A stretch of DNA of 64,000 nt from Chlorokybus atmophyticus (GCA_009103225.1 RHPI01000461.1:44545-108544), one strand, 5' to 3'. Shown: positions 1 to 64,000, counted from the first letter of the stretch. Notes: a model not told the origin generated them from the sequence alone. Numbers and translations: made by a program.

Positions 1-494
1 TTCATTGGTCCAATTACACATGGCGCGCTTTCACCGTAAACGCTTCCCGATGAAAGGGAACAACCTGCTGAGTCCCTATGCTGTGCATTCAAGCCGAATG
101 GCAAAAGTACAGAAAGCTCACAGCTTTGGTCCATGCTCTGCGTCTTGCAACTACTTTACAACACGCAAAGCTACCACTCGCACATCACACCAAGTCGCAG
201 AATGTCAAAGCATATTAACTTGGTTGATCAGTATACTACTAATGCAGCAATTCTGGGGCACCTACATAAAGTTAATGCCAATGCTGCAACACTTGTCTGT
301 CTGACAATGCTGAGGCGGACATGTGCCTGCAAGCAGTCCTCATAGCGACCACTCTCATGCTACATACATCAATCATGCCAAGTCTGCAGGCACAATGCGT
401 GTCTCCTGCAATCGTTCTGTACTACACACAACATCCACATACAAGCGACCAACATCAAGCCAAGCCTAAGCGATAAGGGCGATGAGAACTTCCC

Positions 495-1737
495 TCAAGG
501 AATCTGCCTTTGATACGGTGGGGAGGAACCCAACTGCAGCCGCTCTTGCTTCTCCAACAGTACCTGAGGACGCAAAAGAACATGAGTGTGTTGTGTGCAT
601 GTCAGGGCAGCCCATTTTTTCATTGCCCACGTCCAAAATGTTTGTAAGTTAAGGGTATGTGCAAGTGTGCGTACCAGCAGCCCTGTTAAGCAATGCACAC
701 GTCCGCACATCATGTGATAGCAGGTGTGATTGTCCTTACTTGGTCCAAGTATGGTTGCAGGTAAGGCTTGAACGGCGTCTGCTTGGCTTGCATCTCCTTG
801 CTGAGGTACACGTGCTTGCAGGACAGGTCCATCGCGCGCTTCAGCCGCTGGTTGCGCTCCAGCACCAGATCAGGGGGCATGCGGTTGAGTGCCTCCTCCA
901 CGTCGTTGTTGTGAGTTGGATCCAGCAAGTCTTCATACCTTAGCCCTGCAACAGATGTTAATGCACAGTGCGTGCGTATGTTTGTGTGCGCATGCACGCT
1001 TGCATGTGTCACCACGTGCTGCTAACTGTGCACGTCTTCATATGTGTACATGTGCGTTTGCGCGGCGGCGTCGTCGTCATCATCACCATTGTCATCATCA
1101 ACAATATTACCACCACCATTGTCACCATCATCGTCGTCATGGTCATCATAGCCAGGCAAGGCAACATTTCTGACTTCCCATGCAAGTCTTGGCATGAGAA
1201 CTTCCAATGCACATGGTAACGGCAAGACCTGCATTCTGCCACTGCGCTATGCTATGCCAAGGCAAAAACACACAGTTAAGACAGAGTTGACTGAGCAATG
1301 TCTGTAGAGGAGGCCACCATGAACTGCGTGACAGCAACAAAGCATTTGGACAAGCTGGGGTTGTACCGGCATCCAGATGGCAACTAGCATAACCATGGTA
1401 TACCAAAAGAATCCATGTTGCTGCATTGTCATCACTACGTCAATTTCCCTGGCTGCCGGCAACGGTTTTGGATGCCAATGCTGATTGACGTGACATCAAA
1501 CTGATCACGAAGTGTTTGGTGACATGCAGGATCATCAACTCAATAAAAACACCCAATGTCCGTTTCATCTGTTCAAGCTTGAACAGAGTTGTTGGGTATT
1601 TACATATTTAAAATGCTAGGTTGGCCCTAAGCCTCACCATATTTCCGCAGCTCCGCCCCCACGGTGGCCTGGTACCGCAAGGCGGCCCAGTTGACGACTG
1701 GGTCAAAAATCCGCGCCACGCGCTTAAGCAGCGACAT
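495..1737 (-). CDS. QCR7: Ubiquinol-cytochrome c reductase 14 kDa subunit (complex III subunit 7); 3 exons: 1737-1638, 945-740, 563-495
   Basis: Exons join in phase across GT-AG introns to give MSLLKRVARIFDPVVNWAALRYQATVGAELRKYG-LRYEDLLDP...EALNRMPPDLVLERNQRLKRAMDLSCKHVYLSKEMQAKQTPFKPYLQPYLDQ-VLLEKQERLQLG...*, the typical QCR7/UQCRB signature. Confidence 0.95.
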
Positions 1738-1850
1738 ATCTGTCAAGAAGCAGCGAACTGCCTCCTCCCCCGGTCGCCCCTCCCGCCGGCAACGCCACCG
1801 ACAACACCGCCAAGCTTGGCAATGCCAAAACGTCAGCAAAACCACACTGC

Positions 1851-1858
1851 AAACCCTA
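1851..1858 (+). promoter_or_regulatory. Possible telo-box (AAACCCTA) upstream of QCR7
   Basis: Exact AAACCCTA about 115 nt upstream of the QCR7 ATG, in the divergent QCR7/ARP6 intergenic region. An 8-mer can occur by chance. Confidence 0.25.
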
Positions 1859-2776
1859 ACAGAAGCCGCATGGAAGTCAATTCAGAGTCGCTAGTATCGC
1901 TGTTAGTTTTTGCTACTGTTGTGGCTTCTGCTCGCACAAGCTCTGCAGCAAGCGGCGGCGACGGCCGTAAGGTTGGAGGTGTGCGGTCTGTGGGCGGGTG
2001 TCTGTGGCTTCTGTTGACATATGGTGCGCGAGGTGGAGTGAGGTGAATGTACTTGTGTCTGAGTGCCAGATGCCTGCGGCTGTGACTGCCAAGGTGTGCG
2101 CATGCAATGCCTGGAGTGGCTGCATTGCCCGTTGCTTCGTCACAGCTTTCGTACTTCTGCAACACGTATTGTTTGGGTCACAGCAGTTGCTGTTGCGCAT
2201 GCCGCATCTGCTGGCTGTTTTGCTATAATTGTCTTATGCTTACCAAGCTAACATGGTGGTGGGCATTCCAACTCGCGCATTGCAAGCTATTTAGCCAGCT
2301 GTCGCACCAGATATAACACTTGTGACTATGAAACATTACAGCAGGCCTTAGTACAGCCTTTACTATGCATGCAAACACTACAAAGTTGTACCTCTGCAGC
2401 ATCCTGTTTTACAGTACGACTGCAAACCTTACTGTGACTGGCAAAGGTACTCACGGAGCAACAGTAAACTGCGTCTTGCACAGTCAGCTGGCCTGGACAA
2501 GCAGCTCGCTCCGTCGGGTAGTGCACATCATAATGAATGCTCTTTATCAATTTCGCTGTAGCTGCTGCCTCTGACAACTGCCTGCTACTGCAGCCACCTG
2601 GTGCACAGGCAAATACAGACGAGCTGCACCAAGACACAGCTGGCACTTCCACCACATCAACAACGCAGCTTCGTTACAAGCCATGTTCCTCAAACACCTT
2701 CTACAACAGCCTTATCAGCAATTAGCATAGACGAGTTTAGCCAATGCTTTGCAAAGGTGAAGCTTTGACATGACAC

Positions 2777-5337
2777 ATGGACACCAGTCCAGCCATGAGG
2801 CGTGCGCTCGTGTTGGACAATGGCGCATGCGCAATCAAGGCAGGCTTCACTGGAGACAACGCCACAGCAGAGAGTCTCGCAACCTCCTTGCCCAAAGTGC
2901 TCTGCCCTAACGCTGTTGGGCGCATGCGAGGAGACAAGAAGTGGCTTGCTGCCGACCTCCTTGATGATGCCTCTGATCTTGCCCAGATAGCAATAAAGCG
3001 ACCCTTTGACAGGGTGAGCACGTTGCTGACAGCCACTTGGACGCATATGCACACACACAAGCAACCACACAGCTGTGAAGGCCTATGTATGTCTGTGTGT
3101 TTGCATGCAGTTATGCGTTCGAGAACATGTGCATACGCGTACACACGTGTGAGAGCTGGAGCGTGTGTACACTGTTGTTCACGACAGCACAGTCATCACA
3201 CGTACTCATGGCAGGGTTACTTGGTGAATTGGGATGTACAGAGAGAAGTGTGGGACAGGGTGTTTTCGCAGCTGCTGAAGGTGAGAGCTTCCGACACTCC
3301 ACTGCTGGTCACAGAGCCCCTTTTTAACCTGCGCTCTATTCAAGAGAATATGGACGAGATTGTTTTTGAACAGTACGGCTTCCCAACCTGCCTTCGTGCA
3401 ACAGGTATCGCATCAGTCAGTGATTGCTAGCATACATGCGTCAGAATGCATGCACACGTATGTGTGCTCCCATGTGCGTGCACACATACATGCTTATGCG
3501 TTCAACCTCTGTGAGTGAAACACACGTGTACACTGGCGTGCAGGGCCTCTGCTGTCCCACTACTTGGTTGCCAGAACACTTCCGGAGTGCATGCTAGCGC
3601 AAACCGGCTGTTCGGTGATTGTTGACGCAGGCTTCTCATTCACGCATGTTGCGCCGATTATCGATGGCGCTGTCTACCTAAAAGGGGTCAGAAGGCAAGT
3701 GAGTACAAGAGTGGTGCCGCGCACAATTGCTGCCCTCATGATGTGCTGATGTGTATTGAGAGTTTTCTTGCAGGATCAATGTGGGTGGGAAGGCTTTGAC
3801 AAACTATCTCAAGGAGCTCGTATCGTACAGGTACATGGTACTACAGAAGGTAATGTCAAGTGTCAACATGTCATAAGCAACACCACTTGCGTGACATCTC
3901 TAAGTACTGATGGTATCCAGGCAATGGAACATGATGGACGAGTCATGGATACTTGAGGATGTTAAGGAGAAACTTTGCTTCAGTTCCCTTGATCTGCAGC
4001 GAGACTTAAATATTGCGCGGTATGCCAGCACTGTATTGTTTACTTCCTTATAGCACCGCAGGGTTTGTTGAACATAAGCTCCTCTAACTGTCGGTATGCT
4101 AGGAAGCCAGGTGCAGACAACATCTACCGCAAAGAGTACGTGTTGCCAGATGGGGTGAAGTTCCTGCGCGGGTTTGTACGGGTAAGCGCCTCCTCTTTGC
4201 ACTGACATAGACACTTGCTGCCAGCACCCCATCCTAACCTCATCATTGTGTGATGCTCAGGATCCTTTGACCGAGGCTGAGAAAAGACTGCTACGAAAGC
4301 AGCAGATGGAGTCGTTGCGCAGTGAACCGGCCTCACGCAAGAACAACGCCCCGCCTGAGGAGCAGGTAGTTGCAGTTGAAATTAGTAGACAGCAACATGG
4401 AACCTGTGTGCCACACCCACTACATGCCATGCACAGTTTTGGCAGGCCTGGGACTTGGCCTTCTTTACCCTGCATGTTGTGCTCGCACAAGTCACGTGCT
4501 TGAGTGGTCATCTGTGCACAGGCAATCCTTCTTGCCAACGAGCGCTTCTCTGTTCCTGAAGTCTTGTTCAATCCTCTTGACATAGGTAAAGTGCATTGCA
4601 GACTGGTTGTGTCATATTGCATCTTACATGTCGCCTACGCTGTACTGTTGTTGGCAGCTCAGACACGGCTCACAGCGTTGAAAACCATGTGTTTTGCAGG
4701 CATTGAGCAAGCTGGTCTGGCAGAGACTATTGTGCTGGCAGTTGAGGCCACCCCACCCGCTTTTCACGGTCCCCTTTACTCAAGGTTGGACCTTTTTGTG
4801 CCCTTAAGTAACCCCATGTGGGCATCGCTGCTTGGCCTGTGCGCAGCTGCCGGCCAGCATTTGCTTACTCGCCTGCCTTACTTTCCAGCATCGTCCTGAC
4901 TGGCGGGACCACGCAATTGCCCAATTTCAAGGAACGACTGTAAGACAACTGATTGCGGTGCACTGCTTGTGTTGTCACTGCATTATCACCGAATCTGTGC
5001 AAAGACTTTGTAGTGCTCACTCCTGGCCACGTTGTGCAGCTACCAGGACTTGAGGCCCCTTGTGTATTCGGACTATGATGTGGACGTTCTTCACCCGCCA
5101 GAGTAAGCAACAGCTGGTAACGGGCAGTTGTTGATGGCAATTGGTCCCTTCATCATGTATAATTCTTTATTGTTGTATTGTACATGATGTTGTTGTAACA
5201 CATGTGCTTGCTGTAGGCCTCACTTGACGTCATGGCGGGGAGGCTTGCTATTTGCTAACAGCAGCCTGTACGAGAAGCAAGCGATGACAAGGGTGCAGTA
5301 CTTTGAGAACGGAGTGCGGCGCGCTCATCGACGCTGA
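2777..5337 (+). CDS. ARP6: Actin-related protein 6 (SWR1 complex), about 11 exons
   Basis: The spliced translation contains [105 protein letters not shown] and IVLTGGTTQLPNFKERL, and ends in TGA at 5335-5337. All splice phases match. Confidence 0.93.
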
Positions 5338-6800
5338 GCTGCCCTTGTCCGAGCACCGTAGTGGTTGATCGATCATTATGTGGGCCCGATTGTTGCACGA
5401 CCTCTCAGCATGCATTCATGCATATGCGGTGATGATGATTTAAGTCTTCTATGATTTAATTGCGTTGTCAAAAGTTGTACAGTCTACCCTCGTTGCAATC
5501 ACATGCATAGCATTGCATATATCATACACTCTTTTCTATGACACCCTCCCACTAGTGACTATTTTTGGATGAATCAATACACTTGTGGCAAACTTCGCCC
5601 TTAATGGTGACTATCACATTTGCTGTAAAGACGAATGGCGCAAATAGGGAGCGTCATTACAACGAGGATATTTAAATTATGCAATCCATTGATTTGAGTT
5701 TGCACTTGTGTAGTGCAACAGTTGGTGCAAAGCCTTGCATTACTATGGCAAGCACCACAACCAACCGTTGTCTCGATGTTGTGACTAGCTGTCACTGCAT
5801 ACCGAATATCAAGCATGTATATACCTCGCTACAATAAGGTTATGTCATTACACCGAGGTAATGCGCTTTTGTGACCACTGTCATTACATCGAGTTAATGA
5901 CATCCTTTATGTAGTGACAATTATGCTCAGAACATACGTGGTCACAACATCGAGGGTTAACTGTACTGTTCAATTATACTTAAATTGGTTGGCAGTGATT
6001 CTCAGTCGATGTAGTATTAAGACCTTTCACCCTCATCAACGGCTCTACATCAAGGCGCCCATAACACACCCGAAATTGGAGTCCCAAGTGGGCCTGCATA
6101 AGTCATTAAGGTCATGCAGAATAACTGCCAATTCCGGTAAGGTTCGTTTACAACTGCCAGAAAATCCCTACAAGCAGACCCTACAATACATTGCATAGGC
6201 TAATCTAAGTCTGGGGGATTCCTTCACAGGATTCCTCTCTCGCAGAGGTGAATATTCCGACGCGGCAACAGAAAGTGATTTCTGCCGTTTTGAAGCCCCC
6301 CTAAATCGAATATCTGCCCAGCGAAGCAGTGAGTGACACGTGTTAGGGTCATCCCCTTCCTCGGCGGCGGCGGCGGCGGCGGTGGCGGTGGCCGCGGCGT
6401 GGTTGGTGGCTTGCTCGGCATTGCAGGTTCCAGTTAGCGGGGTGGTCACTGCTGGTGACACTGTGTTGGACTGTGAGGAGACTTTCAGCCTTCAAGTCCG
6501 CCTGAGTGGGAAACCCTAACACTAGCTTGAGGTGGAGTAGCTTTGCAGCAAGGGCTTGCTCCGTAACACAGGAGGCAGCTGCTTGAATCCACTCAAGGTG
6601 TTCTTTGCAATCAGCATTTTAAGCTGTTGTGAACACTGGCAAGAGCCTCAGTCAGTGTGTTGTGCTGCAGGCGCTTGCCGGTTGTGATGTCTCTAATTGA
6701 GGGTCTTGCAATTTATATGTTGAATGCAGCTCATACAGGCCGAAGCAGCTCTGCGCATGGCCTTTCGTTGTGGTATTTGTCAGCAGGCTGCGGTGAACAT

Positions 6801-7598
<798 letters not shown>

Positions 7599-7780
7599 TC
7601 GTTTATAAGAATCACCCTAGCTTCTTCCATGTCACGTCCATTGATGCATTGATGCACTGCGTGTGTAGCCTCGATTGTGTATGCTGAAATACACTCAAGT
7701 CACCCCACTGCTCAAGCTCAATGCTAGCTGCACAGTCTCTCTGAGCTTGCCTCACAGAGCTTGTGCGCAGGCCTGCATAG

Positions 7781-8994
7781 GTAAAGATAGACACGTTGAG
7801 CGAGAGAAAGAGACGTAAAGTGGGCGAAGACTGTAAGCAAACCTGTGCCCAGTATTCGAGATGGTTCGACTCTAGTTGCTGCTCACAGGTATGCAGTAAC
7901 AGTCTTGTATTGATGTTCAATGGCATGCAGACCAATCTTAGCTTGCAGAATTTTCAGTGCGCATGTTACACTGTGTTGTCACACATTGTGCGTTAATGCG
8001 TGCATGTTGGAAACATGTTCAATTGTTCGTTGTAGTACCATTGTATTCGTATCACATTGCTACCCAAGTACCTTAGGTTGCTGAGATATGCTGGTATGGC
8101 GCATGGCACATACAGCACTGATGTGTCGTTCTCAAAGTCACTTGTGCCTTACAGCTTGCATTGACGGACTTGTCTTGTAATGTGTGCACAGACTACACGT
8201 TTCAACAATTACTAGCGTGACATTTATCTGCAACAGCGCACACGCCAGCATCATGAGGGTGTTGTGTTTCACGAGTTGAATCCATAAGTGCAAACAAAGA
8301 GTTGTGCACGTTGTGTTGTTGTCAGGTTCAGTTTCAAAGCACTCACTGGAGGTTCTTCAGGTGCTGGACTGGTGCCCATCATTTGCATAACCAGCAGCAG
8401 ACACAAGGGTCGCAATGAGGCTTTCATCAGCCATCACCTCGCCCCTCAGCTCTCCACTCTGCACGCCCGCACTTACCAGCACATCTGCAACAAAACGGCG
8501 GCAACCGACTTCATGCAGAGCTTCAAAATCAAGGCCCGAAGCACGCATCCGTAGACAAAGAGGAAAGGTGTGTGGTGTCTGGGCATGTCTTGTACTTTAC
8601 TGTAAGTATAACCAGATAGACGTGGAAGATACTGTTGAAGTTAACATGCAAATCTCCTGCTCAGTGGTTTGCACGCTCTTTACAAGTGATCAGGAGTATC
8701 AGCAGTATTGAGTTGTCAAGCACCTGCGCAGTGCACTGCTTTGTGTACAAGCTGTTTGTAGGTGGCTGTCTGATGTTCTTGCATGTGCAGCAGGTGCATA
8801 CACCTGAAGAGGAGTACTTTGTCACGGAGCACATGCGGACGTACATCATGCTCACGCGGCGCATTAGCACCTGGAGGAAAAGCTTCGCCCTCAATTATGG
8901 CCGGGAGCCCACAGTTGACGATCATCCGACGCAGCTGGTAACAGAGCTGGTTACAGCCATGAGATTGGGAGACCTTTTGCGCTCCATAGAATGA
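7781..8994 (+). CDS. Probable small multi-exon gene of unknown function (last exon 8792-8994; possible exons 7781-7888 and about 8415-8567)
   Basis: The AG-bounded last exon reads VHTPEEEYFVTEHMRTYIMLTRRISTWRKSFALNYGREPTVDD...*. The W..F...GR.P..DD pattern recalls Sld2/FAM13-type short helical motifs. 7781-7888 is a clean 36-codon AG/GT-bounded exon (VKIDTLSERKRRKVGEDCKQTCAQYSRWFDSSCCSQ), but its connection to this gene is uncertain. Confidence 0.5.
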
Positions 8995-9429
8995 AGTCAG
9001 GCCGCGGCTGCTGTTAGAAAAGCGCTAACCGCTGCGCACAATGCGGGCGTGTATTGTATAGTCTTCATGTTGTTGCGCGCAAGTATTGGACCTTTTTGGG
9101 TTGTATGGAGTGATGAGTTTTCTGTAGTGCTGCTTTGTTCGGCGTTCATGTGGTATGAAACTTTTTGTGCCTTGGAAAGCAGCAGTCATTGTCTACTCGG
9201 CTGCTCAGTTATTTTGCATGCTGATGTTTTTACAGGAGTCCAAAGCATCAACGTGTGCGTAGGCCCAAATTGAATGCAGTGGTTATGTCCTTGGTTGAGT
9301 TTTCACTTCCATGTTGAAGCTGACGCGCAGGCTTAGATTGCTATGTGGTTGGTGGTTGCAAAAGAACACATACATTGAAGTACATTAAAGTAGCCACCTT
9401 TGGCAAAGCAGTTGGTGCCCTCTGCGCAT

Positions 9430-12400
9430 GTGTGGGTTTATGCGCAGTAATAATTGTAGCAGTTGGTGGGTGCCTTCATCAGGTAGCAATTCAGCCTGGC
9501 TGATCGTATCAAAGGAGGAAGGCAGTCAGCCATCTTACCCAGTGCAGAGGTTGTCACGTCAGTGCAAGTACTCCAGCAGAACTGGTCAGAGTGAAACATG
9601 GGCGTACTGAGCACAATAAGTGCACACCAAAGCAAAGGCAGATTGAGAAGTAAGGGTGGAACACCAGTGAATATGCGCCAAAGAGACAGTCACCAGATGA
9701 CCCGGGCCAGAACTCAAGCTCGCACTCGAGTTCTGCTCAGGTAGTCTAAGAAGTCCCTGTAACCTCCGCCGGCCTTGACGCATAGGGCACCACCTACACA
9801 ATTTCAGTGGCAGGATGATGAGTTTGCAGCCCAACCGTAAACCACAAAAACTCGAAAGGGTCAACAAAGCATACATCAGCAGTGGCATGCGTAAGTTTTG
9901 TCAAGGTGACTGATAGGGCGTAATTCTAAGCTTACCAAGGACACTCAAATGGATCTTGCGATCGCCCAGCCTGTACACGCAGTCTTCAATCTGCAACAAG
10001 CCACAAACGACACAAGTTGCATGCGTCGTCGAACATTCAGCGTATTACCAATGACACCGGAGGCAGACATCATGACTCCTCTGCTTTTCTGCTCGTGTAC
10101 TTGCCTTGAGCACCGGCAACTTGATGCCATTTTCAAGGAACCTGGCCTTCAACGACACGACATGCTCGTCTACCAGCGCTGCAGCTGCCTGCATTGTTGC
10201 CACCACATTAAACATGTTCAGCAGTATGCACATGCACCCACGTGTGTGCATGTGTGCTTGCATATCCCATGACGGTGTCATACATGCATGCACACGCACG
10301 GACGCGATCGCAAACGACACCATGTAAACGTGCACTCACCTTTTTTCTGGCCATGGCAGTCATCACCGATAATGGTCGTTGCCTTGCGGTCCATCCGAAC
10401 AAGGTGCCGACATCACCAGTCGGCATGCTGCGCGCGCCATCGAAGCTGTGTTTGCGCACCGGCTGCGGATACAGCAGCCGCATTGCGCCATCAAGAGAGA
10501 CTGCTCTCGTCACACTATGTAGTGCTGCTGTTGTAGCAGGCGAAGCTGTGCTATTGCTAGTGGTATTGCTACTACTCTGTTGCTGAGTGTCTACACTAGC
10601 AGGCATGCCATTCGTATTATTAATACTCCTATCACTACTCTCAGGATTGCGGGCGGTTATTGAAGGTGTTGTCATTATCGCTGCGGCTGATGCAGGTCCT
10701 GAGGCGCTATCCGCCATGTGTGCTTGGAATGTTGGATTACTGAACTGTCTGTTGAAGCCGGGCGGGCTTGCGGGTTTGCTCGACATTGCTGTGGTTGAGG
10801 CGTTGTCCACGGGCTCGACGAGTGTTGATGATGCAACTGATGCAGAGACGGATGCTGGCTCAGGTAGACGCAAAAGACTCGTTGCACCCAAAAATGACAT
10901 GAACTTGTGCTTGGACCGAGGGGATAACTGATTCGCTTTCTCTTTGGAGTCTTCTCCCCTCATCAAGCTCAGTATCTCCTGCATTGCAATGCATTCACGT
11001 CAGCAACAAGAGTTGCGGATGTGCTGATGACAACAGCAACATTAACAAGCAACCCATTGGCTTAAGTTACACATCAACCTGGGCGAGGCGGGCATTGCAG
11101 CGGGCGTATTCATCGCATTTTGCCTCGAGGGCCGCACAGCGCCGAGTCAGTTTGTCGTTCAACGCTTTCATTGCCTCCATGTCTGTATCTGCCAGGCGGG
11201 CTTCGTTTGCATTCTCAAGTTCCTATGACAAACCAAACAGTGAGTGTACGTAGCCGAGCAAACACGCTGCATACTCACACCACAACATGCATATATACAC
11301 AAATACGGATCCAGAATGGATGTGCAACTGTGCACGACATCATGTGTTGCACAGTTACACATGATAATGATGTGGGGTGAAGTGCCGACATGTACCTGTG
11401 CAGCACTCTCCAGCAGCTGTGCCAACTGAGCTGCCTTGGCTTCCAGCATGCGAACCTGCACAAGCATTCCTCGCTTACTTACTCCATGACAGGACAGCAG
11501 GACCTTGCCCTTATGACCGGAGTCATGACTTACAGTCAGCATGTCTCCTGTGTCAGGGTCATTATGGCTCCCAAGCAAGTCTTTTGTTGTTGGAGAGAGA
11601 TCAAACGCGTGCCGCAGTTGAAACTTGCGAATCAGAGATAGGACTGAGACTGGATGTGAGCCTGGACCTGCATGACAACCAGCATGAGACTCTTGCTGGC
11701 GGGACAGTCATTCATTGTTTGTAGCAAGGAGAGGCAGCAAAACGATTGCACCGCTGCAGTTCGAGTTGTATGCACACAACCAGTCTCCAACTAATCATGT
11801 CTCTGACAGCACGCATGCACATGGGCACAACATTTGTGATAGTCCATTGCTTACTTGTCGGGAGGCCGGTAGCTTGGGTTCTTCTTAATAACTCCGTCTG
11901 CAAGTAAACAGTTATGTTTCCTATATGCTTTGGCTGTGGTTGGCAAATGACGGTGTGTTGCTTTTAATGGTTCAACAACAACACGCTCGAGTCACCTTTG
12001 CAGGGCTGCCGCTAGCGACGCGTGCTTCCAACACAACAGCTTCTTCCTGCGTAACATGATTGGCTTCAGGTGCAATGGTTGGTAGTACCATGTCGACGTG
12101 CAAGAAGCAGCGACACTCACTTCCAGCTTGTTGAGGTCTGCTGGCAACTCCACTGCTCGCCCATCCTCCCTAGCCGCTTGCAGGGTGTCTTTGGCATCCA
12201 AGGATGTACCTGATTAAGTATTACAATGTCAATAGACTGTCAATGTGTAATGGCCAACAATCACAACAGCAGCACACATGGTCAAAGCGAGAGGGACATA
12301 TGGATCAGGCTGACCTATGGGCAGCACACCGCGTCGCAATGACTCATTGTCAGCCGCCAGCTGTCTAAGATCTGCCTGCAGCTGCATTCATACGCTTGTT

Positions 12401-14505
12401 CAAGCTCAGGCATCACAATGTATATAACTCGAGTCGACTTTAGCTGTGGCCAGTACCTGTGTAATCAGTGATATTGAAGGGTCTATGTCACCAAACATTG
12501 CGCTATCAGCACTTCCAGACTTCTTTCCTGTGACTGCCCTGAGAACTGCAGCTATATCCTGAAAGGGGAAACATAACACATGAGAGCGGGTTCAGTACTT
12601 GCTACTTAAACAGAGATAGCAGTGCCAGCAGTAAAGCAGCTGCACCTCTGCTCGGGCGCGGTCACTTGCTTTGCAGTAAGCCCGCAGGTCCGTTATATCA
12701 TCAGACTTTTGGCGCAACTCCTCTCGCAGACGCACAAGTTGAACCTGAAACGAGAACTCAACTGTCAACGTGTTGTAATGTAACCATGCCGTAACCATGC
12801 CACACGTTGTTGACGACTGTGTTGACCTCATCAGAAGACGGTTCACTCGACATGGTTGGGGGCGCAAGTTATACCTTGAGTGGCTCTTCTTCTCTTTCCC
12901 TGAGACGTTCACCTCCTCTTTCGCTCGCTCTCTCCCTCTCTTTCTCCCATTTGTCTCCCTCTCGGTCCCCGCCTCCTTGCAGTACGGACTCGCTGCTCGC
13001 TTCCGACCGCAAAGGCTGCACTGCTGATGAAATGGAGGCACGCCTTGGCTCTGTCAACCTACACAAGAGGCATGAGTACATGTGCATTTGTACTTACAGC
13101 ACAAGTTGCATTGTTGGGGTGCATGGAAACATACCAACACACCATAACAGGCTGTACCTGGCACTCTGCGATCGCGGTGTGAGTGACCCGCCTCCTCGAC
13201 GGGAGTGAAAACCTGTTGTTACAAATCAGTAAGGCGGTTGCAGCGCTTTCATGTGCCCGCAAAAGGCACGCAATTGATAGAAAACATCAAGTGCATTCCA
13301 ACTGATGAAGTAGTACCTATCGGTGTGGGTGAGCCTGGCTGGGAGGGGCCGTCTCCTCGACTCCTCTCATCCTTGTTGTTGACGTCAACGTAGTTGCTAT
13401 GGCTGTTGAAGCTAGCCCTTTCCTTTTTGCTGGCGTTGCCGCCGTTGTTCAGAGCGTCCATCGCAGCGCGCAGAGTGCCGGACACTGTGGACTTGGGACT
13501 GGTTGGAGCCATGTATACACGTTGCAGCGACTCCTGAACATATTGTGTAACATATAAGACCTTTGTAATGATGGACACACAACACTTGGCAGCCATATGA
13601 TACCTACCGCACAACCATCAGTCAAGAAGGGTCACATGCGATTCTTGCTCGACTTACAGTGTCTATGCAAGACACGCAAGCGACATTCCAAGCTGGCGCT
13701 GAACCTGTTTCTTTTCTTTGCACTGACCTCAGATGTTTCTGTTTGGAAAAGTCTCGATGATGGCGGGTCCTTCTTCTCGTGGGTTGCGCTGTTGATGGGG
13801 CCAAAGGCGCGCTCAACGACAGAGCGAAAGCGTGGTGAGGCCGGTGACTGTGGGGGTGAGGCTGCTGAGGTGCGGGACGGTTCAGGTGGCACGTTGATCG
13901 CGAGCTTCAACCTGTATGGTTGATGAGGCTCAGAAAGGAGTAAGCTATATGCTTATGGCGAAGGTCTGCAGCAAACACCCGCAAACGACCGGTGGTGCTT
14001 GAAGCTGTGATCCTCGTCAACATGCCGGAGACACACTACATATGCGCAGTCTGTTGGAAGGACAAAGCAATGTCGCATACACTCGCATTGCCATTGTGCA
14101 TCTACCACGCACAGTACGAGTACAAAGAGTATCCTTCCCCCACCCCCACCCTACAGGCCACCACCAACCCCACCACCATCACCAACAAGCAAACAACAAG
14201 CTATTATTGTGTGCTTGGGCGATGGCACCAACGGAGCAAGTTAGACGACTATACTGTCAGTCAGTGTGAACTGAGAAGCTATGGTACACGTCACATCAGA
14301 ACCTGCTCTCCTCCTCCAGTGCAAAGAAGAGCCATGAGGACAACAAAGAACTTGTCAACGTGTTGGACACGCATGTGGGTCTAACTCGCACACGCCTTAC
14401 TTCCATTACCTACCTTGGTTTGCCTTTCTGGTGGGAAGGCATGCCCTCACTCTCTCCTGAGCTTTTCAGCGCAGCGCTTTCTGCTTCAGCCATGTGACTC
14501 ATCAT
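9430..14505 (-). CDS. Large multi-exon gene, Ser/Pro-rich and coiled-coil protein of unknown function; 3' end approximate
   Basis: A series of AG/GT-bounded open exons, e.g. MMSHMAEAESAALKSSGESEG, LKLAINVPPEPSRTSAASPPQSPASPRF, VQLVRLREELRQKSDDITDLRAYCKASDRARAE, ADLRQLAADNESLRR, VRMLEAKAAQLAQLLE, and the long exon at 10330-10984. No family recognised. Confidence 0.7.
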
Positions 14506-14978
14506 GGCGCCGCCGCTCAAGGCCGACACCAGGCCGGGCACGTCCCCGACTGGCCGCTGCTTGCGCATGCCTTGACCCCATACTAGTGTTTGCCTGCAAG
14601 CAGGAGTTAGGGTTGAGCAAAACCTGAAACGCAGAAGCACTCGCTGGCAAGTAGCTTCAAGCACAGAAAGACGTGCTAAGAGCTGCTGCTTTGCACAGCT
14701 TGTGCAAGTGCTCAGCGAGTGCAGTTTCACTTCAAAGCAGGTGCCTAGTGATTGTTTGGCCTTTTAACAAGTTGCAAACTGCTCAGAGTCACATTGAGTG
14801 CTGCCTGTCAAGAAGTAGACTACAACTCCTACACATTCGTAAGCACCTGGCTATGGTGCCAGCATCCCACAGCTCCTTTAGCTCCTGAAAGGACACCGGG
14901 CCAACTGGCCTGCCAGTCTCCTCGTGTCCATAGAACCACCTGCACGAGCAACACAAAGATATAACCAAATATAATGCA

Positions 14979-15391
14979 AGCTAGCATCTGACTACGGACC
15001 AGGCCTGGCCTGGTCCGTAGTAAGTGCTAGCTGAGCTGCCTGTAAGTCTATCAGCACCTTGCCGCCCTCATGTCGGAGGGACCGTCATTGCGGCGGCTAT
15101 CCCGCGCAGGATGCGGTTCGCCATCCTGACCTTCCTGACCATCCATAGGCTACCCCTACTCTCAGTCGCCCGAGGCCAGGCCAGGCCACGCACACCTCAC
15201 ACAAGCAGCTACGTACACCGACCAAGCTACTCCTGGCCTGGCCGCCACCGCGAGCTTGCTACTCAGCCTACTCTAGTGCTACAGCAGCCGTACCAGGCCG
15301 AAGCAGCACACGGTCTGCTCTGGACCTCGCTCCCGACCCGACCCGACCAGGCCGGCCCACACCAGACCAGGCCAGGCCCGACCAGGCCAAA
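14979..15391. repeat. Hairpin plus CCAGGCC-rich element, possible non-autonomous transposon
   Basis: Perfect 14-bp stem ACTACGGACCAGGC / GCCTGGTCCGTAGT (14991-15021, 3-nt loop) flanked by GCTAGC on both sides. About 10 CCAGGCC motifs occur in both orientations up to 15391. Confidence 0.45.
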
Positions 15392-16267
15392 TTAGGCGTT
15401 GATTGATATCGACGCTAACAGTTAGCGATAAACGTGACAGGTCAATCGGGCTTAGCACATCAGGCTCGACGAAAAATGGAACGCAATGGGACTTGGTGAC
15501 CCGGATTGGGATCTCCCGCCACACGAATTAGGGTTAGGGTTTTGGCGGTGTGGGCGACGTGGCTGAAGCTGAGGGCTGTCGGCGGCGGTGTAGGCGTAGG
15601 TGGGCGTGGCGGCGTTTGGCATAACTGGGTGCGACAGGCGCTGGAGGATACTGTTGGTGAAGCTGGAAATTTTGAGTCTTGAGGTGTGGATATTGTATGC
15701 ACGCGGGTGGTGACATGCGCTGCGCTCAAGGTTGCTGAGCCCCGGAGTGCCATGGCACAGGTAAGCATGCATGAGTGTCCGGTCAAATCTTGAAGTCATA
15801 TGTCTTGATTTGTCTCACTCTGAGGGAGCAGCCTCCAAGTGTTGGGCTCTAGTTGCGTGCTCAAAGCAATGCTGAAAAGCGACAGCCCTAATTACGGCAT
15901 GCAACGAGTGTGTATACCGCTGCACAGCAACATCTCAGATTCTTATGTTGGGATGGTGTTTTCGCATCAATGCGTAACGAGCATATCTAGACTTAGCAGC
16001 TTGCTGCTGGGATCGTTTTGGGACTTACGCAAGTGAAGACACAGCCTGCCTTGCTGTTGTTGCATTTCTTTTCCGCTCGGTATGCTACATGGTGAATACT
16101 GTTTTTGGCCAACAATGTTAATCTGAAGTTGTAACAGATGTACAACTTTTCTAGCTTGCATGCTTTCGTGCCAGTTGGATTGCAGTGTCTTAATCATGCA
16201 AAGATTGGTCAAAGTCGCTATTGCGTCATTTTGCATGCAAGCTTTGCAGATAATTAGTGTGCTCAAT

Positions 16268-18798
16268 ATGGATTGTGTACAGGATGATGATGACGATGTT
16301 GTGATCGTCGACCCCGTGTGTGCCGCCGCTGATTGGACAAACGCTCGTGCTCGAAAGCGCACTTCAAGTTACCAGCAACATGCAAGTACATCAAATGGTG
16401 CAGCGCATGTTCACTGCACAGCCAATGGTGTGCATGCGCATGCGAATGGCCACCCGCATGCTCAGCAGCAAGCACCAGATGCTAACGGTTGGCAGCGGTT
16501 CTATCCCATCTTCTCTCAGCAAGCGCGCAACCATACATCGCACTCAGCACACGCAATACCGATCACATCAGGTGTGTGTGAGGTTCACTCAGGTTGTGGT
16601 TGGTGCGACGAGCAGTGTGTTTGATGGAAAGGTCATCACGTGTGATTGACATGCAGGTGCTGCCAATGGCAGGCCAACAGGCAGTCAAGCAGCACGCAAA
16701 ACTCCTCATGCCTCGACACCACAACAGCAAGTACCAACAACTGCCCGCAGACCTTTTGTAACACCTTTTGCAGCTGGCTTGCATGCGGATGCACAGGTAC
16801 GCCTGTTACAGGTTGTCCTACACATGACAGTGCTCTGACTTGACATAGCATAGTAACATACATGTTACATCTCGTCAGCAGCGTTTGCATGAAAACAATG
16901 GAGCCTCGTTGGCGAGCGAGTCTCAAAATAGCACGATGTCACGGAGGCGCAAGATGGAGCATGCAGCTGCCGGGCCGACCAGATTGGGCGCCAGGACCGG
17001 TGTGCAGGTTGATACAGAAGAGTCTGAATCAGAGGACTCATATGAAACCGCAACCATGAACAGTAGCAGCAATGGCGGACGTTCAAATGGTTTTGCGCAG
17101 CGGTCTCCTGTCCCTCCTCCGGCTGATGTACAGGTGGTTGAAAATGTTGTATGTTGCAGGTGGTGTCAAAGTTGCATGTGTATGCGTGCTTATGCTTGCT
17201 GATGCAATGTTTTGCGGGCTGCGCAGGACTTGGACAGCGATGATAGTGATTCGGACATTGCAGAAGTGAGCTTAGGAGCACAAGCAGAGCTTAAGAAGCA
17301 GTGGGAGAAAGCCAGGGAAGCCAAGGAAACCCGTGTACATCAATCACCACCAGCCCAGCACAGGTAAAGACATGCTCGCTGTTGAAAGGTGTCATGCAGT
17401 CACTGTGACATGCTTGGCGTCAAGGGAATTCCAAGACATGCACCTCATACTGTGTTTGCGCAGGCATATACTGGCATGCACCTGCAATATCACAATGAGT
17501 GCTTACACACTGTCAACTTTGCAGGTCTGACCATGATACTCCTATGCCTGCAAGCCCGTTTATAGTGCCACCACCAGCACCAGCTTATGCACCAGCACCA
17601 GCACCAGCAGCACATGTACATGCACAAGCACATGCCCCCGCACACGCTGCTCCTGCACCCTTCACCACAGCACATGCATTGGACTCCAAAGCCACCCCCG
17701 CGCCAGCAGTGGCGTCGACATCAGCGCAGGCGCCGGCAATGGCGGAGGCGGCTTCTCGCAGCTCCATGCCAGCTAGCATGAGCGGATACACACCGTCCCC
17801 GTCCCGCCACGCAGCACCAAGTGGAAGTGCACCTGATGAGATGAACGTGGATGCCTGGTTGAGACCGGGTGAGCCGGAAGTAATGTTGGATCGAGAGGTG
17901 CTGTTAGCGAGTGACGAAAGACGTTTGGCTGATGAAGAGGAGTGGGAAAGGCGCCGGATAGAAATACAGCGACAGGTGTGTTCATGTGCAGAGTGATACT
18001 CTTGCAATTTCAGTGCGTGGTCTGCTCCTCTGCCGTCCGCGATGTTTCACACGTTGGTTTCTCTTGTAGGCTGAAGAAGTGCAGCAGCTTCGAAAGAGGA
18101 AAAAGGCCGAGGCTGAGAGGAATCGACAGATGGCCGAGCGACAGGAGCAAAGGCTGCTCGAGTATAGACAACAAGTTGCCAAGGTGCAGCATAACAAAAG
18201 CTCGTATTAGCTTCTACAAGCTTCTTGCAAACCAAAGCTTATATGCCATGCTGTAATCCATACCATACTGTGCTGTACTTCAATGTTGCTACTGTAATTG
18301 TTGACTATACTCTGTACTGTAGTATGCTTTCCAACTGTACTAGACTATGCTTTCATCACGTTGTTGGCTCATTTTCACCTCTGTTAGGCTGCGAATGAAA
18401 ATGATACGCGGGAGCGGATACGAAGCAGCGTGCTGGCCGACCTCAAGCGCAGGACAGAACGCTGCTACGACCTTGCGGGAGTGCTCCGAGCATTGGGTAT
18501 CCCTGTCGAGGGCGGTCCACTACCCACCAAACAGCAGGTACCTTGTCACATGCGCGTACACGTGTTGGTGTTAACTCGCATACAGTGTCACGCATGGTGC
18601 TTTTGGGATTGAGTTGGGTTATAGGCTAAGCTGCCCGCAGTCTGACTACTTTTCATTCCATGACAGTTGCAATCTGGGTTCAAGAAGGCTCTGTTGAAAT
18701 TCCATCCCGATCGTCATAAAGGCGAGTTGCAAGACCAAGTGCGCGCGGAAGAGTGTTTCAAGCTGATCAAGCGATGGCAACAGAAACAGCCGTTGTAG
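16268..18798 (+). CDS. Protein with a long low-complexity N-terminus and a C-terminal J-domain-like (HPD) region
   Basis: In-phase exons include DSDDSDSDIAEVSLGAQAELKKQWEKAREAKE, LDREVLLASDERRLADEEEWERRRIEIQRQ, VLADLKRRTERCYDLAGVLRALGIPVEGG and LQSGFKKALLKFHPDRHKGELQDQVRAEECFKLIKRWQQKQPL*. This resembles a green-plant family with a C-terminal DnaJ-like domain. The start codon is a best guess. Confidence 0.8.
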
Positions 18799-19927
18799 CG
18801 CTGAGTGTAGCCTCTATAGCCTACTATAGCCGTATCTCTGTATGTACATATTGTATAAGGCCGAGCTGGCTGGTATATTGCTGGTGATTCACATTGAGGG
18901 TGATAAGGTCTATGATTGGGCCAGTTGTACCCTTGTTGTGCGCATCAGGCAGTCGTGCCTTGCACTGCTGCATGCCGGACACGGCTTGGCAATCTCTCTC
19001 ACTCTATACTATGTCAAACGGTCACAAGGTCCCAGTGTCATAACGCTAACTCAACAACAGCTTAGCAATGCCACTTCAAATCTAGGTATAGGTCACTGCA
19101 GAAAACAATAAATGGACCGTTGGACATGCACACAGCGTTGGCAATATGATGATGGGAAGTAGAGGTTAAAGGGTCATGCTGCAGTGTAGAGAAGAGAGTG
19201 GTCATGGTACTACCACCGTTTGCCAAGCTAGATGGTTGTTGTTAGTAGGTGTCGCTTTCAACTAGAATGCACTTTATAGCAGCCTTGCCTGAAGCACCTC
19301 AGCAGCAAAGGGTGAGATCTTTGTACCTGGCAACTTCTTGTCATTATGTTGTGCTATTGTGTGCTTAAGCAATGGAGCATAGTGTCATTGACGTTGATTG
19401 CATTATCCAGTCCAAGCGCCTGCACAGCTATCTGCTCGCATGTCAAGTACAAAGCAGGTAACCGCACGGCATTCTGCATAGGCACAAGGAGCAAGTCGAA
19501 TCAGGTTCTCGTGTCTCTGCATATGCTGCATGTCTGTGCAGCAGAAACATGTGTGCGTCAACAATGCTTGTGCGTACACCCACACACTTGTGCACGCATG
19601 CGCATACAAGCGCTTATCAGCACTTTGCAAGCAGCCACAATCAATTTGCTGTTGACCCAAACCAACTTGGTATTGGTATTGGGAGCTTCCACAAAACGAG
19701 CGCAATCATGCGCGACCACGCTCGCTTATGCACATATATATGATGCCTCGTGTGTGTGTACCATGCACTGCTCCTGCTGACAAGGCTGACAAGGCTGTCA
19801 AAAAGCCCCTAACTATGCACACTCACTGCGTTTTCGTCAAACACACGACGTGCATCTCAGTCTCATGGTAGTTGTGTTGGGTCGGTGAATTGATGTGAGG
19901 GAGTCATTGGTCATTCACACATCACAG

Positions 19928-21062
19928 TCAACCGGAGATGTTGGTGAATCCCTTCCACACGCTCTGGTCCATGCGCTTGACCATGGCCTTGATCTGCTGG
20001 CCGGGACCCACCTCGAACATGTCCTTCTTGCCGGCCTGGATGAGGGACTTGAGGGTGGACTCCCACTGGACGGGCTCGACCAACTGCACAAGACAGACTA
20101 GTCAAGACATTCACAGGCAACGCAGGGAGACTGACACGCATGCATCGCGGTGCGTGCACACTGCGATGCATCTGTGTCACTCTCTTGTCTGCGTGCGCGC
20201 ACATGTTTGCGTGTGTTGCGCATGCATGTGCCTTCCAAAAAGTCTGCTCCACCAGCACATATAGGCCATTGGCAACTACCGATGTGTGGCATGCACAAGA
20301 CACACACACACACATACCATACCTGTCTGGCCAGCAATTCGGGTATGCTCTTCCCGTCCGGGAACGGTTTCCCCGTCACGTTGCTGTAGACGGGGATCGC
20401 GGGATCGTGCCACGTAACCGCTGACAGCGCCTTGGACAACGCCTCACTCGCGGGACGCATCAGGGAAGTGTGGAAACCGCCACTGACCTGGTGTGTGTGG
20501 GGGGGGGGGGACACAGAGACACATATAAGCACATGTCCACATGGGAACAATGTTCGTGGGAAGGTGGTGTGGTGGAGTTGATGTGCAGTGTGGCTTCGCA
20601 CACACCTCTAGGAGAGTTGCGCGAATGGCGCCCTTCTGTATCGCCAGCTTGCCAAAGGCATCCAGCGCAGCCTGCGCAGGTGGTTGCAAGTGTCAACACA
20701 TTAATTGTCGTTGCTGTTGTTGTAGTTGCTACTGTTTTTGTGTCAACGAGACGCACACCTTGTGTCCTGAGACGACTCTGCCTTGCGGGAAGAGGTAGTT
20801 GGCGACCTCGAGCACGGTGTCCGCGGGGAGGCTCTTCTTCGCCTGTGTGTGTAGACATTGCATGTTGGGTGTACCACCACCAACCACAGCAACAACAACA
20901 ACAACAACAACATCACACACCTGGTCAATGAGTGGGCGTATGTCGGCGTCATCGAGGCCGATGACCGAGAGCATCTTGTGCGGGCGGCCGAGCTGCGCCG
21001 CCGCCGCCATGCTCTCAGCACGCACCTTGACAAGCTGCAACAGCAACAAAAATGGTAAGGAC

Positions 21063-21098
<36 letters not shown>

Positions 21099-21599
21099 GT
21101 ACACATACCTTGAGGGCGTCCTCGAAGGAAAGAGCGCCCGCGAACACGAGCGCCGGGTACTCGCCCAACGACAGACCCGCCGCGGCGCTGCATCGCTCGA
21201 TCTCCACGGGCCTGTCGGCCTGTGCCAACGCCACACAAGTCAACATGTGTGCGTGTGTCTGTGACAAGTGCTTGCAACACCTTTTACTCATGCACACACA
21301 CTCCCTCACCTTGATCAGTTCGACGGCTGCGAGTGCGGCGATGAGCAGCGCGGGCTGCGCGTACTTGGTGTCGTTGAGCTGGTCAAGGGGACCCTTCGCG
21401 ATCAGCTTCTCGATGTCGTAGCCCAGAACCTCCTTGGCTCTGGACAGCATGGACTTCACCGCGGGGAGACGCAAACTCTCCTGAGACATCATGCAACAAA
21501 GAACACATGATGTGAGATAGTCACTCGTTTGTCAGAGGAACAGGTTTTGTCTTCCTGCTCTCTGGGAGAACCCAACAACACATGCTCAGATGCACGCGT

Positions 21600-21646
<47 letters not shown>

Positions 21647-22792
21647 AAAAATCTTCACCACCTTCAGCATGCCGATCGCTTGTGACCCCTGCCCCGGAAA
21701 CAGAAACGCCACCGGACTGGCCATATCCTTCGGCCCAACCTTCACACTATCCCCACCACTGTTGCCAACACCATTGTCGTTCTCCCCCTTCTTCCCTTCC
21801 ATCTGTTCCCTCCACGCCTTGACCTCCTCCTCCTCCTTCCTCCTCAGCTCAATCTCCGGATACGGGTGCTTATACTCCTTGTCCCACTTCTTGATGGTAT
21901 CCAGCCCATAGTCATGGAGTGCCCACCAGTCGCCGATGTCTTCATGGGGGTCCCTCACCTTGGGTGTGGAGGAGTGCTTGGCGTCGAGGGACTTGAGAGA
22001 GGATTGGATGGAAGGGTTCCATTGGAGCTGAAAGGGGAGGTTCTCCCCAGGGTGGATGTAAGGGTCGTAGTCTTTGGTCTTGAGGGTGGGGTCGGCGCCT
22101 TGGGACTGAGGGGGTGGGTGGGTGGGTGGGTGGTGGATGAGAATATTTAGCAAGGAAAGATATGTGTGTCACTGACTCTTACCAGGAGGTACTCGTAGCA
22201 TTCGATGTAGCCATCGATGTGAGCCAAGTAGGCGCAACGGTGGAGAGCGGTCAGGCCGTTGGGATCCCTCTGCACACACAATGCCTCCCATCAACATCAT
22301 TAACACACAACGACGATAGCTACAATGGCCACCACCACCACCACAACAACGAGTATGGTTTTGTTGTGAAGGGGCCAGGGGGAGGAGACAGTGCTGATGT
22401 TACAACAAGATCAATCGCAGCACAGCCGTGTTGTTGCAACAGCAACAACAATGCACTGCAACTGATGACGGTTGGGTTTGAGTTGGGAAGGGGGAGAGGC
22501 GAGGCGGGGGAAGGGGGGGAGTGTCACAATGCTGCTGTTGTAGGGGAGAACGAACCTGGTTGACATCGGCGCCTAGGGCGAGTAGGTGCACGATCATGTC
22601 AATCTGCTTGGACGTGGCAGCAAAGTGTATGGGCCCCCCCGCTCCGCAATCCTGCGTGACATAGTACTCGTCGTCCTTCATGATCTTCGCCAGGCCCTCC
22701 GGGTCCGCCTTCCTCACCACGCTGAAGAACTCGAACGGAGTGTGCTGGAGTTTGGGAGGGAACCGACCCGTGTAACGCATGTCCCTCGGCAT
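19928..22792 (-). CDS. Ankyrin-repeat / malonyl-CoA:ACP transacylase (FabD/MAT-like) fusion protein, intact, about 9 exons
   Basis: Exon 1 (22792-22556) and exon 2 (22269-22183) carry ankyrin motifs (GGPIHFAAT...GADVNQ-RDPNGLTALHRCAY...YEYLL-SQGADP). Later exons carry AT motifs VAFLFPGQGSQAIGM, LNDTKYAQPAL, AAAGLSLGEY (catalytic Ser), VANYLFPQGRVVSGH, VSGGFHTSLM, VYSNVTG, RQLVEPVQWE and EVGPG, ending in TGA at 19930-19928. Confidence 0.92.
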
Positions 22793-23089
22793 GGCTGCTG
22801 ACCGACTTGTCCTACGGCACCGCCGCCGCCGCCGCCGCCGTGTGGTTGTTGCATGCGGCCAAGTGCCTGGCCGCAGTGTGTCACATGCACAGGGCGAGAA
22901 AGGCTCGATATCGGATCCTGGTAGGGGGTTAGGAAGTTTGTCCGGAGTGCTGGTGCGATATCGGGCTCCGCAACTAGCACCCGTTACGTAGCAAAGGGCG
23001 CGAGAGGAGAGGTCGCCGATCGACTTCCCTTTCCCCCTCATCATGATGTCATTTAAAGTCGACACTGGTGTACCACGCTATATGTCATG

Positions 23090-25380
23090 TGAATGGTGAC
23101 TGACCATTGCTGAGGTTTTACTTGCGATTTATACTTCTATTCGTTTTAGGAGCTTAGAATATTCTGCTAATTGTACGAAGCACTGGTTGCATGCCAATAA
23201 CATGTCATTTAACGCTTATACTATGAGAAAGTTTTTTAACTCGTTACAAGTGACTCAACCATTGTGAGGACATTATGGCTGCTAGATTATGTGACTCACA
23301 TAAGTTGTGTAATATATTTCTTGCGTTGACATGATATATATACATATATGGAAGAACATGACAATACAATATATATTCTGATAACGCTAAAAGCGCCACG
23401 TAATGTAGTTGGAGTCATTGTGCAATGTTCGTATATAGTTATATTATACATATGCTATGGTATCGCGCGTACCCATTTTCAAGACAATTTACGTTATTCC
23501 AAAATAACCAAATACAATGAGGTAAATTGCTGACTTGCTCACACAGCACATTGCGAAGTGAGTGTGATCAACATAAGCATGGCACTATAACTACTACTAT
23601 GACAATTAAAATACTCAACGTTTGCATTATATAGCAAAGCAATGTTATAAGTACATTCACATTGCAATGTAATGTATATTAAGATTACTTTACATAAAGT
23701 ACACAATATGACATTGACTGATTTGCTTTCACCATATTAAAAGCTGACGGTAATGTACCGCCACAGCTGTAGCATGGTGCAATACCTCAATGTGATGAGC
23801 GTCATTATACTCATGTTGCAATTGATTTTTGCAATTCACAAACAAACGGTGGTGTAATACATGCGTGAGTTAAATATTATCAAAAGACAACATGCAGCAG
23901 TGCCACATGTAACATGCGTATTACGTTGCCGGCATGATGTGAGTACTACTCTATTGCGATGGACGTGATGGAAATAATGCACGGGCCGCAACATCTTGCC
24001 ATATGAGTAGCGCAATACAAGTCAACTTTTACAGCTTGTCAACACTTGTTATGGAAAGTTGTTGGTGGATTTATTGATGAAACTCGTACAGTCATACGAG
24101 CATGGTTTTCGCATGTGCAATGCTGTCAAACGCAAACATGTGATGAGTATGCTCGTGGGTTAAGATAAACTAATATAACACACGTATAATTACGTTATCA
24201 ACTTGTCCCTTACATACATCATAATGATTCATTTTACAAAACGTACCAAGCTGCTCTTATAATAATATCACTTATTTATGATTTGGTCGGCTTTGCAAAC
24301 TTATGCACAAGCAGGGATTTGTAGGATGTCCTGCCAGTACCACCCGTAAATCACGCATTTGATGTTGCCGCTCAATGCTAAGGGAGGAGAGGATGGCCAT
24401 TAGCCTCACCACGCAGCGCAAGCCCCAAGGACAAATGCCGAGCACACCCACAACACCATAGTACCACACCCCATTGTGCGTGGTATTGTGACGACCTGAA
24501 GGGATGAGGTGGAGAGCCTCGGCAGCATTTAACCGTTAGCTGCTAAACCAAGCACCCCACGCATGATTGGCCCTCTTGCAAGGCGAACACACACTGATTA
24601 ATGTACTCCTCTCCACTTAAGGATGCAACTTAGCATTTATACCACTGCTCTCCCATCCTGACACACAGGATATCCACCTAGGCCTTTGTCACTATGCGCT
24701 GACCTTGCTCCTCATTGAAACCGTTGGCAACAACTTTACCTCGGTAGCATTAACCCCCTTGATCTGTAGCAGTTATAATTCCACCTCGGAACTAAGGAAG
24801 TAGGCTGTCCGATAGCCCATATTGTAACTTAGGGCCCTATACACTTGCATGCGGATTGCCCATAGGCATCATTTGCGGGTGTCACATCAATAGCAAACTG
24901 CACTACCACAATTTGAATGCAAATCATATGGTTTGCCAACGTGGCTTACTGTCTTGCTACTGCCGATCTTATAGCTACTCACCATGCGACACTCATGGCT
25001 CTCATGCCATGAGCATCGATGCACTTCGTGCTATAGCCCTCATCATTGCCTTGCGGTTTCTATACCCAAGGCTCATAGGCTCAAGAACGGACCGCATGAG
25101 AGTACACCATAAGCACTACACACGCTTATAACATTGAACATCCCACTTGATCTCTATTCAATGTCAATATCAGGAACAAGTACTAACTTTCGCCAGCCCC
25201 GTAGGCGTGACAGCAACCTCATTATGACAAGCCATGAGACACTATCCTATTGTTTATACGTTACGCGTGCCTTGGGTTGATAAGCTTGTTGCCGCAGGTG
25301 ATACATGTCATGGCAATACTGTCACGACAATGGTAGTAACCATCTTGTTGGGGCTACTATCTCTTGTTCACCGCTTGATC
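23090..25380. other. AT-rich, ORF-poor island, probably decayed transposon-derived DNA
   Basis: Visibly lower GC than the flanking genes, with many TA steps and stops in all frames. No recognisable domain. Confidence 0.4.
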
Positions 25381-25524
25381 TAACATGCCCTACCTTTACA
25401 GTCATTCATACCCTGATCAGATCGCTCTTGAAGTACGCAGCTCACTTGGGCTGTACGATCAGCACTTAAGTCAGGCGCAAACCAAGCACGCGCATGCGTT
25501 CGCGCGAGCGTGCGTGCGTTGTAC

Positions 25525-28310
25525 AATGCCCCTAATGACAGGATTGTCCAAAAGCCCACAACTATGCACACTCAGATTGCAATCTTGCGTTGGTAACTTG
25601 ATGTGAGCAAGTCGTTGGTGAGGTTCTTCCACACGGTCTGATCCACGTGCTTGACCATGGCCTTGATCTGCTGGCGACCACCTTGAACATCTCCTTCTTG
25701 CCGGCCTGATGAGCGCCTTGAGAGTGGACTCCCACTAGACGGGCTTAATCAACCGCGCATGACACAGTCAGAGTGGTAGATACTGTCACACGATGCATGC
25801 GGGGAGGAGAGTACAGGCATTGCACGCAGTTGTGCACACTGACATGCATGTGTGTCACATTCGTGCGTGTGCATGTGCGCACGTGCGTATGCATGGCAAG
25901 CATACATGCACGGGTGCGCGCGCAAGCTTTGCCCACTGAGTCGCTCAGTGCATTAGTGCGTGTGCACTGTGCACACGCACGCACGCATAGGCGTGACTGC
26001 AAGGGCGCGTATCCTTGGTACGCTTAACGCACCTGTTTCATACGCGCTTGCAGTCACTGTTGTACGGTGCATGCGACACCGCAATGACAACAGCAGCCCA
26101 CACAAGTCCATAATTCTGTCCATCCCGCACCTGCCTCAACAGCAGTTCCGGAATGCATATGCTCTTCATGTCGGAAACGCTTTTCCGTGACGTTGCTGTA
26201 GATGGGGACGACAGGATCTTTCCGCCACAATCAATCACAGCGCGACAAGAGACTTGTTCGCGGGATGCATCAGAGACGTGTGGAAACTGTCGCTCACCTG
26301 CGGGTATGGTTACATGTGTGCGTGAGCGCGTGGATACATACGAATACACACGCTCCACATGCACGTGCACATGCCCACAGGCGTATATGTGTGTGTTGGT
26401 ATGAGTTTGTGTATGTGTACCCACGTACAAGTGTTGGCATGTATGTGTGTGTGCTCGTATGTGGTTGAGAGCATGTCAACTCCGCATTGCACACCGCCAG
26501 ATCAGTAGCACACATGGCGCCTTTCTGCGTGCTACTCTTCTGGCCAACTTGCCAAGGCATCCATAGCGGCCTACGCATAGTTAAGAGATTGTACACATTA
26601 CTTAATGCCATCGTTATGGCAGTGGTAGTGGTGGAAGAGAGGTGGTTGGCGACCGCAAGGATGGTGTCCGCGGGGAGACTCTTCTCTGCCTGTGGATGAC
26701 GTTTGCCTGTGAGGTGTAGCAACAACAACAACAGCAACGACAATAACCACAACAACTACCTTGCACACACCTGGTCAGTGAGAGGGCGTACGTCGGCATC
26801 GTCCAGGCCAAAAGCCTCTCGCGCTGCCGCCACTTGCTTTCCACACGCGCCTTCACCAGCTGCAAGAGCAACAAGGAATGGTTGGAACACACACACAAAT
26901 ACACACACCCGCGCACACGCATGCGCAGACGCATGCACACACGTGTGTACTCATAACCGAACATGCACACGCATACGTACACATGTGCGTATGCCTGCAT
27001 GCAGCCACATACGCCCACAACAGCGCATACACGCACGTGTACCTAGAAGGCCACAAGTACACAAGTACACCCACCCTGAGGGCACCCTTGAATGACAGCG
27101 CGCCCGCGAACACGAGCGCCAGGTACTCGCCCAGCGACAGACCCGCCGCGGCACTGCACCTTGGTCTCCACCAGCTTTCGGCCTGCAACACACACAAGTC
27201 AACATGCAAGTGTGAGAGAGGCGTAGGATGCGCGCGTGATTGTGTCCGCGTGCATGTATCTGTGTGTTGGTGCATGTGTCTGGGTGCGTGCTTGCTCCGA
27301 TGTGTATATGTGTTCTTGTGTGTGTCAACCAGTGGTCCATCGCATCAACCGATGCACACAACCCCTTGCCTTGATCTGCTCAAAGGGGGTGAGGGCGGCG
27401 AGCTGCGCGTACTTGGTGTCGTTGAGCTGGTCGTCCGCAATCAGCTTTGTTTTTGTCATAGCCAACAACCTCCTTGGCCTCGGCAAGCATGGCCTTCACC
27501 GCAGGGAGCCTCAACTCTCTTGAAGGCACACAAGCACCAACGTGCACGCACACAGTGTGAGCGAACCACCAACACCCTCCAAAGAGCTCCTAATCTCCCT
27601 CACAACACCATCTCCCATGCACGCACAATGAGCATACCGATTGCTTGGGACCTCCGCCCTGAACACAGGAATGCGAGTGGGCTGGAGAGGTCTTTGGGTA
27701 GTGCCGCAGTATTGTTGCCATTGCTGTTGCCAAAATTGTCATCCACCTTCTTCCCCTCCATCTGCGCCCTCCAGGCTGGGAGCTCCTCCTTCTCAGCTCC
27801 AGGTAGGGATGCTTATAGTCCTTGTTCCATGCCTTAAGGATGTGCCAGCCCATAGTCGTGGAGTGCACAGCAGTCGCCCAATGTCCTCGTGGGGATCCCT
27901 CACCTTGTCCGCAACGGCATACTTGGTGTCAAGAGACTTGAGCTTGGCCTAGACTTGAGCTAGGCCTGGACGACTCCACTGAAGATGCCAGAGGAGGTTC
28001 TCAACAGGGTAGATGTAAGGGTCATAGAGTTCGTCTTGGTGGGGTCAGCGCCTTCTCTAGCAACAACAACAACAGCAACAACAACAACAAAAACCGATGG
28101 TTTTGTTGCAACAGTTACCGGGTACTTATTGCAAAGGGGTAGGAGAAAGGGGCTAGGGGGGCAGTGCTTTGACTGTTATTGTCACTGTTGCAGCACTAAC
28201 ATCAATCACTCTTGTTATTGTCGCTGCAACTCCAGCATATTGACACAACAACAACTACACTGACTGTTGGTCTAAGGAGGTTCAATCTAAGGAGGGTCTA
28301 AGGAGAAGCG
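25525..28310 (-). pseudogene. 5'-truncated, decayed copy 1 of the Ank-MAT gene
   Basis: Homology to parent intron 1, exon 3 onward and the 3' flank (e.g. GGCGCTGACCCCACCAAGACGAAC, GGTCTGTCGCTGGGCGAGTACCTGGCG, GGGAGTCCACTCTCAAG), with many indels and stops. Exons 1-2 are absent. Confidence 0.9.
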
Positions 28311-28572
28311 GGAGACGGGGCAAGGGGTGTTGTCAATGATGCACGCAACTCACTTTATAATTTACAATTGTAAATGGATGTACCCAACGTCAATGGCTCT
28401 ACATATGTCATTGCACATTACACAGTAAAATACACACAAACAACACAACAAGCACTCGCTTCAATCACACCTCACCCCTTGATTTGAGCGGAGATGACTT
28501 TCAGCCAAGGCTGCTGTGAAGCAGTTGATGGGAGCAGAAACCTAACAACATCCATGTGATGCTGCCAATAGC

Positions 28573-30860
28573 TTACGCCACTTGCGTTGAAGCGTTGTCA
28601 GTTGATGATACCCTCTGAAAAACACTTGGCGCCAAAGCAAATACCATAAGCGTTATCCTTGGTTAACACGCCACAACAATATGACAGAAAAATATGACAC
28701 AAACATGTCAGTTGTTGACGTGTCATGATGGAATGACACATGCAACACGCTGAACGTGACGACGTGAACAGGAGGTGCACAACACTCACCGAAGCACGTT
28801 CACGCCATACAGCAAGGTGCGCAGAAGTCAGTGCAGTTACCACCATTGCCTCACCGTTGTCGGGGCCGAAAGCAAGTTCGTCAATATCACGTGCCCAATC
28901 GGAAGAGCACCGAATGCCCAACAGATTCGCAGCAATCAGCGCATCAAATGCTTCGGGCGGTATTACCCGCTGTAGCTGTTCCGCATTCACAGCCTTATAT
29001 GGCGAGTTGAGGATTGCAGTGACGGCTGTTTCAAGATGCTTCCTCTCATACCCTGCACTGCCCAGCGGGGTATACCCGCGTTGCACTCTGGATCGAATAT
29101 CCCGAAGGACACTTCGAACAGCTGCACGACAAACAACCATCATCAACCAGGATGCCATTCAAAGCCTCTTGATCTCATAGTAGTTCAATCAACCAGATGC
29201 GTTACTTCCAGCGACATGGCACCAAAACAAAATCAATGAATGCCATATGCCAATCATGCAACAATCATGCTGTTACTCATGGTGACACGCACCTTTTTGC
29301 CATGAACCAAACAGCACATAGCTGACAGCGGCATTCCTAAGAACACCCGCATTTCCACCACATGCCTACATGCAAATCACCATCAGCACACCGAGCCTGC
29401 ATTGACTTGAGTACAAGCAACAATTAACATGTGCAATGTGTACCCACATTGTAGATTATTCTCCACTCAGCGTCACCTGGAGCAGTTGTCCCGAGCGATT
29501 GCAATTGGCCAGAAGTGAACCCTCGCGCCTCTGATTCTGTAAACTCACCGATCGCATAGGTTTGATAAAATTCCGCACCTACATCTGCACACACGCCAGC
29601 CATGCACTTAAGCATGGTGCTGTCACGCGCCCTCTTGACAGGGCGAATCTGAGCCTGGTCCAGTAGCAAGTACTCACAAGCTTTATCGTTGCCTTCACAT
29701 AGCAAGAGACAAGGCACATGTAGTATTCTCACACTTACTCTGCTCCATCCAGCTAATAAAGGCAGAATCTGAAGTGGCGAGTATCACGTGGGCACGCTTT
29801 TGCTGCTTCGTGTTGAGCACGAGAAAACCCACCAGTCTTTTAGGTCGTCGGGGTATTCCTTGGACCAGTCCATGATAACATTAGCATAATCGATGACTAG
29901 CACAGGGATACCCGTTGCTGTCAAAGTGCCTGCCTTCCGTGCCGCCTCCCATGCATCCAGCAGAGCATTGTAGGCCTGTAAGACCGACTGCAGGGAGGTG
30001 GGCACTGACGGCTTGCCCAAAAACCGGTCAACAAGTGCATCCATAATCAAAGACAAAACACCCAGCCCTGAAGTGATTAATGCCCCATCTGGCATCTTGC
30101 GCAGCACCCTAGGAAACTGTGTGGCCCACGCTGCAGTGGCTTTTTGTGGCAGTAGAGAAGCAATTGCGGGCAAAGCAACTTGGATCAAAGCGTCCGCCAT
30201 GTAGCCATGCGTGCGCATTGCCGTCATTCTGCAATCAATGTAGCTGCGGGTGCCTTCCGGACCGCTTCGCTGCACAAAAGCCTCCAAGATCTTGGTTTTG
30301 CCACAATTGCGCGGACCGTGAATAACGGTAATGCCTTTGGGGCAACCGCTGCACAGTTTTTCCAGCTGTTCCAACTCATATTCGCGGCCAAAGAGTCCCC
30401 CTTGTCCGCTGCCTCCTGCGGGACAGGTGTATAATTCCTCAACTGTCCATTGCACTGCAAATGACACGGCTAGCTTGTCGACTACGCATACACCAAAAAA
30501 GCAGGTCATCAAGCAAGGCATGAGACTCAGACCCAAACTGCAATGCGCACCAGCAAAGGTCTTGGCACTGCCGCTGTTGCCGGCAGGTGCCGCAGTTGCG
30601 CTCACAACGGTTGTCCAGCGCGGAGTAGCGGCAGAGGGCACAATGGCATGGCGTAGGTGCTTCAACTCTGATTGACGTCGTTGATGCTGAAGGTGGGAGG
30701 AGGCAGGAGCAGAAGAAGTCATGCTGCCCAGGACACAGCAAGCACGATGCTCTCTCACACCTCCACATGCTTGCAGACTAAATCTGGCACTACCTAGGAG
30801 AGGACCGGGCCTGTTGTTGGCAACCGCTGCCGGCAGCATCGCACATGCAGACGACGCCAT
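28573..30860 (-). pseudogene. P-loop ATPase paralog A (ATPase_2/AAA_16-like), frameshifted
   Basis: Six exons collinear with the 44377-46779 copy. Walker A is GPRNCGKT and Walker B reads VLVIDYAN. There is a 1-nt deletion at about 29836-29837 (AAA GA CTG versus AAA GCA CTG). The remaining exons are open and TAA is at 28575-28573. Confidence 0.85.
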
Positions 30861-31589
30861 GATCTTATTCACCGCTCCAACCGAGCGCAAAATGACGGCT
30901 CTGCGGCAAACAAGCACGCAATGTCAGTTCTGCTCGTGCGTCACACAAGCACGTGCGCGCGCGTGCTTGTGAAAGAGACTACCAACAGTATTATGTTCTA
31001 GCTGCGTGATGATGCATACCATGCAATGACAGCCATGCATACCATGCGAGTGACAGCTAAGTTTGAACAGGTGAGCTGAGGATAAACAAGCAAGGACTTA
31101 GACAACCCTGTGAAATAGCTAACATTACAATACACACGTCGAAAGAGAAAAACCCAGACGTGCTTGTGGTGTGCTGGCGTGCGACAACTGGCAGTGCTGA
31201 TGCAAAATGCAAGACAACAGGAGGTCATGCCTTTGTTTGACTAGTGCCAGTCGACACACACGCCCAATGCAAAGGCACAGACATGCTCACAGGAGCAATG
31301 ATGGGGCAGGTGACTTGCTACTAAATGCATGCCCCGAAAAACAGCTGGACAGATATGAATTTAAATATGAATTTAAGCAATACGCAAACCAATGATGACT
31401 GTGAAACCCATTGCATACCTTGCGTTGCAGTCTCTTTGAAGCCAATATGCAGCAGTGGACACACACCAACTTGTCACCAACAAAGGAAGTGACGTCTGCA
31501 GCAGTTCAGGCATTAGTGACCAATTGACAGTGTTGCAATGAACGTTTCACCCACCCCCACCCACCCCCGCACCCGCCCGCCCACACGCA

Positions 31590-31753
31590 CGCGCGAGAGA
31601 GAGATCGAGAGAGAAAGAGAAAGAGAGAGAGAGAGCGAGAGAGAGCGAGAGAGAGCGAGAGAGAGCGAGAGAGAGAGAGCGAGAGAGAGAGAGAGAGAGC
31701 GAGCGGGAGCGAGCGAGCGAGCGAGAGAGAGCGAGAGAGCGAGAGAGCGAGAG

Positions 31754-31824
<71 letters not shown>

Positions 31825-32026
31825 NNNNNNNNNNNNNNNNNNNNNNNNNNNNNNNNNNNNNNNNNNNNNNNNNNNNNNNNNNNNNNNNNNNNNNNNNNNN
31901 NNNNNNNNNNNNNNNNNNNNNNNNNNNNNNNNNNNNNNNNNNNNNNNNNNNNNNNNNNNNNNNNNNNNNNNNNNNNNNNNNNNNNNNNNNNNNNNNNNNN
32001 NNNNNNNNNNNNNNNNNNNNNNNNNN

Positions 32027-32075
<49 letters not shown>
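31590..32075. repeat. (GA)n/(GAGC) microsatellite spanning an N gap
   Basis: GA repeats flank a run of about 200 N. Confidence 0.95.
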
Positions 32076-32077
<2 letters not shown>

Positions 32078-32149
32078 TCTGCAACACACTAGGTACGCAC
32101 AAACCCATCACGTGAGAAACTCCCTCCCTCCGCCCCGCCCGCCCGCCCG

Positions 32150-33255
32150 GCTTTAGCTTATTCGGATGGCGCTGAAGCTAGGAGTTTCCATCGGCAGGCG
32201 GTGGTCGAGTGAAGCATGTGCACGCCAGTAGGTGCCTGGCGTGCTGTTTGTGATTGTTATCAGCAAGGTCTGCGCTGCCGTCGTTGACGGCGTCGTTGTC
32301 GCCGCCGCCAAAGGACACTTCGGCTAACTTTGTGCCCCTGGACGCTCACAAAGACGAGCAAAACCACAGGTGCAGGCTTACTTGCTTGCCAAGTGTACTC
32401 AGCACTGCTCCTTGAGCCGACTATGTAGGCGGAATGTGTCTTGCATTGCACTTTTCTTCTACAGCATGCGCTCTCGATTAGCTGGCAGCGCTTGTTTGCT
32501 GAACAACTGCCCCAGGCTGCCATTGTGCCACAGCAGGCCACAGCTGCATGGGTGAGCAGCGAATTGCAGTTGGTTCGCCGCTTGACTTTGATTCCATGCG
32601 AGAGCTTTTTCATCTAGTGATTGGTTTGTGTGGTTTGTGGCTAGCAGTGGTGGCTTGCGGGCGGGTAGGAAGCAGCGCAGTCCGGCAGCTGCTTCAAGTG
32701 CTTCAACAACCTGAAAATCGCAAGGTGCAACCACCTGCAGAGCGTGTAGGAACACACTGAGCTATTTAGCATGCACCGCGCAACAGCTTGCCTGTCCTGA
32801 GCACTTGTACAAGCAAGGTTTGGTTATTTCCTTGTCGCCACAGCAACAGCTGAATGTAGCTGCTCACGAAGCAGCCTCTCAAGCGATTGCCCTTACATCC
32901 TCCACGCATGCACCATATAAGGCAACCCCAGATGCCACCCATTAGTAACTTCGTGCAGGTACAAGGAAACCCAACGCTTGCTGACTGCCGCGCAGAGTGC
33001 AAGCGCATCACGTTGCTGCTGCAAAACCACTTACGCCAGCTGGCAGATGTCACAGCGCTGTGTGCGATCTTGCCAATGCTGTCAGCGCTCAGCGCAATAC
33101 GTCAAGCGATGCGAAGGAGGATGGTGACGTTGGCAGCAAAGAGGGCGGTATCACACGCCAGGATTTGTGGGAGGGTGAGCACCACTACAGCTGCCTGAAC
33201 CCGTGTCCAACACATGGTGTGCTGAGGATGTCTGTGGTTGGCCTTCAGTACCCCA
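32150..33255 (-). repeat. Block X, copy 1 (inverted)
   Basis: Reverse complement matches 33845-34900 and 51228-52300 (e.g. AGCCGAAGTGTCCTTTGGCGGCGGCGAC, CAAGCGCTGCCAGCT, GAAGCACTTGAAGCAGCTGCC). Confidence 0.85.
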
Positions 33256-33840
33256 CACACACTGTGCACCTGGTCAATGAGAGGGCGCATGTCGGCGTCG
33301 TCGAGGCTGATGACCGGAAGCGACTTGTGTGCGGGCGGCCCAGCTGCGCCGCAGCCGCCAAGCTCTCCGCACACCTTCACAAGCTGCATGAGCAACACAG
33401 CAGCAATTGGCTGGAACACACACGTAAACACTGACATATGCTCGTACGCACACATGCGTGGGCACGCGTGTGTCCACAAACCAACCTTGAGAGCATTCTC
33501 GAATGACAGTGCGCCCGCGAACACGAGTGCTGGTACTTGCCCAATGACAGACCCGCCGCGGCGCTGCACCTCTCAATCTTCACGGGCCTGTCCGCCTGCG
33601 CCACACAAGTCAACAATGCGTAAGAGAGGTGCAAGAAGGCGGTTGGTGTATATTGACTCTGCAGTTGGTGCGTGTGCGCACGTACTTGTGCACACACGTG
33701 TGTGCGTGTGCGTGTCCACACGCATGGCGCGTGTGTGTGGGGCAATCGATTGCAACACCTTGAACTCCTACACACCGCCCCTTGCCTTGGTTTTCTCAAC
33801 AGCGAGGGCCGCGGTGACCAGCGCAGGCTGGGCGTACTTG
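33256..33840 (-). pseudogene. Internal fragment (copy 2) of the MAT gene, from the end of exon 4 to the start of intron 6
   Basis: Minus strand reads AAGTACGCCCAGCCTGCGCTG...GCGGACAGGCCCGTGAAGATTGAGAGGTGCAGCGCCGCGGCGGGTCTGTCATTGGGC...GACGCCGACATGCGCCCTCTCATTGACCAG|gt, with frameshifts. Confidence 0.9.
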
Positions 33841-33844
33841 ACCT

Positions 33845-34960
33845 GACCTGCCGTGTGAGTCCGCTCTCTTTGCAGCCAACATCACCATGTTCTATTGCAT
33901 TGCGTGCATATGTGCTGAGCGCTGACAGCATTGGCGAGGTCGCGCACAGCGCTCCTGAGATCTGCCAGCTGGCGCGAGTGCCTCCCATTAGCAGCGTAAT
34001 GCGCTCACACTATCTGCGCAGCAAAGAGCAAGCGCTGGGTCTTCTTAAGTTGCAACAATGTGCTGGGACATGGAACATGGGATGTGGTGCCTTACCTGTC
34101 ACATGCGTGGATGATGTGAGGGCAGAGGCTGCTTTGCGAGTAGCTACTAGTAAGCTCTTGCTGTGGCAACAAGCAACCAAACGTTGCTTGTAGATGGCGA
34201 GAGAACAGGCAAGCTGTTGCACGGTGCATGCTTATCAGCTCAGTGTGTTCCCTTTTGCACACTCTGCAACCGTTTGCACCTTGCGAGTTTCAGCCGAGTC
34301 AAGAGAAGCAGCTGCCTGACTGCGCTTCTTCGAACTCGCCGGCAAACAACCACTGCCAGCAACAAACTACACGAACCAAAGGCTACATGAACAATTGCAT
34401 GCATGGAATCATAGTCAAGCCGCGAACCAACTGCAATGCGCTGCTCACCCATGCAGCTGCTGAGTGGCCACAATGGTCTCGGGCAATTGTTCAGCAAACA
34501 AGCGCTGCCAGCTGTTCAAGCGCGTGTGCTGATCGAACACAAGTGCCGCCTTTGAATCGGCTTCAAGGAGCAGTACTCAGCAAGTATGCAAGCGTGCACT
34601 GGTGCTGCAACGCTGCGCTCATCCTGGTAATCGTCGCCCAGGGGCAAAAAGCCAGCCGAAGTGTCCTTTGGCGGCGGCGACAATGACGCTGTCAACGACC
34701 ACGACGACGGCAGCTCCGACGTTGCTGACAACATATCACAAACAGCACAGTACAAACATGGCGTGCACATAATGCTTCAGTCAACCACCGCCTGCTGACG
34801 GAAACTGCTAGCTTCGGCGCAATCCGGCGAAGCTCAGGCTGGGCGGGTGGGCGGAACGGGCGGGAGCTGCTCAGGTGATGGTTCTGTATGTGAACTTTGT
34901 CGCAGAAGGCAGCAAGCGAGTGGCTGCTCAGCTTGGCTGCTCAGCTGGACGCAAGCAGCG
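33845..34960 (+). repeat. Block X, copy 2
   Basis: Reverse complement of 32150-33170 and direct homolog of 51320-52400. Confidence 0.85.
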
Positions 34961-34962
34961 CT

Positions 34963-37041
<2,079 letters not shown>

Positions 37042-37042
37042 N

Positions 37043-39133
37043 CACGCCATGCCATTGTGCCCTCTGCCGCTACTATTCCGCGCTCGCCAACTGTTGTTAG
37101 AGCAACTGCTGGCGGCGACAGCGGCAGTGCCAAGACCTTTGCTGGTGGGCATTGCAGTCTAGGTCTAAGACTCCTGCCTTGCTTGTTGACCTGCTGCGTG
37201 TTATGCATAGTAGACAGCTAGCTAGGTCTCGGATGCAGTGCAATGGACAGATGAGGTGAAATGTACACCATTCTTGCAGGAGCCAGCAAACCAGGGGACC
37301 TGTTCGACCGCGAGTATGAGTTGGACCAGCTGGAAAAACTGTGCAGCGTCCCCCCCCAAGGCATTTCCGTTATTCATGGTCCTGTTAACTGTGGCATAAC
37401 CAAGGTCCTGAAGGCTTTTGTGCAGCGAAGGGGTTTGAAAGGCACCCGCAGTTACATTGATTGCAGAGAGACGCCAATGCGCACGCCTGAAGCAATGGCG
37501 GACGCTTTGGCTACGCTTCCTTTGCCCGCGGTCTTTTCGAGACTGCCACAAAAAGTCACTGTCGAGTTGGCTAAAAGAAACATCTTTCCGGCTAAGCTGT
37601 TGCGGCAGATACTAGAAAAGGTATCAGTCACTTCAAAGCTGGGTTGGATTTCATTGGGTACCAGCACACTTGTCGACCGACTCGTTGGCCAGCCCCCCAA
37701 CTCCCTGCAATCAGTCCTGAACGCATACGATGCTCTGCTGGACGCATGGGAAACGGCACGGAAGCAAGGCACTTTGACAGCAATGGGTTACCCTGTGCTA
37801 GTCATTGATGAAGCCAACGTCATCATGGATTGGTCCGACAAATACTCAGCAGACCTCAAAACACTGGTGATGTTTCTCATTCGCAACACGAAGCAGGAGC
37901 GTCGAGCCCATGTTATACTGGCCACTTCAGATTCTGCCTTCCTTAACTGGATGACCCAGAGTAAGTGGTTGCACGTTGCATGCGAGGCAATTGTCGTAAT
38001 GGGACAGTCCTACATGTGCCCTATGTTTTGTGGTGTTGAGGCAGCAATCAAGCTTGTGAGTGTTGGCAGCTGGACCAGGCCTAGATTTGTTATAATCAAG
38101 AGAGATGCGTGACAGCACCTGGCTCAAGTGCATGCATGTTGTGTGTGTACAGATGTTGGTGAGGCATTGTACCAAACCTATGCGATTGGTGAGTTTACGA
38201 AAGGAGAGGCGCGAGCATACCTTTCAAGGGAATTGCAAATGCTCGAGACCAGTGCTCCAAGCGACGCGGAATGGAGTGTTATCTACAACGTGGGTACACA
38301 CTGCACATTATGCGTGTGTTGCATTGCCGTCATATTAATGCAACTCGGTTTGCTGACGATTGTGCCTATATAGGCATGTGGTGGCAACGCAGGTGCTTTA
38401 AATTATGCCGCTGCCGGCTATGTGCAGTTCGGTTCATGGCAGATTGGTGCGTTTCGTTATGAGTATCAGCGGGAGTGTTGAGTGATTTGCGAATTATAAC
38501 TTGGTGCAATGTCGCAATATGATTGAGTGGTCTTGAGAGTGGCACCCTGGTTGATGTTGATTGTTTGTTGTGCAGCTGTTCAGAGAGTCCTTCAGGACAT
38601 TCGATCGGGAGTGCAGCGCGGGTATGCCCCGTTGAAAGGTGCGGGGTTCGAGAGGAAGCACTTTGAGACAGCCGTTACTGCCGTCCTCAACTCGACGTAC
38701 ATGGCTGTGATAGCGGAACAGCTACAGCCGGATATACCGTCCGATGCATTGAATGCGCTGATTGCAGCCAATCTGCTGGGCATTCGGTGCTCTCCCGAGT
38801 GGGCGCGTGATGTTGACGCACTTGCTTTTGGCCCCAAAAATGGCAGGGCGAGGTTGGTAACCGCACCGAATTCTCCGCACCTTGCTGTATGGCGGGAACG
38901 TGCTTCGGTGAGTGTTGCACAACTCCTGCTCACGTCATCATGCTTAGCGTGTTGCATGTGTCATTGCTTGTCGTTCTGCCATGACACGCCACTATTTGAC
39001 AAATGTCATTTTGATGTCAACATTGTTGTGTTGTCGGGTCATTCTAACCAAGGATGTTGCTAATGCTATGTATGTCGGTGTCATGTGACAGAAGGCACCA
39101 CCAGCTGACAACGCTTCAACGCAAGTTGCGTAA
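37043..39133 (+). CDS. P-loop ATPase paralog B (5' end lost in the gap), open frame but Walker A Lys replaced by Ile
   Basis: Exon 2 (37280-37960) reads GPVNCGIT, PVLVIDEAN and FLIRNTKQERRAHVILATSDSAF. Later exons YQTYAIGEF, ACGGNAG, ALIAANLLGIR and the final KAPPADNASTQVA* (TAA 39131-39133) all splice in phase. Confidence 0.85.
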
Positions 39134-39399
39134 GCTACTAACAATATCACATGGGTATTGTTAGTAATTTTTGGTTCCCATCGTAAACCACTTTACCGCA
39201 GCCTTTGCTGAAAGGCAACTCCTCCAAGTGTCCAAAGGATGAGGTCTGGTTGAAGCGGGTGCTTATTGGAATAGTCGTGTGTGTTTTGCTGTGTACTCTG
39301 CAGTGACATATGTAGAGCCATTGACCTTGTGTGTGTTGTGTACTCCATTTAACATTTGTATAGAAAGGTGTGAGTTGTGTCCATCATCGACAACACCGC

Positions 39400-42200
39400 C
39401 CACCGCCCCCCTTCTCCCGCTTCTCCTTGAACCCTACTTTGTTTGACCCTCCGTGTACTGACAGTTAGTTGTGTAATTGTTGTTAGTTTTGCTGTTGTTG
39501 CAGCGACAGTGACAAGAGTAATGTGATTGCTGGTGGTGCTGCAACAATAACTGTCGCAGCACTGCCCCCCCCCCCCCTAGCCACTTTCTCCTACCCCTTC
39601 CCATGCCCCCTCCACAACAATTATCGTTGTTGTTCTGGTTGGTGGTGGTGAACGAGGCGCTGACTCCACCGAAACGGACGCCACGACCCTCGCATCCACC
39701 CTGGCGAGAACCTCCCCTGGCAACTTTAGTGGAACCCACTCGTCCAGTCCAAGCTCAAGTCCCTTGACGCCAAGTACGCCGCCACGACCAAGGTGAGGGA
39801 TCCCACGAGGACATCAGCGACTGGTGGGCACTCCATGCCTACGGGCTGGACATGCTCAAGGCACTAAACAAGGACGACAAGCATCCCTACCCGGAGCTGG
39901 AGCTGAGACGCAAGGAGGAGGCGGATTTCGCAGCCTGGAGGGCGTAGATGGAGGGACAGAACGTGGATGGCAAGATTGGCAACAGCACTGGGAACCATAC
40001 GGCGTTACTATCCAGCCCAGTCGTGTTCCTCTTCCTGGGGCAGGGGTCCCAAGCGATTGGCATGCTCAAGGTGCGTAAGGGAGATGGCTGTGAAGATGTT
40101 GAGTTGTTGGAGATGGTGGGGGTTGCTCACACGATGCATGTGCGCACATGCGTGCATGTATCGTGTGCAGATACAGCTGAGTGCGCGCACGTGTGCGCGT
40201 TTGCACGTGGCTCGAAGCAGGAAGCTCACATTGTGTGTTGTGTAACGATAATGTTTAGGAGAGTTTTGAGCTCCCTGCGGTAAAGGCCATGCTGGCCATG
40301 AAGGCCAAGGAGGTTATGGGCTACAACATCGAGATCAAAAGCTGATTGCAGACGGCCCTGTCGACCAGCTCAACGACACCAAGTACGCCCAGCCTGCGCT
40401 GCTCACCGCGGCCCTCGCCGCATGCAATGCCGTCGAGAAACCAAGGCAAGGGTTGTGTGCAGGAGTTCAAGGTGTTGCAAGCGATTGTCACACACAGGCC
40501 ATGCACGAGAACATGCAAGTACACGCGCACACACGCGCACCAAAAGTGCGTACATGCACGCATACGCACGCACGCACGCACGCACCAACTGAAAAGTCAA
40601 TATACACCAGCTGCCTTCATGCGCACCTCTCTTTCACTTGCATGTTGACTTGTGCGGCGCAGGCGGACAGGCCCGTGAAGGTGAAGTGCAGCGCCGCGGT
40701 GAGTCTGTCGTTGGGCGAGTACACGGCACTTGTATTGGCGGGCGCACTGTCATTCGAGAACGCCCTCAAGGTGGGTTTGTGACACACGCGTGCGCACGCA
40801 TGTGTGTGTACGCGTGTATGTCACTGTTGAAGTGTGTGTTCTAACCATTTGCTATTGTGTTGCTCCTGCAGCTTGCAAAGTTGTGCGGAGAGCATGGCGG
40901 CAGTGGCGCAGCCCAGCCGCCCGCGCAAGACGCTTTCGATCATCGGCCTTGACAACGCCGACATACGCCCTCTCATTGACCAGGTGCGTAGTGTGTGTGG
41001 GTAAATAATGTTGTTGTCATTGTCATTGGTAGTGGTGATAGACCAATGCCATACACAGGCGAAGAGCCTTTCCGGACACCGTGCTTAAAGTGGCCAACTA
41101 CCTCTTTTCTCAAAGCAGCGTCGTCTCAAGACACAAGGTGTGCCTTGATGTGGGTGTCGACACAACACCAATACGCACCACCACCACCACAACAACAACA
41201 ACAACAACAACACCATCAAGTGATGTGTAAAGCTTACAAACGACGCGCAGGCTGCACTGGATGCCTCTGGCAAGCTGGCGATACCGAAGGGTCATGCGTG
41301 CTACTTTTCTAGAGGTGTGCAATGCGGAGATCACAAGCTCTCAACCACATACGAGCACACACATACACACATGCCACATTTGTACGTGGGTAAACGTACA
41401 CAACCGTCATACAAGTACACACTTATGTGGGCACGTGCACGTGCATGCAGAGCGTGTGTATATGCATATATCCACGTACTGACGCACACATGTCACCACG
41501 CCCGCAGGCGAGCAGCGTTTTTTACAAGTTGTTGATGCGCCTGCGAGTGAGTCCTTTGTTGATGGCTCTGTCGGCTGTGGCGTGGAAGGATCCCGTCGTC
41601 CCCGTCTACAGCAACATCATGTGAACGCCATTTGCGATGCGAAGAGCATCCTGAACTGCTGTCGCCACAGGTGCGGGGGCGTCAGCTTGTGTGGGGCAAG
41701 TGTGTGTGCTGAAATGTGTATCTGCTGTACAACACACATTGATACCCACAAGCATTTACTACCTCAAGCAGCAGGCTGTTCAGCAATACGCGCATGTGCA
41801 CGTGTTCGCGCGCGCTCTTACACACACACGCGCCTGCATACAAGTACATCCACCCAGCCAGACACAACCAGCACGCAGTCATGTGCACCCGCGTGTGTGC
41901 GAGCGCATGCACGTGCACACACACGCTCACAATGACGCATGTGATATCACACAGCATCACCCCGCGGTGTGTATGCTGCGCTGTGTATGTATTATGCCGT
42001 CAATTGGATGAAACGGTGCGTGTGCAGTTGACCGAGCCCGTCCAGCGGGGTCCACATTCAGGGCGTTACTTCAGGCCAGCAAGGAGAACATGCTCGAGGT
42101 GGGGTCTTGAGCAGCAGAGCAAGGCCATGGTCAAGCATGGACCAGAGAGTGTGAAAGGGCGTCACCAACATCTCCAGTTGAACGTTTTTATGTGTGACTC
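39400..42200 (+). pseudogene. 5'-truncated, decayed copy 3 of the Ank-MAT gene
   Basis: Collinear with the parent from intron 1 and exon 3 to the last exon. Contains in-frame stops (e.g. CAACTTTAGTGG, AGGGCGTAGATG) and many indels. Confidence 0.92.
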
Positions 42201-42739
42201 ATAGAGCCAACAACTTCCTCACATCAAGCTACCGACCCAACATTATTGCAAGATGAGCGTGCATAGTTGTGAGCTTTGAACCGCCCTGTCATCAGCAGCA
42301 ATATATTACGAACTCAGACAGAAGGCAGCAGTCATGTGTGCAAGTCAAAGGGCATGCTTGGGCATGATTGATGACGGTCTTTGCATATGATTGCGCTCGC
42401 TTTCTAAAGGCACCTACACCAAGGTGGTTTGCATGTATAAACAACATCAATGTGGCTGGGTTTGCACATTGCTATTGAGCATAACTGTTTTGGCGTGTGG
42501 TGTATGCGGGGGCCTTTTCTCCATGATTCTGGAAGAATGACACAAATTGACTCACATGCTCAGTGCGAATTGCATGAACATGCTAACAGGAGCGATGATG
42601 GGGCATATGAACTTTCGCTGGATGTGTGCACCTCAACAAACAACCAGACAGGGGGTGAATGACAGCACTACGCGAGTGCAACTTGTGGTTCGTCCCGGCT
42701 CATGGGATTGTGTTGTGTCTCGCGCCATGCTGTAGTTTG

Positions 42740-42970
42740 TGACCAGACCAGTGTGGAGTTCCAAGTCCTCAGCTCGTCGTTGGCAATAGACTTGCAGGAG
42801 ACTGCCGCCAAACTACGCACTCGCCCACACCCTTGGGCTCGCCATCGTCAACCGCACCCACACCATCAACAACACCCACACTTCCATCAGGTACCGGTGC
42901 TGATGGGTCCACAGATGATGAGGTTGTGGACAACAACGGGCTCATCCTAGGCATTCGTCATTGGCACGCT
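42740..42970 (+). pseudogene. Block V copy 1: relic exon encoding a Ser/Thr/Pro-rich stalk and the start of a transmembrane helix
   Basis: Translates as TTHSPTPLGSPSSTAPTPSTTPTLPSGTGADGSTDDEVVDNNGLILGI and is homologous to 50570-50830. Confidence 0.5.
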
Positions 42971-43599
42971 TCCCCTAGATTGGCACTTAGTATGCGCGCA
43001 GCATGCTGGCAAGTCGAGGGGTGTGGCGGTGCGCGTTGCATGATGTGACATTTGTGAATGACAGCGTGCGAGGGGAGCAGATAAGCAGTCAACACAATAA
43101 CATGATTCCCTGATAAATGCGGCCGGCCGTGGGGGGTGATAGCTTCAAGCGCAGTAGGACGGTGAAGAGGGAGCCGTGGTTGCGGGGCAGGGGCAGGTCG
43201 ACGACAAGGGAGTGGAGGGACAGGCGAGTGATGATCCCAGCTGCGCCCACAGCTCAGTGGGGTTAGGGTACGAAGTCTCCGCTGTGGACATTTCAAATGT
43301 GCTTCGGGCCAAGAGGGCTGAAGGTGAGCATCAGCGGCAAGGGTGCGTGCGCTGGCTCCCAGTAAGCTTACTGATGATGCTGGGTGCTGGTCATGAGGGG
43401 AGGGTGTTAGGTGCGTGTGCGCGTGTTAACCATTCGCGTCGTCCCATGTTTATGTGTGCTGGTCCGCCGCATACCGCTTGCTGCCGGGCAGGCTCTGTCT
43501 GGTTTTGTGTGCGTGGCTGCCAGGATCAGGGGTTTCACGACTGCAGACAGCTAGCCAGCTGTGTGTGCTTGACCATGCCTGCCGCCTGATCCACGCACC

Positions 43600-44010
43600 G
43601 CACGCTGCAGAACAGCACAGGCAGGTCACGTCAGGGTTATACCAGCATGCTTTCATTCGTCCTGTTGATTGTCTCATGGGCCGGCGGCATCTGTGTGAAA
43701 GTATGCCCCCCCCACCATCGCTCCTGTGAGCATTTCTGTGCATTCGCGTTGGGCGTATAGGTTGATTGGCTCGTTCCATGCGCGCAAAATGCATGCTTGA
43801 CCTCCTCCTTGCTGTCGTGCAACTGGCATCAGCAATGCCAGGTTGCATGTCACACGCCAGCATGACTGTGTCGCACCTGTGCACAACATTTAGTGAACAA
43901 CCGCCACAGGTCTGTCTGCGGTTCATGTCTTTCAACATGTTTATTTGTATTCGCGTGCCTAGCTGTCACAGGGTCTGTTTACGTTGTTGTTGATATGTCC
44001 CTCAACTCAC
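43600..44010 (+). repeat. Block W (upstream of the ATPase)
   Basis: Homologous to 52640-53010 and to the reverse complement of 31050-31340 (CCATCATCGCTCCTGTGAGCATTTCTG, CTAGCTGTCACAGGGTCT). Confidence 0.75.
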
Positions 44011-44376
44011 ATGGTCAATTTTGGCTGTCTCACTCATGGTATGCGTCATAACACGAGCACAAAACACTATTCGTAACTACCAGCTCCCTTATTATTGTTA
44101 CGATGCAGGTGTCATCCTGACCAGGCCTTGAGGACAGATCAGTTTGCCCAACTTCCGCGGCTTCATTCGCTCACAACTTTGACGTCTTCAAGGTCTCTCT
44201 CTCTCTCTCTCTCTCGCTCGCTCGCTCCCTCTCTCCCCCTCTCCCCCTCTCTCCCCCTCTCTCCCCCTCTCTCCCCCTCTCTCCCCCTCTCTTCCCTCGT
44301 GAGGAGAACTGACTGTGCTATTGTTTGCCACAGAGCCGTTATCATTTTTACGCTTGGTTTCAGCGACTGAGCAAGC

Positions 44377-46779
44377 ATGATGTCTGCGTGTGCGATGCTG
44401 CCCGCAGCAGTTTTCGGCAACAGGCCTTCTCCTCCAGGCAGTGCCAGATTCAGTCCGCAAGCAGGCGGAGGGGTGCCAGACCACCGTGCTTGCTGTGTCC
44501 GGGGCGGCGTGGCTTCTTCAGCTCTTGCCTCCTCCCGCCTTCAGCATCGACAACGTCAATCAGAGTTGAAGCACCTACGCCATGCCATTGTGCCCTCTGC
44601 CGCTACTATTCCGCGCTCGCCAACTGTTGTTAGAGCAACTGCTGCACCTGGCGGCGACAGCAGCAGTGCCAAGACCTCTGCTGGTGGGCATTGCAGTCTA
44701 AGTCTAAGTCTCCTGCCTTGCCTGATGACCTGCTGCGTGTATGCATAGTAGACATGCAGGCTAGCTGTCAGATGCAGTGCAATGGACAGTTGAGGTGAAC
44801 CGTACATCATTCTCGCAGGAGCCAGCAAACCAGGGGACCTGTTTGACCGCGAATATGAGTTGGACCAGCTGGAAGCACTGTGCAGCGTCTACCCCCAAGG
44901 TATTTCTGTTATTTACGGTCCGCGTAACTGTGGCAAAACCAAGGTCTTGAAGGCTTTTGTGCAGCGAAGGGATTTGGAAGGCACCCGCAGTTACATTGAT
45001 TGCAGGGAGACGTTGATGTCCACACCCGCCGAGATGGCGGACGCCTTGCTTAACCTTCCATTGCCGGCCCTTGGTCTTCAACTGCCAAAAAAAGCTCTTT
45101 CTTTGCTGGCCAAACTACCGAACATTCCTTGGGTGGTGCGGCTACTTTTCCTGGCTTTAGCTGTCACTCCAACAATAGAGGGTTTTACTTTTGCGGCGAG
45201 ATCAGCTGGATTTGTTGACACTTATGACAAGGTGCGTCGCGATGAGGCCGAGAAGGTGTCTGCCCCGCAAATCACAAGAGAGCCCGCTTCCCTCAAGTCG
45301 GTCTTGGCCGCGTACAGCGCTCTACTGGATGAATGGGAGAGGGCACGGAGGGAAGGTGAAATCAAAGCAAAGGGTTATCCCCTGCTAGTGATTGATGAAG
45401 CCAACGTCATTATGGACTGGTCCGATGACTACCTCACTGATCTTAAAGCACTGGTGAGGTTTCTTATCCGCAACACAAAGCAAGAGGGTCGTGCCCATGT
45501 GATACTCGTCACATCGGACTCTGCGTTTATCAGCTGGTTGACACAAAGTAAGTCATTGCAAGCTGTGCATGCGGCGATGCTTGTATCATGACAGTACTTC
45601 ATGTGCCCAATGTGTTATGTTGAGGCAACAATCACGCTTGTGAGCTCGTGCAACTGGACCAGGCCCAGACATGTTATGTCAAGAGGGATGCGTGACGGCA
45701 CCTGGCTTAATTGCATATCTGGCGTGTGTGCAGATGTAGGTGTGGAATTTTACCAAACCTATGCGATCGGTGAGTTCACAGAAGGAGAGGCGCGAGGATT
45801 CATTTCTGGCCAATTGCAATCGCTCGGGACAACTGCTCCAAGCGATGCCGAATGGAGTCTGATCTACAATGTGGGTACACATTATTCATAACATGTGTTG
45901 TTCGCATTGCCCTCATAGTGCAGGCTCGGTTTGCTAATGGTGGTCTGCATATAGGCTTGCGGTGGGAATGCAGGTGTTCTAAGAAATGCCGCTGCCAGTT
46001 ACGTGCAGTTTGGTTCATGGCAGGAAGGTGCGTTTCATCCAAGCAACAGCAGAAGTTGAATGGTTTGATTGTGGAATTGGTATTGATGTTTGGTGCAATG
46101 TCGCTGGAAGTAAAGCATTCAGTCAATTGAACTAATATGAGAGGCTAATTGGTTTTGAGAGTGGCATCCTAGTCGATGATGGTTGTTTGTCGTGCAGCTG
46201 TTGAGAGAGTCCTTCGGGACATTCGATCCGAAGTGCAACGCGGGTATGCCCCGTTGAGCGGTGCGGGGTTTGAGAGGAAGCATTTTGAGACAACCGTTGC
46301 TGCCATCCTCAACTCGACGTATATGGCTGTAAATGCGGATCAGCTGGAGCCGGATGTACCGCCTGACGCGTTGAATGCGCTGATTGCGGCCAATCTGCTG
46401 AGCATTCGGTGCTCTCCCGAGTGGGCGCGTGATGTTGATGCACGTGCCTTTGGCCCCGGAACTGGTAGGGCGAGGTTGGTAACCGCACCGAATTCCCCAC
46501 ACCTCGCTGTATGGCGGGAACGTGCTTCGGTGAGTGCACAACTTCTGCTCTTGTTGACATGCTTAACGTGTTGCATGTGTCATCGCCAGTGTCATTCTGC
46601 CATGACACGCCACTAATTGACTAATGTCACTCCAATATGACACTGTTGTGTTGTCGGGTCGGGTCGTCGCAACCAAGGATGTTGCTTAAAGGAACGCTTA
46701 AAAATACGATTTATTTCGGTTTCATGTATCTTGACAGAAGGCACCATCAGCTGACAACGCTTCAACGCAAGTGGCGTAA
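44377..46779 (+). CDS. P-loop ATPase paralog C (ATPase_2/AAA_16-like, STAND-related), intact, 6 exons, with a putative organellar transit peptide
   Basis: Exons 44377-44683, 44819-45547, 45734-45870, about 45955-46028, about 46199-46529 and 46738-46779 join in phase. Motifs are DLFDREYELDQL, Walker A GPRNCGKT, SYIDCR, Walker B LLVIDEAN, TKQEGRAHVILVTSDSAF and ACGGNAG, followed by a winged-helix-like C-terminus. Confidence 0.9.
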
Positions 46780-47019
46780 GCTACTGATGGATGTTGTTAG
46801 TGGGTTTCGGGTCCCATCGTAAACCGCTTCACAGCAGCCTTGACTGAAAGGCAACTCATCCCAGCGTCCAAAGGATGAGGTCTGGTTGAAGCGAGTGCTT
46901 GTTGTGATGTTGGTGTGTGTTTTGCTGTGTTGTGTACTCTGCAATGACATACGTAGAGCCATTGACCTTGTGTGTGTTGTGTATTTAAGTTGAATCCTCC
47001 TTGGATTAACTGTCCTTAG

Positions 47020-49750
47020 CCTGACATTTAGTTGTGCAATTGTTGTGTATTTTGCTGTTGTTGCAGCGACAGTGACAAAATTGATGTGATTGCTGTTGGT
47101 GCTGCAACAATAACTGTCACAGCACTGCCCCCCCTAGGCTTTCTCCTACCCCTTCCCATTCCCCCTTTGCAACAGTTACCGTTGTTGTTGTTGTTGTTGT
47201 TGTTGGCGAGCAAGGCGCTGACCCCACAAAGACGAACGCTACGACCCTAACATCAACCCTGGCGAGAACCTACCCTGGCAGATTCAGTAGAGTGCAGTCG
47301 TCCAGACCAAGTTCAAGTCCCTTGACGCCAAGTATGCCGCCATGGCCAAGGTGAGGGATCCCCATGAGGACATTGGCGACTGGTGGGCACTCTACGACTA
47401 CGGGCTGGACATCCTCAAGGCATGGAATGAGGACTGCAAGCATCCCTACCCCCGGAGCTGGAGCTGAGACGCAAGAAGGAGGAGGAGATCACAGCCTGGA
47501 GGGAAGGAAGGTGGGTGACCATGTTGGCAACAGCAATGGGAACCATACCGCGCCTTACTACCTGAAGATCTATCCAGCCCAGTCGTGTTCCTCTTGCCGG
47601 GGCAGGGGTCCCAAGCGATTGGCATGCTCAAGGTGCGCAAGGGAGATGGCCGTGAGGTTGTTTACGATGAGTTGTTGGAGATGGTGGGGGTTGCTCGCAC
47701 GATGCATATGCGTGTGCACACATGTGTGCATGTATGTGTGCGGATACAGTTGAGTGTGCGCGCTTTTGCACGTGTGTGTTGGCTTCCTTGAAGCTAGGAA
47801 GCTCACATTGTGTATAGTGTAAAGACAATGTTCAGGAGAGTTTGAGGCTCCCTGTAGTGAAATGCCATGCTCGCCAAGGAGGTTCTGGGCTACAACGTTG
47901 AAAAGCTGATTGCAGACGGCCCTGTCAACCATCTCAACGACACCAAGTACGCCCAGCTTGTGCTGCTCACCGCGGCCCTCTTCGCCATCAAGAAAACCAA
48001 GGCAAGGGGTTGCTTGCAGGAGTTGCAAACAATTGTCACACACACACGCCATGCAATGCGGACACATACGCATATGCACATGCACGCATGTGTGCGCACA
48101 AGTACGTGCACACGCACGCATACGCGTGTGCATAGGCACACACGCGCGCATCATCTGGAAAGTCAATACCATCCAACTGTCTTCTTGCACCTCTCTCACA
48201 CTTGCATGTTGACTTGTGCGGCGCAGGCGGAAAGGCCCGTGAAGATGAAGAAATGAAGCGCGGCGGGTCTGTCATTGGGCAAGTACCCAGCACTCGCTTT
48301 CGCGGGCGCATTGTCGTTTGAGAACGCCCTCAAGGTGGGTTTGTGGATACGCGCGCGCGCACGCATGTGTGTGTACGTGTATATGTCAGTGTTTATGTGT
48401 GTGTTCCAACCATATGCTGTTGTGTTGCTCCTGCAGCTTGTGAAGTTGTGCGGAGAGCATGGCGGCAGCGGCGCAGCGCAGCCGCCCGGACAAGATGCTT
48501 TCGGTCATCGGCGTTGACAACGCAGACATACGCCCTCTCGTTGACCAGGTGCGTAGTGTTGTTGTCATCATTGGTATTGGTAGTGGTGATAGACCAAACT
48601 TGCAATGCCATACACAGGCGAAGAGCCTCCCCGCGGACACCGTACTCGAGGTCGCCAACTACCTCTCTTCTCAAGGCAGAGTCGTCTCGGGACACAAGGT
48701 GTGCCTTGATGTGGGTGTCGACACACCACCACCACCACCACCATAACAACAGCATCAAGTAATGTGTCAAGCTTCTCAACTACGCGCAGGCTGCACTGGA
48801 TGCCTCTGGCAAGCTGGCGATACAGAAGGGCGCCATGCGCGCTACTCTTCTAGAGGTGTGCAATGCGGAGTTCACAAGCTCTCAACCACATACGAGCATA
48901 CACGTACATACATGCCCACATTTGTACATGGGCATCAGACACAAACATCATGCAGATACACACTCACATGTGGGCATGTGCACTTGCATGCAGAGCGTGT
49001 GTATCTGCATGTATCCACGTACTCACGCACACAAGTCACCACGCCCGCAGGTGAGCAGCGGTTTGCACGTCGTTGATGCGCCTGCGAGTGAGTCCTTTGT
49101 TGACGGCTCTGTCGGCTGTGGCGTGGAAGGATCCCGTTGTCCCCGTCTACAGCAAGCTCTTCGCATCGCAAATGGCGTCATGTGATTGCCATTTGCGATG
49201 CGAAGAGCATCCCGAACTGCTGTCGCCACAGGTGCGGGGGGGTGTCAGCTTGTGTGGGGCAAGTGTGTGTGCTGAGGTGTGTATCTGCTGTACAACACAC
49301 ATTGATACCCGCAAGCACTTATGACCTCATGCAACAAGCTGTTCAACAATACGCGCATGCGCAAGTGTACGCGCGCACGCTTACGCACATGCATGCAGGT
49401 ACATCCGCCCAGGACCACACATACGCGCGCACTCACGTCCACCTGCGTATGTGCGAGCGCATGCACGTGCACACACACGCACGCAATGACACACATGAAA
49501 TCACACATCATCACCCCGCGGTGTGTATGCTGCGCTGCGTGCCTAGCACGCCGTCGATTGGATGGAACGGCGCGTGTGCAGTTGTTACCGAGCCCATCCA
49601 GTGGGAGTCCACATTCAGGACGCTAATCCAGGCCAACAAGGAGAACATGCTCGAGGTGGGGTCTTGAGCAGCAGAGCAAGGCCATGGTCAAGCATGGACC
49701 AGAGAGTGTGGAAGGGCGTCACCAACATCTCAGTTGAGCGTTTTTATGTG
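47020..49750 (+). pseudogene. 5'-truncated, decayed copy 4 of the Ank-MAT gene
   Basis: Collinear with the parent from intron 1 and exon 3 to the last exon, with stops (CAGTAGAG, GAAATGAAGCG, GGGTCTTGAGCAG) and indels. Confidence 0.92.
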
Positions 49751-50569
49751 TGACTCATAGAGGCAACAACTTCACATCAAGCTAACGACCCAACATTATT
49801 GCAAAATGAGTGTGCATAGTTGTGAGCTTTTGGACAGCCCTGTCATCAGCAGCGACGTATGACTTACTCAAACACAAGGCAGCATTCATGTGTGCAAGCC
49901 AAGGGGCAGGATTGGGCGTGATGGATGACAGTCTGTGCATATGATTGCGCTCACTCTGCGGAGGCACCTGCAACAACGTGGTTCGCATCAACAATAACAT
50001 CAATGTGGCTAGGTTTGCACATTGCTACTGAGCATAAGTGTTTTGGCGTGCGCAATGTATGCGCGGGCCTTGTTCACGTTTCTGAAATGACACAAGTCGA
50101 CTCGCGCCCAGCGAGAATTGCAATCACATGCTCACAGGAGCGATGATGGGGCACGCGAACTTCCACTAGACGCGTGCACCTCAACAAGCAACCAGACAGG
50201 GGATGAATGAAAGCACTACACGAAGGAGGAGTGCAATCTTGCGCTCGTTCCAGCTCATGCGATTGTGTTGTGTCTCGCGCCATGCCGCAGTCCCACTTTA
50301 ACAAGTAAGCAATGACACGGCACACGTTACTACCTTGCCTGGGACTGAGCTGCTCTCGCATGCTGAACCAGCCCCAGCATTACCAGCATCATGTCTTCCC
50401 TCCTTGCTGCCAACAGCGCACCTGAGTTCCAAGCCTCCCTGACGGTAACATATGTTGTTGCGCACCCAATTGTTCAAATGGTGGTGCGCATCGCAGCTGC
50501 TTGCTGAGAGATTGTCCGACACGCATGTGTGCACAGGCAAACGCTGCCAACAGCCACATCAATCAACCA

Positions 50570-51125
50570 AGACAACCTCCCTGCGGGACGTTAGTGACCA
50601 GACCATTGTGGAGTTTCTCGGCTCGTCTTTGGAGATGCGCGAGGGCGTGCAGGAGACTGATGCCACAACTACGCACTCGCCCACATCACCCTTGGGCTCG
50701 CCATTTTCAACCACACCCACATCATCGACAACACTCACACCCCCATCAGATGTGGGGGTGCTGATGGGTCCACAGTTGATGAGGTTGTGGATGACAGCGG
50801 GCTCATCGCAGGCATCGTCATTGGCACGCTTGCTGCGGCATGTCGCCAATAACAGCCCTCGTCTCTCCTTCCTCTGCAAGAGAAGGGGCGCAACCGACAA
50901 AGGTTAAGGAGGATTCCAACATGGCAAGCGCATGCTGGACAGCGTGGTCATTATGGCTTCGGCCACGCAACGGGCTGACCGGTATGATGCTGCTACTGCA
51001 ATTTGAACACAGGATGCAGCCTCTCAATACCTGAGCAAAACTTCCGCTAGTTGGCAGCTTCTTGCACAGAACATTAGCCGCTCACCTGCTGGCCTGAAGC
51101 GGTCGTTGGAACTCGTAGGTCATGA
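50570..51125 (+). pseudogene. Block V copy 2 plus block U: relic of a single-pass membrane protein
   Basis: TTTHSPTSPLGSPFSTTPTSSTT...GADGSTVDEVVDDSGLIAGIVIGTLAAA, followed (with frameshifts) by AITALVS and FLCKRRG. The U segment recurs at 60920-61090. Confidence 0.5.
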
Positions 51126-51227
51126 GCCTTATAGCAGGCCTCCCAAGACGCGGATTCGTCAAGCTCAATGTGTTACCTCATGGCGTCCTGCATTGCAAAC
51201 TCCACTAAAACCTTTGCAAAGCCAACC

Positions 51228-53060
51228 AGTACTAAAGGCCAACCACAGACACCCTCAGCGAACCATGTGTTGAACACGGATATAAGCAGCTGTAGTCGTG
51301 CTTACCTTCCCACAAATCCCGGAGTGTGAAGCCGCTGTTTGCTGCCAACATGACCGTTCTCCTTCACATCGCTCGAGTGGTTTTGCAGCAGCGACGATGC
51401 GCTCGCACTCCGCGCAGCAATCAGCAACCATTGGGTTCTTTACAAGCTGCACGAAGTTGCTAATGGGTGGCATCTGGGCTGTGCCTTATATGTTGCATGA
51501 GTGGATGTAAGGGCAATCGCTTGAAAGGCTGCTTCGCGAGCAGCTACAACAAGCTCTTGCTGTGGCGACAAGCATAAAACCAAACCTTGCTTGCAAAAGT
51601 GCTCAGACTAGGCAAGCTGTTGTGCAGTGCATGCCAATAAGCTCAGTGTTCCTGCACCGTGCTGTTTGCACCGTGCTGTTTTCAGGCTGTTGACGCACTT
51701 GAAGCAGCTGCCTGACTGCGCTGCTTCTACCCGCCCGCAAGCGACCATTGCCAACAACAAACCACACGAATCAAACGCTAGATGAAAGGCTTTCGCATGG
51801 AAAGAAGTCAAGTGGCGAATCAACTGCAATACAAATGCTATTGACCAAGCTGCTGCGGCTACAGCTGAAGTGGCCACAATGGCCGTCTGGGGTTGTTCAG
51901 CAATCAAGCGCTGCCAGCTGTTCAAGTGCGCATGCTGTGGAAGACACGTGCAATGCATGAGACATTCCGCCTTGTACAGTCGGCTCAAGAAGCAGTACTT
52001 AGCACACTTAGCAAGCAAGTAAGCGTGCACCTGTGGGTGCGCTCGTCCTTGTGAGTATCGTCCAGGGGCACCAAGCCAGCCGAAGTCCTTTGGCGGCGGC
52101 GACAACAACAATGTCAATGATTGGGACGGCGACTCAGACATTGCTGACATCAGGTTACACCTAGCACAGCACTGACATGGTGTGCACATGCTTCAATCAA
52201 CCACCACCGCCTGCCGGAAATTCCCAACTTCAGCGCAATCCGGCAAAGCTCAGGCGCCGGGCGGGCGGGAAGGGAGAAAGCTGCTCAGGTGATGGATTTT
52301 GTATGTGTGCCTAGTGCGTTGCAAAAGGCAGCGAGCGCGTGGCTGCTTGCTTGCGGCAAGCTTATTAGCTGAGCAGCTTGCCGCAACCAAGCAGCTTGCC
52401 TCCTGCGGCTGCGGCTCTCGCCCTCTCGCTCTCTGCGTGCGTGCGTGCATTCGTGCGTGTCTGTTCCGCGCTCGCTGCAACACCGCTAATACCAATCACC
52501 TGACGCTTGAACTGCTGCAGACTGTACTACCTTCTTTTGTGGTCGAGTTGCTGTGTGCCACTGCTGCATACTGGCTGCCCACTCGCCCTATTGCAGGGGA
52601 GACTCCAACGCAAGGTGTGCATTGGGTTTGACAGTCATCATCTGTGTTCACATGATCTGTCATTCATCCCTGCAAGGGACAGTGTCTGCTTGTGTTGGGG
52701 CGCGCGTCTAGTGGAAACTCACATGTCCCATCATCGCTGCTGTGAGCATTTCTGCGCATTCGCTCTGAGCGTGTGTGTCAACTTGTATCGTTCCAAACGC
52801 ACGCAAGACACATGTTTGACTTCCTTGGTGTCTTGCAACTGGCATCTGCTGTGCCAGGTTGCGTGTCACTCGCAAGCAATTCGCATCGCACAGCATGCAA
52901 ATGACAACTGCCATTGATCTGTCTGCACTGTGTTGTTCCACGTGTTGATCCGTATGTGTGGCTAGCTGTCACAGGGTCTATCTACGGCTGTTTGCATATA
53001 CTCGTCAGCTCACCCTGTTTGAACATGACTGTCACATGCACGGTACGCATCCTTATACAG
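51228..53060 (+). repeat. Block X copy 3 followed by block W: start of a fourth unit
   Basis: 51228-52300 matches X, and 52470-53060 matches the reverse complement of 30990-31540. Confidence 0.85.
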
Positions 53061-53067
53061 CAAAAAC

Positions 53068-53644
<577 letters not shown>

Positions 53645-54159
53645 NCGAGCCATTATCATGTTTGCGCTGAAAGTGAAAAGCAACTGTGCGAATCCGTGGC
53701 GTGTGACTGTTGACACCATCCTCCATGTTATGCCATAGTCTTCAAGTTTCGTTGTTGTTGACAACTGCTGCTGCTGCTGCAATAGTAGTAGTATGCTACG
53801 TAGTCCATAGCTTCGTGGGACGTAGTAGTACGACTACGTAGTCCATAACTCCAGCTGCAGCGCCAGCAGCTGCTGCAATGATGTCGTGGTCGTTGAGGTT
53901 TTGTAATTGCGCTGCATCACAGCCGCAGTTGCAGTTGGCATTGCTGTTACAATGGTGACTTGTTCTGTTGTTATGTTGATTGCTTCTGTACGGTGATGAC
54001 GTTCTTGCAGGGAGGAGTAGCCTATGAATCACTGGTCATTTGTCGGGCATTTGCATTAAGCGCAGTGCGACGCTGTTGTGGGTTGCTCTCCCTTGTCCCG
54101 TGCAGCTCAAGACCAGCGAAGTCCGTCCAGGTCCGTTGTGTGAGCAGTTGGCTATGTGG

Positions 54160-55830
54160 TTGTTGCTTCCACTTACACGTGAAGGCAATATTTAATGCAA
54201 GAGCCAGAATGGCAGCACAAGCTGGAGAGAGCTACGGGAAAAGTGTGCAGACGAGAGGAGCTGTTAGGAACCTTGGATCTCTCTTGCTGTAATGAGCCCA
54301 CAGGTGAGAGAACATGGAAACACAGAGAGAAAGACAATGCTGGTCGTTGTTACAACGATTTATCCTGAGTGCGCACCCGCACCCACATGTGTACTCTCAC
54401 TACCCTACTCCCCTCTCCCTTCCTGCTCGTCCCCCCGTCTCACCCAACAGTCCCTTTCCCCCTGCCCCTTAAACCATCGGCATTGCAGCCCTTCCCGCGA
54501 CAGCTGCCAGCCCTGGACTGTCGCAGTGGGCTGTTGACAGCCGGGGCCTGTTGATCTACCCACCAAACAGCCCTCGATTGTCAACCACTAACAGTCAAGG
54601 ACCACAACTGTTGTTCTCAATTCAGCAAGGTGCGCGCAAGTCTGCAAAGGCTGCCCTCTAACTTGTTGTGGTGTGTGTATGCGAGCCTCTCAAACACATA
54701 CACACACCAACCGCCGGGCTGATGGTGTGTGTTCGATTATCAATCTGAGAACAGGCTCTTTGCACCCATCCGCTTCCGCCACCCTCACTGCTGACAAGAA
54801 CTCTATCCTCTCTGCATATTCTAACGTTGTGCAGCGCTCTGTCTTCAATGTTGTCAAGGCCCTCTAGGAGCAGGCATGTCTATATGTGTCTGAGTGTTCG
54901 CGCATGTGTGCGTGCGTGCGCATGCGTGAACAATCACGGCTGTCAGTAACCTGTTGCACGCGTTTGTGTTGACAATCCTGACTGTCAATAACACAGTTTT
55001 GTCCGCCAGCAATCAAGTGTGTGTCTCCACCAGCAGTCCCTGTCGGGCATCTGCAAGTCAAGACAAGTTGAGCACATAGAGGCACATGCACAAGCATGTG
55101 CACACACAACAATACACTTACACGCACGCGAGTGCGTGCAAAGGAATAGTTAAAGCACAGACATGTTCAGACCAGTAGTGCATGCGTGCACCCACCCACC
55201 CATCCACCCACCCACCCACACCGCAGCAACAACTCTCTTTTCGCGCAGGTGTGCGTGGTGACCAGACTGGGGCGCCCACCACCCTGATAGCAACGTGGTG
55301 TATGTGTTCGGTGCCCACGTCCTGGGCCCCAGGATGCACCGAATGCGTTCTGCACGTTCTACGCGGGCACAAGTGGTGGGAACAGCTGCGAAGCTCATGT
55401 CGGCATGCAAGAAGTATAGGGAGGGGCGGGCCGNNNNNNNNNNNNNNNNNNNNNNNNNNNNNNNNNNNNNNNNNNNNNNNNNNNNNNNNNNNNNNNNNNN
55501 NNNNNNNNNNNNNNNNNNNNNNNNNNNNNNNNNNNNNNNNNNNNNNNNNNNNNNNNNNNNNNNNNNNNNNNNNNNNNNNNNNNNNNNNNNNNNNNNNNNN
55601 NNNNNNNNNNNNNGGGCAAGGTCAATGAGTGAGGAGCGCATGCACAAGGCTATAAAGGAGGTAAGAGCTGTCATGTGTGGCTATACGACCGTCGTTGTTG
55701 ACAGTGTGGACTATCACCTGTCGCCCGCGCGCGTGCACACACATTGCACTTCGCATGTTACTTACACATGCGCACATGAGCAGGTCCTGGCCACTAGCCG
55801 AGGTGGCAGTGCTTGGGAGAGGGAATAGAG
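54160..55830 (+). pseudogene. Degenerate multi-exon coding sequence of unknown origin
   Basis: Exon-like, splice-bounded segments translate as RQYLMQEPEWQHKLERATGKVCRREELLGTLDLSCC, RVCVDNPDCQ*HSFVRQQS and CAW*PDWGAHHPDSNVVYVFGAHVLGPRMHRMRSARSTRAQVVGTAAKLMSACKKY, with stops and an N gap. Confidence 0.35.
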
Positions 55831-56780
55831 AGCGGTCATTAGGTAGCAGGTACAACTCCTGGCGATGAGTTTGCAGTCATTGTCATTTGTTTCACTATTG
55901 CAGTAGGATACGCTCGTCTGCATGTGTGCAACCTGCTTGTGTGATGTAGGTGGCTAGATTGCTGAGTTATTGGGATTGCTGGAGCGCGTGGTTGCTGTAG
56001 GTTTGACCGTTTGGTATGTATAATCAGCACATGCTTCACATGTGCTTGTATTGTTGTCGCTGCGGGATGCTATGTGCATGGTGTATGGCGTACCTTGCTA
56101 GCGGTCGGTAGAATACTTATGGCCGTGTGAGTGATTGCCAGTAGGCATGCATACACGGCTGGGCACGCATGCATGCATGGTCGTAGGCTGATGAATGTCA
56201 CCAGGCCACGAGGATGGCCAGGTACTATGCCATCCTCATGGCCAAGTGGTTGTCAACGGCGGCGGCAGTAAAGTAAAACCATAGCTATGGCTTGGTGACC
56301 GTGCAATGTGGATCTTGTGCTGGTCGCCTTCAGGCTAGCGGCGTGGCCTAGTGCTATTTATACGGAGCAGCAGCTCATCAATAATGGAGGTCGAACCATC
56401 AGCTGCGTCTTTATTGCTGCAGCTGACCGCATGTAAACGTCACAAGCACACTTTTAAGACCACACTATCAACCGTCAACAGTCCATGAATACATGGTGGT
56501 CCGACAGCCGACTATAACACACCATGAATGGTACAAACATTGTGAACGCGCATTTTAACTCAGAATTGACTATGCATGTTTGCCAACTCGCTTAATCTCA
56601 TGGCAATCGCGCACCAACCATGGTGCGAACCCAAGAAACATGCCTGTTTTGCTGTGAAACGTGGATCATACCTTGCTCGGCTGTTATGACAGCCAAACCA
56701 TCCATTGTCCGCAGATTTCATATAGTAGGGGTAAACTCTAGTCCAGCGATACGGACCATCTATGGTGCTTGTATAAAAAT

Positions 56781-57255
56781 TGACGTGCCACGCGTCATTG
56801 AGCAACTATGAGTTAGCGATCGTAGATACCCATGTCAAGTTAACCAATGACAGGCATGTCTAACTATTGCACGATGTCGGGCTGCGCGGGTCATGTGCTG
56901 ATCCTCTTCGAGTTGCCATAGTGGTGCTTTGGCGATGTTGGGAGATTGATGCTGAAGTGTCCTTCTTGTTGCTGAAAATAAGGGTGAAGACCGCCTTTTG
57001 GCAAAGAGTACCCCCAAAATAAATATTGACGTGCCGCGCGTCATTGAGCAAATGCGAGTCAGCGATCGTAGACACTCACATCAAGTTGATCCATGATAAG
57101 CCTGTCTAGCTATTGCAGGATGTCGGGCTGCGAGAGTCGTGTGCTGATCCTCCTCGAGTTGCCACAGTGGTGTTTTGCCGATGCTTGAAAATTGATGCTA
57201 AAGTGTCCGGATCCTTTTTGCTGCTGAATACAAGGTTGAAGGCCGCCTTTTTGGA
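56781..57255. repeat. Diverged tandem duplication, period 246 bp
   Basis: TGACGTGCC(A/G)CGCGTCATTGAGCAA starts at 56781 and at 57027, and the homology continues to AGACCGCCTTTT / AGGCCGCCTTTT. Confidence 0.85.
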
Positions 57256-58356
57256 CAAGCCCCTACTAGCCTACATACAGAGATGCTGCTACGTAGCAGC
57301 ATTTCTGTGTATACACTGGGATGCACCTAGCACACCATCCACATGAATGCAACCAAAAGTTCATGCCAATGAGAAACATGGCAAAATAAGTTATGAAGCT
57401 TAAATGCTAAGATGTGAATTTGTGCAATACACACTCAACGCCAGCAGCCAGGCACAAGCAAGCAAAGCAGAGCAAGCAATAAAGAGGGGCTCAGAGCAAC
57501 GCTATCAAACCAATACGATACTTTTATACCATAGGACAGTAGAACGCAAGGCAAGACGGGGCAAGGCAGGCAAGGTAGGGATCACCACCTGCGCAACAGA
57601 GGTGCTTGTTTCAGGACCGGGCTTGGCAGCAGGAGCAAAGGACGTGACGACGTTGTGTGTAACAGTCAAGGCCAAATCTCGTGATTTTCATGGCCATTTT
57701 AGGCCTTATTTGTGAGGTATCATGTTTTTCATGACTTGTGGCGGATATCGGCGAGTTGCGAGTCTGCCGCAGATATCGACCGGCCCAGGGCCAGTCTGGA
57801 AGACGCCAGAAAACGGAGGGCCAGTCGAGAAGGGCTCGACCAGATTTCTGGAAGGGCCTGGCGCCAAGTAGTATAACTTGACCATATGAGCAGCAAATGA
57901 GGAGATCTTTGGTGCGTCGGAAAGGTCTAGAAGTGTACTACAAGATTCTGCAAGAATATCTTAGCTTCTAGTTTTGTCTAGCGCTAGAAGCGTCTAGACA
58001 GTAGCATGTGCAGACTGGTAGGTAAAAGTGACATTCTACAATTTGCAATACAACCTTTAGCTCCCTAGTTTCTTGTGTGCAAGCTTAGTGGTGGTTAGCA
58101 GGGGTTGCTAGCGTGTGTCCACTGGTGTGTGCTTGCTTGTGTGACGATCCAAGGCGCTACACAAGTCGGTGTGTAGCTTCGAGCGCATGCGCGTACGCGA
58201 GTGGCGGGGCGCGCGTGTGTGCTTGGCAGAGGGGGCAAGGTTTTGGTGTGAATACCGTGTCTTGGTGAGAGAGTTGTTGATTGGACCAACTCATAGGTGA
58301 CAAGGCACGAGCACCGTTACTGTCACAAATTGGGATAAATTGTGACAGACCTCACT

Positions 58357-58358
<2 letters not shown>

Positions 58359-58404
<46 letters not shown>

Positions 58405-58405
58405 N

Positions 58406-58477
<72 letters not shown>
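58359..58477. repeat. (GT)n microsatellite with an internal N
   Basis: Direct reading of the sequence. Confidence 0.95.
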
Positions 58478-58478
<1 letters not shown>

Positions 58479-59143
58479 TTTTGCTACCATAGCCTAGTGG
58501 TCGGGCCCCAATTGTTACAGTTACATTGTGGATGACAACAACGACGATGCGGACTGCAACAGCAACTGGGCCTCAGGTTATGCAGTGTCCATCACATTCT
58601 CACATTAATGAAGACTTTTTGGCAATCGGGGCAGGTTGTGCACAATCGCACTCCCTTCACAGCTTGCTCCGCGAGTGGCAACCATATACGCCAAGCTCAC
58701 ACAAATAAAAGTCATCCAAGCTCAAACTCACATACCACATCGGAATGCAAGTCTCAACCAAAAGTGACTCATTGTGCCTGCAAAGCATCGTGTTCCTTGA
58801 TAAAAAGTGGGCTTATGTAAAAAGGGCAACTATTTAGGCAAATATAATAAGGTATACTCTTTATCACAAAACCCACAGTAAAGAGTTGTTTTTCATATTT
58901 GCAATATCCTGTTTTAAGACAGTTCTATGCGATTCTGTTTTTGCTCATGTTTTTAATGTAGCTGCGATTTACGGTACCTAAAGCTTATTCTACATCATAA
59001 CGGCAACTTCATATGCATGTTAGGTGTGGCAGCAGTGCATGTTTTATAATATACATTAAGTTAGCCAACGCGCGAGCTGCTCAATGTATTGTATCCTCTC
59101 ATGACGCCTTCGTGGTATAGGATGTCCAGTGGTTCCATTTCAT

Positions 59144-59327
59144 AGCATGCAACCGCACTCAAGCACACGCGAGCACACTTAAGCATGTACATGCACGCAT
59201 AGTGCAAAAGCAGTGAAGCGCTAGGGTTTTCAATCAGCATGCAACCGCACTCGAGCACACGCGAGCACACTTAAGCATGTACATGCACGCACAGTGCAGA
59301 AGCAGTGAAGCGCTAGGGTTTACAATC
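59144..59327. repeat. Near-perfect tandem duplication, period 92 bp
   Basis: AGCATGCAACCGCACTC...GCAGTGAAGCGCTAGGGTTT starts at 59144 and at 59236. Confidence 0.9.
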
Positions 59328-59873
59328 ACACGCACACAACCTCACCATACATGTCAAGGCGGACGCGCTCAGCTAGCATATGACCCACCTAATGCCGCAC
59401 CTGGTGTGAAAACGGTGACTGCGGCGGTCACCGTTTCCATAAGCACGCGCAGTAGTATGCAGCAGCAGCAACAGCACACATCAACAATCAGATACAATAA
59501 AAAAAGCTGCAGGGGTAACTACACTATGTGCATGCTTGTAGCTAAGTGCATGTTGGGTGAAGGACACATCAAAGGCAGATAGGCAAGCAAGTAGTAGAGC
59601 AAGGACAAACAGTGGACCTGTTAGTCACAGCCGCTTGTTAGCGGAGGTAGCAGGAGGGTGTAGCAGCAACAGCACATTACGATAGGTAGAGGCAACAGGA
59701 AGGTCAGGAGCAGGGCGGTGATGTTGTGTTATGCAGTGCTGTAATGTAATGGCTGAAGTTGCAGGCGCCTCCATGAGTGGTATGTACATTCACAGCTGGT
59801 GGTTAAAGGCATACTCTTATACCGTGTTCACCCAAGCACAGTGCGCTACACATACAGCCCTTAATAACATTCG

Positions 59874-61090
59874 GCACTCGCTTTCGCGGGCGCATTGTCG
59901 TTTGAGAACGCCCTCAAGGTGGGTTTGTGGATACGCGCGCGCGCACGCATGTGTGTGTACGTGTATATGTCAGTGTTTATGTGTGTGTTCCAACCATATG
60001 CTGTTGTGTTGCTCCTGCAGCTTGTGAAGTTGTGCGGAGAGCATGACGGCAGCGGCGCAGCGCAGCTGCCCGGACAAGATGCTTTCGGTCATTGGCCTTG
60101 ACGACGCAGACATACACCCTCTCATTGACCAGGTGCGTGGTGTGTGTGGGTAAATGTTGTTGTTGTCGTTGTCATTGGTAGTGGTGATACCAGACATGCA
60201 ATGCCATTCATAGGCGAAGAGCCTTTCCGGACAATGTGCTTGAAGTAGCCAACTACCTCTCTTCTCAAGGCAGCATTGTCTCAGGACACAAGGTGTGCCT
60301 TGATGTGGTTGTCGACACAACATAAATACCTACCACCACCACCATAACAACAGGATAAGGTAATGTGTAAAGCTTCTTAACTACGCAGGCCGCTATGGAT
60401 GCCTTTGGCACTCTGGCGATACAAAAGGGCGCCATGCGTGCATTTCTAGAGGTGTGCAATGCGGAGTTCACAAGCTTTCAACCACATACGAGCACACACA
60501 TACATGCCCACAGTTGTACGCGGGTAAACATACCCAAACGTCATACAACTATACACTTACATGTGGGCATGTGGGCATGTGCACGTGCATGCAGAGCGTG
60601 TGTATGTATATCTGCATGTATCCACGTATTCACGCAAACATGCAATCGCGCCCGCAGGTGAGCAGCGATTTTCACTCGTCGCTGATGCGTCACGCGAGCG
60701 AGTCTCTGTCGATGGCTTTGCCGGCTGTGGCGTGGAAGCATCCCGTTGTCCCCGTTTACAGCAACGTCACGTGAACGCCGTTCCCGATGCGAAGAGCATC
60801 CCGGAACTGTTGCCGCCACAGGAGCGGGGGTGTCAGCTTGTGTGGGGCAAGTGTGTGTATCTGCTGTACAACACACATTAATACCCGCAAGCACTTATGA
60901 CCTCATGCAGCAGACCGTTTTGATGCCGCCACTGCAGTCTGAACACAGGATGCAGCCACTGATATTTGAGCAAAATATCCGCTAGTTGGCAGCTTCTTGC
61001 ACAGAACATCAGCCGCTCACCTGGCCTGAAGCGGTCGTTGGAAGTGGCTATAGCCTTAGGCTTCTTTGATCCATTCGTAGGTCATGAGCC
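59874..61090 (+). pseudogene. MAT fragment copy 5 (end of exon 5 to intron 8) fused to block U
   Basis: Matches 48290-49335 and then switches at about 60915 to the sequence at 50980-51130. Confidence 0.9.
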
Positions 61091-61099
61091 TGTGTGTAG

Positions 61100-62750
61100 C
61101 AGAATGCCTGCAGTTAATGTGTGACACAATCAACTTGACTCCTTCGTAAGCATGGCAATGGTATGCTGCTGCATTATGCTGCAAACAAGCACATGAGCGT
61201 ATTGTTGCCAACACGGCACTAAACATGTACATTGAACTGTAGACTTGAATGCAGCCGGATATCGTCTCAGTCAGAACATACACAAATACCTACCTCATTT
61301 ACACAAGGGGTGATATCCGCAATGTGAGTTGAGTTGTACAATGTAGTGCCCATATAATGACGCTACTAGTAGCGTTATCGTTATCGCTCATTGGAAGCCA
61401 CATTTATTCGCGTACATATGTGCGTATATATGTGCGTGCATGCGTGCATAAACATAAGTTGCGCGGGTCAACTGGTTACATTGTAGAGCAATGCAACCCA
61501 GCAGAGTGCAAAACGTTGTGAGTAGGTTGGCGTCAGCACCCTCATTTTAGTGGCGGAAGCGTTAAGACAATGGTAGCATGGGAATAAAGTTGTACCTTCG
61601 GCGGTTGAAACAACTACGTGCCCTTATGCGCATGCAAATCAAACCTTATTGTACAATACAATTACAAATGATAACCAATATACATAAACACTTGACCCAT
61701 ATACTTGGACCGTATAGTTAGATCGTTCATGGTAATCAATCAATAGTATTCTTGATTGCTATTGTTGTCAATATTAACAACAATAGCTATTGTCACTTTG
61801 CGACCATTGCATATTATATCGTTACATAGTAATGTCATGTGAAACTTACACTATTACCACGATTACCGGTAATGTTAATGACAAGTACAATATAACAAGT
61901 TGCATTTGACAAAAGGTCATTGGCATTAACTTTGAGTTATGGTTAATGTTATAGTCTATAACACATCACTACAATCTCATGTCACTGTAACAATTTCGAC
62001 GCCATATCCCCATCCCTGTTGCAACCCCCATTGCTGACCTTATCCGTGTCCTACAACGCCCGTACATGTAACATAACACACAAATAAAAAGTCGTACCTG
62101 CGACACTTATTTTGCTAAGTTTAATGAGGATGTGTGTATACTTGAATAGTAACGTCTATGAAAAGCACCTAGAAAACAAGGTCCAACCACAAGTCAAGAG
62201 AGCTTCACATGTTGCTTTTCATGGTACCTTTTATGGACAATCTTTTACTTTTAAGAACTTGCGAATGTTGTCATCATTATCAAAGCGTCCATGTGCAAAA
62301 CCTCCAAACTCAGTCGTAGACAACACAACCTATACAATAATTTACATGTTATACTTTCACATGACATGAATAGGTAACACCGTATCCATTCAATTTGCAA
62401 AACAACAACCACATACCAAACAATAACCACATACCTAACATCAACCATCACAATTAGTCACAACTACAGTGGAAGAAACATGCCGGATATATCATGACGT
62501 AAACTGCGAACAATCCAGCCGCCAGTGCCCATCACACGCTCCACAACCACAGGCTCTCCACGTCGCCAATGCCATTGAGAGTGTTGTAACCTTATCTTAA
62601 TTCACGTGACATGACATGATGAGCAACAGAGTCAAATGCAATAACTTCCGCACTTGGGCATGCTACACCTCAAATTCTGATTGCATTTGATTCATTAACA
62701 ATACATATGTTGACTTGAACCTTATGTTGGAGATTACCTGACTGCGCTCG
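61100..62750. other. AT-rich, ORF-poor island
   Basis: Low GC with stops in all frames; similar in character to 23090-25380. Confidence 0.4.
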
Positions 62751-63304
62751 TACGCGGCTGAGTTTATTGGGAGTACCGCCGCATGCTCAAAATCAAGTCG
62801 AACAATGGCACCTTTGAAACAACAAAGTTACAACATGATGGACAAGTGCAATATAGCCTATGTTGCACAATGGTTGTATAGAAGTTATTGGAAGAGTACC
62901 TATACATTGCTCGCATCGCATTGAACCGAAGCTAAGGACATGTCATGCGAGGGACCCTCGACCAAATGACCTCGGTAGATCCTTACAACCAGTGCACACT
63001 CCTTAGCTAGAAGCATATATCGACCACAATAGTCAATCCCGAGGACAGCATCAGTTAGCACAACGTAGCAGGTGGAGAAAGGTCAAGCGCCGCCGACATG
63101 GCGGACTGACCATAGCGGAAGCCCGCGGACATTATGGCAGGAAACTCGGCACGCAGCTGAACATGCGCAAGGAAGAGCGGGAGGCTTCGAAGAAGCACAA
63201 CCGTGGCGTTACAAATCGTTAGCCTCACGGTTGCTAATGTAACTGCCAGTTGTTAGCTCATATAAATACCATGTGCAATTGATAATTTCTTGGTGAGAAA
63301 GCAN

Positions 63305-64000
63305 GTCATCATCGCTGCCCACGAGGTCCACAACTGCCGCAGCCGTCGTGGGTTGCTGATTACAGCCCTCTTCGTCTTCATCGTCAACTTCCATCATGAC
63401 TGCCTCTGCAGCCATAAATGGTTCAATTGGGCAAGAACCACAATGCAAATCAACAAGCTCAAGCACACAGCAGCTTACCATTGTTAGCCTCATCCCCACT
63501 CTCTTCAACGTGTTGAAGCCCACTCTGCACAGGTTGTGAAACCCTACCGCAACTGCCCGGCAGAGAACGACGAGCAAGGCTCTCCCTTGGGAGCTGCGCT
63601 GGAGCACCACCTTCTTCGTACGCAGCGCATCGCGAGCACGTAACCTCAACCATGCTACCCACAGCGTGCCGTCGACAGAGGCTGTTTGGACACGTCGCGC
63701 AGACTTGAAAAGCTGCTTCGTTGCAGTTCTTCACATGGCACCTGTGTTTTGGTTCAGTACAAGTGATGATGGTTCTAGGAGTGAAGTTCCTCACAACAAG
63801 ATGCCAAGCATTTGCTGCAATGAAGTCCACTTACTCATGCCTGAGGCACTCCCAATATTCATCCTCCACAGGTGGCATAGAGACACAGTGCGCGTGGTAG
63901 CTTTTCCAGCAACCGTCCACATCGCAGCCAGATATGGTGCCCCCATCCTTGCAGACAAAGCAGTAGTCTTCATGTTCCCGATGTTCCAACGCATCCAGCT
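63305..64000 (-). CDS. Partial gene with a PHD finger and a C5HCH-like zinc module (NSD/NERD type), entering from beyond the window end
   Basis: Minus strand EDYCFVCKDGGTISGCDVDGCWKSYHAHCVSMPPVEDEYWECLRH splices across a GT-AG intron (63834-63742) to ECHVKNCNEAAFQVCATCPNSLCRRH. A second in-phase intron (63478 to about 63409) leads to an acidic exon that is interrupted by an N at 63304. Confidence 0.8.

Follow-up and report, generated by a model that had tools for sequence, protein, structure and literature searches.

Scaffold Chrsp360 of Chlorokybus atmophyticus carries several copies of an ATPase gene, each next to the remains of a second gene. How did this arrangement multiply, and why have the ATPase reading frames stayed open while their neighbors decayed? 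These questions are addressed here for a 64,000-nucleotide stretch of the scaffold (the window). The locus is very probably a Chlorokybus-specific cluster of segmental duplications, in which an ordinary gene family evolves by birth and death.

Organization of the repeated cassette

Self-BLAST with the (CT)n tracts masked identifies a composite cassette that recurs on Chrsp360 and consists of X, (CT)n, W, the ATPase, a MAT relic, and V/U (Table 1). The order proposed in the initial annotation, X-(CT)n-W-(CT)n-ATPase-MAT-V-U, is recovered in this way. So are its inverted, tandem, truncated, and fragment occurrences, which the repeat map gives as units A, B, C, D, and E. In the window the cassette occurs once inverted, twice in tandem, and three times as partial units, and identity between units is 74-88%. 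The W segment of unit A is 69-71% identical to those of units C and D. Fragment G is the remnant of one more minus-strand unit.

Table 1. Positions of the cassette parts and of the FabD parent gene in the window
Unit	Feature	Position	Strand
F	Intact FabD/MCAT parent gene, 8 phase-0 exons	19928-22105	-
A	MAT relic, all 8 former exons	25560-28026	-
A	ATPase copy A (JGI Chrsp360S05330, P0001)	28573-30860	-
A	W segment (ATPase upstream region)	31037-31511	-
A	(GA)n tract with 202-N gap, between X and W	31681-32074	
A	X segment, ~1-kb inverted repeat with X of unit B	32080-33162	-
G	MAT fragment, former exons 2-5, at A/B inversion joint	33222-33848	-
B	X segment	33847-34928	+
B	(CT)n, then single N at 37042	34967-37040	+
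B	ATPase copy B (JGI Chrsp360S05324, P0003)	37044-39133	+
B	MAT relic	39682-42242	+
B	3' flank V/U, including the ~110-bp segment that W has inverted	42304-42971	+
C	W segment	43710-44044	+
C	Short (CT)n	44194-44215	+
C	ATPase copy C (JGI Chrsp360S05332, P0004, 539 aa); exons 44377-44683, 44819-45547, 45734-45870, 45955-46027, 46198-46529, 46738-46779	44377-46779	+
C	MAT relic	47228-49795	+
C	3' flank V/U	49858-50831	+
D (truncated)	X segment	51376-52347	+
D (truncated)	W segment	52505-52986	+
D (truncated)	Pure (CT)n, 574 bp, then single N at 53645	53070-53643	+
E	MAT relic 3' half, former exons 4-8, and a bit of 3' flank	59868-61043	+

Seven runs of N are found in the window. The gap at 31825-32026 has (GA)n on both flanks and separates X from W without breaking a gene; the gap at 55434-55613 is outside all cassette parts. 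The single Ns at 37042 and 53645 each terminate a (CT)n tract of 100% purity and touch unrelated sequence, and units B and D break off at these scaffold joins. In unit B, the tract is 2,074 bp long with zero impurities. The N that follows it abuts sequence from the middle of exon 1, and in the assembly copy B has no start codon and no W, and its exon 1 is ~195 nt short at the 5' end. In unit D, only ~22 bases past the N are collinear with the ATPase leader. For the joins at 31825-32026, 37042, and 53645, unit order and orientation are given as assembled. Two stretches are free of gaps: 37043-53644, with the B-C-D tandem part, and 32027-37041, with the X-G-X palindrome. Note that assembly breaks at (CT)n tracts conceal the true copy number.

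MAT denotes a predicted malonyl-CoA:ACP transacylase (FabD/MCAT). Of the five decayed copies first described, the full relics are indeed lesioned, but a sixth copy, gene F, is intact and lies outside the range covered by the initial annotation. Gene F has no stops, all of its introns are GT-AG, and it continues in frame from upstream ankyrin-repeat exons (to ~23065), with an Ank Pfam match upstream of the FabD portion. The motifs FPGQGSQ, GLSLGEY, and GGFHTSL are present in gene F and degraded in the relics. Exon 7 of gene F alone matches 30 solved MCAT/AT chains, the best being human mitochondrial 2c2n (E=9e-9). Matches of gene F and the relics to Acyl_transf_1 are collinear exon by exon and stay below threshold, at 14-16 bits for single exons; a two-exon ORF scores 25.8 bits against a cutoff of 32.7.

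The full relics have 16-17 frameshifting indels and 3-4 in-frame stops each (16 and 3 in unit A, which also has three broken splice sites; 16 and 4 in unit B; 17 and 3 in unit C). The MAT pieces began within an ankyrin repeat of the parent ORF and have two deletions in common, one of 4 bp on the upstream, ankyrin side and one of 1 bp within the FabD coding sequence. Their decay therefore needs no special explanation.

Family and fold of the ATPase

The six-exon model proposed earlier is exact for copy C, whose translation equals P0004. Copy C matches PF01637 with 80.9 bits (cutoff 33.2) over profile positions 1-222 of 225, and exon-level matches to this family are found in copies A, B, and C. 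The protein is a PF01637 'archaeal ATPase' composed of an AAA+/STAND-like nucleotide-binding module, a helical module, and an apparent winged-helix module. In the AF2 model of copy C, pLDDT exceeds 90 across most of residues 106-539. The top two Foldseek matches of this model are 2qen (E 8e-11, TM by target 0.61) and 2fna (E 1e-9, TM by target 0.54), which are also the best, if marginal, sequence matches among solved structures; MalT, NB-ARC, Orc1/Cdc6, and Apaf-1 follow. The disordered N-terminus of ~105 residues, in which no Pfam domain is found, is probably an organelle-targeting peptide. The MJ1010-like second domain PF21690, which is common among archaeal clusters, has no match in ten family members at E<=1e-3 and is accessory, not defining.

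The algal proteins are 13-16% identical to archaeal PABY2304 (2qen) and SSO1545 (2fna) and have the same layout, a P-loop domain with a helical region C-terminal to it. They differ by a helical insert of ~150 residues between the Walker A and Walker B motifs and by the ~105-residue N-terminal extension. Another AAA+ protein of interest is the yeast mitochondrial Yme2/RNA12 (PF10443). A Coccomyxa homolog scores 42.5 bits against the curated cutoff of 27 for this family, copy C scores 20.7 bits, under the cutoff, and no RRM domain is detected. Both Yme2/RNA12 and the Chlorokybus ATPase may be organellar, and the weak profile similarity is probably at the superfamily level only.

The ATPase has 551 relatives, mainly algal among those looked up, and the closest Atlas cluster is 'MJ0632'. 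Three clustered and at least five dispersed family members are found in Chlorokybus. The further paralogs include a pair on Chrsp12 in which the fragmentary, Walker-A-dead P0009 adjoins the intact P0002; these are close paralogs of the array. The Myrmecia and Tribonema homologs are single genes in housekeeping-gene surroundings.

The uncharacterized ATPase family is not new to eukaryotes. The literature already describes multiplied 'archaeal ATPase' genes in Galdieria sulphuraria, Asterochloris glomerata (26 members), and Selaginella (7) (PMC6652019; PMC6629376). The Galdieria genes are fast-evolving and subtelomeric and have been likened to VSG-like families (PMC6629376). Compared at the family level, these PF01637 (MJ0632-like) sets and that of Chlorokybus belong to the same Pfam family. 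Lineage-specific multiplication in an alga, fast sequence evolution, and an uncharacterized function are common to the Chlorokybus, Galdieria, and Asterochloris families. Unlike the published expansions, the Chlorokybus set is small, co-duplicates a FabD pseudogene, and encodes proteins with a probable targeting peptide. Within the window the array has an interstitial position, whereas the Galdieria genes are subtelomeric. Chlorokybus, among the earliest-branching streptophytes, joins the algae in which this family has multiplied. The pattern is one of ordinary family growth and loss, known already for this ATPase family in other algae.

Reading frames, catalytic motifs, and gene conversion

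No premature stops are found in the three ATPase genes, and the single frameshift reported among them is confirmed as a 1-bp deletion in copy A near 29841. The stretch 3' of this deletion is perfectly conserved in the old frame; therefore, the lesion is either very recent or a sequencing error. In the JGI model of copy A a 14-nt micro-exon bridges the frameshift, and in that of copy B the start codon is placed inside intron 1.

The catalytic motifs were compared with the patterns GxxxxGK[ST] (Walker A) and hhhhDE (Walker B). Copy C agrees with both (GPRNCGKT and LLVIDE). Copy B departs from the Walker A pattern by Lys to Ile (GPVNCGITK), and copy A departs from the Walker B pattern by Glu to Tyr (VLVIDY; DE to DY). 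The two catalytic residues lost are at positions conserved in 97% and 89% of homologs. Deviations from family-conserved residues number 14 of 66 in A, 16 of 60 in B, and 12 of 69 in C, and most are common to all copies. Judged from these motifs and gene models, copy C is the only copy that is both complete and equipped with all catalytic motifs. Copies A and B are either young pseudogenes or non-hydrolyzing partner subunits. The contrast between C and A/B in catalytic residues provides a handle for testing the function of the archaeal ATPase family.

The ratio of indels to substitutions is 0.015-0.022 in ATPase exons, whereas ATPase introns have 0.10-0.14 and MAT relics 0.10-0.13. Except for the 1-bp deletion of copy A, all ATPase exon indels are net in-frame. 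The absence of premature stops compares with 3.8-5 expected per lineage, and the probability of no stop is 0.5-2%. The dN/dS of the ATPases is 0.38-0.57 by NG86. By GY94 maximum likelihood, overall omega is 0.47-0.73 and core omega 0.34-0.58; the value is 1.2-3.0 for the linker that joins Walker A to Walker B, where amino-acid change is fastest and divergence exceeds the neutral level. The overall and core values are significantly below 1, and not about 1, the value that, together with a lack of expression, the initial annotation had named as refuting its reading. The linker value comes from a poorly alignable stretch and is significant in one pair only.

Nucleotide divergence gives a different picture. 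ATPase exons (K 0.23-0.26) are about as diverged as introns (K 0.22-0.31), and between B and C divergence is higher in the ATPase than in the adjoining relic (K 0.13-0.16). The relic, taken as 'neutral control', has an omega of 0.33 for A vs B/C. Both halves of the cassette, the ATPase and relic regions, are gene-conversion mosaics, with tracts that join B and C at the 5' end and again from exon 5 on, and A and C in exons 3-4. Conversion from copy C could repair some lesions in A and B without selection on A and B. Gene conversion makes introns and co-duplicated pseudogenes unreliable measures of neutral change at this locus, so the intron and MAT-relic divergence suggested as the neutral rate is not clean. 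The substitution-rate evidence for constraint is therefore weak: exon and intron K are similar, the B-C ATPase exceeds its relic, and both comparisons are confounded by conversion.

The ATPase reading frames have been held open by selection, with weak amino-acid constraint. The earlier proposal of selected ATPases among decaying passengers stands in so far as the frames are held open and MAT has decayed. The word 'preserved' overstates the case, as exons are about as diverged as introns, omega is 0.47-0.73, and a catalytic residue is gone from two of the three copies. The locus is nevertheless a clean, internally controlled case of what follows segmental duplication: the complete gene holds its frame and the truncated passenger gains ~17 frameshifts.

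Origin of the array

The duplicated unit consists of a six-exon nuclear PF01637 ATPase gene, a copy of its Ank-FabD neighbor beginning within an ankyrin repeat, and non-coding flanks. One inverted and at least two tandem duplications multiplied the unit locally, probably by unequal or non-allelic recombination, possibly aided by the long (CT)n at unit edges. After duplication, the copies swapped patches by gene conversion. The FabD pieces simply decayed, with the essential, intact FabD gene next door, and selection against frameshifts and stops held the ATPase copies open, yet with fast amino-acid evolution. The birth-and-death array of P-loop ATPases proposed initially is supported by copies at 12-26% divergence, two of three with catalytic lesions.

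It is possible, though rather unlikely, that only copy C is functional. Copies A and B would then be pseudogenes, their open frames due to youth and repeated conversion by C and not to selection. The frameshift and Walker B change of A, the Walker A change of B and its 5' end missing from the assembly, the clear conversion tracts described above, and the patches needed in the JGI models of both copies are as expected from it. However, the segments that diverge most and are free of conversion (mid exon 2, p = 0.25-0.5) also have open frames, 27-37 indels would be expected overall, and A and B keep nearly all other family-conserved residues. Moreover, the lesion of A is very recent or an error, and the missing end of B falls at a scaffold join.

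The initial annotation also likened the array to immunity or incompatibility loci. In such an array, minimal STAND-like switches would be under diversifying selection, the linker would be a recognition surface, and dead paralogs would be partners or decoys, as in NLR clusters. The core fold is similar to that of STAND NTPases, with Foldseek E-values of 1e-7 to 1e-5 to MalT, NRC/NB-ARC of plant NLRs (NRC3), Apaf-1, and CED-4. Also as in STAND clusters, the paralogs are grouped and fast-diverging, some with degenerate P-loops (a second such copy is found on Chrsp12), and frames are open despite near-neutral amino-acid turnover. The linker omega and divergence, and the VSG-like comparison made for the fast-evolving, subtelomeric Galdieria genes (PMC6629376), point the same way. 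This reading is nonetheless improbable. The proteins, unlike STAND NTPases, have no LRR, WD40, or TPR sensor and no effector domain, and consist only of the ATPase module and a disordered, targeting-like N-terminus. In structure they come closest to archaeal PF01637 ATPases, and Orc1/Cdc6 AAA+ proteins score roughly on a par with NLRs. Omega is significantly below 1 both overall and in the core, the high linker omega is subject to the alignment limits given above, PADLOC gives no convincing match, and the Myrmecia and Tribonema homologs are single, among housekeeping genes. Similarly doubtful is a hetero-oligomeric, minimal STAND-like organelle switch in which C would be hydrolysis-competent, A and B deliberately 'dead' but selected, and the linker a diversifying recognition surface. 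If true, it would be an NLR-like conflict or surveillance system derived from an archaeal-type ATPase in an early-diverging streptophyte.

Very unlikely is a gene-capturing mobile element, with the ATPase-MAT core as cargo of a self-copying non-autonomous transposon. Close paralogs do exist on another scaffold (Chrsp12), and a ~110-bp segment of W recurs inverted in V, bracketing the ATPase-MAT core (43664-43755 and 50083-50195; also at 31249-31335, 42536-42647, and 52687-52795). But the repeat unit is larger than the inverted segments: X and U recur in unchanged order, and the copies directly adjoin one another head-to-tail or head-to-head, as segmental duplication predicts. The segment occurs nowhere else in the 64-kb window, and its inverted arms are 72-76% alike, as against ~80% for same-side copies. 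In line with the initial annotation, ten ORFs from X, V, U, and the adjoining DNA encode no transposase domain, and none for a reverse transcriptase or an integrase. Least credible of all is an assembly artifact (collapsed or expanded repeats, or haplotypes wrongly joined): despite the seven N runs and the perfectly pure long (CT)n ending in single Ns exactly at the breaks of units B and D, copies that are 74-88% identical, with 12-26% difference and many indels, are far past haplotype or read-error levels, B, C, and D and the X-G-X palindrome lie in their gap-free stretches, and all three ATPase genes have independent JGI models.

Structure of the repeated cassette and its assembly joins

An ATPase family that is known, but whose function is unexplained, forms a local birth-and-death cluster at this locus. 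An ATPase exon, used as a protein-search query, retrieved four Chlorokybus atmophyticus (JGI Chlat1) proteins and no others: S05330, S05324, and S05332 on scaffold Chrsp360, and one on Chrsp12. The window is accordingly nuclear DNA from this alga, an early-branching streptophyte. This word-based search detects only these four Chlorokybus proteins, and the wider family is visible only with a profile search. Because an unmasked self-comparison of the window was swamped by (CT)n, the tracts were masked. The 44 long self-matches then obtained (74-88% identity) define a cassette of non-coding flank segments (X, W, V, and U), an ATPase gene, and a decayed MAT copy (relic), confirming the recurring order described in the initial annotation.

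Positions of the cassette units, cassette fragments, shared W/V segment, and parent MAT gene in the window
Feature	Positions	Strand
Unit A	X 32080-33162; (GA)n + 202-N gap; W 31037-31511; ATPase 30860-28573; MAT relic 28026-25560	minus
Unit B	X 33847-34928; (CT)n 34967-37040; N 37042; ATPase 37044-39133; MAT relic 39682-42242; V/U 42304-42971	plus
Unit C	W 43710-44044; short (CT)n; ATPase 44377-46779; MAT relic 47228-49795; V/U 49858-50831	
Unit D	X 51376-52347; W 52505-52986; (CT)n 53070-53643; ends at N	
Fragment E	59868-61043 (3' half of MAT relic)	
Fragment G	33222-33848 (relic piece at A/B head-to-head joint)	
~110-bp W/V segment	31249-31335; 42536-42647; 43664-43755; 50083-50195; 52687-52795	
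MAT copy F (intact parent)	22105-19928	minus

A segment of ~110 bp found in every W recurs inverted in every V and thus brackets the ATPase-MAT core, an arrangement that would suit a gene-capturing mobile element as the source of the cassette copies. However, the repeated unit reaches beyond this segment, the cassette copies are contiguous, and within the window the segment is confined to the array. Transposon proteins were searched for in X, V, U, and the neighbouring ORFs (10 ORFs); neither these nor a transposase domain were found, in agreement with what had been noted from the sequence at the outset. The sole Pfam match is Ank in the ORF upstream of F. Segmental duplication fits better and is preferred over a mobile element.

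The gap at 31825-32026, between X and W of unit A, is flanked on each side by (GA)n and interrupts no exon; the one at 55434-55613 falls outside all cassette parts. No gap interrupts either the B-C-D tandem (37043-53644) or the X-G-X palindrome (32027-37041). The idea that the copies are mis-assembled haplotypes, which the initial annotation regarded as fatal to its reading, is rejected, as the copies are 12-26% diverged and B-C-D has no gap.

Three long (CT)n tracts with 0-1 impurities exist at 6804-7576 (768 bp), 34967-37042 (2,074 bp), and 53070-53645 (574 bp), the last two with zero impurities. Single Ns at 7576, 37042, and 53645 are each located 1-5 bases from the end of a long tract. The Ns closing the 2,074-bp and 574-bp tracts are followed by unrelated sequence, which in copy B is the middle of exon 1. 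We read these Ns as unclosed scaffold joins. The missing start codon and W of copy B, the abrupt end of unit D, and the copy number counted here may therefore reflect the assembly and not the genome. That (CT)n tracts end at single Ns appears to be an artefact which gap filling or scaffolding produced systematically in this assembly, and neither the tract lengths nor the adjoining junctions are to be trusted. Another microsatellite-associated join is found in a long (GT)n tract (58340-58470) with a single N at 58405.

A fourth ATPase beyond the (CT)n of unit D was considered and rejected; only a 22-bp collinear match is found there, with no noteworthy tblastn match at E<=10. The gene-poor stretch between D and E includes two tandem copies of a ~230-bp unit (56773-57251; 82% identity). 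No Rfam family matched in a scan of the window.

The intact FabD gene, its decayed copies, and gene conversion

The passenger 'MAT' is malonyl-CoA:ACP transacylase (FabD/MCAT). Its sixth copy, F, which lies outside the range covered by the initial annotation, is intact, with eight phase-0 exons, introns all GT-AG, zero stops, and the motifs FPGQGSQ, GLSLGEY, and GGFHTSL. Databases were scanned with F exon by exon, and the spliced protein was used only to map relics in the window. Exon 7 alone matches solved MCATs (the best is human mitochondrial 2c2n, E=9e-9), and Acyl_transf_1 (Pfam) matches the exons collinearly but below threshold. The first listed F exon is an in-frame, stop-free continuation from upstream ankyrin-repeat exons (Ank Pfam match). 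As an ORF, F would fuse Ank to FabD, and such an architecture is unusual for FabD/MCAT. Within 19928-23065 (minus), one exon (22105-21662) joins an ankyrin repeat (…YLL/SQGADPTLKTKD…) and a charged linker to FabD.

The cassette MAT copies begin at the boundary of the first listed F exon, inside the ankyrin repeat. When 22090-25560 was compared by tblastx with the remainder of the window, no ankyrin-exon relics were found; that X or W are such relics of the parent, with the ATPase nested in an Ank-FabD intron, is rejected on this result. In ~1.3 kb of former exon, every full-length MAT relic has accumulated 16-17 frameshifting indels along with 3-4 in-frame stops, which confirms the decay described in the initial annotation. 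Relics A, B, and C share two deletions, one of 4 bp upstream of the FabD start (F~22084) and one of 1 bp in FabD exon 7 (F~20359); additional lesions are common to B, C, E, and G. These common deletions imply that the MAT piece was probably disabled already in the common ancestor of the units, before they split. The cassette FabD copy might conceivably have had a functional period.

Informative sites in the ATPase change their grouping from 5' to 3': B and C against A (exon 1 and the 5' part of exon 2), A and B against C (mid exon 2), A and C against B (exons 3-4), and again B and C against A (exon 5 on). The MAT region is mosaic too. MAT exon 1 groups the relics against F, and in MAT exons 3-6 F is as near to B and C as A is. 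The mosaic shows active gene conversion at the locus, the live F gene included. Owing to such conversion among copies, the relic 'control' dN/dS is 0.33 (A vs B/C), and B-C divergence is greater in the ATPase than in the MAT relic. The relics were therefore abandoned as a neutral control. Neither they nor the introns, both proposed earlier for the neutral rate, are clean, since the ATPase and MAT regions are both mosaic.

Selection and catalytic motifs in the ATPase copies

JGI gene models were mapped onto the window DNA for the ATPase genes of units A, B, and C, and JGI protein ids were used for look-ups. The translation of copy C is identical to P0004 (539 aa) and confirms the six-exon structure proposed earlier. 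Copy A has a 1-bp deletion near 29841, which is the single ATPase frameshift already reported. P0001 bridges it with a 14-nt micro-exon (29739-29752), a patch that loses the conserved sensor-1 block. As the block downstream of the deletion (NTKQ..HVILATSDSAF) is perfectly conserved in the old reading frame, the deletion is either very recent or a sequencing error. P0003 (copy B) starts at a Met within intron 1 (37261), as the genuine 5' end of the gene is lost at the scaffold join.

Besides this deletion, indels in ATPase exons are of 3, 6, 3, 45 (35+10), and 51 (35+16) nt, all in-frame; the introns have ~37 indels of arbitrary length in half the exon length. Indels per substitution number 0.015-0.022 in ATPase exons, compared with 0.10-0.14 in the introns of these genes and 0.10-0.13 in MAT relics. 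Between B and C, 27-37 exon indels are expected under neutrality vs 3 net events observed, all in-frame. Simulated neutral substitution gives 3.8-5 expected premature stops per lineage, with a 0.5-2% probability of no stop, and none is observed. The dN/dS check suggested in the initial annotation gives ratios below 1, namely 0.55 (A-B), 0.57 (A-C), and 0.38 (B-C) by NG86 with confidence intervals <1, but its neutral yardsticks, introns and relics, are the mosaic ones. GY94 maximum-likelihood values are 0.68, 0.73, and 0.47 in the same order (0.58, 0.49, and 0.34 in the core); those in the Walker A-B linker, 1.2-3.0, are significant in one pair only and come from a poorly alignable stretch. Taken together, the indel, stop, and dN/dS results demonstrate that selection kept the reading frames of all three ATPase copies open. 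Amino-acid constraint is weak, because nucleotide divergence of the exons (K 0.23-0.26) is about equal to that of the introns (K 0.22-0.31) and codon positions 1 and 2 change almost at the rate of the MAT relics.

Of all parts, the linker (45060-45290; codons ~185-262 of copy C) diverges fastest, with p = 0.35-0.56 when the copies are compared. In copy C it has a 45-51-nt in-frame insertion and low model confidence (pLDDT 50-65).

Among 37 non-local homologs, 97% retain the Walker A Lys, which is replaced by Ile in copy B, and 89% retain the Walker B Glu, which is replaced by Tyr in copy A. Family-conserved residues are otherwise nearly all kept in A and B, and most deviations are common to all local copies. 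A mini-cluster on Chrsp12 consists of the intact paralog P0002 (Chrsp12S02034) and an adjoining 143-aa model, P0009 (Chrsp12S02080), with a dead Walker A (GPVNRGTTK, resembling GPVNCGITK of copy B) and further damage. Canonical motifs are found only in C within the window and in P0002. Judged by these motifs, two of the three ATPase copies are catalytically compromised. The initial interpretation thus holds for a local birth-and-death cluster with maintained ORFs, but not for strong preservation of the proteins. One possibility is that a lineage with a dead P-loop was copied from one scaffold to another.

The ATPase family and its relatives

Copy C matches PF01637 (ATPase_2, the 'archaeal ATPase' family) with 80.9 bits. 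The AlphaFold model, built from a 40-sequence alignment, has a mean pLDDT of 78.6; residues 1-105 are disordered and the remainder is mostly above 90. The N-terminus is Ser-, Ala-, and Arg-rich with almost no acidic residues, a composition from which organelle targeting is predicted. The top Foldseek matches are the archaeal PF01637 ATPases 2qen and 2fna, followed by MalT, NRC-type NB-ARC, Orc1/Cdc6, Apaf-1, and CED-4. The ATPase protein has neither sensor repeats nor an effector domain. PADLOC, which covers known prokaryotic defence families, gave only short, weak matches (PDC-S01, 24 bits over 38 residues).

At E<=1e-3, the profile search yields 551 relatives. Those looked up are from Coccomyxa, Chromochloris, Myrmecia, Nannochloris/'Chlorella' desiccata, Tetrabaena, Tribonema, a glaucophyte, a chlamydial MAG, and environmental contigs, and include more Chlorokybus paralogs (Chrsp104, Chrsp17, and Chrsp308). 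The examined Myrmecia and Tribonema homologs are solitary among housekeeping genes; their 10-kb flanks contain no ATPase array, and FabD is not a neighbour. Myrmecia has a further, more distant paralog at another place on that contig.

Eukaryotic expansions of 'archaeal ATPases' have been published, with 26 members in Asterochloris, 12 in Galdieria, and 7 in Selaginella; the tree in that work is anchored on MJ0632 (PMC6652019). The Chlorokybus genes are likened to these by family label, the Atlas cluster nearest copy C being 'MJ0632'. It is also reported that the Galdieria family is fast-evolving and adjacent to every telomere (PMC6629376). Expansion of this family in algae is therefore already described, and its function is unexplained. 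One relative of the algal ATPases, P0125 (NGX52451.1, E ~1e-14), is from a Candidatus Anoxychlamydiales MAG and may be relevant to the debate on a prokaryotic origin of eukaryotic 'archaeal ATPases'.
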